A stretch of 64,000 bases of DNA, taken from the NCBI GenBank assembly GCA_034521575.1, contig JAXHMJ010000002.1, positions 30,706 through 94,705 on the forward strand, given 5' to 3'. How positions within the stretch are numbered: the first letter of the stretch is position 1; every line of letters starts with the position of its first letter. Position numbers and translations under genes: made by a program. The stretch comes from Candidatus Zhuqueibacterota bacterium. GTDB taxonomy: Bacteria > Zhuqueibacterota > Zhuqueibacteria > Residuimicrobiales > Krinioviventaceae. Below the pieces are notes generated by a model, which was not told where the DNA came from, searched no databases, and saw only the letters and a list, made by a program, of their open reading frames with translations. Shown here piece after piece: positions 1 to 64,000 of this stretch.

Positions 1-860
1 CCTCGGTCCTGATTACCGGAGAAAGCGGCACCGGCAAGGAACTGGTGGCCAATGCCCTGCACTATCGGAGCAACCGGCGCGGCAAACCGCTGGTCAAGGT
101 CAACTGCGCGGCGCTGTCCGATAATGTGATAGAGAGCGAGCTGTTCGGGCATGAAAAAGGTTCGTTTACGTCGGCGATTTCACGCCGGATCGGCCGTTTT
201 GAACTGGCGGATACCGGGACGCTGTTTCTGGACGAGATCGGAGATATTCCGTTATCGACTCAGATCAAGTTATTGCGCTGCTGGAGCAAAAAGAATTCGA
301 ACGGCTGGGCGGCAATGAGACTATTAAAGTGGATGTGCGGGTGTTGGCGGCCACCAACCGCAATCTGGAAGAGTTGGTGAAACGCGGAGAGTTTCGCGAA
401 GATCTTTATTACCGATTGAACGTCATTAATATGCACATGACGCCGCTGCGTGAGCGCAAAGGTGATATTTCATTGCTGGCGAATCACTTTTTGGGTAAAT
501 ACTCGACGCAAATGAACAAACGCATCAGTCGAATTTCCAAATCGACGCTAAAGATGCTGGAATCTTATACCTGGCCGGGTAATGTGCGTGAACTCGAGAA
601 TGCCATTGAGCGCGCGGTGGTCTACTGCAAGGCCGCCATTATTACGGAAGCGGATCTGCCGGGCAATATCCAGGACGAAGAAGGTGAAACCACCATTTCT
701 CTTCGTCTGGCTTCCTGATAAACTCATGGAGGCGGAGAAAAAACTGATCGAGCTCGTCCTGAAACGCGCCAACAACAATATGAAATACGCGGCCGAGATG
801 CTGGATGTCAGTCGCGGCACATTGTACAGCAAATGTGAAAAGCTCAAAATTAATCGATAA
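1..860 (+). CDS. sigma-54-dependent transcriptional activator (AAA+ sigma54-interaction domain plus C-terminal Fis-type HTH). It is 5'-truncated by the window edge and split over three frames by two apparent 1-nt indels (near 279 and near 705).
   Basis: ORF-track pieces 45..380, 329..718 and 582..860. Motifs seen: GESGTGKE (Walker A), [15 protein letters not shown] (GAFTGA-loop variant GSFTSA), [37 protein letters not shown], and [22 protein letters not shown]. Frames join if one nt is restored at ~279 (LLR|VLEQ) and at ~705. Confidence 0.8.
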
Positions 861-897
861 CCGCAAACGATGCGGCTTGTAACAGGCCGGAGGCAGA

Positions 898-2074
898 ATG
901 AAATTATATGAATATCAGGCCAAGCAGCTTTTACATGCGCGCCGGATCGCTGTTCCGCCGGGCAGAGTGACGGATAGCGCAGAACGGGCTGGAGAGATAT
1001 TTGTTGAGCTCGGCGGCAAGCCGGTGGCCGTCAAAGCGCAGGTGCATGCCGGCGGCCGCGGCAAGGGCGGCGGTATTAAAATTGCCAAAACGGAAAAAGA
1101 ATGTCAAAGCATCGCGGAATCCATGCTCGGGTCCAATTTGGTGACCCCGCAGACCGGCAAAGCCGGCCTGCGGGTCCGCGAGGCCTGGATTGAACCGGCG
1201 GCCGCCATTCGTTCCGAATATTATGCGGGCATTGCCCTGGACCGGGATGCCCGAAAACTGGTGTTTATGGTCTGCAGCGAAGGTGGCGTCGAGATTGAAC
1301 AGGTCGCCTATCGGTCCCCGGAAAAAATATTCAAAGAGCATATCGACACCGCCCTGGGACTGCAGGTTTTTCAGGCGCGCCGACTGGCGTTCAAACTGGG
1401 ATTAAAAGACAACGTGCATCAACAGGCGGTTCAGCTTTTTTTAAATTTATACAAGACATTTGTTTCTCTGGATTGCTCGCTTTTGGAAATTAATCCGCTG
1501 GTGGTGACACAGGACGAACGCCTGCTGGCGCTGGACGTCAAGATGAACATTGATGACAATGCGTTGTACCGGCAGACGCAGTTAACTGAAGCATATGATC
1601 CCGCGCTTGATCTGGCGCCTTTGGAACGCAAAGCTTATGAATTTAACCTGAACTATGTCAAACTGGACGGCCATGTGGGCTGCATGGTCAACGGCGCCGG
1701 ACTGGCTATGGCCACTATGGAATCTGATCAAACTGGCGGGCGCTTCGCCTGCCAATTTTCTCGATGTCGGCGGCGGCGCTTCGGTGAAAACCATCGAAAA
1801 CGGATTCCGCATCCTGTTATCCGATTCCAATGTTAAAGTGGTGTTTGTCAATATCTTTGGCGGCATTGTCCGCTGTGACCGGGTGGCGGAGGGTATCATC
1901 CAGGCAGCCGGCAAGATCGGTGTGTATCTGCCGTTTGTGATCCGCTTGTCCGGAACCAATGCGCAGGAAGCCGCCAAAATTATCAAACAGTCGCCGGTCC
2001 CCTTTTCAATGGCTCCCTCGATGGAAAAAGCATCTGAACTTGTTATGGATATTCTGGCAGGAGAACAATCGTGA
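898..2074 (+). CDS. sucC: succinyl-CoA synthetase beta subunit (ADP-forming). One apparent 1-nt insertion near 1722 splits it into ORFs 898..1836 and 1655..2074.
   Basis: ATP-grasp N-terminus [12 protein letters not shown]...[15 protein letters not shown]-terminal CoA-ligase part [14 protein letters not shown](D)[18 protein letters not shown]...[10 protein letters not shown] continues in the second frame. The extra 'a' lies in 'atggaatctgat'. Confidence 0.88.
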
Positions 2075-2949
2075 GTATTTTAATCGATCATCAGACCCGT
2101 GTTGTGGTTCAGGGTATCACCGGGCAGGAGGGTTCATTTCATACCCCGCAAATGATCCAGTACGGCACATCCGTTGTGGCGGGTGTGACGCCCGGTAAGG
2201 GACAGACCACCTTTAAAGATGAAGTGCCGATATGTGATACGGTCGAAGAATCCGTCCAAACTTACCGGGCCAACGCCTCCGTCATTTTTGTGCCCGCGCC
2301 GTTTGCAGCGGATGCGGTGATGGAAGCGGCGCACGCCGGCATCCAGCTGATCGTCTGTATTACCGAAGGCATTCCGGTGCTGGATATGCTCAAGGTGACC
2401 GATTATACAAAAAAGCACGGTGTCCGCCTGATCGGACCGAATTGTCCCGGCATTATCACTCCGGATGAATGCAAAATCGGAATTATGCCCGGATTTATTC
2501 ATAAAAAGGGCAATGTAGGCGTGATATCACGCTCCGGAACGTTGACCTATGAAGCCGTTTACCAGATGACACAGATCGGAATTGGACAGAGCACAGTCGT
2601 GGGCATCGGAGGCGATCCGGTGATCGGCACCACGTTTATCGATCTGCTGCGTTTGTTTGAAGCGGATGAAGATACGAACGCGGTGGTGTTGATCGGTGAA
2701 ATCGGCGGCGCTGCGGAAGAAAAAGCGGCTGCGTACATTGCCGATCATATGAGCAAACCGGTGATCAGTTTTATTGCCGGACGCACCGCCCCGCCCGGAC
2801 GCAGAATGGGGCACGCCGGAGCCATTATCAGCGGCGGCAAAGGCACCGCATCGGACAAGATGGCTTCACTGGCGCGCGCCGGCGTACATTTGGTGGAAAA
2901 TCCCTCAGAGATCGGAACCATGGTGGAACATGTCCTTTCAAAACAATAG
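2071..2949 (+). CDS. sucD: succinyl-CoA synthetase alpha subunit
   Basis: GTG start overlaps the sucC stop (tcGTGAgt). Motifs: [17 protein letters not shown]-like, SRSGTLTYE (the phospho-His region precedes it), IGGDPV. Length 292 aa. Confidence 0.92.
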
Positions 2950-3583
2950 GCCGTATCAGCGCATCACGCGGGATCAGGCCCTAAAATCGGCACGGCATCG
3001 GCATTTGCATGATCCGCAAGAATTCCCCGAACACGCCCGTTATTATTATTGTGTACTGAAATTCGAAAAGAGTCAGTTTCAACGCTGGCAGCAAAAAATC
3101 ATGGAAAGAGGGCTGCGGGGCGAAATTGCCATGGCGGTTACCGATCCCGACGAACAGATTTTGCTGCACACCAAATCGTTTTATCCCAAAGGGACGTTTC
3201 GTATCCCGACGGGCGGCATTCATCCGGGTGAACCCGCGGACCGGGCCCTGCCGCGAGAACTGTATGAAGAAACCGGATTCAAAATGCTGCGGTATTCTGC
3301 GCCGGCGGTTGTGCTTTACGAGTTTCGTCATGAACAGGATTGTTTATCTTTTCTGTCATTTCTTTATCATGTGATCCCGGACCGCACCGAACCGGTCATC
3401 CACGATACAAGTGAAGAAATCACAGAGTTTATCTACAAGCCCCTGTCTTTTCTGGACTCTGTGATCCAGACTCTGCATTCCCTGCCCACTGCGGGGTGGC
3501 GGGACTGGGGACGCATGCGCTCTGTGTGCCATTTTATTCTGCTTGAACTGGCCTCGGACGGTCTGCTGCAGTTTCCTGATTAA
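2930..3583 (+). CDS. NUDIX-family hydrolase. The start is uncertain; 3101 is an alternative.
   Basis: Nudix box [23 protein letters not shown] (GX5EX7REUXEEXGU). Confidence 0.6.
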
Positions 3584-3621
3584 ACCATACACCTGAAATT
3601 GACAAGTGATCAAAAACAACG

Positions 3622-5541
3622 ATGATACATATAAAAGATATCAGCCATTCTATTGGTGAGCGAACGCTGTTCCGCTCGCTGTCCTGGACCTTGCCCGCCG
3701 GAAAACGATTTGCACTCATCGGACCGAACGGCTGCGGCAAGACCACGCTGCTGCGTGTACTTTGTGGAGAATTGACTCCAGAGGCGGGGACGATAACAAA
3801 ATCGAACGAGTACAAGATCGGATATCTGCCGCAGGATAATATGGTTTCGGGGGATAAAACACTGATCGAGTTTGTGCGCGTCGGTCGGCCGGATCTGGTT
3901 GATCTGGAAGAGCAGATTCATGACAAACGGCTGACAGTCGAGTCTGATCCGGAAAACAGTAAAGCCGTGGAGCAACTGGGTGGCCTGGAACATCAGTATG
4001 AAAATCTGGGCGGCTATACCCTGGACAGCCGCGCCAAGAGCATCCTGGCCGGACTGGGATTTGAAACCGATTCTCACGGGTATCCGCTGAGCCAGTTCAG
4101 CGGCGGATGGCGCATGCGCGCTTATCTGGCGAGACTGCTGCTCTATGAACCCGATCTGCTGCTGCTGGATGAGCCCACCAATCATCTTGATCTGCCCTCT
4201 CTGGAATGGCTGGAAGCGTTCCTGGCGTCGTTCAAAGGCACGATCGTGCTGGTGTCGCATGACCGGTTTTTCATCGACAAGCTGGCCACGGATATCTGTG
4301 AACTGGTAAAGGGAAAACTGCGGCATTATTCGGGCAATTATCACGATTATGAAAAGCAAAAAGAACAGCAAATTGAACAACTGATTGCCGCACAGGAGCA
4401 GCAGAAAAAACAGATACAGAAACAGGAACAGTTTATTGAACGCTTTCGCTATAAAGCCACAAAGGCATCGCAGGTACAGAGCCGCATCAAGCAGCTGGAA
4501 AAACTAAAGGAACTGGAAGATGTATCGGACATTCAGCAAAGCCAGTCGATTTCGTTTCGGATTCAGGTGCATCAGCAGAGCTACAAGCATGTGCTGCACA
4601 TGCAGAATGTGCACTTTAAATATGACGCCGACTGGGTTCTGAAGCATGTGAATCTGGATTTGTACCGCGGCGACAAGGTGGCGCTGGTGGGGGCGAATGG
4701 CGCCGGCAAAACCACGCTGACGCGTTGTATCGTCAATGAGCTGCAACCGCAAACAGGAGACTGCCGGCTGGGAAAGCGGGTGCAACCCGGATATTTTGCA
4801 CAACACCACACGGAAGCGCTGGATCTTGATTCGACTATTATCGATCAGGTGAATGCAAGTGTCGCGGATGAACATATTCCGCGCGTGCGTGATGTCTTGG
4901 GATTGTTCGGATTTTCCGGGGATGATGTGGACAAACCGGTCAAGGTTCTATCCGGCGGGGAAAAGGCACGGGTTTCTCTGGCAAAGATTCTGCTCTCGCC
5001 GGTTAATTTTCTGATCATGGATGAGCCCACCAACCATCTGGATATGAAATCCAAGGAAGCGCTGGAACATGCCCTGTCTGAATACGAAGGAACGCTTTTA
5101 CTGATTTCGCACGACCGGTATTTTCTGGACAAGATCGTTACGCGTGTTTTAGAGATGCAGGGCGGAGTGCTCAGGAGTTATGAGGGCAATTACAGTGATT
5201 ATATGGACCGCCGGCAGCAGGAACAGGAGATAAAAACCGCAGCGCCCAATCGCGCCAGGGAGGAGCGGCGCCGGCGCGCACAGTTGCTGCAGTCCATCAG
5301 CAAGGACCGGGGGCGTCTGCAGAACGCCATACAGGACTGTGAACAGGAGATTGAGCAGCTTGAAGCGCGCAAAGCCGAAATTGAACAGCAATTTTCCGAT
5401 ACCGGACTGTTTCAGGACGGGGGCCGGGTTGCGGAACTGCAGAAAGAATATGACGCGGTCCGCGAGCAAATCGAAGAACGTATGCTGACCTGGGAATCCA
5501 GTCAGGAAGAACTGGAGCAGCTACTCGATCAAATCCGCTGA
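3622..5541 (+). CDS. ABC-F family ATPase (Uup/EttA-like, no TMD) with two ABC domains and a C-terminal coiled coil
   Basis: Walker A GPNGCGKTT and GANGAGKTT. ABC signatures LSGGWRMR and LSGGEKAR. Inter-domain linker and charged coiled-coil tail (EQEIEQLEARKAEIEQQ). Confidence 0.88.
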   Translation: MIHIKDISHSIGERTLFRSLSWTLPAGKRFALIGPNGCGKTTLLRVLCGELTPEAGTITKSNEYKIGYLPQDNMVSGDKTLIEFVRVGRPDLVDLEEQIHDKRLTVESDPENSKAVEQLGGLEHQYENLGGYTLDSRAKSILAGLGFETDSHGYPLSQFSGGWRMRAYLARLLLYEPDLLLLDEPTNHLDLPSLEWLEAFLASFKGTIVLVSHDRFFIDKLATDICELVKGKLRHYSGNYHDYEKQKEQQIEQLIAAQEQQKKQIQKQEQFIERFRYKATKASQVQSRIKQLEKLKELEDVSDIQQSQSISFRIQVHQQSYKHVLHMQNVHFKYDADWVLKHVNLDLYRGDKVALVGANGAGKTTLTRCIVNELQPQTGDCRLGKRVQPGYFAQHHTEALDLDSTIIDQVNASVADEHIPRVRDVLGLFGFSGDDVDKPVKVLSGGEKARVSLAKILLSPVNFLIMDEPTNHLDMKSKEALEHALSEYEGTLLLISHDRYFLDKIVTRVLEMQGGVLRSYEGNYSDYMDRRQQEQEIKTAAPNRAREERRRRAQLLQSISKDRGRLQNAIQDCEQEIEQLEARKAEIEQQFSDTGLFQDGGRVAELQKEYDAVREQIEERMLTWESSQEELEQLLDQIR

Positions 5542-5634
5542 TTTTTTCATCAAACCGCGAAACAATTCAAAGGTTATATCGTTAAATATTTCTCTATTCA
5601 GAATCGAGAAAAAAATCTTTATAAAAAATTAATA

Positions 5635-5663
5635 TTGATTTAAAATCAAATAAAACATATAAA
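5635..5663 (+). promoter_or_regulatory. candidate sigma70-type promoter (TTGATT-17nt-TATAAA) inside the 257-bp AT-rich region upstream of hydrogenase operon 1
   Basis: Hexamer match with a 17-nt spacer about 140 nt upstream of the hydC start. The region is very AT-rich, so a chance match is possible. Confidence 0.3.
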
Positions 5664-5801
5664 TAAAACTTGTGGTTCGCAAAGTTGTGTTGAATCGATA
5701 AAAAAGTTTTGGTGATTTATTAAATAAATTATTACATTATGTTCTTTAGTAAACTCGAATGATCTCAATTTAAGAACACTGTCGGATAAAGAGAGGAATC
5801 A

Positions 5802-6257
5802 ATGGACACAGACGTATTATTGCGACGCTATCCCGAGAAAGATGCGTCCGCACTGATCCCGCTGCTTCAGGATATACAGGAAAGTTACGGTTATCTGTCG
5901 GAACCTGATCTGGCCAAAGTGGCCGGTTACTGTGACGTTCCCCTGTCGCGCATATACGGTGTGGCGACTTTTTATAATCAGTTCAGACTGCAGCCTCTGG
6001 GCAAGTATGTGATCCGTGTTTGCCGCGGAACCGCTTGTCATGTTAAAGGTTCGGGTGATTTACTGACCACACTTGAGAATGAACTCGGCATCAAAGCCGG
6101 TGAAACCACCAAGGATTTGAAATTTTCCATCGAAACCGTAGCTTGTATCGGCGCCTGTAGTATTGCGCCGGTGATTGCGATTAATGATGAATTTTACGGA
6201 AAACTGGATAATAAGAAAGTCAAGAAAATACTCAATGATCTAAAGTCTGAGGAGTAA
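5802..6257 (+). CDS. hydC: [FeFe]-hydrogenase NuoE-like [2Fe-2S] subunit (HydC/HndA family), operon 1
   Basis: Thioredoxin-like 2Fe-2S motifs CRGTAC...CIGACSIAPV. GAGAGG RBS. 151 aa. Confidence 0.88.
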   Translation: MDTDVLLRRYPEKDASALIPLLQDIQESYGYLSEPDLAKVAGYCDVPLSRIYGVATFYNQFRLQPLGKYVIRVCRGTACHVKGSGDLLTTLENELGIKAGETTKDLKFSIETVACIGACSIAPVIAINDEFYGKLDNKKVKKILNDLKSEE

Positions 6258-6260
6258 AAC

Positions 6261-8267
6261 GTGCCATTGCAGAATTCATATCAGGAGATTTTCACCAATT
6301 GCTGGCATAGTACGGAAAATCCCTGTCAATTTTTTATAGATTGTGTCAACAACGGACAAAAATGTCATCAGTCCGACGCCAGCGACAAACGACTCGATGC
6401 CTTTAAAAACGAGATTTTGTTAAACCATCATCAACATCCTGTTGTGTTGATCGGCATGGGAACCTGCGGACTTGCCAACGGCGCCGCCAAAGTTTATGAT
6501 GCCTTTAAGCAGCAGATCGATGCCCTCAATCAAAAAATCGATTTGGTGCAGACCGGATGTGTCGGATATTGTGCCAGGGAAGTGATTGTCGATGTAAAAC
6601 TTCCGGGTTCGCACCGGCTAACCTATTGTGAGGTGCAGCCTAAAGATGTTCCGACTATTGTTGAAGAAACACTGCTCAACCACCGGCCTGTGACCGACAA
6701 GCTGCTGGCGTTTCACAATGTCGGCGGCGAGCAAAAGGGCTGGGATCATGTTCTTGAAATGAAAGAAACCCCGTTTTTCAAAAAACAGCAGAAAAACGTA
6801 CTGGAAAACTGCGGCATAATCGATCCGGAAGAAATCGATCAATATTTGGCGCGCGGCGGTTATCAGGGATTATCCAAAGCGCTGTGGCAGCTGGACGCGC
6901 CCGGCGTCATCCAGCAAGTCCTGGACGGCGGTTTGCGCGGCCGCGGCGGCGGCGGTTTTCCCACCGGTAAAAAATGGCAACTCGCCTACAATTCACCCGG
7001 TGAGCAGAAATATGTGGTTTGTAATGCAGACGAAGGCGATCCCGGCGCGTTCATGGACCGAGCGGTGCTGGAAGGCGATCCGCACAAGGTGGTTGAGGGC
7101 ATGATCCTGGCTGCCTATGCGATCGGCGCCAGTGTGGGATATATTTACTGTCGTGCTGAGTATCCGCTGGCCATTCGCCGGCTGGAAAAAACCATCCAGG
7201 ATGCCAAAGCCTATGGACTGCTTGGAAAGAATATACTGGGCAGCGGGTTCAACTTTGAACTCAAGATCAAAAAAGGCGCGGGCGCCTTTGTGTGCGGCGA
7301 AGAAACAGCGCTGCTGCATTCAATTGAAGGCAAGCGGGGTATGCCCCGGCCGCGTCCCCCTTATCCGTCTGATGAAGGCCTGTTCGGCTGTCCTACCATC
7401 ATCAATAACGTGGAAACCTATGCCAATGTACCGGTGCTGATCCGAAACGGCAGCAAATGGTACTCGGATATCGGCACCGAAGGCTCCAAGGGGACCAAAG
7501 TGTTTGCCCTCTCCGGCACGGTCAAAAATGTCGGACTGGTTGAAGTGCCTATGGGTGTGACCCTGCGTGAAATTATTTTCGATATCGGCGGCGGCATTCA
7601 GGATGACAAGCCGTTCAAAGCCGTACAGATCGGCGGTCCGTCCGGCGGCGCATTGCCGGATTCGGTGATCGATACTCCGGTCGATTACGAGTCACTGAAA
7701 AGCATCGGCGCCATGATGGGCTCCGGTGGTCTGGTGGTCATGGACGAGTCCACCTGTATGGTGGATCTGGCCAAATATTTTATGACATTCATCCAGTCCG
7801 AGAGCTGCGGCAAGTGTATACCCTGCCGGGAAGGCACCAAACGGCTTTTGGAAATCCTGGAACGTCTGACCGAGAGTCACCGCAGCGAAAAAACGGTGGA
7901 AGAATCGCTGTTGCGCTTTCAGGGAATGGTTTACCTGGAACGTCTGGCAGATGTGATCAAAAATACCTCGTTATGCGGATTGGGTCAAACCGCAGCCAAC
8001 CCGGTATTGAGTACCCTTAAATATTTCCGGGAAGAGTACGAGTCTCACTTGTACGACCGAAAATGTCCGGCCGGCAGCTGCCGTCAATTGCTGACCTATA
8101 GAATTGATACCGACAAATGTACCGGCTGTACGTTGTGCGCGCGCAAATGTCCGGAAAACGCAATACTCGGAGAGCGCAAAAAAGCTCATTATATCATTGA
8201 TGAGAAATGTATCCGTTGCGACCAATGCCGCGCCAATTGCAAGTTTGATGCTATAGTCGTGGAATAA
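6261..8267 (+). CDS. hydB: [FeFe]-hydrogenase NuoF-like flavoprotein subunit (HydB/HndC family). It has an N-terminal fused HndB-like thioredoxin-like domain, a ~60-aa Cys/His-rich leader, and a C-terminal 2x[4Fe-4S] ferredoxin domain.
   Basis: GTG start 7 nt after a GAGGAG RBS. VLIGMGTCGLANGAAKV (HndB-like). NADH/FMN site GRGGGGFPTGKKW. Fe-S motifs ESCGKCIPCREG, CTGCTLCARKCP and CIRCDQCRANC. Confidence 0.88.
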   Translation: MPLQNSYQEIFTNCWHSTENPCQFFIDCVNNGQKCHQSDASDKRLDAFKNEILLNHHQHPVVLIGMGTCGLANGAAKVYDAFKQQIDALNQKIDLVQTGCVGYCAREVIVDVKLPGSHRLTYCEVQPKDVPTIVEETLLNHRPVTDKLLAFHNVGGEQKGWDHVLEMKETPFFKKQQKNVLENCGIIDPEEIDQYLARGGYQGLSKALWQLDAPGVIQQVLDGGLRGRGGGGFPTGKKWQLAYNSPGEQKYVVCNADEGDPGAFMDRAVLEGDPHKVVEGMILAAYAIGASVGYIYCRAEYPLAIRRLEKTIQDAKAYGLLGKNILGSGFNFELKIKKGAGAFVCGEETALLHSIEGKRGMPRPRPPYPSDEGLFGCPTIINNVETYANVPVLIRNGSKWYSDIGTEGSKGTKVFALSGTVKNVGLVEVPMGVTLREIIFDIGGGIQDDKPFKAVQIGGPSGGALPDSVIDTPVDYESLKSIGAMMGSGGLVVMDESTCMVDLAKYFMTFIQSESCGKCIPCREGTKRLLEILERLTESHRSEKTVEESLLRFQGMVYLERLADVIKNTSLCGLGQTAANPVLSTLKYFREEYESHLYDRKCPAGSCRQLLTYRIDTDKCTGCTLCARKCPENAILGERKKAHYIIDEKCIRCDQCRANCKFDAIVVE

Positions 8268-8281
8268 AACAGAGGAATACA

Positions 8282-9993
8282 ATGAGAATAACGATAAATG
8301 GAAAAGAATGCTGGGCCAATCCCGGAGAAACCATATTAAAAGTGGCTGAGCGGGAAGGTATCAATATCCCCACTCTTTGTTATTTAAAAGGCCTTTCTCC
8401 GACCGGTTCCTGCCGAATCTGTATAGTACAAGTTGACGGCGGCCGGATGGCGCCTTCCTGTGCGTTCCCGGTTTGCGAAGGCATGAACGTGGAAACCAAC
8501 TCTGCCCAAGTGCGCCGGGCGCGAAAAACCATTATTGAATTATTGATTGCCAATCATCCTCAGGATTGTCTGAACTGTGTCCGCAACGGCAACTGTGAAT
8601 TGCAGACGCTTGCCGAGGCTTATGGTGTACGCAGCAAGCGCTACATCGGTGAGCGCCGCAAAGCCAAACTGGATGTGGCGTCTCCGTCGATTGAACGCGA
8701 TCCGGAAAAATGTATTTTGTGCGGCCGCTGTGTGCGCGTTTGTCATGAGGTTCAGGGTGTCGGCGCCATTGATATCGCCAACCGCGGATTTCAGAGTACG
8801 GTGATGCCGGCGTTCAATCACAGTCTGAATACCGTGGCTTGTGTGTTCTGCGGTCAGTGTGTGGTCAATTGTCCCGTAGGCGCGCTGCGCGAAAAAAGCC
8901 ATGTGAAAAAAGTTTGGGAAGCGCTCAATGATCCGGACACGCTGGTGGTTTCACAGATCGCTCCGGCGGTACGTGTGGCTCTGGGTGAAGAGTTTGGACT
9001 GGAACCCGGTACCGTGGTGACCGGCAAAGCGGTGAGCGCGCTGCGCCGCATTGGCATGGATGTGGTGTTTGATACCAATTTCAGCGCCGATCTGACCATC
9101 ATGGAAGAAGCCACGGAACTGGTGTCGCGTCTGCAAAATAACGGCACCATCCCCATGCTGACCTCATGCAGTCCCGGATGGATAAAATATATAGAACATT
9201 TTTATCCCGAACTGCTGGAGCATGTGTCGAGCTGTAAATCCCCGCATCAGATGCAGGGTGCGCTGATCAAATCCTACTGGGCGGAGAAAAGGGAATCGAT
9301 CCGGAAAAGATTTTTGTAGTATCTATTATGCCCTGTACTGCCAAAAAATATGAAGCGCAGCGTCCGGAACTGGGAGATGAGCATCAGGATGTAGATGCGG
9401 TACTGACCACGCGCGAGCTGGCGCAGATGATAAAAACAGCAGGAATCGATTTTACCAGAATAGAAGATGATCATTTCGATGATCCGCTGGGCGAATCCAC
9501 TGGCGCGGCTATTATTTTCGGCGCCACCGGCGGTGTGATGGAAGCGGCGCTGCGAACCGCCCATTACAGCCTGACGGGTACGGAATGCGCTGATATTGAA
9601 TTCAAACCCATCCGCGGTCTGGAAGGCGTGAAGGAGGCTGAGATTAAGATCGACGGCACCGAACTCAGGGTTGCTGCGGTCAACAGTCTCAGCCAGATCA
9701 AATCTCTGCTCGATGATATCCGCGACGGCAAATCGCCGTATCAATTCATTGAAGTGATGGCCTGTCCGGGCGGCTGTATCAACGGCGGCGGTCAGCCACT
9801 GCCCTCGGATGCGGAAAAAACTGAAAAACGTATGCAGTCCATTTACAAGATCGACCGCGGGCTGCCGAAACGCTGTTCGCACCAGAATGAATCAGTGCAA
9901 AGACTGTATCAGGAATTTCTGGAAAAACCGAACAGCCACAAAGCCCACGAACTGCTGCACACACATTACGTCAAACGCACGGAAAGTGTCTAA
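8282..9993 (+). CDS. hydA: [FeFe]-hydrogenase catalytic subunit (HydA, group A multimeric type), operon 1. It is split by an apparent 1-nt deletion near 9283 into 8282..9319 and 9328..9993.
   Basis: N-terminal 2Fe-2S and His-ligated/4Fe-4S ferredoxin modules (CRICIV, HPQDCLNCVRNGNCELQ, CILCGRCVRVC, CVFCGQCVVNCP). H-cluster motifs TSCSPGW (L1, non-canonical), MPCTAKKYE (L2) and EVMACPGGCINGGGQP (L3). Paralog alignment with the 18606 gene shows a missing 't' in 'aaaa(t)ggg'. Confidence 0.85.
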
Positions 9994-10002
9994 TATCATA
10001 TT

Positions 10003-12033
10003 ATGGCTGTTGTCTGGACCATAGAAGAAAAATGCCGGCGCTGCTATTCCTGCGTCCGGGAATGTCCGGCCAAGGCGATCAAGGTTGAACACGGTCAGGC
10101 CAAAGTGATCGAGAACCGATGCCTGGGATGCGGACATTGTGTAAATGTGTGCTCTCAGGGTGCCAAAGAAGTGCTGAACGGCACCCGGGAGGTCATGCAT
10201 TACCTAAAATCGGACAGCGTGATTGCCATGCTGGCGCCGTCGTTTCCGGCTGTTTATCCGGATCTGGATACCCAACAGCTCGTCGGCGCCCTGCGCGCCT
10301 GCGGGTTTGATAAAGTCGTTGAAGTGGCATTCGGCGCGGATCTGGTCAACAAGGCGTATTTGCATCTGCTAAAAGCCCCTGATGATCCGGATATCGAAAC
10401 AATGCTGCCGGTGATTGCATCGTCGTGTCCGGCGATTTTTTCCTATGTTCAGAAATATATACCGGAGCTGGTACCGCATATTGCCCGCATTGTATCGCCG
10501 ATGGTGGCCATGGGACGCGCAGTGAATTATTTATATGGTCAGGACAAACGGGTGGTTTTCATCGGACCCTGCACGGCTAAAAAAGTTGAAATACAGGATG
10601 AACAGGTCAGTGATTCCGTGGATATGGTGCTGACCTTTGCCGAGCTGAACGATCTGTTTCAGTATTATCAAATTGATTTTGATGCTGTTGCCCCCCGGCC
10701 TCTGGATCCGCCGCATGCGTATCTGGGACGCCTGTATCCGGTGTCAGGCGGTTTTCTGCGCAGCGCCGGACTGCCTACGGATCTGATGAATGATGATATT
10801 GTGTTAACCGAGGGCAAAAACCGGGTTCTCAATTTGCTGGATCTGGTGAAGAAAAAGGAAATCGACGCCAAGCTTATTGATGTGCTGTTTTGTGAAGGCT
10901 GTATCAGCGGTCCGTTTTCCAATAAAAGTGAAAATTATTTTGACAGCAAGCGCAACATTGTGCGCTATACCGAGAACCGGCGCAACCAGGCCGATTATCC
11001 GGCCTGGCGGGAAACAATCGAAGACTGTTTGTCCCACGTAAATCTATATCGTTCTTTTAAAGCAGAATCGGTCAATAACCCCGAGCCGACGGAAGAAGAG
11101 ATTTCTGAAATTCTGGCGCGCATTGATAAACATGAAAAATCCGACGAGCTGAACTGCGGCGCCTGCGGCTATTCTTCATGCCGCGAACACGCGGTTGCGG
11201 TTTATCAGGGACTGGCCGAAGCGGATATGTGTCTGCCATTTCTTATCGACAAGATGGAACATATGAAAAATAAACTGCAGGCCTCTCTGGACAAGCTTGC
11301 GACCACGCAGGAGCAGTTGATTCAACATGAAAAACTGGCGTCAATCGGACAGCTGGCGGCCGGAGTCGCGCATGAAGTCAATAATCCGCTCGGTTCAATC
11401 CTGCTGTACGCGCATCTGGTCAAACAGCGAATGGATCAGGCTGAGGACGATGCAAAAGATCTGAGCTTTATTATCGAGGAAGCCAAACGCTGTCAGAACA
11501 TTGTATCCGGTCTGCTTGATTTTTCACGACAGGGACAGCTTACACTCAAACAGAATCATGTACCGGATATTATTTTGAAAATGATTGAGGTGGTCAAAGA
11601 ACAGCCCGAGTTTAAGCATGTCCGAATTCATACGGAATTTGCTGATGATCTGCCCGAGATTTATGTTGATGAGGATCAGCTGTATCAGGTGTTTTTGAAT
11701 ATCACCATGAATGCGGCTGAAGCTATGCCGGAGGGAGGAGACCTGACCATCAAGGCATTTTTGGATGATGACACCAACAAGATGCGCATCACATTCACGG
11801 ACACCGGTGTTGGAATCTCCAAAGACAATCAGAGCAAGGTGTTTACCCCCTTTTTCACCACAAAACAGATCGGCAAGGGAACCGGCCTGGGTCTGGCGAT
11901 CGCCTATGGTATATTAAAAATGCATAAAGGCAATATTCGTGTTAAAAGCGAGGTTGATAAAGGATCTACCTTTATTGTTGATATTCCCCTCGCTTCTAAT
12001 CAAACCATAACCAAAAAGGAGCAAGATGACTAA
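10003..12033 (+). CDS. HydS-like sensory [FeFe]-hydrogenase domain fused to a histidine kinase transmitter (2x[4Fe-4S] ferredoxin + H-domain + Cx2Cx4Cx16C + HisKA + HATPase_c)
   Basis: Ferredoxin motifs CRRCYSCVRECP and CLGCGHCVNVC. H-cluster-like motifs SSCP (L1 with first Cys to Ser), GPCTAKKVE (L2), FCEGCISGP (L3 variant). CGACGYSSC-x16-C. H-box HEVNNPLG. N/G boxes NITMNAAEAM, DTGVGI, GKGTGLGLAIAYG. Start is 10 nt after the hydA stop. Confidence 0.85.
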   Translation: MAVVWTIEEKCRRCYSCVRECPAKAIKVEHGQAKVIENRCLGCGHCVNVCSQGAKEVLNGTREVMHYLKSDSVIAMLAPSFPAVYPDLDTQQLVGALRACGFDKVVEVAFGADLVNKAYLHLLKAPDDPDIETMLPVIASSCPAIFSYVQKYIPELVPHIARIVSPMVAMGRAVNYLYGQDKRVVFIGPCTAKKVEIQDEQVSDSVDMVLTFAELNDLFQYYQIDFDAVAPRPLDPPHAYLGRLYPVSGGFLRSAGLPTDLMNDDIVLTEGKNRVLNLLDLVKKKEIDAKLIDVLFCEGCISGPFSNKSENYFDSKRNIVRYTENRRNQADYPAWRETIEDCLSHVNLYRSFKAESVNNPEPTEEEISEILARIDKHEKSDELNCGACGYSSCREHAVAVYQGLAEADMCLPFLIDKMEHMKNKLQASLDKLATTQEQLIQHEKLASIGQLAAGVAHEVNNPLGSILLYAHLVKQRMDQAEDDAKDLSFIIEEAKRCQNIVSGLLDFSRQGQLTLKQNHVPDIILKMIEVVKEQPEFKHVRIHTEFADDLPEIYVDEDQLYQVFLNITMNAAEAMPEGGDLTIKAFLDDDTNKMRITFTDTGVGISKDNQSKVFTPFFTTKQIGKGTGLGLAIAYGILKMHKGNIRVKSEVDKGSTFIVDIPLASNQTITKKEQDD

Positions 12034-12412
12034 CCATATTTTACTGATCGATGACGACGTCGATTTTGTGGAAATGAATAAAACCTTTTTGGAAACCAAA
12101 GGGTATACGGTAGATACCGCATACAATGGAACCGAAGGGGTGGAGCGCGTCAAAGAATCCGCGCCGAACTTGATCGTTCTGGATGTTATGATGGATCAGG
12201 TGGGGGAAGGATTTGAAGTGGCGCGGACTCTGAAACAGGATGAACAGTATAAACACATTCCCATCATCATGCTCACATCCGTAAACAAGGAACATGGATT
12301 TGATCTGACGGTGGGTGCGGACGAACAATGGAATCCTGTCGATTGCTTTTTAGAGAAACCATTGTCGCCTCAGGATTTATTAGCAAAAGTCAGAGAATTT
12401 TTGTCGGAATAA
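12026..12412 (+). CDS. stand-alone response-regulator receiver (CheY-like, no output domain)
   Basis: LLIDDDVDF...LIVLDVMMD...LTS...K: the Asp pocket and phospho-Asp are conserved. The gene overlaps the sensor-kinase stop. Confidence 0.85.
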   Translation: MTNHILLIDDDVDFVEMNKTFLETKGYTVDTAYNGTEGVERVKESAPNLIVLDVMMDQVGEGFEVARTLKQDEQYKHIPIIMLTSVNKEHGFDLTVGADEQWNPVDCFLEKPLSPQDLLAKVREFLSE

Positions 12413-12430
12413 ACAGGATAGGGAAACAGA

Positions 12431-12823
12431 ATGAACGATAAAGTACTTTTGGTAGATGATGATGTCGATCTGATTGAACAATATACACCGGTTCTGGAGC
12501 AGGCCGGTTATCAGGTAAAAGGCGCCTATGACAGCAAAGAAGGCCTGGAGGCATTTGAAGCATTTAAACCGGATGTGGTTTTTGTTGATCTGGCCATGGA
12601 GCAGTTTGATTCCGGGTTTGTGCTTTGCCAAAAGCTGAAAAAAACGCAAAAAGGTGCAGACACGCCGGTGATTATCATGACCTCAGCCGGTCACGAAACC
12701 GGTATTCGCTTTTCCACGGATACGGCGGAGGAGAAAAAATGGATCCGCGCGGATGATTATCTGGAAAAACCGGTTGCGCCCCGCGATCTGGTGCAATATC
12801 TGAATGAAAAAATCTTTAAATGA
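12431..12823 (+). CDS. stand-alone response-regulator receiver (second copy, no output domain)
   Basis: VLLVDDDVDL...VVFVDLAME...MTS...K. 130 aa. Confidence 0.85.
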   Translation: MNDKVLLVDDDVDLIEQYTPVLEQAGYQVKGAYDSKEGLEAFEAFKPDVVFVDLAMEQFDSGFVLCQKLKKTQKGADTPVIIMTSAGHETGIRFSTDTAEEKKWIRADDYLEKPVAPRDLVQYLNEKIFK

Positions 12824-14301
12824 AAATTAAAAACGCCGACATATTGGTTGTGGATGATGAACGCGGTATGCGGGAAGGGATTCAGAGACTGCTGGGCCTG
12901 AAAGGCCTGAATGTGGATACGGCCGAGAGTGGCAGTGAAGGGATTGAAAAAGGCATTTCAAAAGAATATGACCTGTATTTCATTGATCTGAAAATTCCGG
13001 ATATTGAAGGCACCCAGGTGCTGCGTGAGATCAAGCTGGCCTATCCTGAAGCGATTTGTGTGATCCTGACCGCTTATGCGTCCATTGAAACCGCCATTGA
13101 AACCACTCAGCTCGGCGCTTATCAATATATTCCCAAACCGTTTGATCCGGAAGAGCTGCAGAATCTGGTCAACCGGGCGCTCGAAAAACGCTGGTACGTG
13201 CTGGAAGCGCGTCAGCTGCGTGAAGAGCGCGAAAAACGTCTTTTGGAACTGCAGCATGAACAATCGCGGGTCCGCAGTATCGTCAATGCTTTGGATGACG
13301 GGGTGGTGGTGATCAATGTGGACGGCCAGGTGGTGTTTCACAACTCGAGTTTTTTAAAGATGCTCAATGTGCCCAATGATTTTCAGACCGGTGAACAGGT
13401 TTGGGATATTGTGCCGGGAGAACTGCATGACCAGATCAAGGAGGTCATGGCGCAGCAGGATGATTTTCGCGCCATCAAACAGGAAATCACCATCAAACCG
13501 CCGGCTGAACTGGTGCTGATGGCCAACACGACGCCCATTGTTGATACGGATCATGAACTCATCGGTGTGGTATCGGTTTTACGCGATATTTCGGAACTCA
13601 AAAAACTGGACATTTTGAAATCCCAGTTTGTGAATATGGCAGCCCATGAACTCAAGGCGCCCCTGGCTGCCGTTCAGGGATACCTTGATTTGATCATTGA
13701 TCGTTCCCTCGGAGACAATCTTGACAGCTATCAGACCTACCTGGAGCGCTCCCACGACCGCCTCGAAGCTCTTATTTCCATGATCAATGATCTTTTGAAT
13801 ATTTCCAGAATGGAAGCCGGCAAAGTCAGACGTGAAATTGAACAAGTCGATCTGGCCGGTTTGCTTAAAGATAAAATTGAACTGTTTACAAAAGAAATAA
13901 AGCAGAAAAATTTACAACTTGATATTCGTCTGCAGAAAGATTTCATGGTGAAATGCGATCGCGAAGAAATAGAACGCGTTTTTAACAATCTGATCAGCAA
14001 TGCCGTCAAATATAATAAAGAAAACGGTACAATATCGATCAAAGCAGGTAAAGACGGACACTATGCCAAAGTCAGTGTCAGTGATACCGGAATCGGTTTG
14101 CAGCCTGATGAAAAGGACCGGCTGTTTGAAGAATTTTATCGGGCTAAAAACAAGTTTACACGAAAAATCACCGGTACCGGACTGGGTTTGTCTATTGTCA
14201 AACGTATTATAGACGCCAACGCCGGAAAAATCATTGTCGAAAGTGAATTTGAAAAAGGAACAACCTTTACCGTCTTTTTGCCACTGGAAACTGAATACTA
14301 G
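12820..14301 (+). CDS. hybrid sensor kinase: N-terminal REC + PAS + HisKA + HATPase_c
   Basis: REC (ILVVDDERGM...LYFIDLKIPD), PAS-like segment (VVVINVDGQVVFHNSSFLKM), H-box AAHELKAPL, N box NLISNAVKYN, G boxes DTGIGL/GTGLGLSIV. Overlaps the upstream REC stop (ATGA). Confidence 0.85.
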   Translation: MKIKNADILVVDDERGMREGIQRLLGLKGLNVDTAESGSEGIEKGISKEYDLYFIDLKIPDIEGTQVLREIKLAYPEAICVILTAYASIETAIETTQLGAYQYIPKPFDPEELQNLVNRALEKRWYVLEARQLREEREKRLLELQHEQSRVRSIVNALDDGVVVINVDGQVVFHNSSFLKMLNVPNDFQTGEQVWDIVPGELHDQIKEVMAQQDDFRAIKQEITIKPPAELVLMANTTPIVDTDHELIGVVSVLRDISELKKLDILKSQFVNMAAHELKAPLAAVQGYLDLIIDRSLGDNLDSYQTYLERSHDRLEALISMINDLLNISRMEAGKVRREIEQVDLAGLLKDKIELFTKEIKQKNLQLDIRLQKDFMVKCDREEIERVFNNLISNAVKYNKENGTISIKAGKDGHYAKVSVSDTGIGLQPDEKDRLFEEFYRAKNKFTRKITGTGLGLSIVKRIIDANAGKIIVESEFEKGTTFTVFLPLETEY

Positions 14302-14350
14302 AGCGGCATAACACTGCCGCGACAGAGGTCAACCAACGGAGGACATCTGT

Positions 14351-14692
14351 ATGAAGCTGTCAGAGATTGCTCAGGCTCTCGGTCTGGACATAATCAGCGG
14401 TGAATCGAATCTGGACAAACAAGTGGAATATGGCTATTTGTCTGATATTCTCAGTGATGTGATGTCCAGGGCGCCTAAAGCAGCGATCTGGATCACCAAT
14501 CAAACCCATGAAAATATCCTGGCCCTGGTCTTCTTCAAGGGACTGGCCGGGGTGATCCTGCCGGAAAACATGTCTCTGGAAGAGGCGTCGATTAAAAAAG
14601 CGGAAGAGAAAAATATACCGGTGTTTCGAAGCAATTTGACGGCATTCGATATCGCCGGTCGATTGTACGAGCTGGGTATACGAGGTCAATAA
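14351..14692 (+). CDS. DRTGG-domain protein (hydrogenase-associated small regulator)
   Basis: 113 aa. Sequence LSDILSDVMS...NILALVFFKGLAGVIL is typical of the DRTGG/CBS-associated domain found next to HydABC operons. Confidence 0.6.
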   Translation: MKLSEIAQALGLDIISGESNLDKQVEYGYLSDILSDVMSRAPKAAIWITNQTHENILALVFFKGLAGVILPENMSLEEASIKKAEEKNIPVFRSNLTAFDIAGRLYELGIRGQ

Positions 14693-15444
14693 TGCTCAGT
14701 TGGTACAAAGCGGATTTGCATATCCATACGGTGCTTTCGGCCTGTGCTGAACTCAGCATGGGACCGAAAGATATTGTCCGTAAGAGCCTTGAACAGGGAC
14801 TGGATATCATCGCGATCACCGATCATAATTCCGCTGAAAATATCACGGCCGTCATCAAAGCCGCGGAATCGACCGATTTGCTGGTGCTTCCCGGTATGGA
14901 AGTGTACAGCCGCGACGAGGCGCATATTGTCTGTCTGTTTGAAACCCTGGGTGATGTGCTTGCGTTTCAGCGTATCATCTATGCGGCAGTGGCTGAAGGC
15001 AAATATGATTCAAGTATGTTCGGCGAGCAGATTCTTTGTGATGCGAATGAAAATGTACTCGGTGAAAGCGATCGGCTTTTATCGCTGCCGGTGAATCTGA
15101 ATCTGGATCAGATTGCGGATTATATTGCAGAGTTTAACGGCATTATGATTCCGGCGCATGTGGACCGGCGGTCTCACAGCATCTTGCGGGTGCTGAGTTT
15201 TATGCCGAATAATCTTCCGATTTACGCAATGGAGATCGCGCATTCGTATGAAAAGGCGTGCAAATCTTTCAGTATATTAAAGAACGGCAAGTATTCGGTG
15301 ATCCGCTCTTCGGATGCGCATGATATTGATCAGATTGGCCAAAAGTTTACGTATTTCAAGCTAAAAGAAAAGTCGTTCAGCGAGATACGCAAGGCCCTGC
15401 GTCAGGTGGACGGACGAATGGCATCACTGGACAAGGTGAACTGA
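14692..15444 (+). CDS. PHP-domain (polymerase/histidinol-phosphatase-like) metal-dependent phosphoesterase
   Basis: ADLHIHTVLS...IAITDHNS...HVDRR His/Asp metal-binding motifs. Start overlaps the DRTGG stop (TAATG). Confidence 0.75.
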   Translation: MLSWYKADLHIHTVLSACAELSMGPKDIVRKSLEQGLDIIAITDHNSAENITAVIKAAESTDLLVLPGMEVYSRDEAHIVCLFETLGDVLAFQRIIYAAVAEGKYDSSMFGEQILCDANENVLGESDRLLSLPVNLNLDQIADYIAEFNGIMIPAHVDRRSHSILRVLSFMPNNLPIYAMEIAHSYEKACKSFSILKNGKYSVIRSSDAHDIDQIGQKFTYFKLKEKSFSEIRKALRQVDGRMASLDKVN

Positions 15445-15992
15445 TGCGCGAACTGTCGCTGAACATACTGGATATCATCACCAATTCCATCGAAGCGGAG
15501 GCAAACCGTGTGATTCTGCATATTGATGAAGACAAGGTGGAAAATCGTCTGACTTTTCGGATTCGGGACAACGGCCGCGGCATGAGTCAGGAATTTGTCC
15601 GGCAGGTGATGGATCCGTTTGTCACATCGCGCACCACGCGTCCGGTGGGCATGGGCCTGTCACTGTTGCACCAGCTGGCGCGGCAGGCGCGCGGAGACCT
15701 TGATATTCGATCAGAACTCGGTCAGGGTACGGAGGTCAGTACCTATTTGCGACTGCATTGCCTCAATCGACCGCCTCTGGGTGATGTGGGCGGGACGATT
15801 GTCAATCTGGTGATCAGCAATCTGGATGTGCATTTTATGTACATCCACACAACAGACTATGGACGGCTCTGGTTTGATTCTTACTGGATACTGGCGCGGG
15901 CGGCGGAACAGGATAAAACGCTTTACGATATGATTCATCCGTCTTTGGAACATATCAAAAGCCGGTTGAAAGACATTAATTCGAAAGCATAA
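15444..15992 (+). CDS. GHKL/HATPase_c-type ATP-binding protein (anti-sigma-factor / Ser-kinase-like)
   Basis: NILDIITNSIEA (N-box-like), RIRDNGRGM (G1), GMGLSLL (G2). Overlaps the PHP stop (CTGATG). Confidence 0.7.
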   Translation: MRELSLNILDIITNSIEAEANRVILHIDEDKVENRLTFRIRDNGRGMSQEFVRQVMDPFVTSRTTRPVGMGLSLLHQLARQARGDLDIRSELGQGTEVSTYLRLHCLNRPPLGDVGGTIVNLVISNLDVHFMYIHTTDYGRLWFDSYWILARAAEQDKTLYDMIHPSLEHIKSRLKDINSKA

Positions 15993-16010
15993 AATGAGAG
16001 AATAACAGGT

Positions 16011-16033
16011 TCCCGGGTGAATCCGGGATTTTA
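16011..16033 (+). terminator. weak hairpin (CCCGG-gtgaat-CCGGG) followed by ATTTT, between the HATPase gene and hndB
   Basis: 5-bp GC stem plus a short T-tract. Possible attenuator/terminator separating the regulatory genes from hydrogenase operon 2. Confidence 0.3.
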
Positions 16034-16064
16034 GAATGGAAACCAAAGACAAGGAGGTCCAGAA

Positions 16065-16427
16065 GTGAAAACACTTGCAGATCTTCGCGCGGTCAAAGAA
16101 CAAGCCAAAAAAGAAATGGCCGCTCGTGAAAAAACAGCAAAGTACCGTGTCTGTGTCGGCATGGGCACATGCGGTATTGCAGCAGGCGCCCGGGATGTGA
16201 TGAGCGCGCTGCTGGACGAAATCAGTAAACGAGGTGTTGAAGACGCGGTGGTCACGCAGACGGGCTGCCAGGGATACTGTGATCAGGAACCGCTGGTACA
16301 GGTGACTCAGCCGGATAAAACTGTCATTTCCTACGGCAAAGTGACGCCCCAGAGCGCCCGTGATATTGTGGCGCAGCATATCATAGAGGGTAACGTGCTC
16401 TCTGATCTGGTGTTTAAACAGGATTAA
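16065..16427 (+). CDS. hndB: HndB-like small thioredoxin-like [2Fe-2S] ferredoxin subunit, operon 2
   Basis: VCVGMGTCGIAAGA...CQGYCDQEP. GTG start after an AAGGAGG RBS. Confidence 0.8.
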   Translation: MKTLADLRAVKEQAKKEMAAREKTAKYRVCVGMGTCGIAAGARDVMSALLDEISKRGVEDAVVTQTGCQGYCDQEPLVQVTQPDKTVISYGKVTPQSARDIVAQHIIEGNVLSDLVFKQD

Positions 16428-16474
16428 GAAGAACAAATCAAGACGTGTATACGCGTTAAACAAGGAGGTTATCA

Positions 16475-16951
16475 ATGCAGAACTTGGATCGAGTGGATGC
16501 GATCGTGAAAAATTATAACGATATGAAAACACCACTCATTTACATTCTCAAGGATGTTCAGAAAGAATACGGATTTCTCTCTGAGGATATTCTGACGCGG
16601 GTCGCACAGAGAACCGATATCCCTCTGAGCAATATCTATGGTGTTGCGACATTTTACAGTCTCTTCACCACAGAAGAAAAGGGCAAATATATCGTTCGCT
16701 GCTGCAACAATGCCCCCTGTCATGTCAAAGGTTCAAAAGATGTTCTGGATGCAATCCAGAATTATCTCGGTGTGCAGGTCAATGAGACCTCACTGGACAA
16801 GACATTTACTCTGGAATTTACCAGCTGTCTCGGATTGTGTGCGGTTGCTCCCGTCATGATGATCAATGACGAGGTATATGGTAATCTGACTCCGGAAAAA
16901 GCAGTGTCAATTTTGAAAGATTATAAAATGAAAGGGCTGTCGAATGCATAG
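16475..16951 (+). CDS. hndA: NuoE-like [2Fe-2S] subunit (HndA/HydC family), operon 2
   Basis: CCNNAPCHVKG...CLGLCAVAPV. Paralogous to 5802..6257. Confidence 0.88.
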   Translation: MQNLDRVDAIVKNYNDMKTPLIYILKDVQKEYGFLSEDILTRVAQRTDIPLSNIYGVATFYSLFTTEEKGKYIVRCCNNAPCHVKGSKDVLDAIQNYLGVQVNETSLDKTFTLEFTSCLGLCAVAPVMMINDEVYGNLTPEKAVSILKDYKMKGLSNA

Positions 16952-18546
16952 ATCACATATACTCATCGCAATGGACGCTCACACGATAGCCCAGGGTGCC
17001 CGTGCCGTCAAGGAGGCTCTCGTGCGTGAGCTTGAAATGGCAAATCTCGGCAATGAGGTCAAGGTTGTTGAAACCGGCAGTCTGGGAATTTACAACAAGG
17101 GCGTGGTTCTGGTTGTGTTTCCGGATGCGGTTTACTATGCCGGTGTCAAGGTGGAAGATGTATCCGAGATTATTTCCGAGCACATTATCAAAGGGCGCAT
17201 TGTCGAACGTCTGCGCTATACCGACGTACCCGAATACAAAGAAGGCGAACAGGGCGAAGCCCCGCGCTTTGGCAAACAGATACGCGTTGTGTTGAAGAAC
17301 GCCGGCAATATTGATCCGGAAAGCATTCAGGAATATATCGCGAATGACGGTTATGAAGCGCTGGGACGTGCATTGACCGAGATGAAACCCGGTGAGGTGC
17401 TGGAAACCGTGAAAAACAGTGAACTGCTGGGACGCGGCGGCGCGTTTTTTCCCACTGGATTGAAATGGAGTTTTGCCGCAGCTGAAAAAAACACGCCCAA
17501 ATATATTGTCTGTAACGCCGATGAAGGCGAACCCGGCACATTTAAAGACCGGTTGATCCTGGAAGGCGATCCGCACCTCATTTTAGAGGGTATGGCACTG
17601 TCCGGATACGCGGTCGGCGCATCCATGGGCTATATTTACATTCGCGGTGAATATAAAATGTCCATTGAACGCATCAACCGCGCCATTGAACAGGCGCGTG
17701 AAAACGGATTGTTGGGCGAAAACCTGTTCGATTCGGATTTTTCTTTTGATATTGAGGTGCGTGAAGGCGCAGGCGCCTATATCTGCGGTGAGGAAACCGC
17801 TTTGATTGAATCGATCGAAGGCAAACGCGGTGAACCGCGTGATAAACCGCCGTTTCCGCCGTCAGAAGGTCTGTGGGGTAAACCCACAATCGTCAATAAT
17901 GTGGAAACTCTGGCCAATATTCCGCCGATTCTGCGCAATGGTCCGGACTGGTTCAAGAAAATGGGAACCGAGAAAAGCCGCGGCACCAAGGTGTTTACCA
18001 TGGTCGGCAATATCAACAATCCCGGATTGATCGAAGTGCCCATGGGCATCACGCTTCGTGAAATCATTTACGATATCGGACATGGCATTCCCAACGGCAA
18101 GGGCTTTAAACTGGCTCAGATGGGCGGCACCACCGGTGGTATTCTGACGGAAGAACACCTGGACATGCCCATGACGGTTGAAAATCTGCGCAGTGTCGGA
18201 GCCGGTCTGGGTTCGGGCGCTCTGCTGGTGGTTGATGAGTCTCAGGATGTGGTTGATCTGGTTCGCAATTTTGTTGAATTTTTCAACCATGAATCCTGCG
18301 GCAAATGTACACTGTGCCGTGAAGGCAACGGTCGACTGCTGCAGCTGCTGGATAAAATCCTGGACGGTCAGGGAACCGTTAAAGATATTGAATTGATGCA
18401 AGAATTTGGCACAGACCATGATGAAAGGCGCGTTCTGCGGCCTGGGTCAGGCCGCTCCCATTCCCGTGCTGGGATGTCTGAACCATTTCAGGAAAGATTT
18501 TCTGGCGGTTGTCCAAACCGCAGCGTCTGAAATTGAAGCTGCCTGA
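16944..18546 (+). CDS. hndC: NuoF-like flavoprotein subunit (HndC/HydB family), operon 2. An apparent 1-nt indel near 18405-18417 moves the last ~40 aa into another frame. It has no fused N-terminal HndB domain and no C-terminal ferredoxin tail.
   Basis: GRGGAFFPTGLKW, HESCGKCTLCREG. Then TMMKGAFCGLGQAAPIPV...AASEIEAA in frame +1, matching the NTSLCGLGQTAANPV tail of the paralog. Confidence 0.85.
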
Positions 18547-18605
18547 GGTCTGTGAAGCAATGTTGAACTGGAACTGTGATAATCATGAATAAACGGAGGT
18601 GTCCT

Positions 18606-20345
18606 GTGGCAAACGTCACCGTAACCATAGACGGCATTCAGCTGAGTGTTCCCCAGGGGACAACAGTCATGGATGCTGCAGAAAAAGCAAAAATACAAAT
18701 TCCACGATTGTGCTATCATCCTGATCTTCCTCCGGTCTCCGCCTGCCGCCTGTGTGTGGTCGAAATTGAAGGCGACCGGCTGTTGAGAACCGCGTGTTCC
18801 TGGAAGTGTCAGGACGGTATGAACATCAAAACACGCACCAAACAGGTGCGCGATTCCCGTAAAATGGCGCTGGAACTGATTCTGTCGCGTCACCCCATGT
18901 TGTGCACCGAATGTGTGCGCAATCAGGATTGCGAACTCCAGAGCATGGCGGAACAGCTGGGTATTCGCGAAACCCGTTTTGAATACTCGGAGCGTCCCGG
19001 TGTAGCCGATCATTCCAGTGAAGCGATTGTTCGCGATCCGGCCAAATGTATCCTGTGCCGCCGTTGTATCCAGACCTGTGAACTGGTGCAGAGCGTCAGC
19101 GCGATCGGCCTGGAAGGCCGCGGCTATGATACCTGGGTGGATACACCGTTCGGCAAAGGCATCGCCGATGTGGCGTGTGTGTCCTGTGGTCAATGTATCG
19201 ACCGCTGTCCGGTCGGCGCCTTGTACGAAAATCCGCATATCCAGCGTGTCTGGGATGCGATTGATGATCCGGAAAAACATGTGGTCATCCAGACGGCTCC
19301 GGCTGTCCGCGCTGCCATTGGCGAAGAGTTCGGTATGGAACCGGGGTCACTGGTCACGGATAAAATGGTGACCGGTCTGCGCATGCTGGGTGTGGACAAG
19401 GTGTTTGATACCAACTTTACCGCGGATCTGACCATTATGGAAGAAGGTCATGAGCTGCTGGGTCGCATCAAAAACGGCGGTACTTTGCCGCTCTTGACCA
19501 GCTGTTCGCCGGGATGGATTAATTTTATCGAGCATTTCTATCCCAGTCTGCTGCCGCACGTGTCCTCCTGTAAATCGCCGCAGCAGATGTTCGGCGCTTT
19601 GGCAAAAACCTATTACGCGGATAAAATGGGTATCAAACCGGAAAATATTTACAGTGTTTCGGTCATGCCCTGCACCGCGAAAAAAGTCGAAGCCGGACGT
19701 CCTGAGATGAACGACAGCGGATTCCAGGATGTGGATGCGGTACTGACCACGCGCGAAGCGGCGTTTATGATGAAACAGGTGGGTATCAATCTACCGGATT
19801 TGCAGCCCGGCGAATATGATGAACCTCTGGGTGTATCAACCGGCGCCGCTGTGATTTTCGGCAACACCGGCGGTGTGATGGAAGCGGCCCTGCGTACCGT
19901 GTATGAAGTGGTGACCGAATCCAAGATCGAAGATGTCAATATCAAAGCCGTACGCGGCATGCAAGGCGTTCGTGAAGCGGAAATCAATCTAAACGGCACC
20001 ATCGTCAAGGGCGCGGTCGCCAACGGACTGGCCAATGCGCGCCAGCTCATGGACAAGATCGTGTCCGGTGAAGCGGATTACCACTTTATCGAGATCATGG
20101 CCTGTCCGGGCGGATGTATCGGCGGCGGCGGTCAGCCGATCCCGACGTCCATGGACATCCGTCAGAAACGTGTGGATGCCATCTATGCGGCGGATGAAAG
20201 TCTCGAAATCCGCAAATCACATGAAAATCCGGCGGTGATCAAACTCTATAAAGAGTTCCTGGGTGAACCGAACGGACATAAATCTCATGAACTGCTGCAC
20301 ACGCATTATACGGAAAAACAGGTCTACAAAGACGTACCTGCTTAA
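18606..20345 (+). CDS. hndD: [FeFe]-hydrogenase catalytic subunit, operon 2 (intact). A GTG start at 18606 is assumed after a GGAGG RBS; an upstream ATG at 18576 is possible.
   Basis: N-terminal ferredoxin modules as in hydA. H-cluster motifs TSCSPGW, MPCTAKKVE and EIMACPGGCIGGGGQP. Confidence 0.88.
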   Translation: MANVTVTIDGIQLSVPQGTTVMDAAEKAKIQIPRLCYHPDLPPVSACRLCVVEIEGDRLLRTACSWKCQDGMNIKTRTKQVRDSRKMALELILSRHPMLCTECVRNQDCELQSMAEQLGIRETRFEYSERPGVADHSSEAIVRDPAKCILCRRCIQTCELVQSVSAIGLEGRGYDTWVDTPFGKGIADVACVSCGQCIDRCPVGALYENPHIQRVWDAIDDPEKHVVIQTAPAVRAAIGEEFGMEPGSLVTDKMVTGLRMLGVDKVFDTNFTADLTIMEEGHELLGRIKNGGTLPLLTSCSPGWINFIEHFYPSLLPHVSSCKSPQQMFGALAKTYYADKMGIKPENIYSVSVMPCTAKKVEAGRPEMNDSGFQDVDAVLTTREAAFMMKQVGINLPDLQPGEYDEPLGVSTGAAVIFGNTGGVMEAALRTVYEVVTESKIEDVNIKAVRGMQGVREAEINLNGTIVKGAVANGLANARQLMDKIVSGEADYHFIEIMACPGGCIGGGGQPIPTSMDIRQKRVDAIYAADESLEIRKSHENPAVIKLYKEFLGEPNGHKSHELLHTHYTEKQVYKDVPA

Positions 20346-20353
20346 CAAACAGA

Positions 20354-20381
20354 GCCCCGGGTTGACGCCCGGGGCTTTTTT
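20354..20381 (+). terminator. rho-independent terminator after hydrogenase operon 2
   Basis: GCCCCGGG-ttgacg-CCCGGGGC, an 8-bp GC stem, followed by TTTTTT. Confidence 0.85.
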
Positions 20382-20484
20382 GAAGGGGTGTATTGAAAAC
20401 GTCCGATCATCAATGTTTTTGTTGCTTGATAAAACGCACAACCTGCCTGTAGACTATTAGACCGCACTTTTTTTTAAAAAAAGC

Positions 20485-20513
20485 TTGACTTTTAAAAAAT
20501 TATTCAGTATTAT
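20485..20513 (+). promoter_or_regulatory. candidate sigma70-type promoter (TTGACT-17nt-TATTAT) upstream of the LacI-family gene
   Basis: Hexamers with a 17-nt spacer about 85 nt upstream of 20599, in an AT-rich region. Confidence 0.35.
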
Positions 20514-20598
20514 AATAACGTTATCATTAAAAAGCATTAAGCAGTAAAATAAACCTAATAAATACAATAAATTAGCATAATGAAAACGTTTACATTAA

Positions 20599-21606
20599 AT
20601 GCAAAAGAATCCAAGCCTAAAACAGGTTGCTGAAAAAGCCAATGTGTCTATAGCAACGGTTTCTCGAGCGCTCAACTATCCTGAAAAGGTTGATCCGAAA
20701 ACTCTGAACAGAATTAATAAAGTGATCAAAGCGCTTAATTATCGTCCGAACAGGGTGGCGCAACGATTGCGCATTAAAGATGGACATCGAAAGATCATCG
20801 GTCTGTTGGTTCCGGATATTCAAAATCCTTTTTATGTGGATGTTGTCAGAGGGGTTGAAGATTATGCTTACAGTAGAAATTATGCCTTGTTGATGTGCAA
20901 CTTTGCGCAAAACAAGGAAAAAGAGCGCATGTATCTGGACATTATGGTATCAGAATCTGTTGACGGGATGATTTTAGCGCCTTTTGATGAATATGATCAG
21001 GATGTTATGGATCTTTTGGGAAAAAATTACCCCATTGTTTGTGTTGACAGGGGATTGGCCGAGTATCAGGATGTGGATATTGTTTTGGTTGATAATGAAA
21101 GAGGGGCATTTGAAGCGGTGAGTTTTTTAATTGAGCAGGGTTATAAACGAATAGCTTATGTAGGCGGTCTGCCCTCTATCCCCACAAGTCAACAGCGTAA
21201 AGACGGCTATGTGAAGGCTCTTCAGAGACATAATATACCGGTCGAGAACGAGTTGGTCAGATTTGGTGATTCGAAGCATGACAGCGGCAAAGTCATTGTC
21301 CGGGAACTGCTTCAGCTCGAGGAAAGACCGACTGCTTTTTTTACAGGCAATAATCTTATTACTCTGGGCGCTTTGGAAACCATACATGCCATGAATCTGG
21401 CTATTCCGGACGATGTGGCCATAATTGGATTTGATGATATGCCGTGGTCTATTTCATTGAATCCGCCACTGACCGCCGTGAAGCAACCCGGATACGAAAT
21501 TGGCAAAAGAGCGGCTGATTTATTGTATCAAAAAATTATTGAACCAGAAAAGCCGTCGATTAAAATGATGTTGAATACTGAATTGATGATACGTGATTCT
21601 TGCTAA
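20599..21606 (+). CDS. LacI-family transcriptional regulator
   Basis: HTH LKQVAEKANVSIATVSRALN plus a periplasmic-binding-like sugar-binding core. Confidence 0.88.
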   Translation: MQKNPSLKQVAEKANVSIATVSRALNYPEKVDPKTLNRINKVIKALNYRPNRVAQRLRIKDGHRKIIGLLVPDIQNPFYVDVVRGVEDYAYSRNYALLMCNFAQNKEKERMYLDIMVSESVDGMILAPFDEYDQDVMDLLGKNYPIVCVDRGLAEYQDVDIVLVDNERGAFEAVSFLIEQGYKRIAYVGGLPSIPTSQQRKDGYVKALQRHNIPVENELVRFGDSKHDSGKVIVRELLQLEERPTAFFTGNNLITLGALETIHAMNLAIPDDVAIIGFDDMPWSISLNPPLTAVKQPGYEIGKRAADLLYQKIIEPEKPSIKMMLNTELMIRDSC

Positions 21607-21641
21607 ATCACGACTTGTGTCATAACAAACAGGAGGTAACA

Positions 21642-23444
21642 ATGTACAAGTTTGCCAACAAAATTTTGTTTTTTATTTTAATTGGAGTGGCTTTTTCTCT
21701 AAATGCTCAGGAACTCCTTTTATCGCCCTCTCCATTATATATGGGGAAAATTCCAGTCGGCAGTTCATCAGAACGACAAATGCTTCTTTATAACATTACA
21801 GCAGATCCAATAAAAGTGAGTTCTGTTTCCATTGACGGTACAGATGAATCGCTTTTTACCCTAATAGAAAATCCCGGAAATTTCACCCTGGGACCTATTG
21901 AGAAAAAAGCAATATCGATAAAGTACCAGCCTGACAGCCCTGTTGAAAACACAGCGATTTTCAAGGTTGAAAGCAGCGCCGGTACGTTTTCGGATACGTT
22001 GTCCGGATACGGTATTCAAAAGTCAGGTGGCCTTCAGCTGTTTGAGAGGATATTGGGGACGAATGAAGATGATAATGGAAGCAATATCAATCAAACAAGG
22101 GACGGCGGTTTTATCATTGTCGGAAGCACAACGCCGTTTGATGAAGACTATAGGAGTGTTTATTTGATCAAGACAGATGCTGCGGGTAAGGTGGAATGGA
22201 CTGCAATTTATGGCGATGAGAAAGGAGTTGACTCGGGCGCTGATGTGGTGCAAACAGAGGATGGCGGTTATCTTGTTCTGGGTCATACAGAAAACTTTGG
22301 AGTCGGCGGTTTTGATATCCTGTTGCTGCGATACAATTCAGATGGAGAATATCAGTGGAAAAAAACGTACGGGTCTGTCAATGAAGAGTCGGGATCGAGA
22401 ATAATCGCTACTGATGACGGAGGCTATTTTCTGCTGGGACAAACGACTCCTCGATCGGGGATTGGTAAGAATATGTTTCTGGTCAAAACAGACGCAGAGG
22501 GGTCAGAGCAATGGACGACCACATATGGAGGAGAAAACGGCACTGGCGGCGATGATATAATACAGTTGTCAGATGGAAATTTTGCCATCGTCGGCTTTCT
22601 TACCAAAGATGATGATTTTCAGGTTTATTTTATAAAGATAGATGACAAAGGAGATTCGATCTGGGAAAAATCGTTCGGCGGCTCGGCGTATGATGTCGGA
22701 TCATCGGTTCGGGAGACTCGTGACGGCGGTTTTGTTGTCTGCGGTTATACTGCCAGCATGGGAGCGGGAGGCCGGGATGGGTATGTCGTCAGGTTGGATG
22801 ATTCGGGTCGTCTGTTGTGGGAAGAGACATTTGGAGATGTTAATAACGATCAATTCGGGGGTATTGCGGAAACACCCGCCGGCAATTTTATTGCCGTCGG
22901 AAATACGGTCACCCGGATTACAACGGAGCAACAATATACGGATGCTTTTATGGTCAAACTCGACAAGAACGGCAATCATATATGGTCTAAACAATTTGGC
23001 GGATATTTATCTGATGGGTTGGGTAAAATATTAAAAACCAATGACGATGGCTATGTCAATTTGGGGAACACCCGCAGTTACAGTAAATCCAGAGATATTT
23101 ATCTGAGTAAATTCAATAATGACGGCGTTGTCTCTTCAATAGATAAAGAGCAAGGTTCAAAGACGCGTCCCGATAACTTTGTATTATATCAGAATTATCC
23201 GAATCCATTTAATGCCTCGACGCGAATAAAATTTACAGTTCCCCAGGGCAAACTTGAACAGCATGTCTCTATAAAATTAATTGATATTTTAGGTCATATC
23301 AGAGCAACGCTACTCGATACCAGAAAAAATCCGGGTGTTTATGAAATACAATTTACGGCAAATCATTTATCCAGTGGTGTTTATTTTTATCAATTAAAAG
23401 CCGGCGAGAGTGTCTGTACAAAAAAAATGATTTTACTTGAATAA
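21642..23444 (+). CDS. secreted repeat (beta-propeller-like) protein with a T9SS type-A C-terminal sorting domain
   Basis: Signal peptide MYKFANKILFFILIGVAFSLNAQE after a CAGGAGG RBS. Repeated DGGY...LGxT units. C-terminus NYPNPFNASTRIKF...SGVYFYQLKAG...KKMILLE, typical of the Por_Secre_tail. Confidence 0.8.
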   Translation: MYKFANKILFFILIGVAFSLNAQELLLSPSPLYMGKIPVGSSSERQMLLYNITADPIKVSSVSIDGTDESLFTLIENPGNFTLGPIEKKAISIKYQPDSPVENTAIFKVESSAGTFSDTLSGYGIQKSGGLQLFERILGTNEDDNGSNINQTRDGGFIIVGSTTPFDEDYRSVYLIKTDAAGKVEWTAIYGDEKGVDSGADVVQTEDGGYLVLGHTENFGVGGFDILLLRYNSDGEYQWKKTYGSVNEESGSRIIATDDGGYFLLGQTTPRSGIGKNMFLVKTDAEGSEQWTTTYGGENGTGGDDIIQLSDGNFAIVGFLTKDDDFQVYFIKIDDKGDSIWEKSFGGSAYDVGSSVRETRDGGFVVCGYTASMGAGGRDGYVVRLDDSGRLLWEETFGDVNNDQFGGIAETPAGNFIAVGNTVTRITTEQQYTDAFMVKLDKNGNHIWSKQFGGYLSDGLGKILKTNDDGYVNLGNTRSYSKSRDIYLSKFNNDGVVSSIDKEQGSKTRPDNFVLYQNYPNPFNASTRIKFTVPQGKLEQHVSIKLIDILGHIRATLLDTRKNPGVYEIQFTANHLSSGVYFYQLKAGESVCTKKMILLE

Positions 23445-23589
23445 AGGTCGTAACATGAAATTAATGATTTTACCATAGGAATCGAAAGCAGCGGTCTAAA
23501 AACTTAAAGGAGGTGTGTTGGAAGCGGTTGTTTTACAGGCAGTACATAAAAAAAAGAGTACAGTTTATCAACCAAACGGAGGCTCAACC

Positions 23590-26377
23590 ATGAAGTCTTA
23601 TTTCCTGTTAGTGCAAGTGTTCATCATCCTCTTTACGGGGATCGTTCTGCAACCGCAGCGTGTATGCCCAACGAAGCGGAAGCATTGAAGGCAGAGTTAT
23701 AGATGCGGAAAGCGGAGAGTATTTACCCGGGGCAAACATTTACCTGGAGGGTACACAGATCGGCGCTGCCAGTGATGCGAACGGATATTTTACAATCGAA
23801 AATGTGCCTTTTGGAGACTATACCTTAAAGGTTACCTACATCGGATACGAAGAGTTTTCAAGCGAGGTCGAATTAAAACCATCTGATGCCAAAGTAAACA
23901 TCGATGTCCCCATGAATTTTACTGCGCTTGAATTAGATGCGTTTGTCGTAGAAGGTTTAAGACAGGGGCAGGTTAAAGCATTGAATCAGCAGAAAAATGC
24001 GGCCAACATTAAAAATGTCGTGTCGAAAGAAGAAATGGAAAAATTCCCGGATATGAACACGGCTGAAGTTTTACAGCGGATTCCCGGCATAGCAGTTGAA
24101 CGCAGCCTGGGTGAAGGAGCGTTTGTTATGCTGCGCGGAACAGAGCCTCGTCTTACCAATGTTACCGTAAATGGACAAAAAATTGCCACGCCCCGTGAAC
24201 AAGACAGATTTATCGGGCTTAATGTGGTCAATGCGAATCAATTGGCATCTATAGATGTCACAAAAGCCAGTACGCCTGATATGGATGGTAGTGCAATCGG
24301 CGGTACGGTCAATCTGGTGACACGCAGTGCGTTTGATTACCAGGAGCCCCGCCTTAATGTGAATCTGGGCAGCGGCTATCAAAAATTGGGAAACGATCCG
24401 CTTTATCGCGCTTCACTAAACTATAGCACCTTTTTGAATAAAGATAAAACAATCGGTGTCACGGTCGGCGCCAGCTGGTACAGAAATTCCATTACAGCGC
24501 ATTCCAATGAATTTGATTGGGAAGATGTTGAAGATATAAACGGGAACGAAATTGCTGAAGCGTTGACTGATTTAAAGATTTTTAATTATGAGACAAATCG
24601 AGACCATATCGGTTTAAATGCCGGGATCGAATTCAGGCCCTCCAAAGACCACAGATATTTTATTAACGCCATGTACAACAAGCGGACCGATGATATGGAT
24701 AGAAATCAGGTCCGTTATCGTTTTGACAAGGGAGATTATCTGAATGCGACGACAATAAGCGGTGGTCGCGTGGCTTTTGAATTGAACAGCCGGAATGAAA
24801 TACAGGATCTGTATGCCTTTACCGCAGGCGGTCAAAATAAATTCGGACTTTTGAACCTGGATTATACACTATCCTATAGTCATGGTGAAGAATATACCGG
24901 TGATAACGGACACATAAAATCCGAATGGCAGATAAAAAATATCGATTATGCATTGGACCTGTCGGACGTAGATTTTCCGGGTGTTAACATCACCAACCAT
25001 GAGCAAAGCTATTTTTTCAATCCTGAAAACTGGAATGAAGATAAACAACAATATAAAGATAGATTTGCTTCGAATGATAATTTTAACAGCGCTGTTAACG
25101 TAAAATATCCCTATTATCTGGGTGCTTTTCCGGCAGAGTTTAAAGCCGGTGGTAAATTAACGATTGACCAAAAAGATCGAAACAGTCGTCGTTATAATTA
25201 TAGATGGCGCGGTGATTATGATCTCGGCATGTTTGGGACGACCGGAGAAACGATAGATGATTTATTACTTGACAATTACACATTGGGTCCCATAATGGAT
25301 GGTGATAAAGCGAGCGAGTTTTTACAGAACAATCTCGATCCCGACAATGGCTTCCGCAAGGAACCGGTGAATGATAGCGAGGATGGTTTTGGCGGTCAAT
25401 ATGAGGGTTCCGAAAGCATCTATGCCGGTTATTTAATGACCACGATTCACTTTAATGAATTGATGGTTTTGGCCGGTGTGAGAAGCGAATTAACGCAAAC
25501 GACGTATGATGGAATCGAGCTTCAACTGGATGATGACGGAGCGATTGTGAATGACAAACCCGTTTCCCAGGAAAATGATTATGTCAACTTTTTCCCCGCT
25601 GTGCACTTTCGGTACAATATATCTCCTATGACAAATGTCAGACTTGCCTATACTCAGGGTATTGCCAGACCCAATTATTTTGATTTGGCTCCGTACCGAT
25701 GGATTATTCCGGATGATAATGAGATCGTTGCCGGGAATCCGGAGCTTGAGCCGACTGAATCAAAAAACATGGATTTAATGCTGGGTCATTATTTTCAAAG
25801 TGTCGGCGCTATCAATGTAGGGTTGTTCTATAAAAGTCTGGACAAGGTCATTTATCCAGCGGCGACTCGAATTGAAGGCGGCAACTATGACGGTTATGAC
25901 GAAATAATGCAGGTTAACGGCGGAACAGCGGACTTGTATGGTGTTGAAATCGGATGGATGCAGCAATTAACCTTTTTGCCGGGCTTTTGGAATGGATTCG
26001 GCGTCTATGCCAACTATACCTATACCCAGGCTGATGTTGATCTCACCTATGCAGACCGTGATGTGCTTCCCGGCCAGGCGGGTGATGTCGGTAATGTAGG
26101 ATTAAGTTTCGAAAGAGGCGACTTGACCGCCCGTTTGAGTTTTAATTATACTTCGGAAGTGCTGGTTGAGGTTGAAACGGATAAAGAATTCGACCGCTGG
26201 AACGACGAACGGCTCCAGGTTGATTTTTCAGGATCCTATGAGTTTATACCCGGCTTTGAATTCTATATCGATGCCGTCAATTTGACAAATGCAGTTAAGC
26301 GTGTGTATTACCATATACCTTCTCGTCCAGAGAAAATGCGTATTATGGCATCTCCGTACGCTCTGGTATTAAAATGA
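23590..26377 (+). CDS. TonB-dependent outer-membrane receptor (CarboxypepD_reg-like N-domain + plug + barrel). An apparent indel near 23650 separates the signal peptide from the mature part.
   Basis: MKSYFLLVQVFIILFTG signal after an ACGGAGG RBS. Next frame continues YAQRSGSIEGRVID...ANIYLEGT (CarbopepD_reg). Plug motifs EVLQRIPGIAVERS, VMLRGTEPR. Terminal aromatic end. Confidence 0.8.
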
Positions 26378-26394
26378 CTCTATAGTTCCCATAT

Positions 26395-26456
26395 AAATCC
26401 TCCCAATTACGGGCAAAGGCTCATTACGCCCCGGTTCTTGGGAGGATTTATTTTAT
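26395..26456 (+). terminator. long inverted repeat (12-bp arms AAATCCTCCCAA/TTGGGAGGATTT) with a T-rich tail after the TonB receptor gene
   Basis: Perfect 12-bp arms around a structured ~31-nt loop, followed by ATTTTAT. Confidence 0.5.
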
Positions 26457-26477
26457 ATCTAAAAAACAGGACTTTAT

Positions 26478-27943
26478 ATGCAACGAAGAGAATTTATCAA
26501 AAATATTGGAAAAACAGGATTGTGTGTTACGGGTTTGTCCCTGACCGGCTCTTTGAGTTGTACGCATAAATCTGAAAAAAAATGGAATGTTGTACTTGTC
26601 GTGGCTGATGATTTGGCCTGGAATCAGGTGAATTATCACGGATTCGGGTTTTATGAAACACCCAACATCGATAAAATTGCCGCGGCCGGGATGTGGTTTA
26701 CAGATGCTTACTCTGCGGGGCCGGTCTGTTCGCCGACCCGGGTTAGCCTGATGACCGGGAAAAATCCCGCGCGATTACATATGACCGATTACATACCCGG
26801 AAGTCCTTATCCGTATGCGCGCTTGTCCAGGCCCAAAGTGCCCGAGTATCTGTTGACTGTCGGATTGCCGCTTGAAGAAAAGACTGTCGCAGAACTGTTT
26901 AAAGAACATGGATACCATACCGGCCATTTCGGTAAATGGCATCTCAGCAAAGATAAAGAGTACCAGGCGGGCAGACCCGGAGATCCGGGCTCGCAGGGCT
27001 TTGATGAAGTGCTAACTACAGTCAAACCGGAATATGAAGCGCCTCCCAATGACGCGCACCATGCTGTTGAAATCACCAACCAATCTCTTGACTTTATTGA
27101 CAGACATAAAGATGATCTGTTTTTCTGTTATACCAGCCATCATGTTGTTCATCGACCGTTGATGGAAAAAGATGATCTGGTACAAAAGTATAAAGACAAA
27201 CCCTATTCCAATGATCCCGTGAATAATCCCGTGATGGGTGCAATGATTGAAAGAATGGATACCGGGATAGGTCAGATACTGGATAAACTTGAAGAACATA
27301 ACCTGACTGAAAAAACGATTGTGATTTTTTATTCCGATAACGGCGGATATGAACTGCATCAGGAGCAAGACCCGTTACGCGGCGGTAAGGCAATGATTTA
27401 TGAGGGCGGAATTAAAGTGCCTTTTTGTATAAAATGGCCGGGTGTCATAGCACCGGGAACGGTATCGAATGAACTGGTAACATCGGATGATTTCTATCCA
27501 ACGTTTGCAGATATACTCGGAGAAAAAGAATTGCCGTTGAATCTGGACGGCGTCAGTTTGCTGCCGTTGATCAAGCAGGAAAAAAATCTTGATCGGGATT
27601 TTTTATGCTGGCATTTTCCCCATTATCATCACCTGGGATATAAACCTGCTGCTGCCATCCGGGAGGGCAATTACAAGTTAATTGAATGGTTTGAGCAAAG
27701 CAAGTTAGGTCAAGAAAAACCGTATCAGCTTTTTAATGTGGAAAATGATCCAGTGAGATCAATGATCTGGCGGATAAAATGCCTGAACTCGCTGAGCGGT
27801 TGTTTGTAAAATTAAAAAACTGGAGAGACAAAGTCGGCGCCTGGGAGATGACCGTTAATCCCGATTATGATCCTGATAAATCAGATTGGCGGTTTGAAAA
27901 TCGAAAAGGCTGGAGAGTAAAAGACGGTATTATTGTAACCTGA
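26478..27943 (+). CDS. sulfatase (formylglycine-dependent, Tat-exported). An apparent 1-nt deletion near 27753 splits off the C-terminal ~60 aa.
   Basis: Twin-arginine signal MQRREFIKN. Sulfatase signature CSPTRVSLMTG (CxPxR). The tail ...NDLADKMPELAERLFVKLKNW... resumes in frame +1. Confidence 0.85.
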
Positions 27944-27959
27944 TTCTAAATGGAAAAGA

Positions 27960-29105
27960 ATGCGAACAATTTGTCTCAATCTTCCTCAAAAACTGGTTTT
28001 CGGAAATGGTTGCAGTGATCTGTTTATTGCTGATTATAAAACAACGGGTTGTAAAACGCTACTGCTGATTACAACCGAGCCATTGCTTGAACACATTCAT
28101 CCTTTAACCCAAAAAATAAAAGCAGATGGCGCTGATGTTTTTGTGTATCAAACTGTCAACAGCGAACCCACGATTGAGGATTTTCAAAATGCTTTGCACT
28201 TTGCTCAACAGAAAAACATTGACAGCGTAGCGGGTATTGGAGGAGGAAGCGTTTTAGACCTTGCTAAATTACTGGCCGCCATGCTTGACAATGATCAAAA
28301 TATTCTGGAGATGCTTGATGGCGGCCGTTTAAAACAACGGCAGGTTTATTTAGCCTGTCTGCCGACAACATCAGGAACCGGAAGTGAGGTGTCACCCAAT
28401 GCAATATTGCTTGATGAGACTGATAATCTTAAAAAAGGCGTGACAAGCTCTTACCTGATTCCAGATGCAGCCTATATAAACCCCTTGTTTACAAAATCCG
28501 TTCCTCCTTCTGTTACAGCAACCACGGGTTTGGATGCGCTCATACATTGTATTGAAGAATATACCAACCTGTATGCTCATCCTGTTATTGACATGTTTGC
28601 TTTGGAAGGCATTCGATTAATCGGTAGTTCTCTGTGGCGTGCCTATAATGATGGAAATGATGAAAAAGCGCGTGAAAACATGGCGCTCGGCAGTCTTTAT
28701 GGAGGCATCGGACTTGGCTCTGTCAATACCGCTGCCGTACATGCTTTATCTTATCCGTTGGGCGGCGAATATCATATTCCGCATGGATTGTCCAATGCTG
28801 TTTTATTCCCCTATGTTATGAAATTCAATATGGTGGAATCTACTGAACGCTACGCAACGGTTGCCCGCGCTTTGGGTGGGGAAGAAGGGAAAAATGATTA
28901 TGAAACGGCTCAAAACGGCGTTGATAGAATATTTCAACTTTGTGAGTTCCTGAACGTAAAGGTAAAACTTTCTACTCTGAATATTCCCAAAACCGCTGTG
29001 CAGAGACTGGCGGAAGCGGCCATGAAGGTAGAAAGGCTTTTAAAAAATAATCCTCGTCATGTAACACTCGAGGACGCAAAAAAAATATATCATGAAGCTT
29101 ATTGA
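27960..29105 (+). CDS. iron-containing (group III) alcohol dehydrogenase family oxidoreductase
   Basis: GIGGGSVLDLAKLLA NAD-binding motif and the His-rich metal site region HALSYPLG...HG. Confidence 0.8.
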   Translation: MRTICLNLPQKLVFGNGCSDLFIADYKTTGCKTLLLITTEPLLEHIHPLTQKIKADGADVFVYQTVNSEPTIEDFQNALHFAQQKNIDSVAGIGGGSVLDLAKLLAAMLDNDQNILEMLDGGRLKQRQVYLACLPTTSGTGSEVSPNAILLDETDNLKKGVTSSYLIPDAAYINPLFTKSVPPSVTATTGLDALIHCIEEYTNLYAHPVIDMFALEGIRLIGSSLWRAYNDGNDEKARENMALGSLYGGIGLGSVNTAAVHALSYPLGGEYHIPHGLSNAVLFPYVMKFNMVESTERYATVARALGGEEGKNDYETAQNGVDRIFQLCEFLNVKVKLSTLNIPKTAVQRLAEAAMKVERLLKNNPRHVTLEDAKKIYHEAY

Positions 29106-30043
29106 AAAAGGCAAACTCTATGATTGAAAGGCGAAAAGAATATTCCGGCATTATCATCCCTGTGGTGACTCCGTTTGATGATAACGGAAAAATAGATATC
29201 CCTGCATTGGAAAGAATTATCGAAAATTTCAACGCAAATGACTGTGAGACTCTGCTGTTTGGAACCACCGGTGAAACAGCTTCGATCCCTCAATCTGCAA
29301 AAACAAAAGCTGTAGCTGCTTTACAAAAATATATTGATCAACACAGAATTTATGTTGCCATATCCGATAATTGTTTTGAGGATGCGGTAACAGCCGCAAA
29401 TCGTTATTTTGATTCAGGAGTAGAGGCGGTGGTAGTTTTACTTCCCGGTTACTATCCTTTAACCCATGATCAGATGCTGAATTATTACGAGCGTTTTGTC
29501 AAAGCCATTCATGGAAAAATGTTTATTTATAATATTCCGGCGACAACCCATATGTCCATCCCGCTTACAGTCATTGAAAAGCTAAGTCACCATGAACGGA
29601 TCATTGGGCTAAAAGACTCTGAACGAGGTATGGAGAGATTGCAACAATCCATTGAATTGTGGGCAAATCGAGAGGACTTTTCATACTTTATCGGCTGGGG
29701 TGCGCAGTCATTTAACGGGTTGTGGAGCGGAGTGGATGGTATTGTTCCGAGCACAGGTAACTTTAATGCCCCGGTCTACAAAGATATGTATCAGGCTGTT
29801 ATTAATAGAGATAAAGAAAATGCTGAGCTTTGTCAAAACATTTCGATGGAAATAGCAAGCGTTTATCAAAAAGATAAAATACTGGGCCAATCTTTACCCG
29901 CACTCAAAGTTATGATGAACGAAGCGGGATTGTGCGGTAAAAAAGTTACACTGCCATTTACAAAGCTGCCGGAAAATGAAGAAAAAATGATTCACGAACA
30001 AACTCGTCATTTAATTGATAAATATGATTTAACCTGGAGTTGA
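29102..30043 (+). CDS. DHDPS/N-acetylneuraminate-lyase family class I aldolase
   Basis: IIPVVTPFDDNGKIDIPALERIIENF...LLFGTTGE. Schiff-base Lys region in the FIYNIP...GLKDS context. Confidence 0.7.
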   Translation: MKKANSMIERRKEYSGIIIPVVTPFDDNGKIDIPALERIIENFNANDCETLLFGTTGETASIPQSAKTKAVAALQKYIDQHRIYVAISDNCFEDAVTAANRYFDSGVEAVVVLLPGYYPLTHDQMLNYYERFVKAIHGKMFIYNIPATTHMSIPLTVIEKLSHHERIIGLKDSERGMERLQQSIELWANREDFSYFIGWGAQSFNGLWSGVDGIVPSTGNFNAPVYKDMYQAVINRDKENAELCQNISMEIASVYQKDKILGQSLPALKVMMNEAGLCGKKVTLPFTKLPENEEKMIHEQTRHLIDKYDLTWS

Positions 30044-30053
30044 TGAGTATCTA

Positions 30054-31107
30054 ATGGCGAACCAAAAACCTATAATCGGAATCACAATGGGCGACCCTGC
30101 AGGCATTGGTCCTGAAATTGTTGTGAAAGCGTTGTGTGATGATAGAGTGACTGAATGGTGTAACCCTGTTCTGGTCGGCGATTTGAGTGTTATTCGAAAA
30201 GCCGCTGCTGAGCAAAACGTTCCGAAAAACATAAAATCAATAGATAATATTAGAAAAGCCGAATTTGATCGAAATACAATAACTGTTTACTCTCTTGACC
30301 TGATAGATTTAGATAAACTTGAAATGGGTAAAATATCGCCCATGGCTGGAGAGGCTGCGTTTCAATGTGTGAAAACAGTCATTGAGCTTGCTCTGGCCAA
30401 AGAAATTGATGCCACTGTCACCGCACCGATCAACAAAAAGTCTGTAAATGTGGCGGGCCATAAATTTTCCGGACATACTGAAATGTATGCCCATTTTACC
30501 CAAACAAAGAACTATGCAATGCTCCTGATTGACGAAAATTTTCGGGTGGTTCACGTTTCTACCCATGTTTCTTTAAGAAAGGCATGCGACGCCGTAAAAA
30601 AGCAAAGAATAGTCCAGGTAACTGAATTATTAAACAATGCGTGCAAACAGTTTGGTGTGATCAAGCCCCGAATCGGGATAGCCGCTCTTAATCCGCATGC
30701 CGGCGATGGCAATTTGTTCGGCGATGAAGATACCAGAGAAATACTGCCGGCTGTTGAACGCGCAAAGGAACTGGGTATTGACGCAGAAGGTCCGTTCCCG
30801 GCTGATACATTATTTGCTGCTGCAAAGGCCGGAGCCTTTGACGGTTGTGTTGCCATGTATCATGATCAGGGCCATATACCCTTCAAGTTGGCTGCGTTTC
30901 AATGGGATCAAGCGACAGGAAAAATAAAGAGCGTAACCGGTGTCAATATTACGTTAGGTTTACCCATTATTCGGACCTCTGTTGATCATGGTACGGCTTT
31001 TGAGATTGCTGGTCAGGGCATAGCCAGCAAAGATGCATTGGTGCTTGCCATTAAATATGCGGTATCAATGTCCGATCGTAAATTCAGAAAAGGTTGGAAA
31101 CAAATCA
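30054..31107 (+). CDS. PdxA-family 4-hydroxythreonine-4-phosphate dehydrogenase-like enzyme (PdxA2 type). It runs into the downstream kinase without an in-frame stop.
   Basis: N-terminus KPIIGITMGDPAGIGPEI and metal-site His motifs (HTEMYAH, HDQGHIPFK) of the PdxA family. Confidence 0.7.
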
Positions 31108-32277
31108 TGATGACAGTGATCGCAGATGACTTTACAGGCGCCGCTGAAATCGCCGGACTGGGTTTACGATACGGGCTTGCGGTCGAAATTGAACCACATG
31201 TTCATAGAATATCCGAGTCCGATTTATTAATCATTGCAACCGATACCCGGTCTATGAAAGCAGAGAATGCATATAATGAAGTTTATTCTATCACAAAACA
31301 ATTGACGGAATTGGGTCGTGGTTTAACCTTTAAAAAAACGGATTCGATATTTAGAGGTCATATTTATAAAGAACTCCAGGCTGTTTTAAACGCAGATGTT
31401 TATGATAAAGTTCTTTTGGTGCCGGCAAATCCTTCTCTTGGCCGCATTCTAAAAGAGGGGATTTATTATATAAAAAACCGGTATCTACATGAAACGAAAC
31501 TGGCTGACGATCCTGATTACCCTTTAACCACATCCAATGTACTGGAATTGATAAATGCTGATGATCTCAATACGGTTCACGTCTTAGCGCTTGGTCAAAA
31601 CATCATCCGGCAAGGAATAATAATCGGTGAAGCATTGTACGAGCAAAGATCTGAAAGACTGGGCTTCCAAGGTTGATAACACGATTTTGCCGGCCGGCGG
31701 GGCTGAATTTTTCAAAGCTTTACTTGAGATTAAAGGATATGATAAAGTCATTTCAAAGACCGGGAAATCTGTAAAGTTTGGAAAAAATATATTGATTGTA
31801 TGCGGCAGCGCCTACTCAAAAGGTAAGGCCGGATTTAAAGACATAGCGAATAAGGCTTTAAAAATAATTCCAATGCCTGATAGTGTATTTACTAACAGCC
31901 TTGGTGTGGAAGACTCTTTTCAATGGTGGAAAGAAAAGGTTGTACAGGCTTTTCATAAACATACTGTTGTCATTATCGAAATAGATCAGCAGGTTGTTCG
32001 CGACAAGAATTATGCCGTGCGACTAAGAAAAGAGATGGCAAGACTGGTACATGTTGTTCTGAAGCAGGTAGATGTCAATGAGCTTTTGATAGATGGAGGA
32101 GCGACCGTACATTCAATCACGGAAAAACTCGGGTTTGAAAAATTGTTTCCGGTTCAAGAGCTTTCTCCGGGTGTTATCAGAATGCGTGTACAATCACGCG
32201 ATCATTTTTTTGTAACGATTAAACCCGGCAGTTATGCATGGCCGGCATGGTTGTTGAATTATTTAGGCGCTCGATAA
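31108..32277 (+). CDS. DUF1537 four-carbon acid-sugar kinase (OtnK-like). An apparent indel near 31650 splits the N-domain and C-domain.
   Basis: MMTVIADDFTGAAEIAG (the DDFTGA motif of DUF1537). The C-domain (VKFGKNILIVCGS...) continues in frame +1 from 31627. Confidence 0.65.
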
Positions 32278-32372
32278 TCTTTATCAATGAAAATCAGGAT
32301 AAAAGGGTCATTGTAAAAAGATGCGATGGCTTTGAAAATGAATGAATAACCGGATTATAAACAGATACTATT

Positions 32373-33689
32373 ATGACTACTTTGATCAGTTTAATTATTA
32401 TTTTGACAATCGTTGTCATTGCCACAGCAAAATACAAATTGCATCCTTTTATATCGTTGTTATTGGCTTCTATAGTCATCGGGTTTTTATCCGGTCTTGA
32501 ATCAACCGTAATCATTGAATCGATAGAAAAGGGATTTGGCGATACATTGGAAAGTATCGGCCTGATTATTGTTTTTGGTGCAATAATAGGTCAATATCTT
32601 GAAAAAAGCAGTGCAACAAAAACAATAGCAGAAACCTTGTTGCGAATAATCGGGGAAAGAGATCTCCTCTTGTGATGAATCTTACCGGTTTTATTGTGTC
32701 CATTCCTGTTTTCTGTGATTCCGGTTTTATAATTCTTTCATCGCTTAACAAAGCAATCAGTAAAAAAACAGGAATGTCGTTGACAGTCTTGAGTGTCGCC
32801 TTGGCAACCGGTTTGTATGCAACCCATGTTTTTGTGCCGCCAACTCCCGGGCCCCTGGCTGCAGCGGCAGCTTTAGGTGCGGATATCGGCCTGGTACTTG
32901 TTCTGGGTTCTGATTGCAGCCATACCCTCGGCTTTGGCGGGTTTGTTTTGGGCAAAGAATTTTGCTAAAAAATTCAAGGTTGCCCCCGATACCGATGAAC
33001 CCCAAAGCAATGATCGTGTTTTGCCTTCCACGTCACTTTCCTTTGCCCCTGTTATGATTCCGATCATCTTGATAGCCTGCAAATCTATTGCAAACTCTCC
33101 ATCGACCCCTTTTGGAGAAGGTGTACTCTACAAGTTTATTGATTTTACAGGTGATCCGTTCATTGCATTATTCATTGCAGTTTTTATTTCATTTTTCTTA
33201 AAAAGAAAAAGCCCAAGTACCCATAGCGGTTGGATAACGGATGGTTTGAAAAATGCGGGTGTCATCATTTTGATAACAGGCGCAGGTGGCGCATTCGGTA
33301 ATGTTTTGAGAACAACGGATTTGGGAGCGTATTTAGGCCATACATTGTCGAATTGGAACGCGGGCTTGCTTCTTCCGTTTATGATTGCCGCTCTATTAAA
33401 GACATCTCAGGGTTCGTCAACGGTCGCCATCATCACCACCGCAGCAATTATTTCACCTCTGTTGGGTCCGCTTGAACTGGATGGTGAAATAGCCAAAGCA
33501 TTAACTGTTTTGGCAATCGGCGCCGGAGCCATGACCGTTTCTCATATTAATGACAGTTATTTTTGGGTGGTGTCTCAGTTTTCCAATATGGATACACCCA
33601 CTGCTCTGAAAACTCATACCATCGCAACCCTGTTGCAGGGTGTATTCGGTATGATCATTATTCTATTGTTATCACTCATTTTGTTGTAA
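32373..33689 (+). CDS. GntP-family (gluconate/acid-sugar:H+) permease, split over three frames by two apparent indels (~32660 and ~32900)
   Basis: IGFLSGL...ESIEKGFGDTLESIGLIIVFGAIIGQYLEKSSATKTIAETLL resembles GntP. Downstream pieces FIVSIPVFCDSGFIILS and the hydrophobic 32877..33689 ORF. Confidence 0.7.
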
Positions 33690-33707
33690 AAAAAAGAAAG
33701 GTTGATT

Positions 33708-35666
33708 ATGATCTACAAATTAATGCTCTCATTTCTATTGTTGGTTTCAAGTTTGATATTTTCACAGCAAAAAATGCCTCCCGGGGTAGAAAAATCAAAA
33801 GACGAACCCATTGTTTACTCGGGCGAACAGACCGTCGATAAACATTATTTTGACGGCAAGCTGCCGCATGCTGTGGGTGTGCATCAATATCAAGTCGTAA
33901 GAGCAAACCGACAACATCCTCCGGGTGAAGGCGGCATTGGCTATACCTATAATCATCAGCCTTACCTGGCCTATTGGAACGGTCGGTTTTATTATCAGTA
34001 TTTGTCCGGTTTGTATCAGGAACATACACCGCCAACCCGCACTTCCATATTGACGTCCCAAGATGGTGTGAACTGGAGTGATCCGACGGTGGTTTTCCCT
34101 GTTTATAGATTGCCCGAGATTACAAGAGATGATATTCATATTCCCGAAGGAATGCCAGCGGTTATGCATCAACGTATGGGTTTTTATGTCGCGCCGAACG
34201 GCAGATTACTGACATCCGGGTTTTATAGTTACTGCAAAAGTCCACAGCATTCTCCCAATGTCGGCAAGGGTTTGGGACGAGTCGTCAGGGAAATTAAAAA
34301 GGACGGTACATTCGGCCCCATCTATTTTATTCGCTACAACCGGCATGCCGGTTTCGACGAATCGAATACAAAATATCCCTTTTATACCGAGAGTGATGAT
34401 ACAGGGTTTATCAAAGCTTGTGAAGCTCTTTTGCAAAACAAGCTGATGACCCTGCAGTGGTGGGAAGAAGATCGGGCTGAAGACGGTTTTTACCCGATTA
34501 ATCCCGGGGATATTGAAAATGCGTTTCAGTTTCATCAAAAAATTACAACCTCAAAGGGTGCGGGGAAAGCGTTTGATTGGTATACACGACCTGATAGTGT
34601 GGTGGTGGGATTGTGGAAAAACCAGTATGCGGCCTTGACAACTGATAAAGGCAATACCTGGACGCCGATTACGAAAAATAAAACATTGATTACGGCAGGG
34701 TCCAAAACATGGGCACAAAAAACAGATGATGGCAGATATGCGCTCGTTCATAACCAGTCACCCACATGGCGAAATCGTTTCCCGATGGTTGTAATGACAA
34801 GTGAGGACGGATATGAATTTACAGAAATGTTATGTGTCAGCGGACAAGTTCCACCGCAACGGTACAGCGGATTAAATAAAAATTTTGGCCCTCAATATTT
34901 CCGCGGCATTGCCGAGGGAAATGGCAATCCCCCGGGGGATAAAATGTGGGTTGTATTCAGCAACAATAAAGAAGATATGTGGATTGCAAATATAACAACA
35001 CCTATAACAGGCGAGGTCACCAAAGATATTGATCAAAATTTCAACTCAGTTGCCCGTGCTGATGCACTGGATTACTGGAATCTATATGTCCCCCAATGGG
35101 CATCTGTTGACATTGTCAATGATCTGGACGGCATAAACAAAGTACTACAACTCAAAGATGAAGAACCTTATGATTATGCGCGAGCCGAAAAAATATTCCC
35201 TCAAAGTCAACATATCGAGATCAGCTTTAGAGTTTATCCCTACGGGGTGAGGCTCGGCAAAGCGCTTGAAGTTGAGGTGCACAGTGAAAAAGGAGAGAGG
35301 GCGGCGCGGCTGCGCATCGACCATGATAATGTTCGTTTCGACTTGCTTGATGTTGAACTGGACGGGGTTGATATGCAACCGCTGACATGGCATCAAATCA
35401 AGCTCGTTCTTGATTGTGATTCACAATCCTATGATTTTTATCTCGACGGAAAGATTCAAAGAAAAGCCATTGAGTTTGGTGAGCCGGTCAGCAATGTAAA
35501 CCGTATCGTATTTAGAACGGGCCCATACAGGAATATTGTGCCGCTTGATTACCTCGATGGTTATCCGGATGCCGTTGGAATGTTTGGTGAGGATTTGCCT
35601 TTTTCCGGACAAAAAGTAAAACCTGTTGTTTACTGGATTGATGATTTTGTGACCCGGAGTCATTAG
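33708..35666 (+). CDS. secreted BNR/Asp-box (sialidase-like) beta-propeller protein with a C-terminal beta-sandwich. Paralog of 45492..47435.
   Basis: Signal peptide. Asp-boxes TSQDGVNWSDP and TTDKGNTWTPI. About 45% identity to the 45492 gene over the full length. Confidence 0.65.
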   Translation: MIYKLMLSFLLLVSSLIFSQQKMPPGVEKSKDEPIVYSGEQTVDKHYFDGKLPHAVGVHQYQVVRANRQHPPGEGGIGYTYNHQPYLAYWNGRFYYQYLSGLYQEHTPPTRTSILTSQDGVNWSDPTVVFPVYRLPEITRDDIHIPEGMPAVMHQRMGFYVAPNGRLLTSGFYSYCKSPQHSPNVGKGLGRVVREIKKDGTFGPIYFIRYNRHAGFDESNTKYPFYTESDDTGFIKACEALLQNKLMTLQWWEEDRAEDGFYPINPGDIENAFQFHQKITTSKGAGKAFDWYTRPDSVVVGLWKNQYAALTTDKGNTWTPITKNKTLITAGSKTWAQKTDDGRYALVHNQSPTWRNRFPMVVMTSEDGYEFTEMLCVSGQVPPQRYSGLNKNFGPQYFRGIAEGNGNPPGDKMWVVFSNNKEDMWIANITTPITGEVTKDIDQNFNSVARADALDYWNLYVPQWASVDIVNDLDGINKVLQLKDEEPYDYARAEKIFPQSQHIEISFRVYPYGVRLGKALEVEVHSEKGERAARLRIDHDNVRFDLLDVELDGVDMQPLTWHQIKLVLDCDSQSYDFYLDGKIQRKAIEFGEPVSNVNRIVFRTGPYRNIVPLDYLDGYPDAVGMFGEDLPFSGQKVKPVVYWIDDFVTRSH

Positions 35667-35758
35667 ACATTTGGATATCAAAAAAAAATATTATGTCGGT
35701 AATAATGTGACAGTGCAATTAATGAAAATTTATCAAATGAAAATTTGAGGTCATAACG

Positions 35759-36553
35759 ATGTTCAGACGCAAAAAAATATGTCAAATAGCAACCCTTGTA
35801 TTTCTATCCATATTCTGGCTGTTTATATCATGTGGAACTAATACGCAAACGCTTGATAAAGACTATTCGCTGCTCATTCTCAGTGATATTCATATCAGCA
35901 ATGATGAGACAAAAGATCAGCGTCTGATTGATATGATCAGCGCTGTCAATGATGGAATGTTTGAAAACCTGGACATGCTTGTAATAACCGGCGATGCGGT
36001 ATCAAGCTTTCAACGTTTCAGAGATAAAGTGGGCCTGCCTGGAAATCAAAGGGCGGAAAAATTTTTAAAGATAATAAACCGGATTGAAATTCCCTGGCAT
36101 ATCGCACTCGGAAACCATGATTATAAGATTGACAGTGACCGGGATTCCGATGCCCTTTTTTCATTTCAGGATATTGATACCATGGAAGTGTTATGGCACG
36201 AGTTGGCGGATATTGAGCCCTATTATGCGATTGAACATAAAGGATGGAATTTATTGTTTCTCAACAGTATGCGTGGAAGATATCTCGATCGGTTTTTTGA
36301 TGACCAGCAAATGCAGTGGTTGAAAAACGAATTACAAAAAGGGCTGCCTGTTCTACTCTTTATTCATCATCCTGTCAAAACGGATCATATAAAAATACGG
36401 AATAAGCCCAAAGACCTTATTTCGCCAAAAATAGAACCGGAATTTTTCTCACTGGTTGACGCTCATAAAGAGCAAATTAAAGGAATCTTTGTCGGTCATG
36501 TTCATCGGTGGATGAAAGATGAACTTTTTGCGAACGATTCCGGTCTATCGTAA
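35759..36553 (+). CDS. calcineurin-like metallophosphoesterase
   Basis: Motifs LSDIHIS, ITGDAV, GNHDY, HHP, GHVHR. Confidence 0.75.
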   Translation: MFRRKKICQIATLVFLSIFWLFISCGTNTQTLDKDYSLLILSDIHISNDETKDQRLIDMISAVNDGMFENLDMLVITGDAVSSFQRFRDKVGLPGNQRAEKFLKIINRIEIPWHIALGNHDYKIDSDRDSDALFSFQDIDTMEVLWHELADIEPYYAIEHKGWNLLFLNSMRGRYLDRFFDDQQMQWLKNELQKGLPVLLFIHHPVKTDHIKIRNKPKDLISPKIEPEFFSLVDAHKEQIKGIFVGHVHRWMKDELFANDSGLS

Positions 36554-36726
36554 CGGATTCATTCGCCGATAATAATAAAAGTCCGTTCCATCTGGTTGGT
36601 ATTGATACAACAAAGAATTCAATACACGTAACCCGACATGAGTTTATAAAGAATTAAGGTATCTGGTTCTAAAGGTCAAATTATGAGTGCGGCAAGTAAA
36701 GCCAAATATTGGAAAGGAATCATATT

Positions 36727-39174
36727 ATGTCTACTCAAAAAAAAATCACGGTTTTTTTACTAGTCGGAATTCTGTTCATGTTGACGACCAGCAGCAATTC
36801 CCGGGAAACCGATAAAAGCACAATTGCTTTCTGGCCATTCGATGAGCAGCAGGGGATTTATCCGAGTTGTGTTCTGTCTGATTTATCTGACGATGATTAC
36901 CCCTGGTTCTCGGTTTGGGCGGGAAAATCTGAAACGGTAAATTCGGAAATGCCTTGCTACCGGTCGGACAAGCAGAGTCCGATTTTGTAGAGATTGAAGG
37001 AATGGTGAGATTTGGTTTGGACCAACTGCCCGTACCTGATGGGCGGAGTGTAGAGCCAATGTCCTGGTTCAATGCCGACTTTGCCGCTTTAATGACAAGC
37101 GGAGAAACTCACCTGCGCAAAGAGGTCGGTTTCCCCCAGGTTACTCAAACAGATTTAAATCTTGGTGATTTTGACTGGACTGTGGAATTCTGGTTTTACC
37201 CGTTGCGCAAGACTGATGAAACCGGAACCGTTTTTGAGATAGGGACGGGGCCCAGAGGGGAGAACCGGATTTATACCACATTGAAACTTGACCGGGATAT
37301 GGGACAATTTATCTTTTATAATCAACCGAGCCGAACTCTGATCGAGATTCCTTCGTCGCTTGAACCGGAGGCATGGCAGCATCTTGCGTTTGTATATGAT
37401 TCAAGAGAAAACCAATTGACTTATTTTGTCAATGGAAAGATGATCAGCCAGGAGAATTCTGAAGCGTTAAAGCCGCTGCCGGTGGGTGAAGAGGATTACA
37501 TGAGTGTGGGAAGAAACGGTTTGTGGAAGGAACCCCTTCAAGGCAAAATTGATGAATTGAGGTTTTCTCAAGGTATGATATATCCGGATAAATTCACGCC
37601 GCCCCAAAGTTTCTCTTATCTGCATGATCTGGAACAAACAAATAATTTGATTGCCGGGCCTGAACTGTTATTCGATGGTGAAAAACTTGATCAACCCATC
37701 AAACTGGGCTCTCGAAAACATCTTTTTATTGATGATGCCCTCCTTGAAACAACCGGAGACGCTGAATTTGTTGTCAATCCTCCGCGTATGGAAGAAATTG
37801 TTTTAACAAATATCAAGGGACATATTCGAAAACATCTCAGTGTTGTTGAAGATAAAGACGGAAACATTCGTATCTATACCACGGTTGAGGATGACTATTT
37901 GGCTGTATGGATTTCAAAAGATGGAGTTCATTTTACAGCGCCTGATTTGCCGAACGGACACTATAAAGGTCGTACCAATATTGTCCTGCATAAAAATGTG
38001 GGCATGGGGATTGTCTTTACTGGATCCCCACGCGCCTGATGATGAACGCTATACAATATAAGCGACTATCACCGCAGGGCTGTTTCCATATTTTATTCCA
38101 AAGACGGTTTGAGTTTTGAACGCTATAAACAGCCTGTGCTTCCGTTCCGTTCGGGCTCGCAGGCCAATATTTATTATGATGATCAAAAACAGGTCTATAC
38201 GACATTTCACCGATCAGATTTCGGCCGCACCCGGACCGGGGATACTCAGCGTGACTTTGTGATGACGGAAACAAAAGATTTATTACGACCCTGGCCGTTC
38301 ACTCCTCTGACTCCGGCTGAAACAAAAGAAAGAGCCGAGGGAAAACGGATTGCTGAATACAGGCCCTGGTATCTTGATAACGGTCCTCTGACTCCCGGCG
38401 GTTTCTCTTTGGAATACCCCTGGATTTTTTCGCCAATCGACAGCCTGGACCCACGGGAAACGGATGTTTATATTCCCAAAGCTCATAAATACCCGTGGGC
38501 ACCGGATACGTATGTGGCTTTTCCTGTGATGTATTTTCATTATGAGGAATCATTACCGGAAGAAAGAAGTATCCTTTTCGAGGAAAGCAGGCAGCTCGGC
38601 TCCGGGCCGCTTGAGACTCAATTTTCGGCAAGCCGCAACGGCGTTGACTGGCAACGATATCCAAGACCCGCATATGTCGGCATCGGCAGACATCAGGGGA
38701 TTGATTTTGTAACCGCTTATATCGCCTACGGCATGGTAAAACGTGAGAATCAAATCTGGCAATATGTGTTCTGTGAACCGCATTATCATGCACCCTGGGT
38801 AAAATATGATGATAAAAGATCCGTGATCAGACTGGTTCAGAGACTTGACGGTTTTGTTTCACTCGATTCTCCTTATGAGAAAGAGACAACGGTTATCACA
38901 AAACCTTTGGTTTTTAAAGGCAACAGACTTGTCATCAATATTGATACCGAAGCGACGGGCTATGCACAAGTCGGATTATTGGATGAAAATGGAACCCCAA
39001 TTGAGGGATTCGCCGTCGATGAATGCGTTTATATCAACGGAGATTTCCTGGGAAAAAGAAATAGAGTGGATGCAGAAAGGTAAAGATATATCCGAGCTCG
39101 CCGGAAAAACGGTACAGATTGTTCTTGAGATGAGAGGCTCAAAGTTATACGCTCTGCAGTTTACAAATGAATAA
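36727..39174 (+). pseudogene. copy A of the triplicated LamG-like + BNR/Asp-box propeller secreted protein (~830 aa). It is broken into at least four frames (indels near 36960, 38040-38100 and 39050) and may be an artifact-ridden or decaying copy.
   Basis: Pieces 36709..36990, 36954..38039, 38109..39083 and 38845..39174 each align colinearly to the intact paralog 39205..41703 (WFNADFAALMTSGETHLRKEVGF, GKIDELRFS, YLDNGPLTPGGF, ...RGSKLYALQFTNE). Confidence 0.7.
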
Positions 39175-39204
39175 TCTGAAATAATCTAAAAAGGTGTTCT
39201 GAAT

Positions 39205-41703
39205 ATGTTGAATCATAAAGTATTGCTTGCTGTCATTGTCTTTTTTTACGCAACTCTGTTATCCGCCCCCAAAGAGGACCATACTGTATCTCTTTGGCTG
39301 TTTGATGAACAATGCGATTTATATCCAAGTCAGGTTTTAGTGAACTGTTCGGAACATAATCTGCCGCTTGTACTCGGCCCGGGCGGAAGAATTGTTAAAG
39401 GCAAATTTGGAAATGCGCTCGAGCCCCTGATGCATCCTAAAGTTGTGCTGCCCGAGGGCCAGAAAAGATTCGGGCTTGTAAAGCTTGATCCTCCTCCGGG
39501 ACGCACCGTTGCGCCTTTGACGTGGTACAATGCCGAATTTGCGGCGTTGATGACCAGCGGCGAAACGCATCTGCGCAAACAGGTCGGGTTTCAAAGCCCG
39601 GCGGCGACTGCAATGAATCTGGGCGATTTTGACTGGACCGTAGAATTCTGGTTTTATCCCAATCAGAATTCTGATAGCGGAACCGTTTTTGAAATTGGAG
39701 CCGGGCCCAGGGGGGAAAATGAAAAATTAACACGCCTCAGTCTGGATCTAAAGAACCGTTCATTTAGTTTCTTTAACCCAAAGATTCAAAGCGCGGTTAC
39801 TCTGCCTACTGAGCTCACGTTTGAAACATGGCATCATGTTGCATTTGTGCATGTCGCTGATAACGACAAAATTCTCCATTTTGTGGATGGAGTATTATTG
39901 TCGACAGCGAATAACGTCACTATCGGGAAACTCAGACCTTCCTTTGCCGAAGATTATATGAGCATTGCCCGGGACGGTCTGTGGGAACATCCTCTGCAAG
40001 GCAAAATCGATGAATTGAGATTTTCGGATGATGTAATTTATACAAATGAGTTTAATCCGCCTGAAAGCTTTTCCAGTATTTATCAGGAAGGATACGTTGC
40101 GGATCAACTTGAAAAAGGCCCGCCTCTGTTGTTTGATGATGAATCCAGGGATGATACGCCGCTACAGCTGGGCGGCAGAAAACATCTGTTTATTGATGAT
40201 GCGTTTCTTGAGACCGTCGGCGATGTCGAGTTTACGGTTAATCCTCCTGAAAAAAAAGAACTGGTAATTGGTAATGTTAAAGGCCGCTTTAGAAAACATT
40301 TAACCGTTATCGAAGATGAGGATGGATTGATCCGCATCTATAATTCCGTCCAGGATGATTATATGATTGTTCATACATCCAGAGACGGCGTAAATTTTAA
40401 AGCTCCCAATACCGGTACAAGTCATGGCGGCTGGGATAATATTGTGATTCCCGAACGTGTTGGCGGTAAAGGCACTCCTTTTATCGATCCGAACGGCAAA
40501 GGCGATCATAAATGGAAATATATATCCAGTTATCATAATCGCGGGGTTTATCTTTATACCTCTGCGGACGGCTGGAGCTGGAGCCGCCGGAAAATGGCTT
40601 TAATTCCTTTTAGAAGTGGCACGCAATCCTGTACATTTTATGATGACCAGCGGCAGATGTATGTTTCAACCCACCGGACCGGTATATTTCATACACCGGG
40701 CGGCGCCACTCAAAGAAGTACAGTCATTACTCAAACTGAGAATCTGTACAAGCCTGTCAAATATGAACCTCTAAGCCAAATGGACTATTGGGAACTGGAT
40801 AAAAAATACCGACTGCGCGAACCACAGCCCTGGTGGCTTGATAACGGTCCGCTGACTCCCGGTGATTTTGGGTTGGAATTTCCGCATGCCTTTGATCCAA
40901 CCGGGGACGATCCCGTTGGAATGGATATTTATATAACCAAAGCTATAAAGTACGAGTATGCTCCGGATACGTATCTCTCGTTTCCGATCACTTATTTTCA
41001 TTATGAAAAAGATGGGCCGCTGACACGACAGATATTATACGATTCGACTCGACTGCGAGGAGAAGGACCAATTGAAACCCAGATCGCTGTGAGTCGCAAT
41101 GGGCTGGACTGGAAACGGTATTATCAACCCGCGTATGTTCCCATTGGAAAACATAAAGGAATTGATGTAAAGATGGCCTATATCGCGCAGGGTATGGTCA
41201 GGCGTGGAGATGAACTGTGGCAGCATTATTGGGCTGAACCGCATTATCATGGGCCCTGGGTAACGTATGATGACAAGAGAGCGGTATTTCGATTGGTGCA
41301 ACGATTGGACGGATTCATATCGATTGACAGTCCGTATGAAAAAGAAGCCGTGATCAAGACAAAGCCGTTTGTTTTTGAGGGAAACCGGCTTGTTCTTAAT
41401 ATTGACACCGATGCGGTAGGGTATACTCAGGTTGGTTTTGTGGATGAGCATGATAATCCGATTCAAGGCTTTTCAGTGGATGATTGTGTTTACATCAATG
41501 GTGACTTTATTAAAGAAAAAGCTGAATGGATTCAAAATCGCGAGGAATTTACAGATGTGAGTATTGGCGAAGGTGAATCCACTGAAATATTGGAAAAAGT
41601 AAAGACGACAAAAGATGTTTCTCCGCTTGAAGGTAAAGTGGTAAAACTTGTTTTTCGAATGAGAGGGTCAAAACTCTATTCTCTGCAGTTTACAAATAAA
41701 TAA
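39205..41703 (+). CDS. copy B (intact, 832 aa): signal peptide + LamG/concanavalin-like jelly-roll + BNR/Asp-box propeller + C-terminal beta-sandwich
   Basis: GKIDELRFSDDVIY (Laminin_G_3-type terminal motif). Asp-boxes TSADGWSWSRR and VSRNGLDWKRY. C-terminus KLVFRMRGSKLYSLQF. Confidence 0.7.
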   Translation: MLNHKVLLAVIVFFYATLLSAPKEDHTVSLWLFDEQCDLYPSQVLVNCSEHNLPLVLGPGGRIVKGKFGNALEPLMHPKVVLPEGQKRFGLVKLDPPPGRTVAPLTWYNAEFAALMTSGETHLRKQVGFQSPAATAMNLGDFDWTVEFWFYPNQNSDSGTVFEIGAGPRGENEKLTRLSLDLKNRSFSFFNPKIQSAVTLPTELTFETWHHVAFVHVADNDKILHFVDGVLLSTANNVTIGKLRPSFAEDYMSIARDGLWEHPLQGKIDELRFSDDVIYTNEFNPPESFSSIYQEGYVADQLEKGPPLLFDDESRDDTPLQLGGRKHLFIDDAFLETVGDVEFTVNPPEKKELVIGNVKGRFRKHLTVIEDEDGLIRIYNSVQDDYMIVHTSRDGVNFKAPNTGTSHGGWDNIVIPERVGGKGTPFIDPNGKGDHKWKYISSYHNRGVYLYTSADGWSWSRRKMALIPFRSGTQSCTFYDDQRQMYVSTHRTGIFHTPGGATQRSTVITQTENLYKPVKYEPLSQMDYWELDKKYRLREPQPWWLDNGPLTPGDFGLEFPHAFDPTGDDPVGMDIYITKAIKYEYAPDTYLSFPITYFHYEKDGPLTRQILYDSTRLRGEGPIETQIAVSRNGLDWKRYYQPAYVPIGKHKGIDVKMAYIAQGMVRRGDELWQHYWAEPHYHGPWVTYDDKRAVFRLVQRLDGFISIDSPYEKEAVIKTKPFVFEGNRLVLNIDTDAVGYTQVGFVDEHDNPIQGFSVDDCVYINGDFIKEKAEWIQNREEFTDVSIGEGESTEILEKVKTTKDVSPLEGKVVKLVFRMRGSKLYSLQFTNK

Positions 41704-41733
41704 TCTGAAATAATCTAAAAAGGTGTTCTGAAT

Positions 41734-44231
41734 ATGTTGAATTATAAAGTATTGCTTGCTGTCATTGTCTTTTTTTACGCAACTCTGTTATCCGCCCCCA
41801 AAGAGGATCATACTGTATCTCTCTGGCTGTTTGATGAACAATGCGATTTATATCCAAGTCAGGTTTTAGAAAACAGTTCGGAACATAATTTGCCGCTTGT
41901 ACTCGGCCCGGGCGGAAGAATTGTTAAAGGTAAATTTGGAAATGCGTTCGAGCCCCTGATGCATCCTAAAGTTGAGCTGCCCGAGGGTGAAAAAAAGTTC
42001 GGGCTTGTAAAGCTTGATCCTCCTCCGGGACGCACCGTTGCGCCTTTGACGTGGTACAATGCCGAGTTTTCGGCGTTGATGACAAGCGGCGAAACGCATC
42101 TGCGCAAAGAGGTCGGGTTCCAAAGCCCGGCGGCGACTGCAATGAATCTGGGCGATTTTGACTGGACCGTAGAATTCTGGTTTTATCCCAATCAGAATTC
42201 TGATATTGGAACGGTCTTTGAAATTGGCGCCGGACCCAGGGGGGAAAATGAAAAATTGACACGTCTCAGTCTGGATCTAAAGAACCGTTCATTTAATTTC
42301 TTTAACCCAAAGATTCAAAGCGCGGTTACTCTGCCTACTGAGCTCACGTTTGAAACATGGCATCATGTTGCATTTGTGCATTTCGCTGATAACGACAAGA
42401 TTCTCCATTTTGTAGATGGAAAATTATTGTCGACAGCGAATAACGTCACTATCGGGAAACTCGAGCCTTCCTTTGCCGAAGATTATATGAGCATTGCCCG
42501 GGACGGTCTGTGGGAACATCCTCTGCAAGGTAAAATTGATGAATTGAGATTTTCGGATGATGTAATTTATACAAATGAGTTTAATCCGCCTGAAAGCTTT
42601 TCCAGTATTTATCAGGAAGGATACGTTGCGGATCAACTTGAAAAAGGCCCGCCTCTGTTGTTTGATGATGAATCCAGGGATGATACGCCGCTACAGCTGG
42701 GCGGCAGAAAACATCTGTTTATTGATGATGCGTTTCTTGAGACCGTCGGCGATGTCGAGTTTACGGTTAATCCCCCTGAAAAAAAGAACTGGTAATGGGT
42801 AATATTAAAGGCCCCTTTAGAAAACATTTAACCGTTATCGAAGATGAGGATGGATTAATCCGCATCTATAATTCCGCCCATGACGATTTTATGATTGTTC
42901 ATACATCCAGAGACGGCGTAAATTTTAAAGCTCCCAATACCGGTACAAGCTATCGCGGCAGGGATAATATTGTGATTCCCGAACGTGTTGGCGGTAAAGG
43001 CACTCCTTTTATCGATCCGAACGGCAAAGGCGATCATAAATGGAAATATATATCCAGTTATCATAACCGCGGTGTTTACCTTTATACCTCTGCGGACGGC
43101 TGGAGCTGGAGCCGCCGGAAAATGGCTTTAATTCCTTTTAGAAGTGGCACGCAATCCTGTACATTTTATGATGACCAGCGGCAGATGTATGTTTCAACCC
43201 ACCGGACCGGTATATTTCATACACCGGGCGGCGCCACTCGAAGAAGTACAGTCATTACTCAAACTGAGAATCTGTACAAGCCTGTCAAATATGAACCTCT
43301 AAGCCAAAATGACTATTGGGAACTGGATAAAAAATACCGACTGCGCGAACCACAGCCCTGGTGGCTTGACAATGGTCCGTTGACCCCCGGTGATTTTGGG
43401 TTGGAATTTCCGCATGCCTTTGATCCAACCGGGGACGATCCCGTTGGAATGGATATTTATGTAACCAAAGCTATAAAGTACGAGTATGCTCCGGATACGT
43501 ATATCTCGTTTCCGATCACTTATTTTCATTATGAAGAAGATGGACCGCTGACACGACAGATATTAATAGATTCGACTCGACTGCGGGGAGCCGGACCAAT
43601 TGAAACCCAGATCGCTGTGAGTCGCAATGGGCTGGACTGGAAACGGTATTATCAACCCGCGTATGTTCCCATTGGAAAACATGGGGGGATTGATGTAAAG
43701 ACCGCCTATATCGCACAGGGTATGGTCAGGCGTGGAAATGAACTGTGGCAGTATTATTTTGCTGAACCGCATTATCATTCCGCCTGGGTAAAATATGATG
43801 ACAAGAGAGCGGTATTTCGACTGGTGCAACGATTAGACGGATTCATATCAATTGACAGTCCGTATGAAAAAGAAGCCGTGATCAAGACAAAGCCGTTTGT
43901 TTTTGAAGGAAACCGGCTGGTCCTTAATATTGACACCGATGCGGTAGGGTATACTCAGGTTGGTTTTGTGGATGAGCATGATAATCCGATTCAAGGCTTT
44001 TCAGTGGATGATTGTGTTTACATCAATGGTGACTTTATTAAAGAAAAAGCTGAATGGATTCAAAATCGCGAGGAATTTACAGATGTGAGTATTGGCGAGG
44101 GTGAATCGACTGAAATATTGGAAAAAGTAAAGACGACAAAAGATGTTTCTCCGCTTGAAGGTAAAGTGGTAAAACTTGTTTTTCGAATGAGAGGGTCAAA
44201 ACTCTATTCTATGCAGTTTTTGAACGAGTAA
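41734..44231 (+). CDS. copy C, about 95% nt identity to copy B. One frameshift at an A7-versus-A8 homopolymer near 42785 splits it into 41734..42795 and 42795..44231.
   Basis: Near-identical nucleotide sequence to copy B, including the 30-bp upstream spacer. 'cctgaaaaaaagaactgg' versus 'cctgaaaaaaaagaactgg' in copy B. Confidence 0.75.
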
Positions 44232-44270
44232 AAGGCCGGTCTATATTTTTAATGTCTAAAGGAGCATCAA

Positions 44271-45401
44271 GTGAACGTATTTTATTTATCAGTTATAGTT
44301 TTTCTTTTTTCGACCAGTCTTGCGGCACAATCATTAAAGATTGAGCATAAAATAGCCGCTGTTCAAAAAAACTATTTTCATGGTTGGCCTGCTAATAATG
44401 GTGTCTGGGTTTGGGGGGATGAAATATTGGTCGGGTTTACACAGGTAGAATATGCAAAAGCTGATGGACATAATATAAAAGAAAATGCTCCTTTTAAAAG
44501 TCTGTTGACCCGAAGTAAAGATGGTGGAAAAACATGGACGATGTTTGATCCCGAAAATTATGTTGGTGATGGCGGCACAAAATCAAAATTACAAGACCCC
44601 GTTAATTTCAAACATGAAAATTTTGCAATGCGGATATTGGGTTCAACTTATCACGGTAATAACGATCCAGACGGAGCTTTCTATTATTCTTATGATAAAG
44701 GAAATACATGGAACGGTCCTTTTTACCTTGGTGATATTCATAAGCATAAAAGATTTGAGGCCCGCATCCTTACTCCAAGAACGGATTACATTGCATTAAG
44801 TGAAAAAGAATGTTTAATCTTTATTACGTCCCGAATTGATGGTACCGGATTATCCGATGATATTTCGGTTATCAAAACAAATGACGGCGGTTTGACTTTT
44901 AAATTAATCTCACCCTGGGTCGTCCCTTGTGAAGATCCATATCGAAATGCAATGCCCAATACAGTTCAACTGGATAAAGATGAAATGGTTATGGTTGCAA
45001 GGCGAAGAAATATATCTGATAGAAACCAATGCTGGATTGATGCCTACAAATCGGATGATGGCGGATATTCGTGGAGATTTACAAGCAAGGTTGGCGATAC
45101 AGGAGAACACAACGGTAATCCTCCCGCTCTGGTTAAACTTGATGACGGCAGATTATGTGCAATATACGGAAACCGAACAACACTTCAGATACTTGGAAGA
45201 TACAGCAATGATCATGGAGAAACCTGGGAACCCGAATTTGTTATTCGGGATGATTTTATCAGAACAGAAACCGGAAGAATGAGAGACCTCGGTTATCCAA
45301 GAATTGTTCAAACCAAAGAAGGCAATGTGGTTGCAATATATTATTGGGCGACAGAGGAGAATCCGCAGCAGCATATCGCTGCATCAATCTGGAAGCCATA
45401 A
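44271..45401 (+). CDS. BNR/Asp-box sialidase-like six-bladed propeller protein (376 aa, secreted)
   Basis: Five Asp-boxes: SKDGGKTWT, SYDKGNTWN, KTNDGGLTF, KSDDGGYSW, SNDHGETWE. GTG start after an AAAGGAG RBS. Confidence 0.8.
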   Translation: MNVFYLSVIVFLFSTSLAAQSLKIEHKIAAVQKNYFHGWPANNGVWVWGDEILVGFTQVEYAKADGHNIKENAPFKSLLTRSKDGGKTWTMFDPENYVGDGGTKSKLQDPVNFKHENFAMRILGSTYHGNNDPDGAFYYSYDKGNTWNGPFYLGDIHKHKRFEARILTPRTDYIALSEKECLIFITSRIDGTGLSDDISVIKTNDGGLTFKLISPWVVPCEDPYRNAMPNTVQLDKDEMVMVARRRNISDRNQCWIDAYKSDDGGYSWRFTSKVGDTGEHNGNPPALVKLDDGRLCAIYGNRTTLQILGRYSNDHGETWEPEFVIRDDFIRTETGRMRDLGYPRIVQTKEGNVVAIYYWATEENPQQHIAASIWKP

Positions 45402-45491
45402 GTAGCATGTTTATGAATGTTGTGAATTTTTTGGAGTGCTGCTGAAAATAAGAAACAGCACTTATGAGTATAAAATTCGGGAATCAAGTTC

Positions 45492-47435
45492 ATGAAAAAT
45501 CTATCAAAAAGTATAATAGTTATAGTAATTTTGTTTTTGAATGTCGGGATCCATGCTGAAAAAAAATATCCGCTATCAATAAAAGAAAGCAAAAACGAGC
45601 CGGTTAAATATATTGGAAACCGTCAAACGAACAAATATTTCTATGATGGAAAATTACCGCATGCCGCCGGGGTACATACTTTTCAGGTTTTTAGAGCCAA
45701 CCGTTCAAATCCGACAGAGGGCGGCTTGATCGGTTGGACATACAGCCATGCTCCGATGTTGGCATTTTGGAACGGTAAATTTTATCTGCAGTATTTAAGT
45801 AACTTGAAAGAAGAACACGGCGCTCCCGGCAGAACTTTGATTGCTGCTTCGGAAAACGGAACTGACTGGACTAATCCTCAAGTTGTTTTTCCTGTTTATT
45901 CGCTCCCCGAGATTGATGCCGGATTTGGATACATACCGAAAGGTATGGCTTCTGTGATGCATCAGCGTATGGGATTTTATGTGGCGCCAAACGGCAAACT
46001 TTTAACAATAGGGTTTTACAGTTATTGTGCCACACCCAGACATAGCCCGAACCTGGGGCAAGGACTGGGAAGAGTTGTCAGAGAAATCTATAAAGATGGC
46101 TCTTTCGGTCCGATTTACTTTATTCGATATAACCGGCATGCCGGATGGAATGAAACCAATACGGATTACCCGTTCTACAAAGAAAGTGATGACCCGGCAT
46201 TTCTCAAGGCATGTGAGGATTTACTTGCCGATAAACTGGCGACTCTGCAATGGTGGGAAATGGATAGAGCTAAAGATGGCTTTTACAATATTGATAGGGG
46301 CAAACATGAAATTAAGGCGCTTTGTTATTATAAACGACCTGATGATGTCGTTGTTGGTTTATGGAAACATAATCTTGCGGCTCTGAGTTCCGATACCGGT
46401 GAGACCTGGACAAGTATCAGCACTTGTCCCACTCTAAAAACCTGCGGGGCAAAAGTGTGGGGCCAGAGAACGAAAGATAACAGATACGCTCTGGTTTATA
46501 ACCATTCGGCTTCGTTAAGAAATCGATTTCCACTTGTTATTATTACCGGTAACGATGGGCATCATTTTGATGATATGCTTTGTATTAATGGGCAGGTACC
46601 GCCGATGAGATATCAGGGTATTCATAAAGGTTTAGGGCCACAATATATTCGCGGGATTGTGCCTGGTAATGGTAATCCGGCGGGGAATGATATCTGGATC
46701 ACCTACAGTGTTAACAAGGAAGATATTTGGATATCAAAAATCAAGGTTCCCGTCACCGGAATTGCTGATGAGCATATTAACGAATCATTCGATGATATCA
46801 ATGAGATAGCCGATTTAGCAGAGTGGAGTTTCTATGTTCCTAAATGGGCCCCGGCGGAAATTGCATCAAAGAAGCAGCAATCTGCCGATAACGTTCTAAG
46901 ATTAACGGACGAAGAACCTTACGATTATCTGCGAGTTGAAAAGCTCATTCCCGAGAGCAAAAAGCTTTCAGTTAAATTCAGCATCAAACAAGTCCTGCTC
47001 GGTTCCGCCAAGTTGGAATTTGAAATTCATGACATAAAAGGCAAAAGACCACTGCGTCTTCTCTTTTCAGAAGAGTGGCTTATGTTCGATAGAGGTCCTC
47101 TGGAAATTGATCCTGTTAAATATTCAGTCGGAGACTGGCGGCATATCGAGTTAAAACTGAATTGTGAAACTCAATCTTATGATGTCTATTTAGATAAAGC
47201 GTTGGTCAAAGAAAAAATCCCTTTTGCTGTTAAAACAGAATCTTTGCAGCGAATTGTTTTTAGAACCGGACCCTGGCGCGGTGACGTCAGACCTTTCATC
47301 GTTAATGGAGAACCTGGTAATCCGGGTTTGTACCAGGAAGATTTGCCGGGCGCTGATTTTAAAACAGGCGCAAGCATTTTTGAAATTGATAATATTCAGA
47401 CCACAATGGATGAGGCTATTAAAAGCGGAGAATGA
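45492..47435 (+). CDS. secreted BNR/Asp-box propeller protein, paralog of 33708..35666
   Basis: Asp-boxes ASENGTDWTNP and SSDTGETWTSI. Shared blocks YFYDGKLPHA, MHQRMGFYVAPNG, GLGRVVREI. Confidence 0.65.
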   Translation: MKNLSKSIIVIVILFLNVGIHAEKKYPLSIKESKNEPVKYIGNRQTNKYFYDGKLPHAAGVHTFQVFRANRSNPTEGGLIGWTYSHAPMLAFWNGKFYLQYLSNLKEEHGAPGRTLIAASENGTDWTNPQVVFPVYSLPEIDAGFGYIPKGMASVMHQRMGFYVAPNGKLLTIGFYSYCATPRHSPNLGQGLGRVVREIYKDGSFGPIYFIRYNRHAGWNETNTDYPFYKESDDPAFLKACEDLLADKLATLQWWEMDRAKDGFYNIDRGKHEIKALCYYKRPDDVVVGLWKHNLAALSSDTGETWTSISTCPTLKTCGAKVWGQRTKDNRYALVYNHSASLRNRFPLVIITGNDGHHFDDMLCINGQVPPMRYQGIHKGLGPQYIRGIVPGNGNPAGNDIWITYSVNKEDIWISKIKVPVTGIADEHINESFDDINEIADLAEWSFYVPKWAPAEIASKKQQSADNVLRLTDEEPYDYLRVEKLIPESKKLSVKFSIKQVLLGSAKLEFEIHDIKGKRPLRLLFSEEWLMFDRGPLEIDPVKYSVGDWRHIELKLNCETQSYDVYLDKALVKEKIPFAVKTESLQRIVFRTGPWRGDVRPFIVNGEPGNPGLYQEDLPGADFKTGASIFEIDNIQTTMDEAIKSGE

Positions 47436-47436
47436 A

Positions 47437-48213
47437 ATGATAAATCGATTTTATAAACAAGGACAAAAACTTGATGTAGCGGGACTTAATGAAATAACGG
47501 TTTTGATTGATAGAAGTGAAACTGAATTAACTGAAATCGGTTGGAATTGCTGGACACCAAACCAGGATGGCCCCCCTCATAAACATAATGATAAAAGCCA
47601 GATATTTTATGTAACGAATGGAGTCGGTAAAATTCATTTGGGCAAAGATGTGTTTGATGCCAAACCGGGTTCACTCGCTTATGTACCTGCCGGATTGGTA
47701 CATCAGACCATTACAACAACAGAGGAACGCTTGTGTTATATTCTTTTCAACGTATTCCTGAATCCGGATAAAGAAGGACACTCTACTTTTGCAGACCATA
47801 TTGAAAAAGTTAAACAAATCAGAAAGCAGCAAGCTGTCTCAGGAAAAGTTGATACTGATAATGAAAAAACAAATTTTGAACCAGGACCGGGAAAATTTTA
47901 CAAAGATCTTTTTTCATTTATAAAAAAAGATACTGCACATTTAAAAACAACTTTAATGGATGCAAAAGCAAACCGTATTCAAATGAAATTGCTATCATAT
48001 CCTTGCGGTCAATCAATTCGTAATATTAAAGACAACTCTGTTGAGCAGACATTTTTTGTTTTGCGAGGAGAAGCTCTAGTAACCGTTGAAAATGATACTA
48101 TAGAGAACGTAAATGCAGGAAATATTTTCTTTACACCGAGGGATACAGCATACGATATTAAAGCCGGCAATGAAGACATGTTGTGCTTGTGTCTGAGTGC
48201 TTTTACTGACTGA
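47437..48213 (+). CDS. bicupin (two cupin beta-barrel domains) protein
   Basis: Two cupin-like segments (PPHKHNDKSQIFYVTNGVGKIHLG and EQTFFVLRGEALVTVEND). ATG one nt after the upstream stop, with a GGAG RBS. Confidence 0.55.
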   Translation: MINRFYKQGQKLDVAGLNEITVLIDRSETELTEIGWNCWTPNQDGPPHKHNDKSQIFYVTNGVGKIHLGKDVFDAKPGSLAYVPAGLVHQTITTTEERLCYILFNVFLNPDKEGHSTFADHIEKVKQIRKQQAVSGKVDTDNEKTNFEPGPGKFYKDLFSFIKKDTAHLKTTLMDAKANRIQMKLLSYPCGQSIRNIKDNSVEQTFFVLRGEALVTVENDTIENVNAGNIFFTPRDTAYDIKAGNEDMLCLCLSAFTD

Positions 48214-48501
48214 AATTAAATTTGAACGAGAGTAATAATGAATAATCAATTTGTGACCGAAATACTTGATGGAAAAGGATTCCACGTGAATAAAAGTCGA
48301 TTCAAATATGTGATATAGTCAGCAATTAATGACAGAATTTTAGAGTTGGGTGTGAACATTATAATATATATGGGAGAAAAACAGATACTAAAAGCGGGTC
48401 ATTTGCTAATCAATATAGTTCTTGTATCTTTAACAAGCGAGCCGCAGGATGTTAAACTTTAGTTGCCACCTGGAAACCAACACAAATTCGGAGAAGTTTT
48501 T

Positions 48502-50072
48502 ATGAAATCAAAACTTGCACTCTTTATTTTATTAGCTGCAGTTTATTCTTTTGCTCAGGTAAAAGGACCTGCAACCCGACTTGTTGAACGTGATGGATAT
48601 TCACAAATATTCTTTATTGCCAAAGACGGCTCTGATGAGATGAATAGAGGAACAAAGGATAATCCTTTTAAAACCATTCAATGTGCAGTATCAAACGTCA
48701 AAAATGCAACTGGATCAAATAGAATTGCACTATTTGTTTCTAAAGGGATATATGATGGAGAGACAATTGCTCTGAAACCGTTTGTCGATTTATATGGAGG
48801 CTTTAATCGTGAATCCTGGGAAAGAGATGTTGGATTATACCCCACTGAAATCAACATTAAAAACGAGCAAAGAGCAATCATAGCAGATGATAACTGCATT
48901 ATAGATGGGTTCGTCATAAGCAACTCGGAATATCGTGGAAAAGGAGCCGCTATATATTGTGATGGCGCTTCACCCACAATTTCGAATAACAAATTTATTC
49001 ATAATAAATCCCTAAAGCCCCTTGACTGGAATCCGGAATACTGGCATGAAACGGCAAATGACGGCGGGGCAATCTACGGTAAGGATGGCGCCGCACCTTT
49101 GATCAAGAATAATTTGTTTGCTCATAACAAAACTGAAAACGGAAGAGGCGCTGCCATTGCTTTCGATAACCAATGTGATCCTCAGATTCTCAATAATGTT
49201 TTCTTAAAAAATGAGAGCGGATTGGATGATCCCATGAGGAGCAGTGACGGCGGCGCTGTTTCGATTTTTCGTTGGAGTAAAGGGTTGATTGACGGAAATA
49301 TTTTCCTTGGCAACTATGCTGGTTCCGAAAATGATGCCGGTGCTGTTTTTATTGCTTTATGGAGTTCGACCCTTGTTAGAAATAATATATTTGTTGATAA
49401 TGAATGCACCGATGATGCCGGTGCTTTGTTCGTCGGTGGACAAGAGCACAGGTATGATGCACCGCTTGACCCATACCCGCGCCGGGAAAACTTTTACGTT
49501 ACAATCGAGAATAATGTTTTCATCGCCAATCGAAATCCGTCCATGAACTCAGGCGCCATGCGCTTTACCATGGAAAGCAGAGGCGAGTTTGTCAATAATA
49601 TTGTTGCACAGAACAGCGGGATTTATTTTCAAAGAAGCGAAACCGAGATCAGAAACAATGTTATATTGGACAACATGCTTGTCATTGAAACCAAGGATTA
49701 CCTGGACAAAACAGTAATTAGAAACAATATCATCTGGGCTGATTTTGTTTTGCAGGAAACCGTTGCAGAGATTCACGATAATTATATGCTGCAGGCGGAA
49801 AAATTCAAAGGGAATAAAAATGAATTCCCGGATTTTTTGACAACGGAATTAATTTATCTGTTTTGTCGGCCCGAAAGGCTGAGCATTATTCCGAACTGGT
49901 TATTCAAGATGAGAAGGAACTTTTACCCGAAAAAATATCAGATCGGATCGTCAATGCTGGAGGCCGTTGGGGGGTGGTAAAGGATTATGACAACCATATT
50001 CTGCGAGTGTGGGGAGATTTTCCCCGTGTTACATCATTAAATATACTGCCAACATTTACTTTGAATCATTAA
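48502..50072 (+). CDS. secreted right-handed parallel beta-helix (pectate-lyase-fold, PbH1-repeat) protein. A T6 homopolymer at 49833-49838 probably hides a frameshift that joins 48502..49980 to 49863..50072.
   Basis: Signal MKSKLALFILLAAVYSFAQ. Repeated NNxFxxN / GGAIY units (ISNNKFIHN, IKNNLFAHN, ILNNVFLKN, VRNNIFVDN). Confidence 0.65.
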
Positions 50073-50084
50073 CGGAGGAATGCT

Positions 50085-51059
50085 ATGTATTTGAAAAACT
50101 TGAAAAGTATCGTTTTTATTATTCTGATAACCTGCTCGTCATTAGCAATCGCTCAGCAGAGCTTTGTGGATTCAAACTATACACCGCAAAGGATAAACAA
50201 ATGCATTGAACTGTTCAATGCGGGACAGCCGGTCTATTATAAAGGCGCTCAAACCACCGGCGGTTATGAGGAAGGCGTGAAAATGGCGCAGACCTGGGCG
50301 GATTATATTGTTTATAATATGGAACATCGTCCGCTTGATTTCTCACGTTTGCGGGATTTCATGCGCGGACTGGTAGACGGAGGCCCCACGCCAAGCGGAC
50401 ATAGAACACCCACTGTGGTCGTTGTCGTACCGGTGCTTGGTACTGATACGGTTTCGTTTATGGGAAGCTCCTGGATTGTTCAGCAAGCATTGGCAACAGG
50501 TGTCCACGGTGTTCATTTACCGCGCGCCCGGGATCCAAAGGCAGTTTTAAAATACGTTCAAACTGCACGTTATCCTGTTCACAAGCAAAAAATCGATGTG
50601 ATCGGAGAAGGATTGCGCGGCTGGGGAAGCCATGGATTTGCCGCATGGGTTTGGGGGCTTGATGAGGAAGAATACTTGAAAAAAGCCGACGTTTGGCCGC
50701 TAAATCCGAACGGTGAAATAATGCTGGGTGTAAAGATTGAAGACCCGCACGCCCTGAGTCATGCAAAAGAAACATTACAAATACCCGGACTGGCATTTGC
50801 AGAACACGGCCCTCGGGATTTCGGGTTTTCACTCGGCTATCTTGAAGGCAGAGCGGATCCTCCTGTACCGGAAGGTGTTGCCGAAGCCGGCGATCGTGTG
50901 CTTGCCCTGTGCAAAAAAAATGGACTTTATTTCCTGGACAATGTTTTACCGGATAATGTCAAAAAACGTGTTGATAAAGGTGTAATGATTGGAGCCGGAA
51001 GTAATAAACAAGCGGCGCAAGTCGGCAGAGTGTATACCAAAAGAGAGATGCCCTGGTAA
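50085..51059 (+). CDS. HpcH/HpaI-family class II 2-keto-3-deoxy-acid aldolase with an N-terminal signal peptide
   Basis: IMLGVKIEDPHAL...EHGPRDFGFSLGY (GPxDLSxSLG-like motif). N-terminal hydrophobic leader IVFIILITCSSLAIAQQ. Confidence 0.65.
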   Translation: MYLKNLKSIVFIILITCSSLAIAQQSFVDSNYTPQRINKCIELFNAGQPVYYKGAQTTGGYEEGVKMAQTWADYIVYNMEHRPLDFSRLRDFMRGLVDGGPTPSGHRTPTVVVVVPVLGTDTVSFMGSSWIVQQALATGVHGVHLPRARDPKAVLKYVQTARYPVHKQKIDVIGEGLRGWGSHGFAAWVWGLDEEEYLKKADVWPLNPNGEIMLGVKIEDPHALSHAKETLQIPGLAFAEHGPRDFGFSLGYLEGRADPPVPEGVAEAGDRVLALCKKNGLYFLDNVLPDNVKKRVDKGVMIGAGSNKQAAQVGRVYTKREMPW

Positions 51060-51084
51060 TATTTTAAGACTGGAATTATCCGAA

Positions 51085-51921
51085 ATGGCAAAAAACACAC
51101 AACAATCAATTTTCTGCAGATACAAAAAAGATGGCAATACGTATTACGGCAAGTATGAGGATAATACCATTCATCAGCTTGAGAAGGCGCCCTGGTTTGG
51201 AATTGAATTCACTGGCATTACTTGTGAATTGTCCCAGGTCAAACTCTTGTATCCCAGCGAGCCTGCGAAAATAATCGGTTTGGTAAAAGCCTATAAACAA
51301 GCATGGCAAGACAAGACACCGCCAAAGTTTGTAAGATGGTTTTTAAAACCGGCCTCTTCTGCCGCATCAGACGGAGACGAGATTGTTTTGCCGGCTGCGT
51401 TAGATAAAGTCAAAGTAGAATGTGAATTGACCATCATTATCGGCAAGCCGATTGCAGATTCAGATGAGCAGGAAGCGGAAGCAGCCATTTTTGGCTTTAC
51501 TGTTGGAAACGATATTATGGGATCTGCCGATTCTTTTGTAGAGGCAACCGGAGATACCCCTGATTATCAGGATCCTTCTCTTGCTGCAGCTTTAAAAATA
51601 GGTGATGGATTTGCGCCTTTTGGACCTTTTGTGTGGACAAACGTTGATTGGCTGGACAAGAGCTTGACTGTTTCTATCCAAAATCCTGAAACGAATATGA
51701 ATGCTGTTTATCATGGCAGTACCAATGATCTACTCTATTCACCGGCAAAAATTGTTTCTGACTTGACAAAAATCGTAAAATTATATCCCGGTGATGTCAT
51801 AATGACCGGGACTTTTAAGTCATTTGTTGCATCTCATAAGGATATAGTTTCTGTTGAGATTGAAGGACTTGGTAGACTAACAAATTATATATCCAATGAG
51901 CGGGAAAAAACTTGTGAATGA
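51085..51921 (+). CDS. fumarylacetoacetate-hydrolase (FAH) family hydrolase/isomerase
   Basis: FAH-fold blocks KPASSAASDGDEIVLP, ECELTIIIGKP, FGFTVGNDI. Confidence 0.65.
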   Translation: MAKNTQQSIFCRYKKDGNTYYGKYEDNTIHQLEKAPWFGIEFTGITCELSQVKLLYPSEPAKIIGLVKAYKQAWQDKTPPKFVRWFLKPASSAASDGDEIVLPAALDKVKVECELTIIIGKPIADSDEQEAEAAIFGFTVGNDIMGSADSFVEATGDTPDYQDPSLAAALKIGDGFAPFGPFVWTNVDWLDKSLTVSIQNPETNMNAVYHGSTNDLLYSPAKIVSDLTKIVKLYPGDVIMTGTFKSFVASHKDIVSVEIEGLGRLTNYISNEREKTCE

Positions 51922-52537
51922 AAGCCTTAAAGATATTATTGGGGTCATAAACACCCCGTTTACTTTAGAGAATAGAGTTGATACCGACTCACTTGAAAGA
52001 TATGTTGCGCATTCATTAAAGTGCAAGGTTTCGGGATTTCTCGCTTTAGGCTTAGCCGCAGAAGTAAACAAACTCGGTCATGAAGAAAAACGTTTAATAG
52101 CGGAGACCGTCGTTAACAAGACTGATGGAAAAGTGCCGGTAATTTGCTGCACGACGGCAAGATCACAGGATGAAAGATTAAATCTTTCGGGTGGATGGGC
52201 AGGAACGCAGATGATTGAAGCTCTTGATCGAGGTGTAGATGCCTTTATGCCCACCATTCTGCATGATGTTTATGGAATGATATATCATTTACATAACATT
52301 GGAAAACGAGAAAAAGCAAAGATTCTATTTCATAAACTCCTGCCCATTATTTCCTTCTCGCATCAGCATCTTGATATTTCTATTCATTTTAACAAGAGAT
52401 TGGTGCATCGCCAGGGAATATTCAACACAGCAAAGGTAAGAGAACCCATTTTGTCATTTCACACGTACCATGAAAACATAGCCGACGAACTGATCACTGA
52501 TGCTATAAGCTCAAGTGACAATATAAACAAAGGATAA
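51896..52537 (+). CDS. short DHDPS-like TIM-barrel protein (213 aa, possibly truncated)
   Basis: GVINTPFTLENRVDTDSLERYVAHSL resembles the DapA/NanA-family N-terminus. Confidence 0.4.
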   Translation: MSGKKLVNESLKDIIGVINTPFTLENRVDTDSLERYVAHSLKCKVSGFLALGLAAEVNKLGHEEKRLIAETVVNKTDGKVPVICCTTARSQDERLNLSGGWAGTQMIEALDRGVDAFMPTILHDVYGMIYHLHNIGKREKAKILFHKLLPIISFSHQHLDISIHFNKRLVHRQGIFNTAKVREPILSFHTYHENIADELITDAISSSDNINKG

Positions 52538-52541
52538 TGGA

Positions 52542-53621
52542 ATGGATAAATTGAAATATTATATTGCGCTGGGAGCTCCTCCAATTCGAACACCTGCCAC
52601 AGGCGATGAAGCGTTTATGCGTCCAGAAGTCGGTTTTAATCCATCATGGTTTCATAAATTTTGCGGGATTGATTTTTCTGAAAAGTGGCATACCGATGTC
52701 GGATTTAGATTGAAATGTCATGAAACGATGCGCCGGGAAATCAGAAAACGTTTTCCGGGCTATAATATCGGCGAGGCATTGCAAGACGAACCTTATGATC
52801 TGTTAACCGGGATTTATGGTATCGGGATTCTTGATTCTATCTTTAACAGACCGCTGCACTATTCCCAGAGTCAATGGCCGGTGCCCAAAGGCGCAAAATT
52901 GACCGATGATGATGCTTTATCACTCAAGGTACCTGATTTATCAAATAATGCATTTTTCATGAATATTTTTGATCAGATTGACCGGATTTACAAGGTTACA
53001 GGAGGCGTGCGAGGTTTTCTCAATTGGCAGGGAAACCTGAATACTGCTTTTCGATTCAGAGGCGAATCTGTTTTTCTTGATCTTATGGATCAGGCCGGGC
53101 CCGCAGATCACCTGCTTGATGTGATTTCCGACACATTCATTCAGGGCGTAAACCTCCTCTATGCGAAACAGCGGGAATACGGTCAAATGTATGATTTTTC
53201 TACAATCGCCAACTGTACTGTAAATATGGTCGGTCCCGAGGTATATAAATCCCGATTATTAAAATACGATCAAAAGATTGCGAGTGAATTCCCGATTATC
53301 GGTGTCCACAATTGTGCATGGACGGTTACACCCTATCTGGACCCTTATTCACAAATACCCAATGTCGCTTATATTGACATGGGCATTGATTCTGATCTGA
53401 ACAAGGCGCGTGAGGTGTTTCCTGAAGCGAGAAGAAACTGTCTGTATAAATCTATAGATCTGAAAAACAAAACGAATCAGGAAATCAGAAACGATTTTAA
53501 ATTCATTGCAGAAAACCTCGCTCCCTGTGATGTTGGAATGCCTGATATCGAATGTGATGTTCCCGATGAAAAGATCATGTTTGCTATGGATTTATGTCAA
53601 GAGTTTTCGGAACAGAAATGA
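52542..53621 (+). CDS. uroporphyrinogen-decarboxylase (URO-D)-like fold protein of unknown function
   Basis: Length and distribution of conserved acidic/aromatic residues only. No diagnostic motif was confirmed. Confidence 0.3.
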   Translation: MDKLKYYIALGAPPIRTPATGDEAFMRPEVGFNPSWFHKFCGIDFSEKWHTDVGFRLKCHETMRREIRKRFPGYNIGEALQDEPYDLLTGIYGIGILDSIFNRPLHYSQSQWPVPKGAKLTDDDALSLKVPDLSNNAFFMNIFDQIDRIYKVTGGVRGFLNWQGNLNTAFRFRGESVFLDLMDQAGPADHLLDVISDTFIQGVNLLYAKQREYGQMYDFSTIANCTVNMVGPEVYKSRLLKYDQKIASEFPIIGVHNCAWTVTPYLDPYSQIPNVAYIDMGIDSDLNKAREVFPEARRNCLYKSIDLKNKTNQEIRNDFKFIAENLAPCDVGMPDIECDVPDEKIMFAMDLCQEFSEQK

Positions 53622-53729
53622 TGAATAGTTCTGATTGCCGTATAGTTTTTGACTATCTTTTAAACTCATGATCCGATGTTTACGTGTTCTGAGAATGATA
53701 TTTTTTAAAATGAAAGATTTGGAGGAGTT

Positions 53730-55429
53730 GTGAGATCTTGTAAAATTATAGTCATTATTTGCATTGGTTTTTTGATAGCTGGATGTCAGCAACAAGAGTA
53801 TGAATTCAAATCATTAAGTGAATACGGACAATTTGCTCCGCCCGATGCGTTTGAAGAAAATGCGGAATACGCTTATTACGGCAGTGAAAATGAATGGAAC
53901 CGGCGTATGTTTTCAGAAAATGCCACATCAAAGTATTACAAGCGCCAGGGGCAAAGACAATTACTGGAAATTTTGGATGGTCATTTTGATAACGCCATTC
54001 GCATTTGTAAAAATACACTTGATGTACAGCCCCATGATTTGGAATCCTGTTTCAATTTATCCATTGCGTTTTCCCAAAAAAGTGAAATCGATTCGGCGCT
54101 CTATTATATGAAGCTTGCTTTACATAACGGGCTTCCGTTTACCAGATATCTGGCCGGACCGAAAGATTTGCTCCAACCGATTTATGAAACCGACTATTTC
54201 AAAAATCTCAAAAAAGAAAAAGATATAAAATTGATTCACGGACCCATGAAAGGCGCTGTTACAACGACGAGCGCCAGAATTTGGCTGCGTACTGCTGACG
54301 AATCCGAGGTGGAAATTGTTGTCAGTAAAAATAACAGAGATGTGATTGGCGCTTTTAGCGGGAATACAGAAGCAGTGAATGATTACAGCGTGGAAATTCC
54401 TGTCACCGGTTTAGAACCGGATACTGAATATACTTTTCAAATCTCGATTGATGGAAAACAAACAGCAAAAAACTACTCTCTCAAAACTTATCCGGAAAGT
54501 TATAAGGATAAAATTGCAATAGGTTTTGGCGGCGGTGCCGGGTACACGGATAAGCATGAAAGAATCTGGGATACGCTTGCGTCTTATTCATTGGATGCTT
54601 TTTTGATGCTCGGCGACAATGTATATGTCGACCTTCCCGAAATGCCCGGCGCTTTTCATGATTATACGTATTATCGCAGACAATCAAGACCGGAATACAA
54701 AAGATTTCTGCAAAGCACAAACATCTATGCAATTTGGGATGATCACGATGCGGCCATAGATGATATTTGGATGGGACCTTACCTTGACAAGCCTGAATGG
54801 AAACTGCCGATGCTGCGTCATTTTGAAAGACAATGGGTTAATCCATTTAACGGGTTGGAGAAGCGCCCGGCAGTTATTTTAATTTTTCCATAGGCGAGAT
54901 TGAATTGTTTATGCTCGACTGCCGGTTTTATAGAACGAATCCTTACAAGGAAGAGCGGACAATGCTCGGGCCGGATCAAAAGAAATGGTTGAAAGAAAAA
55001 ATTCTTGAATCTAAAGCCAAAGTAAAAGTAATCGTATCATCTGTGCCATGGGCGTTAGATGCAAAACCGGGAAGTAAAGATACCTGGGCAGGATTTGAAG
55101 CTGAACGGCAGGAGATTTTTAAATTTTTGACGGACCATACAATTGACCGAGTCATTCTCCTCTCAGCGGATCGCCATAGAACCGATGTCTGGAAGATTGA
55201 ACGTGATCATGATTACCCGCTTTACGAATTTCAGAGTTCGCGACTGACGAATATTCATACTCACCCGGTCATGCCCGAGGCGTTAATTGCATATAATGAA
55301 AAATGTTCTTTTGGATTACTCGAGTTTGATTTGAGTCAAAATAAAATAGGTTTCAATATTATCAGTATTGATAACCAGTCAAAGGGTCGTATCACAGTTG
55401 ATCTGGATGAACTGCAATCGAACAGATAA
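53730..55429 (+). CDS. PhoD-like alkaline phosphatase/metallophosphatase lipoprotein. An apparent C3-versus-C4 homopolymer frameshift near 54870 splits it into 53730..54893 and 54905..55429.
   Basis: Lipobox LIAGC. FLMLGDNVYVD and GSYFNFSIGEIELFMLDCRFYRT blocks typical of PhoD. Confidence 0.7.
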
Positions 55430-55614
55430 CGATCCTTTGCAAGACACTGTCGAAACTGTAAAGCAGCCGAGAACGCGTCAGGCAATAACAGAAAAGGCAT
55501 GAGACAACGACAATAGATTCTCGTGTCGATCAATGATCTGCGTTGTCAGTGTATATATATCTAAAGACAGTGATTAATGATCAATGTAACCCATAAAAAA
55601 TAGGAGTTTACCTG

Positions 55615-56490
55615 ATGAACGCGCCTGTTCAAAAAATAGAGGAATTGGAAAAAACAGCCAACACCATTCGGACGCATTTGGTGAAAATGATCGCAAAATC
55701 CGGCACCGGCCACGCCGGCGGATCGTCATCAATAACGGAAATTGTCACGGTATTATATTTTCACGAAATGAATGTAAAAAAAGGCAACCCTGACTATCCG
55801 GAACGCGACCGGTTCGTGCTGTCCAAAGGTCATGCGTGTCCTGCTCAGTACGCTGCCTTTGCGGAATTGGATTATATCCCCAAAGACATGTTATGGACGC
55901 TGCATCATATCAACAGTCCGCTGCAAATGCATCCGGAATTGGGTTTTTGTCCGGGTATTGAAATGAGCACGGGAGCGCTGGGTCAGGGGCTTTCCGCCGG
56001 AATCGGCATGGCTCTGGGGCTGCGTAAACAAAAAAAGAATAGTCGTGTGTACGTGGTGATCGGCGATGGTGAATCCATGGAAGGCCAAATCTGGGAAGCG
56101 GCCATGAGCGCGCCGAAATTCAAGCTTGATAATCTGTGTGCTGTCTTGGATTATAACAAATTTTCACTATCCGATCGGGTCCAGAATGTCATGCCGCTTG
56201 AGCCGCTCCGTGATAAATGGCAGGCATTTGGCTGGTATGTGCTTGAGGTGAATGGGCATTCGATTGCGCAGCTTGTTAACGCGTTTGATCAGGCCAGACA
56301 AATCAAAGGCAAACCGGTGATAATCATCGCCCATACGGTCAAGGGATTCAGGATTACCCATGTAGAAGATCAGGCGCAAAGTCATTCGGTGTCATTTACA
56401 AAAGATCAGGTCAAAAGTACCCTGCAGCACTTTGGCTGTTCGCAACAAGAGATAGACGAAACAATCGCCATTATGGAAGGAGTGAAATAG
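55615..56490 (+). CDS. transketolase, N-terminal (TPP-binding) subunit
   Basis: GHAGGSSSITE, SKGHACPAQYA, GALGQGLSAGIGMA. Confidence 0.85.
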   Translation: MNAPVQKIEELEKTANTIRTHLVKMIAKSGTGHAGGSSSITEIVTVLYFHEMNVKKGNPDYPERDRFVLSKGHACPAQYAAFAELDYIPKDMLWTLHHINSPLQMHPELGFCPGIEMSTGALGQGLSAGIGMALGLRKQKKNSRVYVVIGDGESMEGQIWEAAMSAPKFKLDNLCAVLDYNKFSLSDRVQNVMPLEPLRDKWQAFGWYVLEVNGHSIAQLVNAFDQARQIKGKPVIIIAHTVKGFRITHVEDQAQSHSVSFTKDQVKSTLQHFGCSQQEIDETIAIMEGVK

Positions 56491-57427
56491 ATGAATCAGC
56501 AAATCGCACCCCGGGATGTCCTGGGGCAGACGTTGATAGAATTGGCGGAACAAAATGAGGATATTGTGTTGCTGGATGCCGATTTTAATCCGGCTTCAAA
56601 AATAAATTCATTCGAAAGACCGATTCCCCGAACGTTTTTATCAGATTGGTATCGCGGAACAAAATATGATGGGCATTGCGGCCGGTCTGAGCACCACCGG
56701 TCTCATACCTTTCGTATCGACGATTTGTACCTTTTGTTCCAGACGCGCCTGTGATCAAGTCACCACCTCGATCGCTCTGCCTCGATTGAATGTAAAAATA
56801 ATGGGACTTTACGCCGGACTATTTGTGGGCAAGAACGGCGCGTCGCATCAATCACTGGAAGATATTGCCATTATGCGCGCGATCGCCAATATGACGGTTC
56901 TTCAGCCGGCGGATGCCCGGGAAACGCAAGCCATATTGCGGTATGCTTTGACCTATGACGGGCCGATGTATATTCGCATTGGCCGCGATCCGGTTCCGCA
57001 ATATGTCCCGGATGATTATGAATTTGAATTGGGCAAGGCATTGACGCTTCGCGACGGGAAGGATATCACATTGATCGGTTATGGAGATTTGATCGGTGAT
57101 ACCCTTGCAGCAGCCGATATTCTGAGCAAGAAAGGCATCAAGGCGCGAGTGTTAAATATGAGCTCTATCAAACCGATTGATGAAAAAGCGATCATACAGG
57201 CGGCCCAGGATACAGGTTATATTCTTACAGTAGACAATCATAATATATACGGCGGTGTGGGCTCTGCTGTTGCAGAAGTGCTGTCTGAAAACCGGCCCAC
57301 GAAGATGAAACGTGTGGGAGTCCGCGATGTGTTCGGCAAGTCTGGATCAAACGAGGAAATGAAAGAGAAATTCGGACTGACACACTCGGATATCGCCAAT
57401 GAAGCATTGACCTTGTTGCAAAAGTAA
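56491..57427 (+). CDS. transketolase, C-terminal (pyrimidine-binding/transketolase-C) subunit. An apparent indel near 56600 splits it into 56491..56754 and 56666..57427.
   Basis: KDRFPERFYQIGIAEQNMMGIAAGLSTTG continues in frame +1 from the first ORF. Confidence 0.8.
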
Positions 57428-57435
57428 AAAGAGTA

Positions 57436-57470
57436 AAGGTATGCAGTATCAATACCTTGCTGACTTTTCT
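57436..57470 (+). terminator. weak hairpin (AAGGTAT-9nt-ATACCTT) with a T-rich tail after the transketolase genes
   Basis: 7-bp AT-rich stem followed by CTTTTCTGTTCTT. Confidence 0.3.
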
Positions 57471-57539
57471 GTTCTTAAAGCATTACAAACAAAGATCATA
57501 GCTATTGTTTTATTAAAACCTTAATTTTTTGGAGGAAAC

Positions 57540-59090
57540 ATGTACGATCAAGCATTGCATTGGCTGGATTATCTGGTAATTGGTATCTCTTTGCTGGTTT
57601 CCTTGTACATTGGAAATCGATTTGCCAATAAACAAACCAGCACAGATAATTATTACGCCGCCGGCGGGTCTATCCCGGCCTGGGCTGTAGGATTTTCAAT
57701 CATGGCAACACTCATCAGCAGTGTTACCTTTTTGGCCTATCCGGGAGAGGGATTCAGCGATAACTGGCTTTTGCTGGTTCAGGGAATCATGGTGGTTGTT
57801 GTCCTGGTAGGATTTGTATGGTTTGTTGTGCCGCTGTACCGCAAGGTGATCGGCATAAGCGCATACGAGTATTTTGAAAAACGATTCGGCTTTTTAGCGC
57901 GTCTGTATAGTTCATTAGCGTTTGCGTTTGCCCACGGCGCCAAAATGGGAACGGTGTTCTTTTTAATGGGCCTTGCCCTGGCCAGTTTGACGGGACTCAA
58001 TACCCTTTTGATTATTTGGGTGATCGGCCTGGCTGTGATCTTTATTACCCTGCGCGGGGGGATAGAAGGTGTGATCTGGCTTGATGTGATTCAGGGCTTT
58101 TTATTGATCGGCGGCGGTTTGTTGGCGATTGGAATCATTTTGTTTTCGATCGACGGAGGTATCGTTCACCTGTTTGAGGTCGCCATTAAACATAAGCGGA
58201 TCAGCTTTGCCCCCTATGCATGGGATTTCACGCGTCTGACGTTCTGGGTCATGGTTTTTAACGGATTGTTTTACGGCATACAGAAATATGGAACCGACCA
58301 GACGATTGTTCAGAGGTATCTGGCCGCAAAATCAGAAAAGGATGCCGAAAAAGCCTCTTTGATCGGACTGTTTGTCAGTTTGCCGGTCTGGACGCTGTTT
58401 ATGTTTATCGGAACAGCCTTGTTTGTATACTATAAAGCCACACCGGAATCGCTGCCGGCCAACATTGCCTCGGATGCTGTTTTCCCGTACTTTATTCTAA
58501 CTCAAATTCCGATAGGTTTGACCGGCCTTATCATATCAGCATTGATGGCTGCTTCTATCTCCAGTCTGGACTCTGATTTGAATTGCTTGTCGGCTATTGT
58601 TGTTGAAGATTATTATATTCGTTTAAAAAAGAACGCCACGGATCAACAAAAACTTAAATTCGGCAAGGGTGTGACTGTTGTGTTTGGATTTATAAGTTTA
58701 TTAGTGGCTTCTCTTTATGTCTATCTGGGTAGTGAAGGAATACTGGGTATTATCTTTGCATTATACGCTATTTTTTCAGGTGGAATTGCGGGTATTTTTA
58801 TCCTCGGCACTCTTTCCAAACGTGCCAACAAGCAAGGCTTGTACATCGCTATTGTGCTGACCATCTTGTTCACAGGGTATGCCGTGCTGACATCCAATGA
58901 ATTCAATGGGATGATTTTGCTGGATTTGGGCAAGTGGAATTTCCCGCATCATAAATATATGATTGGTGTTTATTCTCATCTGATCATCGTTTTTGTGGGA
59001 TATTTTGCCAGTTTATTCTTCCCCCATGCAGAGGTGCATGAAGATTTGACCATCCATGCCTGGTACAAAAGACGGCGCGCTGGTCAATAA
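57540..59090 (+). CDS. sodium:solute symporter (SSS family) transporter
   Basis: About 13 predicted hydrophobic helices. SSS-family blocks (GGSIPAW, YFLAYPGEG). Confidence 0.75.
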   Translation: MYDQALHWLDYLVIGISLLVSLYIGNRFANKQTSTDNYYAAGGSIPAWAVGFSIMATLISSVTFLAYPGEGFSDNWLLLVQGIMVVVVLVGFVWFVVPLYRKVIGISAYEYFEKRFGFLARLYSSLAFAFAHGAKMGTVFFLMGLALASLTGLNTLLIIWVIGLAVIFITLRGGIEGVIWLDVIQGFLLIGGGLLAIGIILFSIDGGIVHLFEVAIKHKRISFAPYAWDFTRLTFWVMVFNGLFYGIQKYGTDQTIVQRYLAAKSEKDAEKASLIGLFVSLPVWTLFMFIGTALFVYYKATPESLPANIASDAVFPYFILTQIPIGLTGLIISALMAASISSLDSDLNCLSAIVVEDYYIRLKKNATDQQKLKFGKGVTVVFGFISLLVASLYVYLGSEGILGIIFALYAIFSGGIAGIFILGTLSKRANKQGLYIAIVLTILFTGYAVLTSNEFNGMILLDLGKWNFPHHKYMIGVYSHLIIVFVGYFASLFFPHAEVHEDLTIHAWYKRRRAGQ

Positions 59091-59259
59091 TACCAGGTTT
59101 TGCTATTTAATCATCAAGGCGAACCTGCTGACCATACTGGACTGAGGAGATTTTGAGATGAATAAACAAGTGAAAAACGAATTCAAAAAATGGCCAAAAT
59201 TGGAAACAATTGTCGGATTTGGACTATCGTTGTACTGCATACAAAAAGGAAATAAATGA

Positions 59260-60580
59260 ATGGCGTATTATCGCAATCGTCGGTCTTTTCTCAAAACGAG
59301 TGTATTGACTGTATCATCACTTGTTTTAACAGGGGTTAACTGTTCGTCTAAAAACGCGACGGAAGAGAAATCCAAGCAGCCGAACATTATATTTATACTG
59401 GCGGATGATTTGGGATGTGAAATTCCGGGAGTTTATGGCGGTGAGACGTACAAAACGCCGAACGTTGACGCCCTTGCCCGTCGCGGTATCCGTTTCACAC
59501 AGTGTTACAGTTCCCCGGCATGCGCGCCTTCGCGTGTTAAACTGTTAACAGGCAAATACGGTTTTCGTAATTATATCGGATGGGGGGCAATGAAGGATAA
59601 AGAACGAACCTTTGCTCATGTTTTAAAAAATGCCGGTTATAAAACCGCAATTGCCGGGAAATGGCAAATGGTTTTGCAAAAAAATGAACCGGATCATGTT
59701 CAGAAAATGGGCTTTGATGAGAGCTGTGTGTATGGGTGGCATGAAGGCCCGCGCTATTACGGGCCGTTTATCTACGAAAACGGCAAACCGCGAAAAGAAC
59801 CGGATGATCAATATGGCCCGGATATATTCTGCAAATTTATAACCGATTTCATCAGAAACAATCAGGGATTCCCCTTTTTTGGCCTATTATTCTATGTGCC
59901 TGCCGCATGAGATCAGCAATGACTTGCCTTCACCGCCGCCCACCGGCCCTGATGGACGCTATCAGACCTATAAGGAGCTAATTGAAACAATGGATATACT
60001 GATCGGACGAGTTGTAAAAACACTCGACGAGTTGAAGATATGCGAGGATACGCTGATTTTGTTCGCAGGAGATAACGGAACTCCGCCTGCTTTTATTTCA
60101 CGATATGAGAATGGCGAATATATAAAAGAGCCTTTATATTCAATTGTGAATGGTGAAAAAGCTATCGGAGGCAAGAAACAGCTCACAGATGCCGGTACCC
60201 ATGTGCCGTTGATCGCCAGCTGGCCGGGAACCACACCGGCAGGGACGGTTTGCGATGATCTGGTCGATTTTACTGATTTTCTGCCTACTTTTGCCGACTT
60301 GGCTCATACTTTGCCGCCTGAAAATCTGACTATTGACGGCATTAGTTTTTTACCGCAAATTCTGGGTCAAAAGAATCCAAATTCAAGAAAGTGGTCTTAT
60401 TGCCAATGGGATGGACAGGCCTGGGTTCGCACAAAACATTTCAAGCTCTACCGCGACGGCCGGTTTTATGATATGAAACGTGATCCTTTGGAACAATCAC
60501 CGATAGATCATGATACAGCAGCGAGCAAAAGGGCGAGAACAAAATTAGTAAAAATTCTCAGCCTTTGTGACACCAACTGA
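59260..60580 (+). CDS. sulfatase (formylglycine-dependent). An apparent T6 homopolymer frameshift near 59885 splits it into 59260..59910 and 59879..60580.
   Basis: Signal. Signature CAPSRVKLLTGK (CxPxR). The second ORF continues YYSMCLPHE...LFAGDNGTP. Confidence 0.8.
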
Positions 60581-60782
60581 TCGATAAACACATTATCAAG
60601 TATATCATGCTGTGCTCTGTATCAATTTTAACGATGCTGAGCCCAAAACGCGCATACAAAAAAGATGGTTGATCAAGTGGTGTCGATTCTTGTTTGTCTG
60701 GGATTACAGCCGGAACCTGAGCGTGGATACAACAGCTTGCTTTAACTCGTTGTGTATGTGAATAGCAGGCTCTTTTAATAAC

Positions 60783-62411
60783 ATGAGGAGAATCATGAGA
60801 ATGACAATGCTGTTTTTTGTATTTATGGTATTGACAGTAATTGTGCATGCACAGCAAAGGCCGAGTCCGGCAGCATCGTCAGACTGGCCGCCTGAATGCC
60901 GAAAAATTGAAATCAAATCTTCAATCGACGGTCAACCGCAGCCGGCCTATTTCTACAATGCCGGAGGGTCAGCGGCGCGTCCACTCATTGTTAGTCTGCA
61001 CACCTGGAGCAATGGATATGAACAGAAAGATACCCTGTCACAAATGTGCATTGAACGGGATTATCATTACATTCATCCGCATTTCCGGGGACCGAACAAC
61101 AATCCGGACGCCTGTGGCAGTCCTCTGGCTATTCAGGATATTGACGATGCCATCGCCTATGTGATAAACAATGCCGAGGTTGATACAGCGCAGATCCATG
61201 TGATCGGCCTAAGCGGCGGCGGATATGCCACATTGCTGGCTTTTATGAAATCAAACTACGCAATAAAGTCCTTCTCCGCCTGGGTGCCAATCTCCGATCT
61301 GGTGAAATGGTACCACGAATCCAAAGCCAGAGGCCGGAAATACGCCATGGATATCGAAAAATCGACTGTAACATGGCAGCAGTACGAGCAAGGCACGTTT
61401 TCTTTTAACAAGGATGAGGCTGTCAGACGCTCACCGTATTATATGCAGACGCCGATGTCCAGGAAACGGAGCAAACTTGCTTTATATGCCGGCATTCATG
61501 ACGGTTATGAAGGCTCGGTGCCGATTACTCAATCTCTTTTGTTTTATAACAAGGTGGTACGCGATTTTGATATCGCAGAGACCCATGCCCTGATCCCTGT
61601 TCGGGATATGCTTGAAATGACAAGCATGCGCAACACCCTGAAGCCTGACAAGCAAACTCTGGGAGGCAGAACGATCCATTATGAAAAAATGTATAAAGAT
61701 TTGGTAAAGGTTGTGATTTTTGAGGGGGGACACGAGATACTGCCTAAAGTTGCATTGGATCATGTACCTGCCAGGCGTATTTTGGCGGTCGGTGATTCGA
61801 ACGGCAAGGCGGAAACGGGCTGGGTTAATCAATTGAAAAAGATGCGTTATAATGATTTTATTTACAATACCAGTATCTCTGGAAATACCATCGGTTTTGA
61901 TAATCTGGGCGATCAGAAATTAAACACGCTTCGCAATATCAACACTTATATCGAGGATGCCTATGAACAGCTTGACGGTCTTGATGCGATTCTTATCATG
62001 CTGGGCACAAACGACTGCAAAGCGGTTTTTGATGAACGACTGCACAAAGTTCCTGAATATATGGAAACACTGATCAATTGCATAAAACAACATCCGCTTT
62101 ATAAGGTTTCGAATCCTGATATTTATCTGATCTCGCCTCCGCCCCAGGGAAAAGATAAAATAATGCGTGAAAAATATCACGGCGGGGCTGAACGTATTGC
62201 CTGGCTTTATCCACGCTTTAAAAAAATCGCTGAAAAAACGCATTGCCCGTTTATTGATGTTTATAGCCGACTGCGGCCTGTCTGGGACTATTATGCCGCT
62301 GATGGTATCCATCCCCAAACAGAAGCCCAGCGATTAATCGCGCGGATCATCAACAAAGAGCTAAAAACCAAAAGTCCGACAAAAGAGAAAGAGTGGGAAA
62401 CAAGAGAATAG
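60783..62411 (+). CDS. secreted two-domain esterase: N-terminal alpha/beta-hydrolase (GxSxG) plus C-terminal SGNH/GDSL hydrolase
   Basis: Signal peptide. GLSGGGY nucleophile elbow. GDSN block ILAVGDSNG, then LGTNDC, and DGIHP (the catalytic His of the SGNH fold). Confidence 0.7.
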   Translation: MRRIMRMTMLFFVFMVLTVIVHAQQRPSPAASSDWPPECRKIEIKSSIDGQPQPAYFYNAGGSAARPLIVSLHTWSNGYEQKDTLSQMCIERDYHYIHPHFRGPNNNPDACGSPLAIQDIDDAIAYVINNAEVDTAQIHVIGLSGGGYATLLAFMKSNYAIKSFSAWVPISDLVKWYHESKARGRKYAMDIEKSTVTWQQYEQGTFSFNKDEAVRRSPYYMQTPMSRKRSKLALYAGIHDGYEGSVPITQSLLFYNKVVRDFDIAETHALIPVRDMLEMTSMRNTLKPDKQTLGGRTIHYEKMYKDLVKVVIFEGGHEILPKVALDHVPARRILAVGDSNGKAETGWVNQLKKMRYNDFIYNTSISGNTIGFDNLGDQKLNTLRNINTYIEDAYEQLDGLDAILIMLGTNDCKAVFDERLHKVPEYMETLINCIKQHPLYKVSNPDIYLISPPPQGKDKIMREKYHGGAERIAWLYPRFKKIAEKTHCPFIDVYSRLRPVWDYYAADGIHPQTEAQRLIARIINKELKTKSPTKEKEWETRE

Positions 62412-62469
62412 GTCTCCAGAATTTGAGAGTGTAGACCTTGATTCTCAAATCCGGATATAAAGCAGAACC

Positions 62470-62745
62470 ATGGCTATCAAAAAGTCCACAATTAAACAGC
62501 TCAATCTGTTATGGGAACGCATCCAGGTCGAGCGCTACAGCGGCAGCAAAGCCAATGAGGCTCCGACAGCTCTTGTTTTTCAGGACCGCCGCGTCAAAAT
62601 CACCGACATACAGGATCGATGGTACGAAGGCGGACTCGACTCGAGCCGACCTGCCTTGTACTATTTCAAAGTTCGAACCACGGATGACGAGATTTATCTG
62701 CTGCGCTACGACCCCCTGTTTGATAAATGGTTCTTTCGCGAGTAG
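62470..62745 (+). CDS. small hypothetical protein (91 aa)
   Basis: Protein-like composition (RWYEGGLDSSRPALYYFKVRTTDDEIYLLRYDPLFDKWFF). The overlapping 62438..62764 ORF in another frame looks less protein-like. Confidence 0.3.
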   Translation: MAIKKSTIKQLNLLWERIQVERYSGSKANEAPTALVFQDRRVKITDIQDRWYEGGLDSSRPALYYFKVRTTDDEIYLLRYDPLFDKWFFRE

Positions 62746-62879
62746 AGTTCCTGGAGAAGAATAATCGTTCCGGTAATGCAGGGTGGGAACGTGTGGGGAA
62801 TAGATGCTTTAACTTTATCTTTGCATTTTTGCATGAAAATGAGTAAATAGTAAAGCTCACTATGGGTTAATCATGTTCA

Positions 62880-63581
62880 ATGAGTACAAGGAGACCCGAG
62901 AATATGAATGTCAATCTAAAGAAAGAACAACACGCATCCAGAGAGAGACCCCGATATCCCTATTCGCTTGCGGCAAAAGCCTTTTTCTTTTCTATGGACT
63001 TGATCACCGGTAAAAAAATTACCTTGGCCAAGGCCAAACTCATAGAGATGCTGGCAAGCATCCCTTACCGATCCTGGGAAATTCGCCAGTACGCTCGAAT
63101 GACACGATGCTACCGAAATTCAGAGTTGGTTCAAGAAGCATCCAATATTTTAAACTGGAGTCGAGAAGCGCAGGACAACGAATTCTGGCACCTGATGGTC
63201 ATTGATGAGAAAATGAAAAAAGATGGCGTAAAAGAGCCCTGGTATCTGTTCCCTGTTTTCCCCTTTGTTATGGTTACTGTTTATGTTATCCTGACGCGCC
63301 TTGTGGCTCTGGTGAGCATTCGCAGAGCGTTTCTGTTCAATGCAGAATTTGAGGATCATGCTGAACACGTCTATGCACAATTTGTGGACGAACATCCTGA
63401 ATGGGAAAATGAACCTGTTACGAATAAAGTCAGGGAATATGCAAATCTGGATAACTGGGCCGATATCTTTAGGCGTATTGGACTGGATGAACGGGATCAC
63501 ATGAATAACAGTTTTGTCTTATGCGGCAAGCCGGAACGTGTTGTGAAATATGGCGGCATGCCTGATCTGCCCACAGTTTAA
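62880..63581 (+). CDS. alternative oxidase (AOX/PTOX-family di-iron carboxylate quinol oxidase)-like protein. A start at 62904 after an AGGAGA RBS is possible.
   Basis: Four-helix di-iron motifs in order: IEMLASIP (LET-like), NEFWHLMV (NERMHL-like), EFEDHAEHVY (LEEEA-like), DERDHMN (RADEAxH-like). Confidence 0.65.
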   Translation: MSTRRPENMNVNLKKEQHASRERPRYPYSLAAKAFFFSMDLITGKKITLAKAKLIEMLASIPYRSWEIRQYARMTRCYRNSELVQEASNILNWSREAQDNEFWHLMVIDEKMKKDGVKEPWYLFPVFPFVMVTVYVILTRLVALVSIRRAFLFNAEFEDHAEHVYAQFVDEHPEWENEPVTNKVREYANLDNWADIFRRIGLDERDHMNNSFVLCGKPERVVKYGGMPDLPTV

Positions 63582-63759
63582 AGCCTTGATTCAAGAGTGA
63601 TCCATCGGTAAATTGACAAAAGCTCCGGATGCAAGTGTTACTATTGAAAACAGGGGACAGGAGGGGGCAAACGCGTTTATTGACGCATGATTGGCAGGAA
63701 AATATTTGTCTGAAAACGCAAAGCATGCTATCATCACAATATAATGAGGAGAGCCCCCG

Positions 63760-64000
63760 TGAAATCCATTTTTATTCTGTTTTCAATTGTTCTTGCGACA
63801 TCTGTAGTGTCACAAACGCCAGAGGTCGAATATGTTACCGGCAGTACGGTGAAAATCTCACAACTCGTCGGTGAATACGGACCGTATCAATTTGACGAAC
63901 TGGCAACCGGAACCGATTCCACCACCACTCTGTATTACACCCTGTCCACATGGAATCCATATACGGTTATGCTCATGAAATCCACGTTAAAACTTTCAAA
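63760..64000 (+). CDS. 5' part of a secreted protein (GTG start, signal peptide), truncated by the window end
   Basis: GAGGAGAG RBS followed by VKSIFILFSIVLATSVVSQ, a typical signal peptide. Open to the window end. Confidence 0.5.

Follow-up and report, generated by a model that had tools for sequence, protein, structure and literature searches.

The window analysed here, a stretch of 64,000 nucleotides, carries otherwise conserved genes whose reading frames are repeatedly interrupted, and this raises the question of whether the breaks are mutations of the organism or errors in its sequence. The earlier note had reported at least 18 such breaks; all 18 are borne out, some after a shift of 10-60 nt, and at least five further sites lie within the window. 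The count comes to 23 or more single-base indels, made up of 12 insertions, 10 deletions and one garbled patch; they break 15 of about 49 genes (about a third) at a density of ~1 error per 2.7 kb of coding sequence. Newly found are the sites at 26327, 36532 and 36550 and the patch at 36926-36935, and the break formerly given as ~38050 resolves into two, at 38019 and 38056.

The breaks were examined by placing Pfam profile segments in each reading frame and by blastx against the ORFs of fetched loci. Both bear out the claim that the protein continues in the adjacent frame, with Pfam domains split across neighbouring frames and dozens of intact homologues bridging the junctions. Single-base gaps in DNA alignments of the window with close relatives coincide with the sites. 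The short-read relatives comprise a megahit contig (WJMF01000178.1; loci L001 and L166), a SPAdes contig (CAZSMC010000012.1; loci L002 and L167) and identical Logan contigs. Their nucleotide identity to the window is 85-94%, and the closest, at 90-94.5%, are different species, so they reveal the ancestral state rather than this population. The sites are as follows.

275-283 (+), sigma-54 enhancer-binding protein: -1 at 279, CGC.TGCTGG, outside any run
691-716 (+), same sigma-54 regulator: +1 at ~700-716, between AAA lid and HTH_8
1719-1724 (+), sucC: +1 at 1722, GGA[A]TCTGATC
9286-9292 (+), [FeFe]-hydrogenase hydA1: -1 at 9287-9290; A4, A5 needed
18401-18407 (+), hndC/nuoF-like copy 2: +1 at 18404; T3, T2 needed
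23659-23661 (+), TonB-dependent receptor: +1 at 23660, GC[G]TG; cuts the signal peptide off the mature protein
26326-26328 (+), TonB-dependent receptor near its C-terminus: -1 at 26327; C2, C3 needed
27749-27752 (+), sulfatase 1: -1 at 27750; C2, C3 needed; L167 alignment
31643-31648 (+), otnK (four-carbon acid sugar kinase): +1 at 31645
32652-32657 (+), gntP: -1 at 32654; gap against L001 and L002
32907-32912 (+), gntP: +1 at 32910; gap against L001 and L002
36531-36533 (+), metallophosphoesterase: +1 at 36532, GC[G]AA
36549-36551 (+), metallophosphoesterase: +1 at 36550, TC[G]TA; C-terminus lost
36899-36902 (+), LamG/BNR copy A: -1 (T) at 36900, L002 alignment; formerly placed at ~36960
36926-36935 (+), LamG/BNR copy A: garbled 4-nt patch, ATCTGAAAC versus ATTGTGAAC, with an in-frame TGA
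38018-38020 (+), LamG/BNR copy A: +1 (A) at 38019; same gap against L001 and L002
38050-38058 (+), LamG/BNR copy A: -1 at 38056 plus four clustered substitutions, destroying the conserved WKY motif (L001 and L002 alignments)
39048-39052 (+), LamG/BNR copy A: +1 at 39050; G3, G2 needed; L001 and L002 alignments
42779-42785 (+), LamG/BNR copy C: -1 at 42779; A7, A8 needed
49826-49830 (+), beta-helix protein: -1 at 49827; C3, C4 needed; L001 alignment
54859-54863 (+), phoD: -1 at 54861; A2, A3 needed; L166 alignment
56613-56615 (+), transketolase C-terminal subunit (tktC): +1 at 56614, TC[G]AA; L166 alignment
59860-59868 (+), sulfatase 2: +1 at ~59862, placement approximate; formerly placed at ~59885

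In the sigma-54 regulator, Sigma54_activat covers profile positions 24-120 in one frame and 112-167 in the next, and the homologue L084 bridges this junction at 279, where the best-scoring join connects STQIKLLR to xLEQKEFER. Further on, AAA_lid_14 (frame 1) and HTH_8 (frame 2) flank ~700-716; the first-frame translation runs to ...TTISLRLA before the next frame takes over, the placement being a range. The ATP-grasp_2 and Ligase_CoA domains of sucC lie in different frames bridged by four intact homologues, and deleting one A at 1722 gives back ATMDLIKLAG. Fe_hyd_lg_C of hydA1 is divided into 3-117 and 117-245, with the junction placed by scan, whereas HydA of relatives is one 570-aa protein. 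In hndC copy 2, scanned against the paralogue at 6261-8267, NADH_4Fe-4S is split between frames at position 52 of its 85-position profile, and frame 0 goes on as LAQTMMKGAFCGLGQ.

The TonB receptor shares 90.5% nucleotide identity with L167, whose receptor is intact at 931 aa; the relative's tail ends ...PRENAYYGLSVRSGIKMTL*, and the window encodes the same tail one frame over at 26327. About 25 intact homologues bridge the sulfatase 1 junction, and its product as it stands is 443 aa, compared with 488 aa in relatives at least 90% identical. SBD_N and NBD_C of otnK occupy different frames, the gap column being identical against L001 and L167, and GntP_permease falls into three pieces (2-96, 92-178 and 179-440). 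Both metallophosphoesterase insertions appear in alignments to L002 (94.5% identity) and L001 and at the blastx junction; the product as it stands has 264 aa (MDZ7721773) against about 312-321 aa in relatives.

Copy A carries five or six lesions. Its patch at 36926-36935 reads GKI*NGKF in the window and GKIVNGKF in L002, and probably combines the loss of a T with the gain of an A; the junction at 39050 is bridged by over 40 intact homologues. The A7/A8 difference is the sole gap between copy C and its 96% identical paralogue B, which is intact with A8. The same gap is present against L001 and L002, and the two halves of copy C are deposited separately (MDZ7721778 and MDZ7721779). About 30 intact homologues cover the beta-helix junction. 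Pfam PhoD and Transket_pyr are likewise split between frames, and the relative's PhoD (566 aa) is intact and its TktC has 311 aa. In sulfatase 2 the Sulfatase domain runs 1-169 and then 162-300, and scans against three homologues place the best-scoring junction upstream of the T6 run.

The check on sibling genomes proposed earlier gave a uniform answer. Genes are intact in the short-read relatives at all 18 sites that these cover, and at sites covered by two of the assemblies both contradict the window in the same way. The remaining gaps in coding sequence against the relatives are all multiples of three. The indels are confined to this assembly.

The source of that assembly can be traced. The intact proteins of the window match exactly NCBI MDZ7721747 to MDZ7721793 (locus tags U5R06_), and the NCBI contig with the MDZ77217xx proteins is a 1,173,084-bp sequence of candidate division KSB1. 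This matches the KSB1 MAG ASO49 from Salar de Ascotan soil, reported with an N50 of 1173084, 5 contigs, 5.26 Mb, 92% completeness and 4.4% contamination (PMC10673233, Table S3). It was produced from MinION FLO-MIN106D (R9.4.1) reads by metaFlye followed by Medaka, Polypolish and POLCA (PMC10673233).

It is highly probable that the frame breaks are residual single-base indel errors of a nanopore consensus, left by polishing. The earlier preference for sequencing or assembly error over biology is supported by the intact relatives, dN/dS, the type of lesion and the nanopore source. The metaFlye consensus of R9.4.1 reads would carry both single-base insertions and deletions, and Medaka, Polypolish and POLCA would leave these uncorrected where short-read depth was too low for the polishers. 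The explanation needs such low depth because Illumina polishing should remove most errors of this kind, and low depth at the sites is most likely the direct cause. Four independent Logan contigs from SRR26473340, which appears to be part of the same project, together match 7.3 kb of the window at 100% identity, and none of the frame-break sites lies inside them. Three of their eight ends fall 13-37 nt from a site (54861, 56614 and 59862; binomial p=0.0013): L162 spans 54884 to 56585, next to the phoD and tktC sites, and L163 ends at 59847. Only the shortness of these contigs (1.2-2.3 kb each) suggests low short-read depth for the organism. Of the eight broken products that the protein collection lists as they stand, none is in Logan; among ten proteins looked up, four are.

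The claim that the breaks lie mostly at homopolymers is not borne out; the sites are no commoner in runs than random positions are. Runs of at least three bases overlap 14 sites against 10.8 expected (p=0.11), runs of at least four 5 against 4.6, and runs of at least five 1 against 1.8, the A7 at 42779 being the only one affected among 434 such runs in the window. Four breaks had been ascribed to particular runs, and A7 versus A8 in copy C was correct. In the beta-helix gene the indel is C3 versus C4 in a run neighbouring the T6, in phoD it is A2 versus A3 rather than C3, and in sulfatase 2 the junction scores best upstream of the T6. At nucleotide resolution, six of ten deletions shorten a run of at least three (those runs being 3 to 8 bases), three of 12 insertions lengthen a run, and four of 12 add G after C. 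This spectrum, with insertions and deletions about equal in number, is unlike the homopolymer-dominated pattern usually described for R9.4.1.

The suggestion of long-read or pyrosequencing error is upheld in its first part by the MinION source and excluded in its second because the errors are not homopolymer-driven. As with 454 or Ion Torrent data, single-base miscounts shift the frame and the majority of deletions shorten runs, but most insertions and several deletions fall outside runs, long runs are almost untouched, and the traced source is MinION plus Illumina. The closer likeness is to R9.4.1 metagenome assemblies, with single-base indels confined to the long-read assembly, genes resuming in the neighbouring frame, megabase contigs, imperfect marker-gene scores and truncated or split proteins. 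They differ in that this assembly was short-read polished, so that errors are sparse, and that the window has no homopolymer enrichment, near-equal insertions and deletions, and the recurrent G after C. Frame-shift errors that lower CheckM completeness are documented for MinION-based MAGs (PMC7966762), which also cites Arumugam et al. 2019 (Microbiome 7:61) for the indel problem in nanopore metagenomes. ASO49 is 92% complete despite having only 5 contigs, in line with this documented effect.

An unlikely alternative source of the errors, in place of gaps in short-read coverage, is a consensus over mixed strains or near-identical paralogues, in which conflicting reads were averaged into garbled patches. 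It would fit the clustering of errors (six within 2.5 kb of copy A, with two paralogues downstream, and two site pairs less than 40 nt apart), the patches at 36926-36935 and 38050-38058, in each of which several substitutions accompany an indel, and the contig ends, since polymorphic positions would also break de Bruijn assembly. However, most sites are clean single-base changes in single-copy genes, copy A is only ~50% protein-identical to B and C and so too distant for read confusion, and strain diversity is not evident in the Logan contigs, which have no mismatch to the window across 7.3 kb.

Genuine recent pseudogenisation, by real frameshifts in, for example, a mismatch-repair-deficient mutator or a lineage under relaxed selection, is very improbable, even though many genes are broken, several within one polysaccharide-utilisation region, and an in-frame deletion in a DHDPS-family gene could be real. 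Purifying selection on the broken genes is normal, with a median dN/dS of 0.151 for 10 of them and 0.136 for 13 intact genes (Mann-Whitney p=0.83). In copy A, the worst-hit gene, substitutions on the window branch number 12, 11 and 35 at codon positions 1, 2 and 3 (chi-square p=7e-5 versus uniform), and its intact orthologue has 9, 6 and 31. Every lesion is a single-base indel or a small patch containing one; simple nonsense substitutions account for none of the ~23, an outcome with a probability of 0.5% if nonsense made up 20% of real lesions. Nor is any disruption an insertion element, and the coding density is high. The genes hit include central ones, among them sucC and the two hydrogenase sets; mutator indels gather in homopolymers, whereas those of the window do not; and the SRR26473340 contigs end at three sites rather than confirm them. 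The nanopore origin of the assembly also counts against real decay. In host-restricted bacteria such as Mycobacterium leprae and Sodalis, genome decay leaves a large fraction of genes frameshifted. The window shares this large proportion of interrupted genes but lacks their relaxed selection, nonsense mutations and insertion elements and keeps its coding density, and ASO49 is a 5.26-Mb salt-flat soil genome whose sister-lineage orthologues are all intact.

Decoding of the frame changes by programmed ribosomal frameshifting or transcriptional slippage is effectively refuted by the intact orthologues: A runs can support slippage in endosymbiont genomes, and one break, at 42779, falls within an A7 run, but the sites have no common slippery motif, relatives use a single frame at every site, the neighbouring paralogue has A8 in frame, and several genes would require two to six events.

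Residual nanopore error is an ordinary artefact, and the use of the finding is limited to a quality flag. The predicted damage to annotation is found at NCBI, where fragments are deposited as separate or truncated proteins, presented as ordinary ones, and hydA1 has no protein accession at all. Separately, the deletion in the DHDPS-family gene (51896-52537) removes 279 nt in frame between short repeats, and could be a real mutation.

Every gene of the window is on the + strand, and overlap with a neighbour in an adjacent frame is common among its long open frames. Pfam scans of the individual frame pieces found single domains divided between frames: Sigma54_activat (profile 24–120 in one piece, 112–167 in the next), Fe_hyd_lg_C (3–117, then 117–245), Sulfatase (1–169, then 162–300) and GntP_permease, which is split in three (2–96, 92–178 and 179–440). 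PhoD, Transket_pyr, Ligase_CoA and NADH_4Fe-4S are likewise cut. When the window was compared by blastx with the ORFs of 160 fetched loci, one subject protein ran across two frames at each site of breakage, and the subject ORFs spanning the sites are unbroken, often dozens per site. The splitting of domains and the continuation of subject proteins across frames establish that the frame breaks are real.

About 15 of the roughly 49 window genes are broken, far more than in an accurate genome. The lesions total at least 23, comprising 12 insertions, 10 deletions and one garbled patch. All 18 frame breaks listed in an earlier note, which was made from the sequence alone, are present among them, and the density is higher than that note stated. 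Its positions all mark real sites, some with coordinates slightly off. The lesion placed at ~59885 is at about 59862. The site at ~38050 comprises two lesions, +1 at 38019 and −1 at 38056. The supposed single frameshift at ~36960 is, by comparison with a relative at 94.5% identity, a deletion at 36900 plus a garbled patch. The following lesions were absent from the earlier list.

Lesions added to the 18 frame breaks (+ strand)
26327: TonB receptor tail
36532 and 36550: metallophosphoesterase gene
36926–36935: garbled patch introducing a TGA into LamG/BNR copy A, the worst damaged of all the genes

In-frame stops at 6257/6258, 9993/9994, 50072/50073 and 56490/56491 were considered as selenocysteine or nonsense codons and rejected; they are ordinary gene boundaries, the same in the relatives covering them. 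As a separate observation, a beta-helix protein and an HpcH/HpaI-like aldolase (48463–51059) form one frame of 830–1,100 aa in many distant relatives (for example, loci L018, L015 and L044). In the window and its close relative (loci L001 and L166) the two are split by a stop, at 50070–50072 in the window.

Two relatives from short-read assemblies allowed the genes to be compared at the nucleotide level. WJMF01000178.1, a KSB1 MAG contig assembled with megahit (L001 and L166), is 85–88% identical to the window and syntenic over 29.1–59.1 kb. CAZSMC010000012.1, a SPAdes contig (loci L002 and L167), is 90–94.5% identical over 20.5–27.9 kb and 35.9–44.2 kb, and Logan contigs of other runs are identical to it. 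In these assemblies and the relatives' Logan contigs, genes are intact at all 18 sites covered. In pairwise alignments to these relatives, every claimed site within the aligned regions shows a gap of one base, the remaining coding-sequence gaps all being multiples of three. For sites covered by two relatives, the two agree in being intact, with the gap in the same column. For sites that no close relative covers, the junction was located by a scan against homologues or against a paralogue. Between the LamG/BNR paralogues B and C, which share 96% identity, the sole gap is A8 versus A7 at 42779. The same population was sought in JGI metagenomes with an ABC-F protein query, which returned only relatives at ≤55% identity, some of which confirm sites 279 and 1722. 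Exact look-ups of several window proteins in other assemblies gave no record. A concatenated query of repaired peptides around six sites, seeking short-read fragments across them, gave no 100%-identity fragment among the matches listed; these are mostly PhoD homologues, at least about 100 of which are intact and extend across the phoD junction.

Intact proteins of the window match NCBI entries MDZ7721747 to MDZ7721793 exactly; these entries belong to a candidate division KSB1 MAG and lie on its 1,173,084-bp contig. ASO49, from soil, is the sole KSB1 MAG in Table S3 of PMC10673233, with an N50 of 1173084, 5 contigs, 5.26 Mb, 92.1% completeness and 4.4% contamination; its assembly route was MinION R9.4.1 reads and metaFlye, then Medaka, Polypolish and POLCA polishing (PMC10673233). 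The reads of the project, Illumina NovaSeq and MinION from a soil sample, are under BioProject PRJNA1023877. The provenance of the window thus points to a nanopore assembly. Frame-shift errors in MinION-based MAG assemblies, with an effect on CheckM scores, are documented (PMC7966762).

Four Logan contigs of run SRR26473340 are 100% identical to the window over 1.2–2.3 kb each, and no site falls inside any of them. Three of their eight ends (54884, 56585 and 59847; L162 and L163) lie 13–37 nt from sites 54861, 56614 and 59862 (p=0.0013), the other five (6156, 8274, 11675, 12833 and 57507) having no detectable site nearby. Of the broken products, 8 were found in the protein collection, and none of these occurs in Logan. 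Hence, the one independent read set matching the population appears to lose support near three sites where frames break. The shortness of these contigs fits a low-depth genome. Most probably, the nanopore consensus left scattered indels and the short-read polishers mended them wherever depth sufficed; the surviving indels would mark positions with too little accurate coverage. Polypolish, at its default setting, requires 5 sightings of a base. Strain or paralogue mixing possibly contributes to the clustered, garbled patches in copy A.

Five lines of evidence support a sequencing or assembly artefact, the reading that the earlier note preferred over biology: indels private to this assembly with intact relatives, unrelaxed selection, the lesion spectrum, the nanopore provenance and contigs that do not confirm the indels. 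It is very improbable that some or all of the indels are real, the product of a very recent burst of frameshifts in a free-living KSB1 population (for example, one that had lost a repair function) too recent to leave a trace in substitutions. In a weaker version of this reading, only a 279-nt deletion in a DHDPS-family gene and a PdxA–OtnK fusion would be real. Genuine pseudogenes or genome decay would show relaxed selection and a lesion spectrum mixing nonsense mutations, larger deletions and mobile-element insertions, but neither dN/dS nor codon-position pattern gives any sign of relaxed selection on the broken genes. Against relatives, 10 broken genes have a median dN/dS of 0.151 and 13 intact ones a median of 0.136 (p=0.83). 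For copy A, substitutions were polarised by three-way comparison: they number 12, 11 and 35 at codon positions 1, 2 and 3 on the window branch, a third-position bias, and 9, 6 and 31 in its intact orthologue; the pattern of copy A is like that of the intact orthologue and unlike that of a pseudogene. Moreover, the window lesions are single-base indels plus garbled patches and include no nonsense substitutions or mobile-element insertions. An in-frame TGA at 36930–36932 falls within the garbled patch, and the 279-nt in-frame deletion is the sole larger lesion. Programmed frameshifting or transcriptional slippage would need the frameshift and a slippery motif to be kept in orthologues, whereas these are single-frame at every site covered and the site contexts have no common motif.

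The DHDPS-family gene itself (51896–52537) lacks 279 nt (93 codons, in frame), with the deletion point at ~52182 flanked on either side by a copy of a short repeat, ATCTT. Its 303-aa orthologue in L166 has the missing segment, as do homologues in loci L004 and L061. The deletion takes out the middle of the enzyme, the Pfam match covering only profile 2–89 of 289, and could be either real or an assembly collapse.

The artefact does not have the sequence context first proposed for it. The sites had been described as lying mostly at homopolymers; in a permutation test against random positions with the same interval sizes, they show no enrichment in runs at any of the three minimum lengths tried (3, 4 and 5), and that description is dropped.

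Sites overlapping homopolymer runs
Runs of 3 or more: observed 14, expected 10.8, p 0.11
Runs of 4 or more: observed 5, expected 4.6, p 0.50
Runs of 5 or more: observed 1, expected 1.8, p 0.85

Deletions alone lean toward runs, 6/10 of them shortening one (A5, C3, C3, A8, C4 and A3), while 3/12 insertions extend one. Among the four runs to which particular breaks had been attributed, A7/A8 was correct and the other three were wrong. Errors concentrated in homopolymers are the usual R9.4.1 signature, which the window sites do not show. With 454 or Ion Torrent every indel would be a run-length miscount, whereas sites 23660, 36532, 36550, 36900, 38019 and 56614 lie outside runs. The lack of homopolymer enrichment therefore rejects a platform that miscounts only homopolymers. 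In four of the 12 insertions a G is inserted after C and before A or T (23660, GC[G]TG; 36532, GC[G]AA; 36550, TC[G]TA; 56614, TC[G]AA), which has the look of a systematic, context-specific error of the consensus and not of random noise. Methylation motifs are a possible cause of nanopore errors. Seven sites have a GATC no more than 8 nt away, where 3.0 would be expected (p about 0.02), with GANTC similar and CCWGG showing no association with the sites. Because ten motifs were tested, GATC and GANTC fail correction, and an association of the sites with methylation motifs is a weak hint.

The mis-annotation that the earlier note predicted, hydrogenase included, is found in the public record, where fragments are deposited as ordinary proteins.

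Deposited proteins affected by frame breaks or run-on (all + strand)
MDZ7721745: SucC N-terminal half, named 'ATP-grasp domain-containing protein'
MDZ7721766: sulfatase with wrong C-terminus, 443 aa instead of 488
MDZ7721770: 540-aa PdxA run-on into OtnK
MDZ7721773: metallophosphoesterase, truncated
MDZ7721778 and MDZ7721779: two halves of copy C
MDZ7721783: beta-helix protein, truncated
MDZ7721791: TktC N-terminal piece, named 'hypothetical protein'
MDZ7721794: sulfatase 2 N-terminal piece

For HydA1, one of the [FeFe]-hydrogenase large subunits, no protein is deposited, its place falling between the consecutive MDZ7721751 and MDZ7721752. With the frames repaired, the predicted product lengths are about 570 aa for HydA1, about 931 aa for the TonB receptor, 488 aa for sulfatase 1, about 390–400 aa for OtnK, about 440 aa for GntP, about 312–321 aa for the metallophosphoesterase, about 823 aa for LamG/BNR copy A, about 832 aa for copy C, about 525–540 aa for the beta-helix protein, 566 aa for PhoD, 311 aa for TktC and about 445 aa for sulfatase 2. 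About 15 proteins of this 64-kb stretch are thus public as truncated, split or chimeric-tailed versions. If the same rate held genome-wide (5.26 Mb), the assembly would contain on the order of two thousand frameshifts, and metabolic reconstructions, pseudogene counts and completeness estimates of the MAG would be biased. Users of the genome should re-polish it or use frameshift-aware gene calling. The finding amounts to an ordinary fault in the quality of a single deposited MAG; it is of value for quality control only and brings no new biology.

PdxA and OtnK form one open frame in the window (30054–32277, junction ~31062–31110). L001 has them in different frames, overlapping and with a TAA stop, and L167 has 217 nt between them; the run-on in the window is either a real fusion or the result of more errors at the junction.

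Several further features of the window are recorded here. Two [FeFe]-hydrogenase gene sets (hndA, hndC/nuoF-like and hydA; 5802–20345) flank a protein at 10003–12033 in which an Fe-hydrogenase large-subunit domain is joined to a histidine kinase. The region also holds two response regulators and a second kinase; this layout, kept in loci L079 and L080, looks like hydrogen-sensing regulation. The nearest database relative of this hydrogenase/two-component block has only 71% protein identity, and beyond ~20.4 kb relatives are found at 85–94% nucleotide identity. G+C drops at the same point, from about 0.49–0.53 (1–20400) to about 0.40–0.46 (20400–64000). LamG/BNR copies B and C (39205–44231) are a tandem duplicate differing at 104 of 2,514 nt (96% nucleotide identity). 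In the closest relative (L002), the short-read contig terminates within the B-like copy, which is what a collapse of the same repeat in that assembly would produce. Finally, there are just 3 CTAG tetranucleotides in the 64-kb window, against an estimated expectation of roughly 245 from base composition alone; other 4-nt palindromes occur 113–458 times.

What the first reader, a model, noticed from the sequence alone, without database searches (positions are those of the whole stretch)
5802..20345. Two differently architected paralogous multimeric [FeFe]-hydrogenase operons in one 15-kb island
Operon 1 (hydC-hydB-hydA) has the HndB-like thioredoxin domain fused to the N-terminus of the NuoF-like subunit. 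It also has a C-terminal 2x[4Fe-4S] tail on that subunit and an extra Cys/His leader. Operon 2 keeps HndB as a separate gene and lacks the ferredoxin tail (HndABCD-like). Having both forms side by side suggests functional divergence, for example bifurcating versus NADH- or NADPH-only, or H2 production versus uptake, under control of the intervening sensor system. It is also a useful natural pair for pinning down which accessory domains enable electron bifurcation.
Basis: partly seen in the sequence, partly recalled or inferred. Interest (0 to 1): 0.5.

Follow-up and report, generated by a model that had tools for sequence, protein, structure and literature searches.

The report
Bifurcating and NADH-only hydrogenase gene pair
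An uncultured KSB1 bacterium carries, in one conserved 14.5-kb gene block, a standard electron-bifurcating iron hydrogenase, a putative hydrogen sensor kinase, and a second hydrogenase whose NADH-binding subunit has lost every feature linked to bifurcation; all three kinds of enzyme are already known, and the two broken genes look like sequencing errors.

Summary
Two HydABC-type [FeFe]-hydrogenase gene sets sit at 5802-9993 and 16065-20345, with a sensor and regulator block between them.

HydB1 (668 aa) has a Cys/His leader, a thioredoxin-like domain, a NuoF core and a 2x[4Fe-4S] tail. HydB2 has no tail, and a separate 120-aa thioredoxin-like gene precedes it.

- hydA1 and hydB2 each carry a homopolymer frameshift. 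At least six such breaks occur in the 64 kb, and all orthologues are intact, so these are probably assembly errors.
- HydB2 also keeps an N-terminal thioredoxin-like domain, but all four cluster cysteines are replaced.
- An N-terminal thioredoxin fusion is the normal HydB architecture, and real Hnd is itself bifurcating.

By the published Losey 2020 and Schut 2022 criteria, HydB1 is the bifurcating type (A/M/F/GGPSG, all cluster cysteines present). HydB2 is the non-bifurcating NADH-only type (T/K/Y/GGTTG, only FMN and one [4Fe-4S]).

The whole block is syntenic in two other genomes checked. HydB1-type and HydB2-type genes appear to share a contig in at least 15 assemblies.

Both enzyme kinds, their co-occurrence in one genome and histidine-kinase-linked sensory hydrogenases are already described. 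Interest is modest.

The parts
5802..6257 (+). hydC1, NuoE-like [2Fe-2S] subunit (151 aa)
   Evidence: PF01257 E 3e-54. TIGR01958 160.8 bits against a cut-off of 142.4. Four Cys present.
6261..8267 (+). hydB1, bifurcating-type NuoF-like subunit (668 aa). Sub-features: Cys/His leader 6261-6440; thioredoxin-like domain 6441-6710; NuoF core 6822-8054; 2x[4Fe-4S] tail 8088-8264.
   Evidence: Pfam domains. Residues 61-667 align with NfnB 9n5u_B, 8oh5_B, A. mobile 7t2r_B and A. woodii 7q4v_B. A/M/F/GGPSG signature and all accessory Cys conserved in 120 of 120 homologues. The leader matches NCBIfam NF040902 below threshold (26 bits against 45). 100% identical to MDZ7721751.1 from a KSB1 MAG.
8282..9993 (+). 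hydA1, [FeFe]-hydrogenase catalytic subunit. Reads as two ORFs because of a -1 frameshift in the A-run at 9287-9290. Corrected product is 570 aa.
   Evidence: Pfam halves of Fe_hyd_lg_C are split between the two ORFs. Frame analysis. The corrected protein scores 883 bits on NF040763. Best solved relative is T. kivui HydA1 8a6t_A, E 3e-206. Orthologues are intact at 567-572 aa.
10003..12033 (+). hydS-HK, sensory-type [FeFe]-hydrogenase domain fused to a histidine kinase (676 aa)
   Evidence: Domains 2x Fer4, Fe_hyd_lg_C, PF04060 FeS, HisKA and HATPase_c. Motifs ASSCP, GPC and FCEGC against TSCCP, MPC and ACxxGC in T. maritima HydA. Conserved in L001 and L002.
12026..12412 (+). stand-alone response-regulator receiver (128 aa)
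   Evidence: PF00072 E 1.5e-20
12431..12823 (+). stand-alone response-regulator receiver (130 aa)
   Evidence: PF00072 E 4.5e-21
12820..14301 (+). hybrid receiver-PAS-HisKA-HATPase kinase (493 aa)
   Evidence: Pfam. Conserved in L001, L002 and L085.
14351..14692 (+). DRTGG-domain protein (113 aa)
   Evidence: PF07085 E 8e-6, 26.0 bits against a cut-off of 25.2
14692..15444 (+). PHP-domain protein (250 aa)
   Evidence: PF02811 E 1.3e-10
15444..15992 (+). small histidine-kinase-like ATPase (182 aa); probably corresponds to the 'hisK' gene drawn in published HydABC operons (identification inferred)
   Evidence: PF02518 E 2.4e-17. Schut 2022 notes that hisK and hydD are in the operon but not in the holoenzyme.
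16065..16427 (+). hydD/hndB-like separate thioredoxin-like ferredoxin (120 aa)
   Evidence: PF01257 E 5e-6. 36% identical to HydB1 residues 62-146. Three Cys conserved in orthologues.
16475..16951 (+). hydC2, NuoE-like [2Fe-2S] subunit (158 aa)
   Evidence: PF01257 E 6e-51. 46% identical to HydC1.
16944..18546 (+). hydB2, non-bifurcating-type NuoF-like subunit. Carries a +1 frameshift in the T-run at 18405-18407. Corrected product is 533 aa. Cys-less thioredoxin-like domain at 16947-17228; no ferredoxin tail.
   Evidence: Frame analysis. Full-length homologues of 528-545 aa at 75-83% identity. Aligns with 7t2r_B residues 4-527. T/K/Y/GGTTG signature. N-domain Cys replaced, yet the domain is 70% conserved within its clade.
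18606..20345 (+). hydA2, [FeFe]-hydrogenase catalytic subunit (579 aa from GTG 18606 with a GGAGG site upstream; the ORF is open from 18576)
   Evidence: Pfam. NF040763 890 bits against 765. A. woodii HydA1 7q4v_A E 4e-196. Start inferred and the 579-aa orthologues.
20353..20376 (.). G+C-rich palindromic hairpin directly after the hydA2 stop codon; possible terminator of the block
   Evidence: 9-bp stem with 8 G-C pairs. Function not shown; terminator-like sites overall are at background frequency.

Best explanation
This is a conserved gene block of a candidate-division KSB1 bacterium. It encodes two different NAD-linked [FeFe]-hydrogenases and a putative H2-sensing phosphorelay.

The three modules:
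- Operon 1 (hydC1-hydB1-hydA1) is a canonical Bfu/HydABC-type electron-bifurcating or confurcating enzyme. HydB1 carries FMN, the N3-type [4Fe-4S], an N-terminal thioredoxin-like cluster domain, the 3Cys+His hinge site, two C-terminal [4Fe-4S] clusters and an extra Cys4 prefix. It should couple NADH plus reduced ferredoxin to H2, reversibly.
- Operon 2 (hydD-hydC2-hydB2-hydA2) has the gene layout of a tetrameric HydABCD enzyme. Its HydB2 has lost the N-terminal cluster, the hinge site and the ferredoxin tail. Its NADH/FMN-site residues are the complex-I-like ones found in the ferredoxin-independent enzymes of Syntrophomonas wolfei and Syntrophus aciditrophicus. It should exchange electrons between NADH and H2 only, so H2 production would be feasible only at very low H2 pressure, or the enzyme would run towards uptake.
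- Between them lie HydS-HK (an H-cluster domain with an altered proton relay, fused to a histidine kinase), two receiver proteins and a hybrid kinase. These plausibly report H2 level and set which enzyme is made or active.

What is shown: gene content, domain and cysteine complements, signature residues, synteny, and the position of the frameshifts.

What is inferred: the cofactors actually bound, bifurcating versus non-bifurcating activity, H2 sensing, and any regulatory link. The two frameshifts are most likely assembly errors.
For: Architecture and cofactor motifs.

Signature residues:
- Losey 2020 criteria: bifurcating = A/E, M, F, GGPSG; non-bifurcating = T/S, K/S/A, Y, other.
- HydB1 and its 120 homologue clusters all read A/M/F/GGPSG. 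HydB2 and its 120 homologue clusters all read T/K/Y/GGT[TS]G or GGSSG.

Cluster requirements from the literature:
- Schut 2022 states that true Bfu enzymes have five clusters in BfuB and that non-bifurcating homologues lack B2-B5.
- S. wolfei Hyd1B has only one [4Fe-4S] plus FMN.
- The T. maritima hinge Zn site is 3 Cys + His. It matches HydB1 C499/H597/C602/C607 and is absent from HydB2.

Phylogeny: HydB1 groups with A. woodii, A. mobile and C. saccharolyticus enzymes (138/200 bootstraps). The HydB2 family is a separate clade (181/200).

Synteny:
- The whole block is conserved in L001 (KSB1 MAG GCA_003854975.1) and L002 (2.45-Mb contig), with intact hydA1 and hydB2.
- Fifteen pairs of B1-type and B2-type proteins share the same longest-contig length, which suggests they share a contig.

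Sensor: domain architecture, motif changes, and the HydDB class C1 'histidine kinase-linked'.

Frameshifts as errors: at least six broken conserved genes in 64 kb. The three junctions examined at base level (hydA1, hydB2, sulfatase) lie in homopolymer runs. The corrected frames match orthologues.
Against: - There is no biochemical, transcript or cofactor data for this organism.
- By score, HydB2's closest solved relatives are bifurcating enzymes (A. mobile 7t2r_B, A. woodii 7q4v_B). Its sister relationship to the Syntrophomonadaceae-type non-bifurcating HydB has only 41/200 bootstrap support.
- The Losey criteria rest on two characterised non-bifurcating enzymes.
- The separate HydD keeps three conserved Cys and could supply a cluster that HydB2 lost.
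- No DNA-binding output domain occurs in the regulator block, and a relative keeps the regulators with operon 2 but has no HydS or operon 1 immediately upstream. A simple picture in which the sensor switches between the two operons is therefore unproven.
- If the frameshifts are real, this strain would lack an active operon 1 enzyme and would have a damaged HydB2.
Confidence: 0.6

Rival explanations
1. Both enzymes are electron-bifurcating group A3 (Hnd/HydABCD-like) hydrogenases. They differ only in physiological direction or partner. In operon 2 the separate HydD supplies the cluster missing from HydB2, and ferredoxin docks elsewhere, for example on HydA2.
For: - Both HydA subunits belong to the same family and have the same domains.
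- HydDB assigns group A subtypes by gene neighbourhood, and both operons have NuoE/NuoF neighbours.
- HydD keeps three conserved Cys.
- HydB2's top solved hits are bifurcating enzymes.
- The Cys-less N-domain is under purifying selection, so it still does something.
Against: - HydB2 lacks the hinge site and both C-terminal clusters, which the structural work places on the ferredoxin branch.
- It fails all four Losey signature positions.
- Its whole family of 120 clusters is tail-less.
Confidence: 0.15
2. The cluster is decaying. hydA1 and hydB2 are true pseudogenes in this strain, so the apparent pair of enzymes is not functional here.
For: Both genes are interrupted in the sequence as given. 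No 100%-identical intact copy was found in the protein collection or by DNA scans.
Against: - At least six conserved genes are broken in 64 kb: a sigma-54 activator, sucC, hydA1, hydB2, a DUF1537-type kinase and a sulfatase. The three junctions checked at base level (hydA1, hydB2, sulfatase) are single-base changes in homopolymer runs.
- There are no other lesions. Apart from the single-base indels, the coding sequence reads through and aligns with orthologues across both sites.
- The source is a 1.17-Mb MAG contig. Contigs of that length often come from long-read assembly, which is prone to homopolymer errors; the sequencing platform was not checked.
Confidence: 0.1
3. Operon 2 is an NADP(H)-specific hydrogenase, the 'NADP-reducing Hnd' of older annotations. 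The pair would then separate the NADH and NADPH pools.
For: Some sources name homologues 'NADP-reducing hydrogenase subunit HndC'.
Against: - That name is historical. Hnd itself reduces NAD+, not NADP+ (PMC10084766).
- HydB2's nucleotide and flavin-site residues (T, K, Y) are those of NADH-using NuoF-like sequences recovered in the genome scan and of the NADH-dependent S. wolfei enzyme.
- No NADPH-specific motif was identified.
Confidence: 0.05

Closest known systems
Electron-bifurcating HydABC / Bfu family (Thermotoga maritima, Acetobacterium woodii, Thermoanaerobacter kivui HydABC; Schut 2022)
   Same: - Operon 1 has the HydC-HydB-HydA order.
- HydB1 aligns over residues 61-667 with solved Bfu B subunits.
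- HydB1 has all accessory-cluster cysteines, the 3Cys+His hinge site and the A/M/F/GGPSG signature.
- HydA1 and HydA2 are most similar to T. kivui and A. woodii HydA1.
- Orthologues of HydB1's length class (661 aa) in Ignavibacterium album and Melioribacter roseus are already listed as bifurcating-type.
   Different: - HydB1 has an extra 60-aa Cys4/His leader, absent from the solved enzymes. It is only a sub-threshold match to the NCBIfam NuoF prefix domain, and some orthologues lack it.
- HydA1 has no T. maritima-type C-terminal [2Fe-2S] domain; in this it resembles A. woodii.
- Operon 2 does not meet the family's cofactor definition.
[quoted passage not shown]
   Same: - HydB2 has the T/K/Y/non-GGPSG signature and only FMN plus one [4Fe-4S], like S. 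wolfei Hyd1B.
- HydA2 has the same M3-type cluster complement as Hyd1A.
- Cand. Cloacimonas acidaminovorans HydB (520 aa, T/K/Y/GGAAG, tetrameric-type operon) is a published precedent of similar size.
   Different: - HydB2 is about 125 aa longer than the 402-434-aa enzymes, because it retains a conserved but cysteine-free thioredoxin-like N-domain.
- The operon also has a separate HydD, and DRTGG, PHP and ATPase genes upstream.
- Clustering with the Syntrophomonadaceae type is weakly supported (41/200).
HndABCD of Solidesulfovibrio (Desulfovibrio) fructosivorans
   Same: Four genes: a small thioredoxin-like protein, a NuoE-like subunit, a NuoF-like subunit and a CpI-like HydA.
   Different: - Hnd is an NAD+-dependent bifurcating enzyme, and its HndB probably has no redox centre.
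- HydB2 fails the bifurcating signature and has no ferredoxin tail.
- The gene order here puts the small thioredoxin-like gene before the NuoE-like gene.
Group C1 (histidine-kinase-linked) putative sensory [FeFe]-hydrogenases; HydS of T. maritima and Ruminococcus albus
   Same: - N-terminal 2x[4Fe-4S], an H-domain with all cluster cysteines, and a C-terminal four-Cys FeS domain.
- The proton-relay Cys is replaced (ASSCP).
- It is located next to HydABC genes.
   Different: - Here the kinase (HisKA + HATPase) is fused directly to the hydrogenase, without an intervening PAS domain.
- It is followed by two receivers and a hybrid kinase, with no DNA-binding output in the block.
- It lies between a bifurcating-type and a non-bifurcating-type operon.

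Membership tests
Bfu / electron-bifurcating HydABC (Schut 2022; Losey 2020) | NuoF-like B subunit with an FMN/NADH core and the N3-type [4Fe-4S] | tested here: met
   HydB1 and HydB2 both have Complex1_51K, SLBB and NADH_4Fe-4S domains, and the four N3 Cys.
Bfu / electron-bifurcating HydABC (Schut 2022; Losey 2020) | Full accessory cluster set in the B subunit: N-terminal thioredoxin-like cluster, 3Cys+His hinge site, and two C-terminal [4Fe-4S] | tested here: met
   This row is for HydB1. C69/C100/C104, C499/H597/C602/C607 and eight ferredoxin Cys are conserved in 119-120 of 120 homologues. This is sequence level only.
Bfu / electron-bifurcating HydABC (Schut 2022; Losey 2020) | The same accessory cluster set, asked of HydB2 | tested here: not met
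   The N-domain Cys are replaced by A, T, S and Y. Position 499 is D. The protein ends 36 residues after the last N3 Cys.
Bfu / electron-bifurcating HydABC (Schut 2022; Losey 2020) | Signature residues A/E232, M234, F~312 and GGPSG427-431 (T. maritima HydB numbering) | tested here: met
   HydB1 reads A263, M265, F343 and GGPSG458-462, with spacing that matches T. maritima. HydB2 reads T, K, Y and GGTTG, so it does not meet this feature.
Bfu / electron-bifurcating HydABC (Schut 2022; Losey 2020) | Ferredoxin- and NAD-coupled bifurcating activity | not testable with these tools
   Needs purified enzyme.
Non-bifurcating NADH-dependent [FeFe]-hydrogenase (S. wolfei Hyd1ABC type) | B subunit with T/S, K/S/A, Y and no GGPSG | tested here: met
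   HydB2 reads T/K/Y/GGTTG, as do all 85 closest clusters. The next 35 read T/K/Y with GGTSG or GGSSG.
Non-bifurcating NADH-dependent [FeFe]-hydrogenase (S. wolfei Hyd1ABC type) | B subunit with only FMN and one [4Fe-4S] | tested here: met
   The Cys inventory of HydB2 matches the S. wolfei Hyd1B cofactor list. An extra cofactor-less N-domain is present.
Non-bifurcating NADH-dependent [FeFe]-hydrogenase (S. wolfei Hyd1ABC type) | Falls in the non-bifurcating B-subunit clade | tested here: inconclusive
   In the NJ tree HydB2 lies outside the A/M/F clade (138/200). Grouping with the Syntrophomonadaceae and Gelria 405-aa proteins has only 41/200 support. No characterised S. wolfei or S. aciditrophicus sequence was available.
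Non-bifurcating NADH-dependent [FeFe]-hydrogenase (S. wolfei Hyd1ABC type) | Ferredoxin-independent NADH:H2 activity | not testable with these tools
   Needs purified enzyme.
HndABCD (S. fructosivorans) | Four-gene set with a small HndB-like protein | tested here: met
   Genes 16065-20345.
HndABCD (S. fructosivorans) | NuoF-like subunit of the bifurcating type (Hnd bifurcates with NAD+ and ferredoxin) | tested here: not met
   HydB2 fails all bifurcating signatures and has no tail. Hnd properties come from PMC10084766. HndC's own residues were not examined.
Group C1 sensory [FeFe]-hydrogenase (HydDB) | H-domain that keeps the cluster Cys but has an altered proton relay, an accessory C-terminal FeS domain, and a link to a histidine kinase | tested here: met
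   Fe_hyd_lg_C E 2e-49, PF04060, HisKA and HATPase_c in one protein. ASSCP against TSCCP, and GPC against MPC. Class definition.
Group C1 sensory [FeFe]-hydrogenase (HydDB) | H2-dependent signalling | not testable with these tools
   This is putative even for the family itself.
NCBIfam NF040763, NADH-dependent [FeFe] hydrogenase group A6 | Score above the curated cut-off of 765 bits | tested here: met
   HydA2 890.3 bits; corrected HydA1 882.9 bits.
NCBIfam NF040902, CCxxC NuoF prefix domain | Score above the curated cut-off of 45 bits | tested here: not met
   HydB1 residues 12-52 score 26 bits, E 6e-6. The CWH..PC..F..C......C pattern is shared with orthologues, some of which have CCxxC. This is a probable divergent member.

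The most novel reading that the evidence does not exclude
HydB2 and its roughly 85 KSB1/Calditrichota-type relatives are secondarily 'de-bifurcated' enzymes. They kept a cluster-free thioredoxin-like domain as a structural or docking module, possibly for the separate HydD. The conserved block would then be an H2-pressure-responsive switch: the HydS-histidine kinase phosphorelay selects between a confurcating (NADH + ferredoxin) hydrogenase and an NADH-only one. That would let one organism run both H2-tolerant and H2-sensitive fermentations.
Probability: 0.2. Interest if true: 0.55.

Novelty: new variant of a known kind. Interest (0 to 1): 0.35.

Why it matters
If the prediction holds, a widespread uncultured lineage (KSB1 and relatives, common in anoxic sediments and digesters) would carry two routes for disposing of NADH electrons as H2. 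One needs ferredoxin and tolerates H2. The other is ferredoxin-independent and works only when partners keep H2 very low. A candidate H2 sensor is encoded between them. That bears on how fermenters interact with hydrogen consumers.

It also shows that neighbourhood-based labelling of group A3 hydrogenases as 'bifurcating' would mis-call operon 2.

As a test bed for the mechanism of bifurcation it adds little beyond the characterised enzymes and structures. The practical lesson for this window is that two of the key genes are broken by probable homopolymer errors and must be corrected before any annotation.

Tried and rejected
It was useless for distribution and served only as a source of outgroup sequences.
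- Exact-protein look-ups returned nothing for HydC1, P0121, HydS-HK and HydA2. Only hydB1 was found, on a 2.1-kb Logan contig that stops before hydA1.
- Metagenome DNA scans allowing either allele at both frameshift sites gave 0 hits. Error versus real mutation could not be settled directly.
- A PDB search with the 60-aa leader gave only chance hits.
- A literature search for the TSCSP motif found nothing relevant.
- The promoter and terminator scan was at background level (25 against 19.6±5.2, and 19 against 17.4±3.9). Transcription units are therefore not defined.
- Horizontally acquired island: no evidence.
- Recent tandem duplication: rejected, because the paired subunits are only 45-53% identical.
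- NADPH specificity: no evidence.
- Structure prediction was not run, because the alignments to solved chains already cover all domains.

Full report
**What is in the sequence**

Fourteen genes on the + strand fill 5802-20345. Gaps between them are at most 72 nt, and there are five overlaps. Pfam and NCBIfam assign them as follows:
- hydC1, NuoE-like (5802-6257)
- hydB1, NuoF-like, 668 aa (6261-8267)
- hydA1 (8282-9993, read as two ORFs)
- a hydrogenase-histidine kinase fusion (10003-12033)
- two single-domain response regulators (12026-12412 and 12431-12823)
- a receiver-PAS-kinase hybrid (12820-14301)
- DRTGG (14351-14692), PHP (14692-15444) and small ATPase (15444-15992) proteins
- a 120-aa thioredoxin-like protein (16065-16427)
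- hydC2 (16475-16951)
- hydB2 (from 16944)
- hydA2 (to 20345)

**Frameshifts**

hydA1 is split because an A-run at 9287-9290 is one base short. Restoring it gives a 570-aa protein.

hydB2 changes frame at a T-run at 18405-18407. Removing one T gives a 533-aa protein that ends at 18546.

Both corrected products have the same length as their orthologues, and both read through the junctions in register with them. HydA1 orthologues are 567-572 aa, the best at 93% identity. HydB2 orthologues are 528-545 aa at 75-83% identity.

The same window has further broken conserved genes:
- a sigma-54 activator near 275
- sucC near 1700-1833
- a DUF1537-type kinase near 31640
- a sulfatase at a T6 run near 59875

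At least six such lesions in 64 kb point to assembly error rather than six pseudogenes. The three junctions I checked at base level (hydA1, hydB2, sulfatase) lie in homopolymer runs. HydB1 is 100% identical to MDZ7721751.1 from a candidate-division KSB1 MAG with a 1.17-Mb contig. I could not prove the error interpretation, because no independent copy of either site was found.

**HydB1**

Residues 61-667 align end to end with solved B subunits of Bfu-type enzymes: NfnB 9n5u_B, 8oh5_B, A. mobile 7t2r_B and A. woodii 7q4v_B, with E-values of 1e-217 to 1e-222. The N-terminal thioredoxin-like fusion and the ferredoxin tail are therefore the standard HydB architecture.

Across its 120 closest homologue clusters (KSB1, Calditrichia, Marinimicrobia, Ignavibacteria, Bacteroidota), these are conserved in 119-120 of 120:
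- the eight ferredoxin Cys
- the N3 Cys
- C69/C100/C104
- C499/C602/C607

The last three, together with H597, match the 3Cys+His hinge site described for T. maritima HydB.

The 60-aa leader is real. The pattern CWH-x5-C-x5-C-x6-C is kept in 83-89 of 120 clusters. It is absent from some, including the orthologue in L002. It is a sub-threshold match to the NCBIfam 'NuoF prefix' domain NF040902 (26 bits against 45), and it has no solved relative.

**HydB2**

After correction it still ends 36 residues after the last N3 cysteine, so there is no ferredoxin tail and no hinge site.

Residues 2-95 align with the thioredoxin-like domain of A. mobile and A. woodii HydB, but the four cluster cysteines are A9, T14, S46 and Y50.

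In the 85 closest clusters (KSB1 type) this domain has no cysteine at all. Even so, it is 70% identical on average, against 79% for the core and 44% for the linker. It is therefore maintained by selection. The next 35 clusters (Firmicutes type, about 60% identical) keep the four Cys.

Operon 2 has both a fossil fused domain and a separate HydD-like gene. That gene keeps three conserved Cys.

**Bifurcating or not**

Losey et al. 2020 give sequence criteria in T. maritima HydB numbering:
- bifurcating: A/E232, M234, F~312, GGPSG427-431
- NADH-only: T/S, K/S/A, Y, and another pentapeptide

HydB1 and all 120 of its homologues read A/M/F/GGPSG. HydB2 and all 120 of its homologues read T/K/Y with GGTTG, GGTSG or GGSSG.

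Schut et al. 2022 define the Bfu family by five clusters in BfuB plus one in BfuC. They note that the characterised non-bifurcating homologues lack B2-B5. S. wolfei Hyd1B has just FMN and one [4Fe-4S]. That is exactly the complement left in HydB2.

I built a neighbour-joining tree on 400 core columns. It places HydB1 with the experimentally bifurcating enzymes (138/200 bootstraps for that clade, which also includes a cyanobacterial HoxF). The HydB2 family forms its own clade (181/200). Its apparent sister relation to 405-aa Syntrophomonadaceae and Gelria proteins is weak (41/200).

Both HydA subunits pass the same NCBIfam model (NF040763, 'NADH-dependent [FeFe] hydrogenase, group A6') and have the same domains. 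They are 53% identical to each other. The HydB pair is 45% identical and the HydC pair 46%. These are old paralogues or separate acquisitions, not a recent duplication.

**Sensor and regulators**

The 676-aa protein has these parts in order:
- two N-terminal [4Fe-4S] motifs
- an H-cluster domain
- a four-Cys FeS domain (PF04060)
- HisKA and HATPase domains

Against T. maritima HydA it reads ASSCP for TSCCP and GPC for MPC. The proton-relay Cys and a neighbouring Met are changed, while the cluster ligands remain. This fits the HydDB class C1, 'histidine kinase-linked (putative)' sensor.

No DNA-binding output domain is present in the block. Consensus promoter and terminator matches are at background frequency. 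The only notable element is a strong hairpin right after hydA2.

**Conservation elsewhere**

The complete order is found in a KSB1 MAG (L001) and on a 2.45-Mb contig (L002). That order is HydB1, HydA1, HydS-HK, RR, RR, hybrid kinase, DRTGG, PHP, ATPase, HydD, HydC2, HydB2, HydA2. In L001 a 71-aa gene without a Pfam hit sits in the DRTGG position.

A more distant relative (L085/L086) has the regulators and operon 2 but no HydS or operon 1 immediately upstream, within the few kb of contig held. A Firmicutes-type homologue has only the four-gene operon. The regulators therefore seem tied to operon 2. The tail-less T/K/Y HydB with a HydD partner is a widespread unit in its own right.

**Comparison with the literature**

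Losey's tables already list:
- 661-aa A/M/F HydB proteins in Ignavibacterium album and Melioribacter roseus (the HydB1 size class)
- a 409-aa T/K/Y protein in I. album
- several genomes that hold both kinds
- one 'tetrameric' operon whose 520-aa HydB is T/K/Y, in Cand. Cloacimonas acidaminovorans

I found no paper in the held library that describes this KSB1 block. A metatranscriptomic study does report KSB1 coupling H2-tolerant and H2-sensitive catabolism in digesters. That is compatible with, but does not show, a two-hydrogenase strategy.

**Verdict**

The functional guess, bifurcating versus NADH-only, is supported by published sequence criteria. The Hnd label, the NADPH alternative and sensor control are not supported or remain untested.

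The parts are members of known kinds. The variant features are the cysteine-free thioredoxin-like domain of HydB2 and the conserved linkage of both enzyme types with a HydS-kinase. Interest is modest (0.35).

Noticed in passing
window ~275, ~1700-1833, 9287-9290, 18405-18407, ~31640, ~59875: At least six conserved genes are interrupted by single-base frameshifts: a sigma-54 activator, sucC, hydA1, hydB2, a DUF1537-type kinase and a sulfatase. The three junctions checked at base level (hydA1, hydB2, sulfatase) are in homopolymer runs. The assembly appears to carry about one indel error per 10 kb, so any gene call in this window needs frame checking.
   Followed up: partly
window 9140-9160 (HydA1) and 19470-19490 (HydA2), approximate; motif L1 of both proteins: Both catalytic subunits read TSCSPGW where CpI and T. 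maritima HydA read TSCCPxW. The solved, active A. woodii HydA1 (7q4v_A) has the same TSCSPGW. A literature search for the motif found nothing.
   Followed up: partly
HydB2 family, HydB1 numbering C499/C602/C607 (window HydB2 residue D at the first position): About half of the KSB1-type HydB2 relatives (the 542-545-aa forms) and nearly all Firmicutes-type ones keep the three Cys of the hinge metal site although they lack the ferredoxin tail. The window's 533-aa subclade has lost them too. Loss of the accessory sites seems to have been stepwise.
   Followed up: partly
window 6261-6440 and orthologues P0146, P0198, P0209, P0216, P0225: The Cys4/His leader of HydB1 is conserved in most FCB-group orthologues, and some have a CCxxC start. 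It is completely replaced by Cys-free sequence of the same length in Marinimicrobia and in the L002 genome, which still has the whole two-operon block.
   Followed up: partly
L085 4562-13062 and L086: A relative at 66% HydB2 identity carries a response regulator, a hybrid kinase, DRTGG, PHP, an ATPase, HydD, an extra response regulator, and HydC, HydB and HydA. No HydS-kinase and no operon 1 lie immediately upstream, and the 1.3-kb upstream gap has no hydS remnant.
   Followed up: yes
window 1-20000 versus 20001-64000: G+C is about 0.49-0.53 up to about 20 kb and 0.39-0.46 afterwards. The high-G+C part starts before the hydrogenase genes (sigma-54 activator, sucCD, NUDIX, ABC-F), so it does not delimit a hydrogenase island.
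   Followed up: no
window 20599-62408: Downstream is a long same-strand run that looks like a glycan-utilisation region. It holds a LacI regulator, a T9SS-tailed protein, a TonB-dependent receptor, sulfatases, two BT_1020-like beta-propeller/sialidase-CBM proteins (33690-35663 and 45474-47432), Fe-ADH, DHDPS-family, cupin, FAA-hydrolase and GDSL-lipase genes.
   Followed up: no
window 30033-32274: One stop-free frame contains a complete PdxA domain followed by the N-terminal domain of a DUF1537-type sugar-acid kinase. The kinase C-domain is in another frame. This may be a real PdxA-kinase fusion or another frameshift artefact.
   Followed up: no

What the first reader, a model, noticed from the sequence alone, without database searches (positions are those of the whole stretch)
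10003..12033. Sensory [FeFe]-hydrogenase H-domain fused directly to a histidine kinase, transcribed with a bifurcating hydrogenase
One 676-aa ORF, starting 10 nt after the hydA stop, combines three things. First, two ferredoxin-type [4Fe-4S] motifs. Second, an H-cluster domain whose L1 motif is SSCP instead of TSCCP (the proton-relay Cys is replaced by Ser), with L2 GPCTAKKVE and a compressed L3 FCEGC. Third, an exact Cx2Cx4Cx16C motif. These are followed, with no PAS linker, by a complete HisKA/HATPase_c transmitter. Characterised sensory hydrogenases (HydS of Thermotoga and Thermoanaerobacter) carry a PAS domain and signal through separate partner proteins. This architecture wires an H2-binding cofactor directly to autophosphorylation, so it is a candidate single-protein H2 sensor. 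It probably tunes expression of the two flanking hydrogenase operons. The loss of the relay Cys and the extra four-Cys cluster match the non-catalytic sensory groups C/D.
Basis: partly seen in the sequence, partly recalled or inferred. Interest (0 to 1): 0.8.

Follow-up and report, generated by a model that had tools for sequence, protein, structure and literature searches.

The report
Hydrogen-sensor hydrogenase fused to histidine kinase
This gene encodes a slow, sensor-type iron hydrogenase joined directly to a signalling kinase, so it is probably a hydrogen gauge for the neighbouring hydrogenase genes; the description is accurate, but the design is already on record, occurs in hundreds of bacterial species, and has never been tested in the laboratory.

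Summary
ORF 10003..12033 (676 aa) has this domain order: 2x[4Fe-4S] ferredoxin, [FeFe]-hydrogenase H-domain, Cx2Cx4Cx16C FeS domain, one long helix, then HisKA/HATPase_c. There is no PAS domain. All four H-cluster cysteines, the [2Fe]-pocket residues and the phospho-acceptor His are invariant in 119 homologues. The proton-relay Cys is never present.

The architecture is not new. Genomics papers have noted group C [FeFe] hydrogenases with a histidine kinase domain next to bifurcating hydrogenases, in Elusimicrobia, Lernaellota, Hydrogenedentota and Caldithrix. At least 595 species genomes carry relatives, and this exact protein is in NCBI. No biochemical study of the kinase-fused type was found.

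New here:
- The kinase is almost always followed by a stand-alone receiver and a REC-PAS-kinase hybrid (66 of 70 loci each), which suggests a multi-step relay rather than a single-protein circuit.
- The compressed L3 (CxxC) marks the clade whose sensor module is fused to kinase, sigma-54 activator or chemoreceptor outputs. PAS-only HydS proteins keep Cx3C.
- The linker helix varies by exactly one heptad.

Verdict: a new member of a known, uncharacterised kind, of modest interest.

The parts
10003..12033 (+). HydS-HK: a sensory-type [FeFe]-hydrogenase fused to a histidine kinase (676 aa; identical to NCBI MDZ7721752.1)
10021..10164 (+). N-terminal 2x[4Fe-4S] ferredoxin domain (aa 7-54; C11/14/17/21 and C40/43/46/50)
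   Evidence: these Cys are present in 118-119 of 119 homologues
10216..10914 (+). H-domain (aa 72-304). L1 is ASSC142P, L2 is G188-P-C190-TAK193KVE196, and L3 is D293-V-L295-F-C297-E-G-C300-ISGP.
11155..11232 (+). C-terminal Cx2Cx4Cx16C [4Fe-4S] domain (C385, C388, C393, C410; Pfam FeS PF04060)
11233..11349 (+). Signalling helix from C410 into the DHp domain. The model shows one continuous helix, aa 411-476. A 7-residue (one heptad) indel in the family lies at aa 424-430.
11347..11535 (+). HisKA/DHp domain with the phospho-acceptor His457 (codon 11371-11373); invariant Cys497
11668..11994 (+). HATPase_c catalytic domain. The N, G1, F and G2 box residues are invariant.
   Evidence: it superposes on ZraS
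12026..12412 (+). Stand-alone receiver REC1 (128 aa). It overlaps the kinase stop codon by 8 nt.
12431..12823 (+). Stand-alone receiver REC2 (130 aa)
12820..14301 (+). REC-PAS-HisKA-HATPase_c hybrid kinase (493 aa). Its receiver is AtoC/NtrC/ZraR-like and its transmitter is PnpS/PhoR-like.
5802..9993 (+). Upstream trimeric (bifurcating-type) [FeFe]-hydrogenase operon: hydC 5802..6257, hydB 6261..8267, hydA 8282..9993. hydA is frameshifted near 9289 in this assembly.
14351..20345 (+). Second hydrogenase operon: DRTGG, PHP, an HATPase_c-only protein, a small NuoE-like protein, HydC, HydB and HydA. This HydA passes the NCBIfam cut-off for NADH-dependent [FeFe] hydrogenase group A6.
3..718 (+). 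Sigma-54 activator (AAA+) gene fragment. It is cut by the window edge and frameshifted. It is a possible distal output regulator, and that link is inferred only.

Best explanation
The ORF encodes a cytoplasmic sensor histidine kinase whose input module is a group C-type (sensory) [FeFe] hydrogenase.

Shown by sequence and model:
- It has binding sites for two ferredoxin-type [4Fe-4S] clusters, a complete H-cluster, and a fourth [4Fe-4S] cluster.
- The last Cys of that fourth cluster caps a single long helix that runs into the kinase dimerisation helix carrying His457.
- The kinase has every catalytic motif.

Inferred:
- H2 binds to, and is slowly turned over at, an H-cluster that lacks the fast proton relay.
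- The resulting redox or conformational change in the H-domain/FeS-domain unit passes down the coiled-coil helix and changes autophosphorylation of His457.
- The phosphoryl group most likely goes to the NtrC/AtoC-like receiver of the adjacent REC-PAS-kinase hybrid. That hybrid's PhoR-like transmitter would in turn serve the PhoB-like stand-alone receivers.
- The relay would adjust the use or expression of the two flanking HydABC operons according to H2 level. The final output step is unknown.
For: - Domain order and motifs.
- Conservation in 119 homologues: all four H-cluster Cys and all four Cys of the C-terminal cluster are invariant, and the eight ferredoxin Cys are present in 118-119. Also invariant are K193 (CpI K358), E196 (E361), G188 (M353 to G, as in TmHydS) and His457.
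- The [2Fe] pocket is kept: A78 and P79 (invariant) with S80 (114 of 119) correspond to A230-P231-S232, and S165-P166 (invariant) to S323-P324. Y245 takes the place of F417, as Y223 does in TmHydS.
- The relay-Cys position holds S, A, P or T and never C. The other proton-path residues are also absent, as reported for groups C and D.
- The hydrogenase fold is confirmed, and helix 411-476 is continuous.
- 43 of 119 members lack exactly 7 linker residues, so the coiled-coil register is preserved.
- Context in 84 related loci: all 84 are kinase-fused. hydA lies immediately upstream in 56 of 73. A stand-alone REC follows in 66 of 70, and the REC-PAS-HK hybrid in 66 of 70.
- Wiring: the transmitter best matches AtoS and ZraS, and the hybrid's receiver best matches AtoC, NtrC and ZraR. 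The hybrid's transmitter best matches PnpS and PhoR, and REC1 and REC2 best match PhoB.
- Among the 150 closest cluster representatives, the same sensor module is fused to kinase (48), sigma-54 activator (16), chemoreceptor (3) or PAS-only (58) outputs. This is the pattern of a swappable input domain.
Against: - No kinase-fused member has been studied biochemically.
- The characterised HydS proteins differ. TmHydS has a PAS domain, and the PAS-only relatives keep a Cx3C L3. It is untested whether the CxxC L3 of this clade accepts the [2Fe] subcluster.
- In TamHydS the equivalent C-terminal cluster is not reduced by 1 atm H2, so a redox switch at that cluster is doubtful.
- The cassette has no DNA-binding regulator, and there is no sigma-54 promoter consensus upstream of either operon; matches in the window were below chance.
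- HydE and HydG are not in the window.
- The wiring rests only on sub-threshold best-family similarities.
Confidence: 0.65

Rival explanations
1. It senses cellular redox state rather than H2 itself. The N-terminal ferredoxin clusters would exchange electrons with the ferredoxin pool or with HydABC. Alternatively, the H-cluster would act as a CO or O2 detector. Either way, the kinase would report reductant load or inhibitor exposure.
For: - The two ferredoxin-type clusters are present in 118-119 of 119 homologues. In TamHydS they are the main electron path and are reduced under H2.
- The partner hybrid kinase adds a PAS domain that could bring in a second signal.
- One relative sits beside a [NiFe] group 3-type hydrogenase rather than an [FeFe] one.
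Against: - The complete [2Fe] pocket (K193, E196, A78-P79-S80, S165-P166) is kept under strong purifying selection. A plain Fe-S redox sensor would not need it.
- Genetic linkage to hydrogenase operons is tight: hydA is immediately upstream in 56 of 73 loci.
Confidence: 0.15
2. It is a physical accessory subunit of the bifurcating HydABC complex (the published 'BfuT'). It would dock through its ferredoxin domain and either carry electrons or regulate the enzyme post-translationally, with the kinase acting on the complex rather than on transcription.
For: - The Hydrogenedentota study names the orthologue the T subunit of sub-type V BfuABC clusters.
- There is a 9-nt gap after hydA on the same strand.
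- The cassette has no DNA-binding response regulator.
- The second operon carries conserved DRTGG, PHP and HATPase_c accessory genes.
Against: - No evidence of co-purification exists in the papers read.
- Some family members lack an adjacent hydABC (L003, L053, L058, L067, L080).
- The same sensor module is fused to sigma-54 activators and chemoreceptor domains, which are soluble signalling outputs rather than enzyme subunits.
Confidence: 0.12
3. The H-domain binds only its [4Fe-4S] subcluster, as a Nar1-like protein would. The shortened CxxC L3 would prevent insertion of the [2Fe] subsite, so the protein would be an Fe-S or oxidative-stress sensor kinase.
For: - L3 is one residue shorter than in every solved hydrogenase aligned.
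- The CxxC form is absent from the PAS-only relatives, the architecture of TmHydS.
- No member of the CxxC clade has been matured in vitro.
Against: - Residues that contact only the [2Fe] subsite are invariant.
- The small residue G188 at the M353 position matches TmHydS, which does bind [2Fe].
- hydG and hydE lie next to the cassette in several relatives.
Confidence: 0.08

Closest known systems
Kinase-domain group C [FeFe] hydrogenases described in genome surveys: 'BfuT' of sub-type V BfuABC clusters in Hydrogenedentota and Caldithrix abyssi (HydDB entry WP_006928132.1, classed C3), the Ca. Lernaella group C3 hydrogenase, and the lineage V Elusimicrobia group C hydrogenase
   Same: - The same fusion of a sensory H-domain to a histidine-kinase domain, next to a trimeric group A3 hydrogenase.
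- A Hydrogenedentota MAG (L084) and Ignavibacterium and Melioribacter genomes carry direct homologues with the same gene order.
   Different: - Nothing essential differs; this is a KSB1-lineage member.
- Those papers did not report the conserved REC plus REC-PAS-kinase partners, the heptad-variable linker or the CxxC L3 signature.
TmHydS (Thermotoga maritima; group C, M2f, PAS-type sensory [FeFe] hydrogenase)
   Same: - N-terminal 2x[4Fe-4S], an H-domain without the relay Cys, M353 to Gly, F417 to Tyr, and a C-terminal Cx2Cx4Cx16C cluster.
   Different: - TmHydS ends in a PAS domain and has no kinase. Here a coiled-coil helix leads straight into DHp/CA.
- M497 is Leu here and Ser in TmHydS.
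- L3 is CxxC here. The PAS-only relatives have Cx3C in 57 of 58 cases.
TamHydS (Thermoanaerobacter mathranii; group D, M2e)
   Same: - No PAS domain.
- The same three-part Fe-S layout.
- M497 to Leu.
- Encoded next to a bifurcating hydrogenase and kinase-like genes.
   Different: - TamHydS has no fused output domain.
- M353 is Ser in TamHydS and Gly here.
- Its C-terminal cluster is not reduced by H2. The same has not been tested for this clade.
[NiFe] regulatory hydrogenase HoxBC with kinase HoxJ and regulator HoxA (HydDB [NiFe] group 2b, 'histidine kinase-linked')
   Same: - The same logic: a slow, sensor-grade hydrogenase controls a histidine kinase that governs hydrogenase genes (the group 2b description is; the rest is general knowledge).
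   Different: - It uses an unrelated metal site and fold.
- Sensor and kinase are separate proteins that form a complex, and the kinase has a PAS domain.
AtoS, ZraS and NtrB-type cytoplasmic transmitter modules
   Same: - The best sequence and structural matches for aa 434-667 are AtoS (5.4e-67) and ZraS (4.1e-58 against NCBIfam, 1.7e-39 against the crystal structure 9jfj).
   Different: - All scores are far below the equivalog cut-offs.
- The input is an Fe-S/H-cluster module, not a membrane or PAS sensor.

Membership tests
[FeFe] hydrogenase H-domain (Pfam PF02906) | A full-length match to the H-domain model and the hydrogenase fold | tested here: met
   Fe_hyd_lg_C matches model positions 2-245 of 245 at E 1.8e-49. 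Foldseek TM is 0.66-0.68 to DdH, and CpI, CbA5H and TmHydA also match.
[FeFe] hydrogenase H-domain (Pfam PF02906) | Four Cys ligands of the H-cluster, at the L1, L2 and two L3 positions | tested here: met
   C142, C190, C297 and C300 align to the ligand Cys of TmHydA, HDCR HydA2 and CpI. They are invariant in 119 of 119 homologues. L3 spacing is CxxC rather than Cx3C.
[FeFe] hydrogenase H-domain (Pfam PF02906) | The protein actually binds a [2Fe] subcluster and reacts with H2 | not testable with these tools
   This needs maturation plus FTIR or EPR. Only indirect support exists: K193, E196, A78-P79-S80 and S165-P166 are conserved.
Group C / sensory [FeFe] hydrogenase (HydS-like) | Loss of the proton-relay Cys (CpI C299) and of the other proton-path residues | tested here: met
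   C299 is replaced by S141, and this position holds S, A, P or T and never C in 119 sequences. E279 is replaced by A118 and E282 by H121, both variable positions. S319 is replaced by A161. This matches the published description.
Group C / sensory [FeFe] hydrogenase (HydS-like) | N-terminal 2x[4Fe-4S] plus a C-terminal Cx2Cx4Cx16C cluster | tested here: met
   the motif definition is.
Group C / sensory [FeFe] hydrogenase (HydS-like) | A small residue at CpI M353 (Gly, Ser or Thr in sensory enzymes) | tested here: met
   G188 is invariant. The literature gives Gly in about 51% of sensory enzymes, including TmHydS G177.
Group C / sensory [FeFe] hydrogenase (HydS-like) | A C-terminal PAS domain (the M2f architecture) | tested here: not met
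   There is no PAS hit at E<=0.1, and the model has no PAS-like beta sheet between L3 and DHp. It is therefore not an M2f/TmHydS-type member but the kinase-fused variant.
HydDB sub-group (C1 'histidine kinase-linked' or C3) | Assignment by the HydDB k-NN classifier | not testable with these tools
   HydDB is not available here. Published kinase-domain orthologues (Caldithrix WP_006928132.1, Lernaella, Hydrogenedentota BfuT) were classed C3. The sub-group names are listed.
Two-component sensor histidine kinase (HisKA class) | A DHp domain with a phospho-acceptor His, plus a CA domain with N, G1, F and G2 boxes | tested here: met
   HisKA matches at 2.6e-14 and HATPase_c at 3.4e-24. H457, N566, N570, D600, G602, G604, G626, G628 and G630 are invariant or nearly invariant. 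The region superposes on ZraS.
Two-component sensor histidine kinase (HisKA class) | A cognate receiver encoded nearby | tested here: met
   REC1 overlaps the kinase stop codon, and REC2 and the hybrid's REC follow. A receiver lies downstream in 66 of 70 related loci. Which receiver is the true partner is inferred only.
AtoS / ZraS equivalogs (NCBIfam) | A score above the curated cut-off | tested here: not met
   The scores are 226.5 against a cut-off of 646, and 197.2 against 479. Only the transmitter resembles these families.

The most novel reading that the evidence does not exclude
The sensor is the first stage of a conserved, dedicated four-protein phosphorelay: HydS-HK, then the receiver of a REC-PAS-kinase hybrid, then stand-alone receivers. 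This relay sits between two different HydABC operons. It would switch the cell between them, or between H2 production and H2 uptake, according to H2 pressure, with no classical DNA-binding response regulator in the cassette. In addition, the CxxC-L3 sensor module would be a portable H2-input domain that evolution has plugged into kinase, sigma-54 activator and chemoreceptor outputs. That would make this clade the most direct system for finally showing how an [FeFe] H-cluster transmits a signal.
Probability: 0.3. Interest if true: 0.6.

Novelty: new member of a known kind. Interest (0 to 1): 0.3.

Why it matters
How putative sensory [FeFe] hydrogenases pass on a signal is an open question. [quoted passage not shown] A version with the kinase built in gives a direct biochemical readout, H2-dependent autophosphorylation, and has an obvious set of partner proteins. 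This clade is therefore a good experimental entry point, and cultured carriers exist (Melioribacter, Rosettibacter, Ignavibacterium). This particular gene is one ordinary member among hundreds, and the architecture has been noted before, so the window adds little beyond a clean example.

Tried and rejected
- A hidden PAS domain between the FeS domain and the kinase: rejected. There is no Pfam hit, and the model is all-helical there.
- A Nar1-like or generic Fe-S fold: not supported.
- A sigma-54 promoter (TGGCAC-N5-TTGCW, up to 2 mismatches) upstream of hydC or the second operon: none found, and matches in the window were below chance.
- Operator-like inverted repeats in the hydC leader and the other intergenic gaps: nothing convincing.
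- Sigma-70 promoter and terminator scans were not informative, with counts near the shuffled expectation.
- hydE and hydG in the window: absent by tblastn. They are present next to the cassette in several relatives.
- The Greening 2016 ISME J paper that defines group C could not be read, because it is not held in the library.
- A search for biochemical work on kinase-fused HydS found nothing relevant.
- Model coordinates were not exposed, so Cys-Cys and cluster-to-cluster distances could not be measured.
Full report
**Observation**

ORF 10003..12033 on the + strand is intact and encodes 676 aa. Its ATG lies 10 nt after the last base of the upstream stop codon. Pfam gives this domain order:
- ferredoxin-type dicluster, aa 7-54
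- Fe_hyd_lg_C across the whole model, aa 72-304, E 1.8e-49
- FeS domain PF04060, aa 383-412
- HisKA, aa 449-511
- HATPase_c, aa 556-664

No PAS match appears even at E 0.1.

The cysteines fall into the expected groups:
- eight Cys for two [4Fe-4S] clusters
- C142, C190, C297 and C300 in the H-domain
- C385, C388, C393 and C410, which form an exact Cx2Cx4Cx16C

HMMER alignments to solved hydrogenases place ASSC142P on TSCCP. The relay Cys becomes Ser, and the ligand Cys is kept. They also place FIGPC190TAKKVE on FMPCTAKKFE, and VLFC297E-GC300ISG on VMACNYGCVGG, so L3 is one residue shorter.

An AlphaFold2 model built on 65 homologues has a mean pLDDT of 85.4. Its N-terminal 370-430 residues superpose on DdH, CpI, CbA5H and TmHydA, and its C-terminus superposes on the ZraS kinase core. 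Residues 305-383 are helical, and 411-476 form one unbroken helix, so there is no cryptic PAS fold.

**Is the H-domain a real cofactor site?**

In an alignment of 119 full-length homologues (47-71% identity), the following are invariant:
- all four H-cluster Cys
- K193 (CpI K358) and E196 (E361)
- A78 and P79 (A230, P231), with S80 (S232) in 114 of 119
- S165-P166 (S323-P324)

The M353 position is always Gly, as in TmHydS G177. The F417 position is Tyr in 98 sequences and Phe in 21, as Y223 is in TmHydS. The M497 position is always Leu, as in TamHydS.

The relay-Cys position holds S, A, P or T and never Cys. The E279 and E282 equivalents are variable and non-acidic here, and the S319 equivalent is Ala. 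This is the pattern published for groups C and D. It argues for a genuine but slow H-cluster site.

The main caveat is the CxxC L3. Among the 150 closest 50%-identity cluster representatives of the sensor module, PAS-only proteins have Cx3C in 57 of 58 cases. The kinase-, sigma-54-activator- and chemoreceptor-fused proteins have CxxC in 48 of the 54 I could score. No CxxC-type protein has been matured in vitro as far as the searchable literature shows.

**The kinase and the linker**

The phospho-acceptor His457 and the N, G1, F and G2 boxes are invariant or nearly so. The transmitter is closest to AtoS and ZraS, though far below their equivalog cut-offs.

The last cluster ligand, C410, sits at the start of the helix that carries His457 47 residues later. 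Of 119 family members, 43 lack exactly seven residues in this helix (aa 424-430). That is one heptad, which is what a register-sensitive coiled-coil signalling helix would tolerate.

**Context**

Upstream lies a HydC-HydB-HydA operon (5802..9993). Downstream lie two stand-alone receivers, a REC-PAS-HisKA-HATPase_c hybrid, and then a second hydrogenase operon that begins with DRTGG, PHP and HATPase_c genes.

I compared 84 related loci: 80 species genomes plus 4 contigs. The results were:

| Feature | Loci |
|---|---|
| H-domain gene fused to a kinase | 84 of 84 |
| hydA immediately upstream | 56 of 73 evaluable |
| stand-alone receiver downstream | 66 of 70 evaluable |
| REC-PAS-kinase hybrid downstream | 66 of 70 evaluable |
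| two group A hydA genes in the locus | 33 of 84 |
| NtrC-type sigma-54 regulator in the locus | 12 of 84 |

The window holds a frameshifted sigma-54 activator fragment at its 5' edge, about 5 kb from hydC. I found no sigma-54 promoter consensus upstream of either operon.

The hybrid's receiver best matches AtoC, NtrC and ZraR, the partners of the kinase families that HydS-HK resembles. The hybrid's transmitter best matches PnpS and PhoR, and REC1 and REC2 best match PhoB receivers. I therefore propose this wiring: HydS-HK to the hybrid's receiver, then the hybrid's kinase to the stand-alone receivers. This is inference from sub-threshold similarities, not a demonstrated pathway.

**Mechanism**

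[quoted passage not shown] The signal would pass through the FeS domain and the coiled coil to the kinase. The kinase would feed a multi-step relay that governs the flanking hydrogenases.

One earlier idea should be downgraded. In TamHydS the equivalent C-terminal cluster is not reduced by 1 atm H2, and its authors conclude that its redox state is not the signal. That domain may therefore act as a structural lever here.

The rivals are:
- a general redox, CO or O2 sensor
- a physical 'T' subunit of HydABC
- a [4Fe-4S]-only Nar1-like sensor

Conservation of the [2Fe] pocket counts against the first and third of these. The fact that the same module is fused to sigma-54 activators and chemoreceptor signalling domains counts against the subunit idea.

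**Comparison with what is known**

HydDB lists [FeFe] group C1 as 'histidine kinase-linked (putative)', alongside C2 (chemotactic) and C3. Three genomics papers describe the fusion itself:
- Ca. Lernaella has a group C3 hydrogenase with a histidine kinase domain next to a group A3 gene.
- Hydrogenedentota and Caldithrix have 'BfuT', a group C3 hydrogenase with a histidine kinase domain, in sub-type V gene clusters.

Enzymology reviews still describe group C only as PAS-fused.

The family is large. They include cultured Rosettibacter, Melioribacter and Ignavibacterium, plus KSB1, Bacteroidota, Hydrogenedentota, Acidobacteriota and other MAGs. The exact protein is NCBI MDZ7721752.1, from a candidate-division MAG with a 1.17 Mb contig.

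TamHydS has no PAS domain, and the characterised HydS enzymes are slow but not non-catalytic.

**Verdict**

This is a new member of a known but experimentally untouched kind. The additions from this analysis are:
- the near-universal REC plus REC-PAS-kinase partner set
- the receiver and transmitter family matches that suggest the wiring
- the heptad-variable linker
- the CxxC L3 as a marker of the clade with swappable outputs

Interest is modest (0.3). The clade is a good experimental system for an open question, but this instance is not special.

Noticed in passing
window 8282..9993 (junction near 9289-9292): The group A hydA upstream of the finding is split into two ORFs by a 1-nt frameshift in an A-run (GAGAAAAGGG). 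Orthologues are a single protein of about 570 aa. This is probably an assembly indel rather than a pseudogene.
   Followed up: yes
window 898..2074 and 3..860: sucC (898..1836 plus 1655..2074) and a sigma-54 activator gene at the window edge (3..380 plus 329..718) are also frameshifted. The assembly therefore looks indel-prone, as a long-read MAG would be. The finding's own ORF is collinear with 119 homologues.
   Followed up: partly
proteins P0157, P0163, P0172, P0173, P0180, P0196, P0201, P0226: Close relatives of the sensor module (Fer4 x2, H-domain, FeS) are fused directly to a sigma-54 activator AAA+ domain and an HTH, with or without a PAS domain. These would be candidate one-component H2-responsive enhancer-binding proteins. 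P0162 is fused to an MCP signalling domain instead. They make up 16 and 3 of the 150 closest cluster representatives.
   Followed up: partly
window 10879..10914 (L3): L3 spacing splits the sensory clade cleanly. PAS-only proteins have Cx3C in 57 of 58 cases. Kinase-, activator- and MCP-fused proteins have CxxC in 48 of 54 scorable cases. A few show CCxGC.
   Followed up: partly
window 11272..11292 (aa 424-430): Exactly seven residues of the FeS-to-DHp helix are missing in 43 of 119 homologues, which is a one-heptad length polymorphism.
   Followed up: partly
window 11491..11493 (Cys497): A Cys in the second DHp helix is invariant in 119 of 119 family members. Its role is unknown; it could be a redox-sensitive or structural residue.
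   Followed up: no
L003 1..12240 (JGI Ga0315268_10000386): Here the kinase-fused [FeFe] sensor is divergently placed next to a [NiFe] group 3-type hydrogenase operon (NiFeSe_Hases, Oxidored_q6, an FAD/NAD subunit and Fer4_22). No group A [FeFe] hydrogenase is nearby. An [FeFe]-type sensor may therefore control a [NiFe] enzyme.
   Followed up: no
L072 and L084: Two kinase-fused HydS paralogues occur in the same locus, one of them in a Hydrogenedentota MAG.
   Followed up: no
window 14351..16427: The second hydrogenase operon begins with DRTGG, PHP, a 182-aa HATPase_c-only protein and a truncated NuoE-like ORF. This set is conserved in KSB1-type relatives (L005, L007-L016). Its function is unexplained.
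   Followed up: no
window 20599..49980: Downstream of the hydrogenase region lies a polysaccharide-utilisation-like stretch: a LacI regulator, a protein with a T9SS sorting domain, a TonB-dependent receptor, a sulfatase, two proteins with a BT_1020-like beta-propeller and a sialidase-like CBM, and a beta-helix protein. This is consistent with an FCB-group (KSB1) organism.
   Followed up: no

What the first reader, a model, noticed from the sequence alone, without database searches (positions are those of the whole stretch)
12026..14301. Branched phosphorelay (two single-domain REC proteins plus a REC-PAS-HK hybrid) with no DNA-binding output encoded in the island
Directly after the sensor-kinase come two CheY-like receivers and a hybrid kinase. 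The hybrid has its own N-terminal receiver and a PAS domain. All genes overlap or abut (12026/12033, 12820/12823), which suggests translational coupling. None carries an effector domain. The only nearby transcription factor is the frameshifted sigma-54 activator at the window start, whose own receiver domain would lie upstream of the window. The output may therefore be post-translational (through the DRTGG/PHP/HATPase genes) or via that EBP. A multi-step relay with PAS input would integrate H2 with a second signal such as redox.
Basis: partly seen in the sequence, partly recalled or inferred. Interest (0 to 1): 0.55.

Follow-up and report, generated by a model that had tools for sequence, protein, structure and literature searches.

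The report
Hydrogenase-linked two-tier histidine kinase cascade
Two stand-alone receiver proteins and a receiver-controlled histidine kinase sit directly behind a hydrogen-sensor kinase inside a hydrogenase operon of an uncultured KSB1 bacterium; the set is intact, conserved in many related bacteria, and most likely works as a serial kinase-to-kinase cascade rather than a branched phosphorelay, which makes it a plausible but untested route from H2 sensing to hydrogenase control.

Summary
Window 12026-14301 encodes REC1, REC2 and a REC-PAS-HisKA-HATPase kinase. All have intact catalytic residues and are tightly packed behind a HydS-type sensory [FeFe]-hydrogenase fused to a histidine kinase (10003-12033).

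The source is a candidate division KSB1 MAG. The order nuoE-nuoF-hydA / HydS-HK / REC(s) / REC-HK recurs in about 29 loci from KSB1, Calditrichia, Ignavibacteria and unnamed metagenome contigs. Usually there is one stand-alone REC; the two-REC form is found only in KSB1-like loci.

"Branched phosphorelay" is not supported. There is no Hpt domain. The sensor kinase core is ZraS/AtoS-like and the hybrid's receiver is NtrC1-like. The hybrid's kinase core is HK853/PhoR-like and REC1/REC2 are RR468/PhoB-like. This favours a serial cascade: HydS-HK to Rec-controlled HK (LvrB class) to stand-alone receivers.

Across lineages the constant neighbour of this receiver subfamily is HydABC, not the DRTGG/PHP/HATPase genes. 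Some relatives carry an adjacent NtrC-type activator, a -24/-12 promoter and a palindrome. The window has no such promoter, and its truncated activator remains only a candidate.

This is a new variant of known kinds and of moderate interest. The wiring is inferred, not shown.

The parts
12026..12412 (+). REC1: stand-alone receiver (128 aa). Phospho-acceptor Asp53 is at nt 12182-12184. Its start overlaps the HydS-HK stop by 8 nt.
   Evidence: Pfam Response_reg E=1.5e-20, with no other domain. The best solved homologue is RR468, 4ja2/3dge_C, E=1.8e-16. The junction was read.
12431..12823 (+). REC2: stand-alone receiver (130 aa), a paralogue of REC1. Phospho-acceptor Asp53 is at nt 12587-12589. 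Its stop overlaps the hybrid's start (ATGA).
   Evidence: Pfam Response_reg E=4.5e-21. All 128 homologues with E<=1e-10 among the 120 listed are 127-172 aa with REC only, apart from one 73-aa fragment. The AF2 model has pLDDT 88.6 and a canonical (beta-alpha)5 fold with alpha4 split into two short helices. Foldseek top hits are the RpaA REC, CheY4 and RR468.
12820..14301 (+). Rec-controlled histidine kinase (493 aa). Layout: REC (nt 12841-13170, Asp56 at 12985-12987), long helical linker, PAS (13267-13590), HisKA (13618-13821, His276 at 13645-13647), HATPase_c (13957-14289).
   Evidence: Pfam. Invariant D61/K106/H276/N394/N399/G-box residues across 18 orthologues. The REC plus linker is best matched by NtrC1 (1ny5, aa 7-156), and the kinase core by HK853 (E about 1e-37). 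The AF2 model has a continuous helix over aa 110-159 followed by PAS-DHp-CA. Foldseek hits are WalK, VicK, LOV-HK chimeras and full-length LvrB 8vc9.
10003..12033 (+). HydS-HK: sensory-type [FeFe]-hydrogenase domain fused to a histidine kinase, the presumed input of the cascade. His457 is at nt 11371-11373. The Cx2Cx4Cx16C motif covers nt 11155-11232.
   Evidence: Pfam Fer4, Fe_hyd_lg_C 1.8e-49, FeS, HisKA and HATPase_c. The kinase core is best matched by AtoS/ZraS. The P1 motif is SSCP (proton-relay Cys replaced by Ser) and P2 is GPCTAKK.
5802..9993 (+). First HydABC-type operon: nuoE-like 5802-6257, nuoF-like 6261-8267, hydA 8282-9993. The hydA reading frame is broken at the run GAGAAAAGGGAAT. 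The signalling genes follow with no intergenic gap larger than 18 nt.
   Evidence: Pfam and NCBIfam. The frameshift was located. The order is conserved in about 20 loci.
14351..15992 (+). DRTGG (14351-14692), PHP (14692-15444) and stand-alone HATPase_c (15444-15992). This is a separate accessory module at the head of the second hydrogenase operon.
   Evidence: Pfam. It is present only in KSB1-like loci and L093, and absent from most loci that carry the REC/hybrid module. The HATPase resembles kinase CA domains rather than RsbW/SpoIIAB in the PDB.
16065..20345 (+). Second hydrogenase operon: 2Fe-2S ferredoxin-like gene, nuoE-like, nuoF-like and hydA.
   Evidence: Pfam and NCBIfam.
1..860 (+). 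3' part of a sigma-54 enhancer-binding protein (AAA+, lid, Fis-type HTH). It is cut by the window edge and read in three frames because of two frameshifts. It is a candidate transcriptional output, but the link is unproven.
   Evidence: Pfam Sigma54_activat and AAA_lid_14. It is 42% identical to L001's hyd-adjacent EBP. 21 of 31 closest homologues carry an N-terminal REC.

Best explanation
The three genes are the downstream half of a conserved signalling module. The module is built into a HydABC-type (NuoE/NuoF/HydA) [FeFe]-hydrogenase operon of a KSB1 bacterium.

Step 1 (inferred from domain content). The preceding gene is a HydS-type sensory hydrogenase fused to a ZraS/AtoS-like histidine kinase. 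The H2/redox state of its H-cluster and of the Cx2Cx4Cx16C cluster sets autophosphorylation at His457.

Step 2 (inferred from family typing and conserved adjacency). This kinase phosphorylates Asp56 of the NtrC1-like receiver at the N-terminus of the 493-aa protein. That protein is a Rec-controlled histidine kinase of the LvrB class. A long helix and a PAS domain couple its receiver to an HK853/PhoR/WalK-like DHp-CA core.

Step 3 (inferred). The activated Rec-HK autophosphorylates at His276. It then transfers the phosphoryl group to the RR468/PhoB-like stand-alone receivers REC1 and REC2 (Asp53 in each). These are tandem paralogues of a receiver subfamily whose constant genomic neighbour is HydABC.

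Step 4 (speculative). The phosphorylated receivers act by protein-protein contact through their remodelled alpha4-beta5-alpha5 face. The target would be the hydrogenase complex or an unlinked regulator.

In some relatives a transcriptional branch through an NtrC-type activator and a sigma-54 promoter is encoded next to the module. In this window that branch is possible through the truncated activator at 1-860, but it is not demonstrated.

The system is therefore a serial kinase cascade of the LvrA-LvrB-LvrC type, not a His-Asp-His-Asp phosphorelay.
For: Domains and catalytic residues:
- All are intact.

Family typing:
- The HydS-HK core is best matched by AtoS/ZraS in NCBIfam (5e-67, 4e-58) and by ZraS in the PDB (1.7e-39).
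- The hybrid's receiver is best matched by AtoC/NtrC/ZraR and by NtrC1/NtrC/DctD in the PDB, with the match running through the linker helix.
- The hybrid's kinase core is best matched by PnpS/PhoR/WalK and by HK853 (about 1e-37).
- REC1 is best matched by RR468, the cognate partner of HK853 (1.8e-16). REC1 and REC2 are both best matched by the PhoB-type receiver in NCBIfam.

Modularity across loci:
- A sensor HK lies immediately upstream of the hybrid in about 29 hydrogenase loci.
- The same holds for non-hydrogenase sensor kinases with no small receiver: L093 (Cache-HAMP-HK), L099 (PAS-PAS-HK), L096, L100, L104.
- L122 has HydS-HK directly followed by the hybrid.
- L102/L103 have hydA-REC-hybrid without HydS-HK.

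Structure:
- The AF2 model shows REC alpha5 continuing into a 50-residue helix, then PAS-DHp-CA. Foldseek aligns it over its full length to LvrB.
- LvrB is the experimentally established Rec-controlled HK, activated by the upstream kinase LvrA and phosphorylating a separate regulator LvrC (PMC13269768).

The small receivers:
- The REC2/hybrid start-stop overlap recurs in L085, L001, L169 and L170.
- The subfamily is always single-domain.
- It lies next to HydABC even where no HydS-HK or hybrid is nearby: L166 and L167.
Against: - No phosphotransfer has been measured. Family-level resemblance does not establish partner specificity.
- HydS-HK and REC1 overlap by 8 nt here, and overlap in L083 and L170 too. 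By the usual adjacency rule this suggests direct HydS-HK to REC1 transfer.
- The metagenome loci were collected with the hybrid as query, so co-occurrence statistics are biased towards it.
- In L166/L167 the receivers occur without the hybrid, so another kinase must serve them there.
- In the Phycisphaerae member P0211 the acceptor Asp is Asn.
- In hybrid orthologues that group with Marinimicrobia-named hits (P0092, P0101; themselves unnamed), the receiver lacks the acceptor Asp. The cascade cannot run that way in every lineage.
- The final target of REC1/REC2 is unknown.
Confidence: 0.5

Rival explanations
1. Parallel (branched) transfer. HydS-HK phosphorylates REC1, REC2 and the hybrid's receiver directly. 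The small receivers would act as phosphate sinks or as DivK-like allosteric modulators of the two kinases.
For: HydS-HK/REC1 overlap and conserved adjacency: the small receiver always lies directly after HydS-HK. All three receivers have intact acceptor sites. Single-domain receivers acting as sinks or allosteric modulators are established elsewhere (own knowledge: CheY1 of Sinorhizobium, DivK of Caulobacter).
Against: The sensor kinase core is ZraS/AtoS-like, whereas REC1/REC2 are RR468/PhoB-like. The receiver subfamily occurs next to HydABC without HydS-HK in L102, L103, L166 and L167. There is no Hpt, so this would not be a phosphorelay in the strict sense.
Confidence: 0.25
2. The real output is transcriptional. 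HydS-HK, directly or through the hybrid, controls an NtrC-type sigma-54 activator: the truncated gene at 1-860 or an unlinked one. That activator drives the hydrogenase operons, as in HoxJ-HoxA or HupT-HupR. The small receivers would be accessory.
For: L001/L082 carry a REC-sigma54-HTH_8 gene next to the module. L099, L104 and L119 carry an EBP beside the hybrid or the operon. TGGCAC-N5-TTG lies at -53 to -62 in L001, L082, L083 and L085, against a background of 0.011 per 400 nt. The palindrome TGTGGAGAAnnTCCACA occurs only in L001, L082 and L083, apart from one unrelated TGTGGA-N5-TCCACA match in L068, within 2.3 Mb of loci. The HydS-HK core is of the type that partners NtrC-family regulators. 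21 of 31 closest homologues of the window's EBP have an N-terminal REC.
Against: No -24/-12 element and no palindrome lie upstream of either hydrogenase operon in this window. The window's EBP is separated from hyd by sucCD, NUDIX and ABC-F genes. It is only 42% identical to L001's EBP over the shared part. Most orthologous loci have no EBP within 7-10 kb. This rival is not exclusive of the best explanation.
Confidence: 0.3
3. Output runs through the DRTGG/PHP/HATPase proteins encoded just downstream, as post-translational control and by analogy with LvrC (a receiver fused to a Bergerat-fold anti-sigma domain).
For: The trio follows the hybrid after a 49-nt gap here, and also in L001, L082, L083, L169 and L170. 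LvrC joins a receiver to a Bergerat-fold domain (PMC13269768). The HATPase gives a weak anti-sigma F hit (TIGR01925, 2.8e-07).
Against: The trio is absent from L085, L087-L091, L110-L138 and L166-L168, which keep the receiver and/or the hybrid. In L093 it heads a hydrogenase operon a few kb from an unrelated sensor kinase. The HATPase matches kinase CA domains in the PDB, not RsbW/SpoIIAB.
Confidence: 0.07

Closest known systems
Lvr pathway of pathogenic Leptospira (LvrA -> LvrB -> LvrC); LvrB is the prototype Rec-controlled histidine kinase (PMC13269768)
   Same: An upstream histidine kinase feeds a protein with an N-terminal receiver, a helical linker and a DHp-CA core. That protein in turn phosphorylates a separate regulator with no DNA-binding domain. 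The model of the window protein aligns to full-length LvrB. The PAS-less orthologues in L110-L138 have exactly the Rec-DHp-CA layout.
   Different: - A PAS domain is inserted between the linker helix and DHp.
- The kinase core is HK853/PhoR-like, and sequence identity to LvrB in the Foldseek alignment is about 18%.
- The upstream kinase is a hydrogenase fusion.
- The presumed downstream regulators are bare receivers, not receiver/anti-sigma fusions.
- Nothing has been tested biochemically.
H2-sensing systems HoxBC-HoxJ-HoxA (Ralstonia eutropha) and HupUV-HupT-HupR (Rhodobacter capsulatus) (own knowledge; regulatory hydrogenase described in PMC5665086)
   Same: A low-activity sensor hydrogenase controls a histidine kinase in order to regulate hydrogenase genes. 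The kinase type here (ZraS/AtoS-like) is the type that partners NtrC-family activators, and some relatives carry such an activator with a -24/-12 promoter.
   Different: - The sensor is of the [FeFe] class, not [NiFe].
- Sensor and kinase are one polypeptide.
- There is an extra Rec-HK tier and stand-alone receivers.
- No activator or sigma-54 promoter is demonstrable in this window.
Putative sensory [FeFe]-hydrogenases: TmHydS, TamHydS, HydDB group C, and 'BfuT' of PAS type or His-kinase type next to BfuABC (PMC8163306, PMC8924675, PMC11406978, PMC6163223, PMC8542988)
   Same: The upstream gene shares several features with them:
- an N-terminal two-[4Fe-4S] region;
- an H-domain that lacks the proton-relay Cys;
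- the Cx2Cx4Cx16C motif;
- a position beside a trimeric bifurcating-type hydrogenase.
His-kinase-fused forms are already recorded.
   Different: The papers I could search do not mention response regulators for these systems. They do not describe the downstream REC / Rec-HK genes analysed here.
HK853-RR468 of Thermotoga maritima (PDB 3dge and related entries)
   Same: These are the closest solved homologues of the hybrid's kinase core and of REC1 respectively. RR468 is likewise a stand-alone receiver.
   Different: HK853 has no N-terminal receiver or PAS domain. The window receivers carry a family-specific alpha4 insertion (T90-G91, aromatic 94, W/F104). This is similarity, not proof of pairing.
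Classical multistep phosphorelays (Spo0F-Spo0B-Spo0A, ArcB, LuxQ-LuxU-LuxO, RcsCDB)
   Same: Several receiver domains and more than one kinase are involved.
   Different: There is no Hpt or Spo0B-type transferase anywhere in the cluster. The hybrid's receiver is N-terminal (an input), not C-terminal.

Membership tests
Receiver (REC, PF00072) domains capable of phosphorylation | Pfam match above the gathering score, plus the acidic pair, acceptor Asp, Thr/Ser, aromatic switch residue and Lys | tested here: met
   All three domains score 74-93 bits against a cut-off of 30.2. REC1 has D9 D10 D53 T84 F108 K111. REC2 has D9 D10 D53 T84 Y110 K113. The hybrid has D12 D13 D56 T84 K106.
Class I histidine kinase (HisKA + HATPase_c) | H-box His and N, G1, G2 boxes | tested here: met
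   Hybrid: H276, N394/N399, DTGIG and GTGLGL are invariant in 18 orthologues. HydS-HK: H457 (AHEVNNPL), NITMNA, DTGVGI, GTGLGL.
Rec-controlled histidine kinases (LvrB class) | An N-terminal receiver joined by a helical (alphaS) linker to the kinase module | tested here: met
   AF2 model: REC aa 7-109, continuous helix aa 110-159, then PAS-DHp-CA. Foldseek aligns the full length to LvrB 8vc9 (E about 2e-23). The difference is an inserted PAS domain. PAS-less orthologues also exist.
Rec-controlled histidine kinases (LvrB class) | Receiver phosphorylated by a separate upstream kinase, and kinase activity switched by that phosphorylation | not testable with these tools
   Only genomic adjacency of a sensor kinase is available: about 29 hydrogenase loci plus L093, L096, L099, L100 and L104. 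Family typing pairs a ZraS-like HK with an NtrC1-like REC.
Multistep His-Asp-His-Asp phosphorelay | An Hpt or Spo0B-like histidine phosphotransferase between two receivers | tested here: not met
   No Hpt (or other phosphotransferase) family is among the Pfam hits listed for the 30 ORFs scanned between positions 1 and 35.7 kb.
Multistep His-Asp-His-Asp phosphorelay | Hybrid kinase with a C-terminal receiver that accepts from its own His | tested here: not met
   The receiver is N-terminal (aa 8-117) and HATPase_c ends the protein at aa 490 of 493.
H2-sensor / NtrC-type regulator systems (HoxJ-HoxA-like logic) | A receiver-containing sigma-54 activator and a -24/-12 promoter at the regulated hydrogenase operon | tested here: inconclusive
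   The window has an EBP fragment with an HTH but its N-terminus is unseen. No -24/-12 element lies upstream of 5802 or 16065/16475. Relatives L001, L082, L083 and L085 do have one.
Sensory-type [FeFe]-hydrogenase (group C / BfuT, His-kinase type) for the upstream gene | H-domain lacking the proton-relay Cys, a C-terminal Cx2Cx4Cx16C motif, a fused signalling domain, and a position next to a trimeric hydrogenase | tested here: met
   Fe_hyd_lg_C 1.8e-49. SSCP aligns to TSCSP of HydA. CGACGYSSC-16-C spans aa 385-410. HisKA and HATPase_c are fused. nuoE-nuoF-hydA lie directly upstream. H-cluster binding and H2 response are not testable here.

The most novel reading that the evidence does not exclude
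The stand-alone receivers define a HydABC-dedicated receiver subfamily. Its signature is DDD, D53, M56, G62-F63, T84, T90-G91, aromatic 94, W/F104 and K113. Under this reading the receivers bind the electron-bifurcating hydrogenase complex itself. H2 sensed by HydS-HK would then tune hydrogenase activity post-translationally through a phosphorylation-dependent accessory subunit. This would be the first defined output of any sensory [FeFe]-hydrogenase, and the first case of a two-component receiver directly regulating a bifurcating enzyme.
Probability: 0.2. Interest if true: 0.7.

Novelty: new variant of a known kind. Interest (0 to 1): 0.4.

Why it matters
How putative sensory [FeFe]-hydrogenases pass on their signal is an acknowledged open question. 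PMC8163306 asks how signal transduction is achieved, and PMC8924675 calls the sensory role putative for lack of physiological evidence.

In this module the sensor is fused to a canonical histidine kinase, and its likely partners are encoded in the same operon. The question therefore reduces to standard assays:
- H2-dependent autophosphorylation of the sensor kinase;
- phosphotransfer profiling against three receivers;
- activation of the Rec-controlled kinase by BeF3-.

The module is widespread in fermentative FCB-group and related uncultured bacteria. If the receivers act on HydABC or its expression, it would therefore affect how H2 partial pressure feeds back on fermentation in anoxic sediments.

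The component types themselves (Rec-HK, stand-alone receivers, His-kinase-fused HydS) are all known. The value lies in the combination and in its testability, not in a new principle.

Tried and rejected
1. Retrieving the sequence upstream of the window. Exact-protein look-ups for the hybrid, P0001 and the ABC-F gene found no record. A genome-contig scan with the reconstructed EBP returned only generic sigma-54 activators at 57% identity or less, so the source genome is not in that collection. The N-terminus of the EBP therefore remains unseen.

2. Sigma-54 promoter and palindrome searches in the window were negative. The best candidate upstream of nuoE1, TGGTTCGCAAAGTTGTG, has the wrong -24 bases and the wrong spacing.

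3. A Rosetta-stone search for the small receiver fused to an output domain was uninformative. The exhaustive representative search was dominated by multi-receiver proteins, and close full-length hits are all about 130-140 aa. One 231-aa variant (P0369, L091:2057-2752) has an N-terminal extension with no Pfam match.

4. The idea that the stand-alone HATPase at 15444 is an unfused LvrC-like anti-sigma partner found no support. PDB sequence matches are kinase CA domains.

5. Literature searches found no paper on DRTGG together with hydrogenase, and no paper describing response regulators downstream of HydS. The library is limited to open-access papers.

6. Partner prediction from the specificity residues of the HK853-RR468 interface was considered but not carried out. 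Too few paired sequences were available for a meaningful covariation analysis.

7. Rfam and tRNA scans of the whole window found nothing. Antisense ORFs inside 12026-14301 were not examined further.

Full report
**1. The observation**

The ORF list places three co-directional genes at 12026-12412, 12431-12823 and 12820-14301.

Pfam results:
- The first two genes give only a receiver domain (E=1.5e-20 and 4.5e-21).
- The third gives receiver (aa 8-117), PAS (150-257), HisKA (267-334) and HATPase_c (380-490).
- The gene before them, 10003-12033, combines two ferredoxin-type cluster motifs, an [FeFe]-hydrogenase H-domain (1.8e-49), a small Fe-S motif, HisKA and HATPase_c.

- HydS-HK and REC1 overlap by 8 nt (ATGACTAA), with a Shine-Dalgarno-like AAAAGGAG upstream.
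- REC2 and the hybrid overlap in ATGA.
- REC1 and REC2 are 18 nt apart.

All phosphorylation-site residues are canonical. REC1 and REC2 have D9/D10, D53, T84, an aromatic switch residue and the conserved Lys. The hybrid has D12/D13, D56, T84, K106, H276 and complete N/G1/G2 boxes.

**2. Source and conservation**

Proteins identical to the hybrid and to REC2 are annotated in a candidate division KSB1 MAG on a 1.17 Mb contig.

Orthologues of the hybrid at 44-75% identity occur in KSB1, Calditrichia, Marinimicrobia and Ignavibacteriales. I fetched their neighbourhoods and annotated them with the window's own domains.

The order nuoE-nuoF-hydA / HydS-HK / stand-alone REC / REC-HK recurs in about 29 loci:
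- Five independent KSB1-like loci have two small receivers followed by DRTGG-PHP-HATPase-ferredoxin-nuoE-nuoF-hydA: the window, L001/L082, L083/L084, L169 and L170.
- Most other loci have a single small receiver and no DRTGG trio.
- A distant group (L110-L138) has a PAS-less REC-HK of about 370 aa.

The core module is therefore HydS-HK + REC + REC-HK attached to a HydABC operon. REC1/REC2 form a lineage-specific tandem duplication. The PAS domain and the DRTGG/PHP/HATPase genes are add-ons.

**3. What the parts resemble**

- The HydS-HK kinase core scores best against AtoS and ZraS and against the ZraS structure (1.7e-39). These kinases partner NtrC-family regulators.
- The hybrid's receiver scores best against AtoC, NtrC and ZraR. 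In the PDB it matches NtrC1, NtrC and DctD, and the NtrC1 match runs through the linker helix to residue 156.
- The hybrid's kinase core scores best against PnpS, PhoR and WalK and against HK853 (about 1e-37).
- REC1's best solved homologue is RR468, the stand-alone cognate partner of HK853 (1.8e-16).
- REC2's top PDB hits are RpaA, PhoP and RR468. For both small receivers the best NCBIfam match is the PhoB-type receiver.
- An AlphaFold model of the hybrid (pLDDT 81) shows the receiver's last helix continuing as a 50-residue helix into PAS, then DHp and CA. Foldseek returns WalK, VicK, LOV-kinase chimeras and full-length LvrB.
[quoted passage not shown] LvrA phosphorylates its receiver, coiled-coil formation frees the CA domain, and LvrB then phosphorylates a separate regulator, LvrC (PMC13269768).

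**4. Wiring**

These correspondences fit a serial cascade better than a branch. The proposed order is HydS-HK (ZraS-like), then the NtrC1-like receiver of the Rec-HK, then its HK853-like core, then the RR468-like REC1/REC2.

Gene-content patterns agree with this:
- The hybrid family sits immediately after a sensor kinase even when that kinase is not a hydrogenase and no small receiver is present. Examples are L093 (Cache-HAMP-HK), L099 (PAS-PAS-HK), L096, L100 and L104.
- L122 has HydS-HK directly followed by the hybrid.
- L102/L103 have hydA-REC-hybrid without HydS-HK.

No Hpt or Spo0B-like protein is among the Pfam hits for the ORFs scanned between 1 and 35.7 kb, and the hybrid's receiver is N-terminal. 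The strict definition of a phosphorelay is therefore not met.

The caveats are real:
- Family resemblance is not specificity.
- The HydS-HK/REC1 overlap argues for direct transfer to REC1.
- The metagenome sample was baited with the hybrid.
- In orthologues that group with Marinimicrobia-named hits (P0092, P0101), the hybrid's receiver has lost its acceptor Asp.

I give the serial model 0.5 and the parallel model 0.25.

**5. The output**

The window contains no other receiver and no DNA-binding response regulator.

The small receivers belong to a coherent, strictly single-domain subfamily. All listed homologues are 127-172 aa except one fragment. The conserved signature in 49 members is D9, D10, D13, D53 (48/49), M56, G62, F63, T84, T90-G91, an aromatic at 94, W/F104 and K113. 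The REC2 model (pLDDT 88.6) is a normal (beta-alpha)5 fold in which alpha4 is split into two short helices around a loop.

Distant members were looked up without reference to the hybrid, and they still lie next to HydABC:
- L166: the receiver directly precedes nuoE-nuoF-hydA.
- L167 (Phycisphaerae): the receiver follows hydA and precedes hydE/hydG/hydF and a PAS-type HydS with a SpoIIE phosphatase.
- L168 (Ignavibacteria): the full module is present.

The constant partner of this receiver subfamily is thus the hydrogenase operon. It leaves open, and mildly favours, an action on HydABC itself or on its expression.

**6. The sigma-54 activator**

The gene fragment at the window start reads through three frames to position 860 and ends in a Fis-type helix-turn-helix. 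One frame break lies at a homopolymer run (GAGCAAAAAGAA). The hydA1 break likewise lies at GAGAAAAGGGAAT. At least eight other genes in the window are split in the same way, so these breaks are probably sequencing errors and not pseudogenes.

In L001/L082 a REC-sigma54-HTH_8 activator lies next to a second REC-REC-hybrid set directly upstream of the hydrogenase operon. L099, L104 and L119 also carry an activator beside the hybrid or the operon.

A TGGCAC-N5-TTG element lies 53-62 nt before the first gene in L001, L082, L083 and L085. The background rate is 0.011 per 400 nt. The palindrome TGTGGAGAAnnTCCACA occurs upstream of it in L001, L082 and L083. The only other match to the relaxed pattern in 2.3 Mb of fetched loci is an unrelated site in L068.

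In this window neither element is present. The activator is separated from the hydrogenase genes by sucCD, a NUDIX gene and an ABC-F gene. It is only 42% identical to L001's activator over the shared part. The upstream sequence could not be retrieved.

**7. Comparison with the literature**

His-kinase-linked or His-kinase-fused sensory [FeFe]-hydrogenases are on record. They appear as HydDB group C1 (PMC6163223, PMC8542988) and as the "His" type of BfuT next to BfuABC (PMC11406978).

The upstream gene here shows the hallmarks reported for HydS proteins (PMC8163306):
- the two N-terminal [4Fe-4S] motifs;
- loss of the proton-relay Cys (SSCP aligned to TSCSP of HydA);
- the exact Cx2Cx4Cx16C motif.

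None of the papers I could search describes the downstream receivers or the Rec-HK. PMC11406978 does not mention response regulators at all. Reviews call the sensory role putative and the signal route unknown.

**8. Verdict**

The finding is real, and its description of the genes is accurate. Its mechanistic label ("branched phosphorelay") is probably wrong. Its suggested outputs are either unsupported (DRTGG/PHP/HATPase; PAS as a redox sensor) or unresolved (the activator).

The module is best filed as a hydrogenase-linked member of the Rec-controlled-kinase cascades. It pairs with a HydABC-associated stand-alone receiver subfamily that has not, to my knowledge, been described.

Novelty: new variant of a known kind. 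Interest: 0.4.

Noticed in passing
window 1-860, 898-2074, 8282-9993, 30054-32277, 32877-33689, 50989-52537, 53730-55429, 59260-60580: Many genes are split into adjacent or overlapping ORFs: the sigma-54 EBP (twice), sucC, hydA1, a PdxA/four-carbon-acid-kinase-like gene, GntP permease, DHDPS, PhoD and a sulfatase. Of the breaks inspected, hydA1 and the first EBP break lie at homopolymer runs (GAGAAAAGGGAAT, GAGCAAAAAGAA). This points to long-read indel errors rather than pseudogenes.
   Followed up: partly
L001:486-640, L082:486-640, L083:2286-2421, L085:3294-3309: Relatives carry a sigma-54-type TGGCAC-N5-TTG element 53-62 nt before the first operon gene. L001, L082 and L083 also carry a palindrome TGTGGAGAAnnTCCACA about 120-135 nt further upstream, which is a likely activator binding site. 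Neither element is present in the window.
   Followed up: partly
L001:674-2941, L082:674-2941, L169:102-1998: A second, paralogous receiver(s)-plus-REC-PAS-HK set lies upstream of the first hydrogenase operon. In L001/L082 it is preceded by a REC-sigma54-HTH_8 activator. The equivalent region of the window's genome would lie outside the window, if it exists.
   Followed up: no
L001:674-1042, L083:2461-2829: 122-aa proteins with only a weak receiver match (E=6e-07 and 6e-04) and no DDD acidic motif. They look like pseudo-receivers at the head of the operon.
   Followed up: no
P0092, P0101 (hybrid orthologues); P0211 (L167:8001-8414): The acceptor Asp has been lost in some lineages. It is replaced by Ala in the hybrid's receiver of P0092 and P0101, which group with Marinimicrobia-named orthologues. 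It is replaced by Asn in the Phycisphaerae stand-alone receiver. Parts of the module may therefore work without phosphorylation there.
   Followed up: no
window 5635-5649: A perfect palindrome TTGATTT-A-AAATCAA lies in the AT-rich 260-nt region upstream of nuoE1. It is a candidate operator for an unknown regulator and does not match the sigma-54 or activator motifs of the relatives.
   Followed up: no
window about 20400 onward: G+C content drops from about 0.50 (hydrogenase/signalling region) to about 0.42-0.44. The genes change to a LacI-family regulator (20599-21606), a T9SS-sorted protein, a SusC-like TonB receptor, sulfatases and a BT_1020-like/sialidase-like protein, which together resemble a polysaccharide-utilisation locus.
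   Followed up: no
L110:706-2622, L111:1265-3127, L112:1925-3784, L117, L120, L124, L129, L132, L136, L138 (minus strand): In the distant PAS-less group, a second HydS-like H-domain gene lies divergently upstream of nuoE. Those loci therefore carry two putative sensor hydrogenases.
   Followed up: no
window 14303-14320: A short hairpin (GCGGCA-N6-TGCCGC) without a T-tract lies in the 49-nt gap between the hybrid kinase and the DRTGG gene. It is not a convincing intrinsic terminator.
   Followed up: no
window 8282-9993 and 18576-20345; L001, L083, L085 HydA genes: All catalytic HydA copies carry the P1 motif TSCSPGW rather than TSCCPxW. This is conserved across the loci, so it is not an assembly error.
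   Followed up: no
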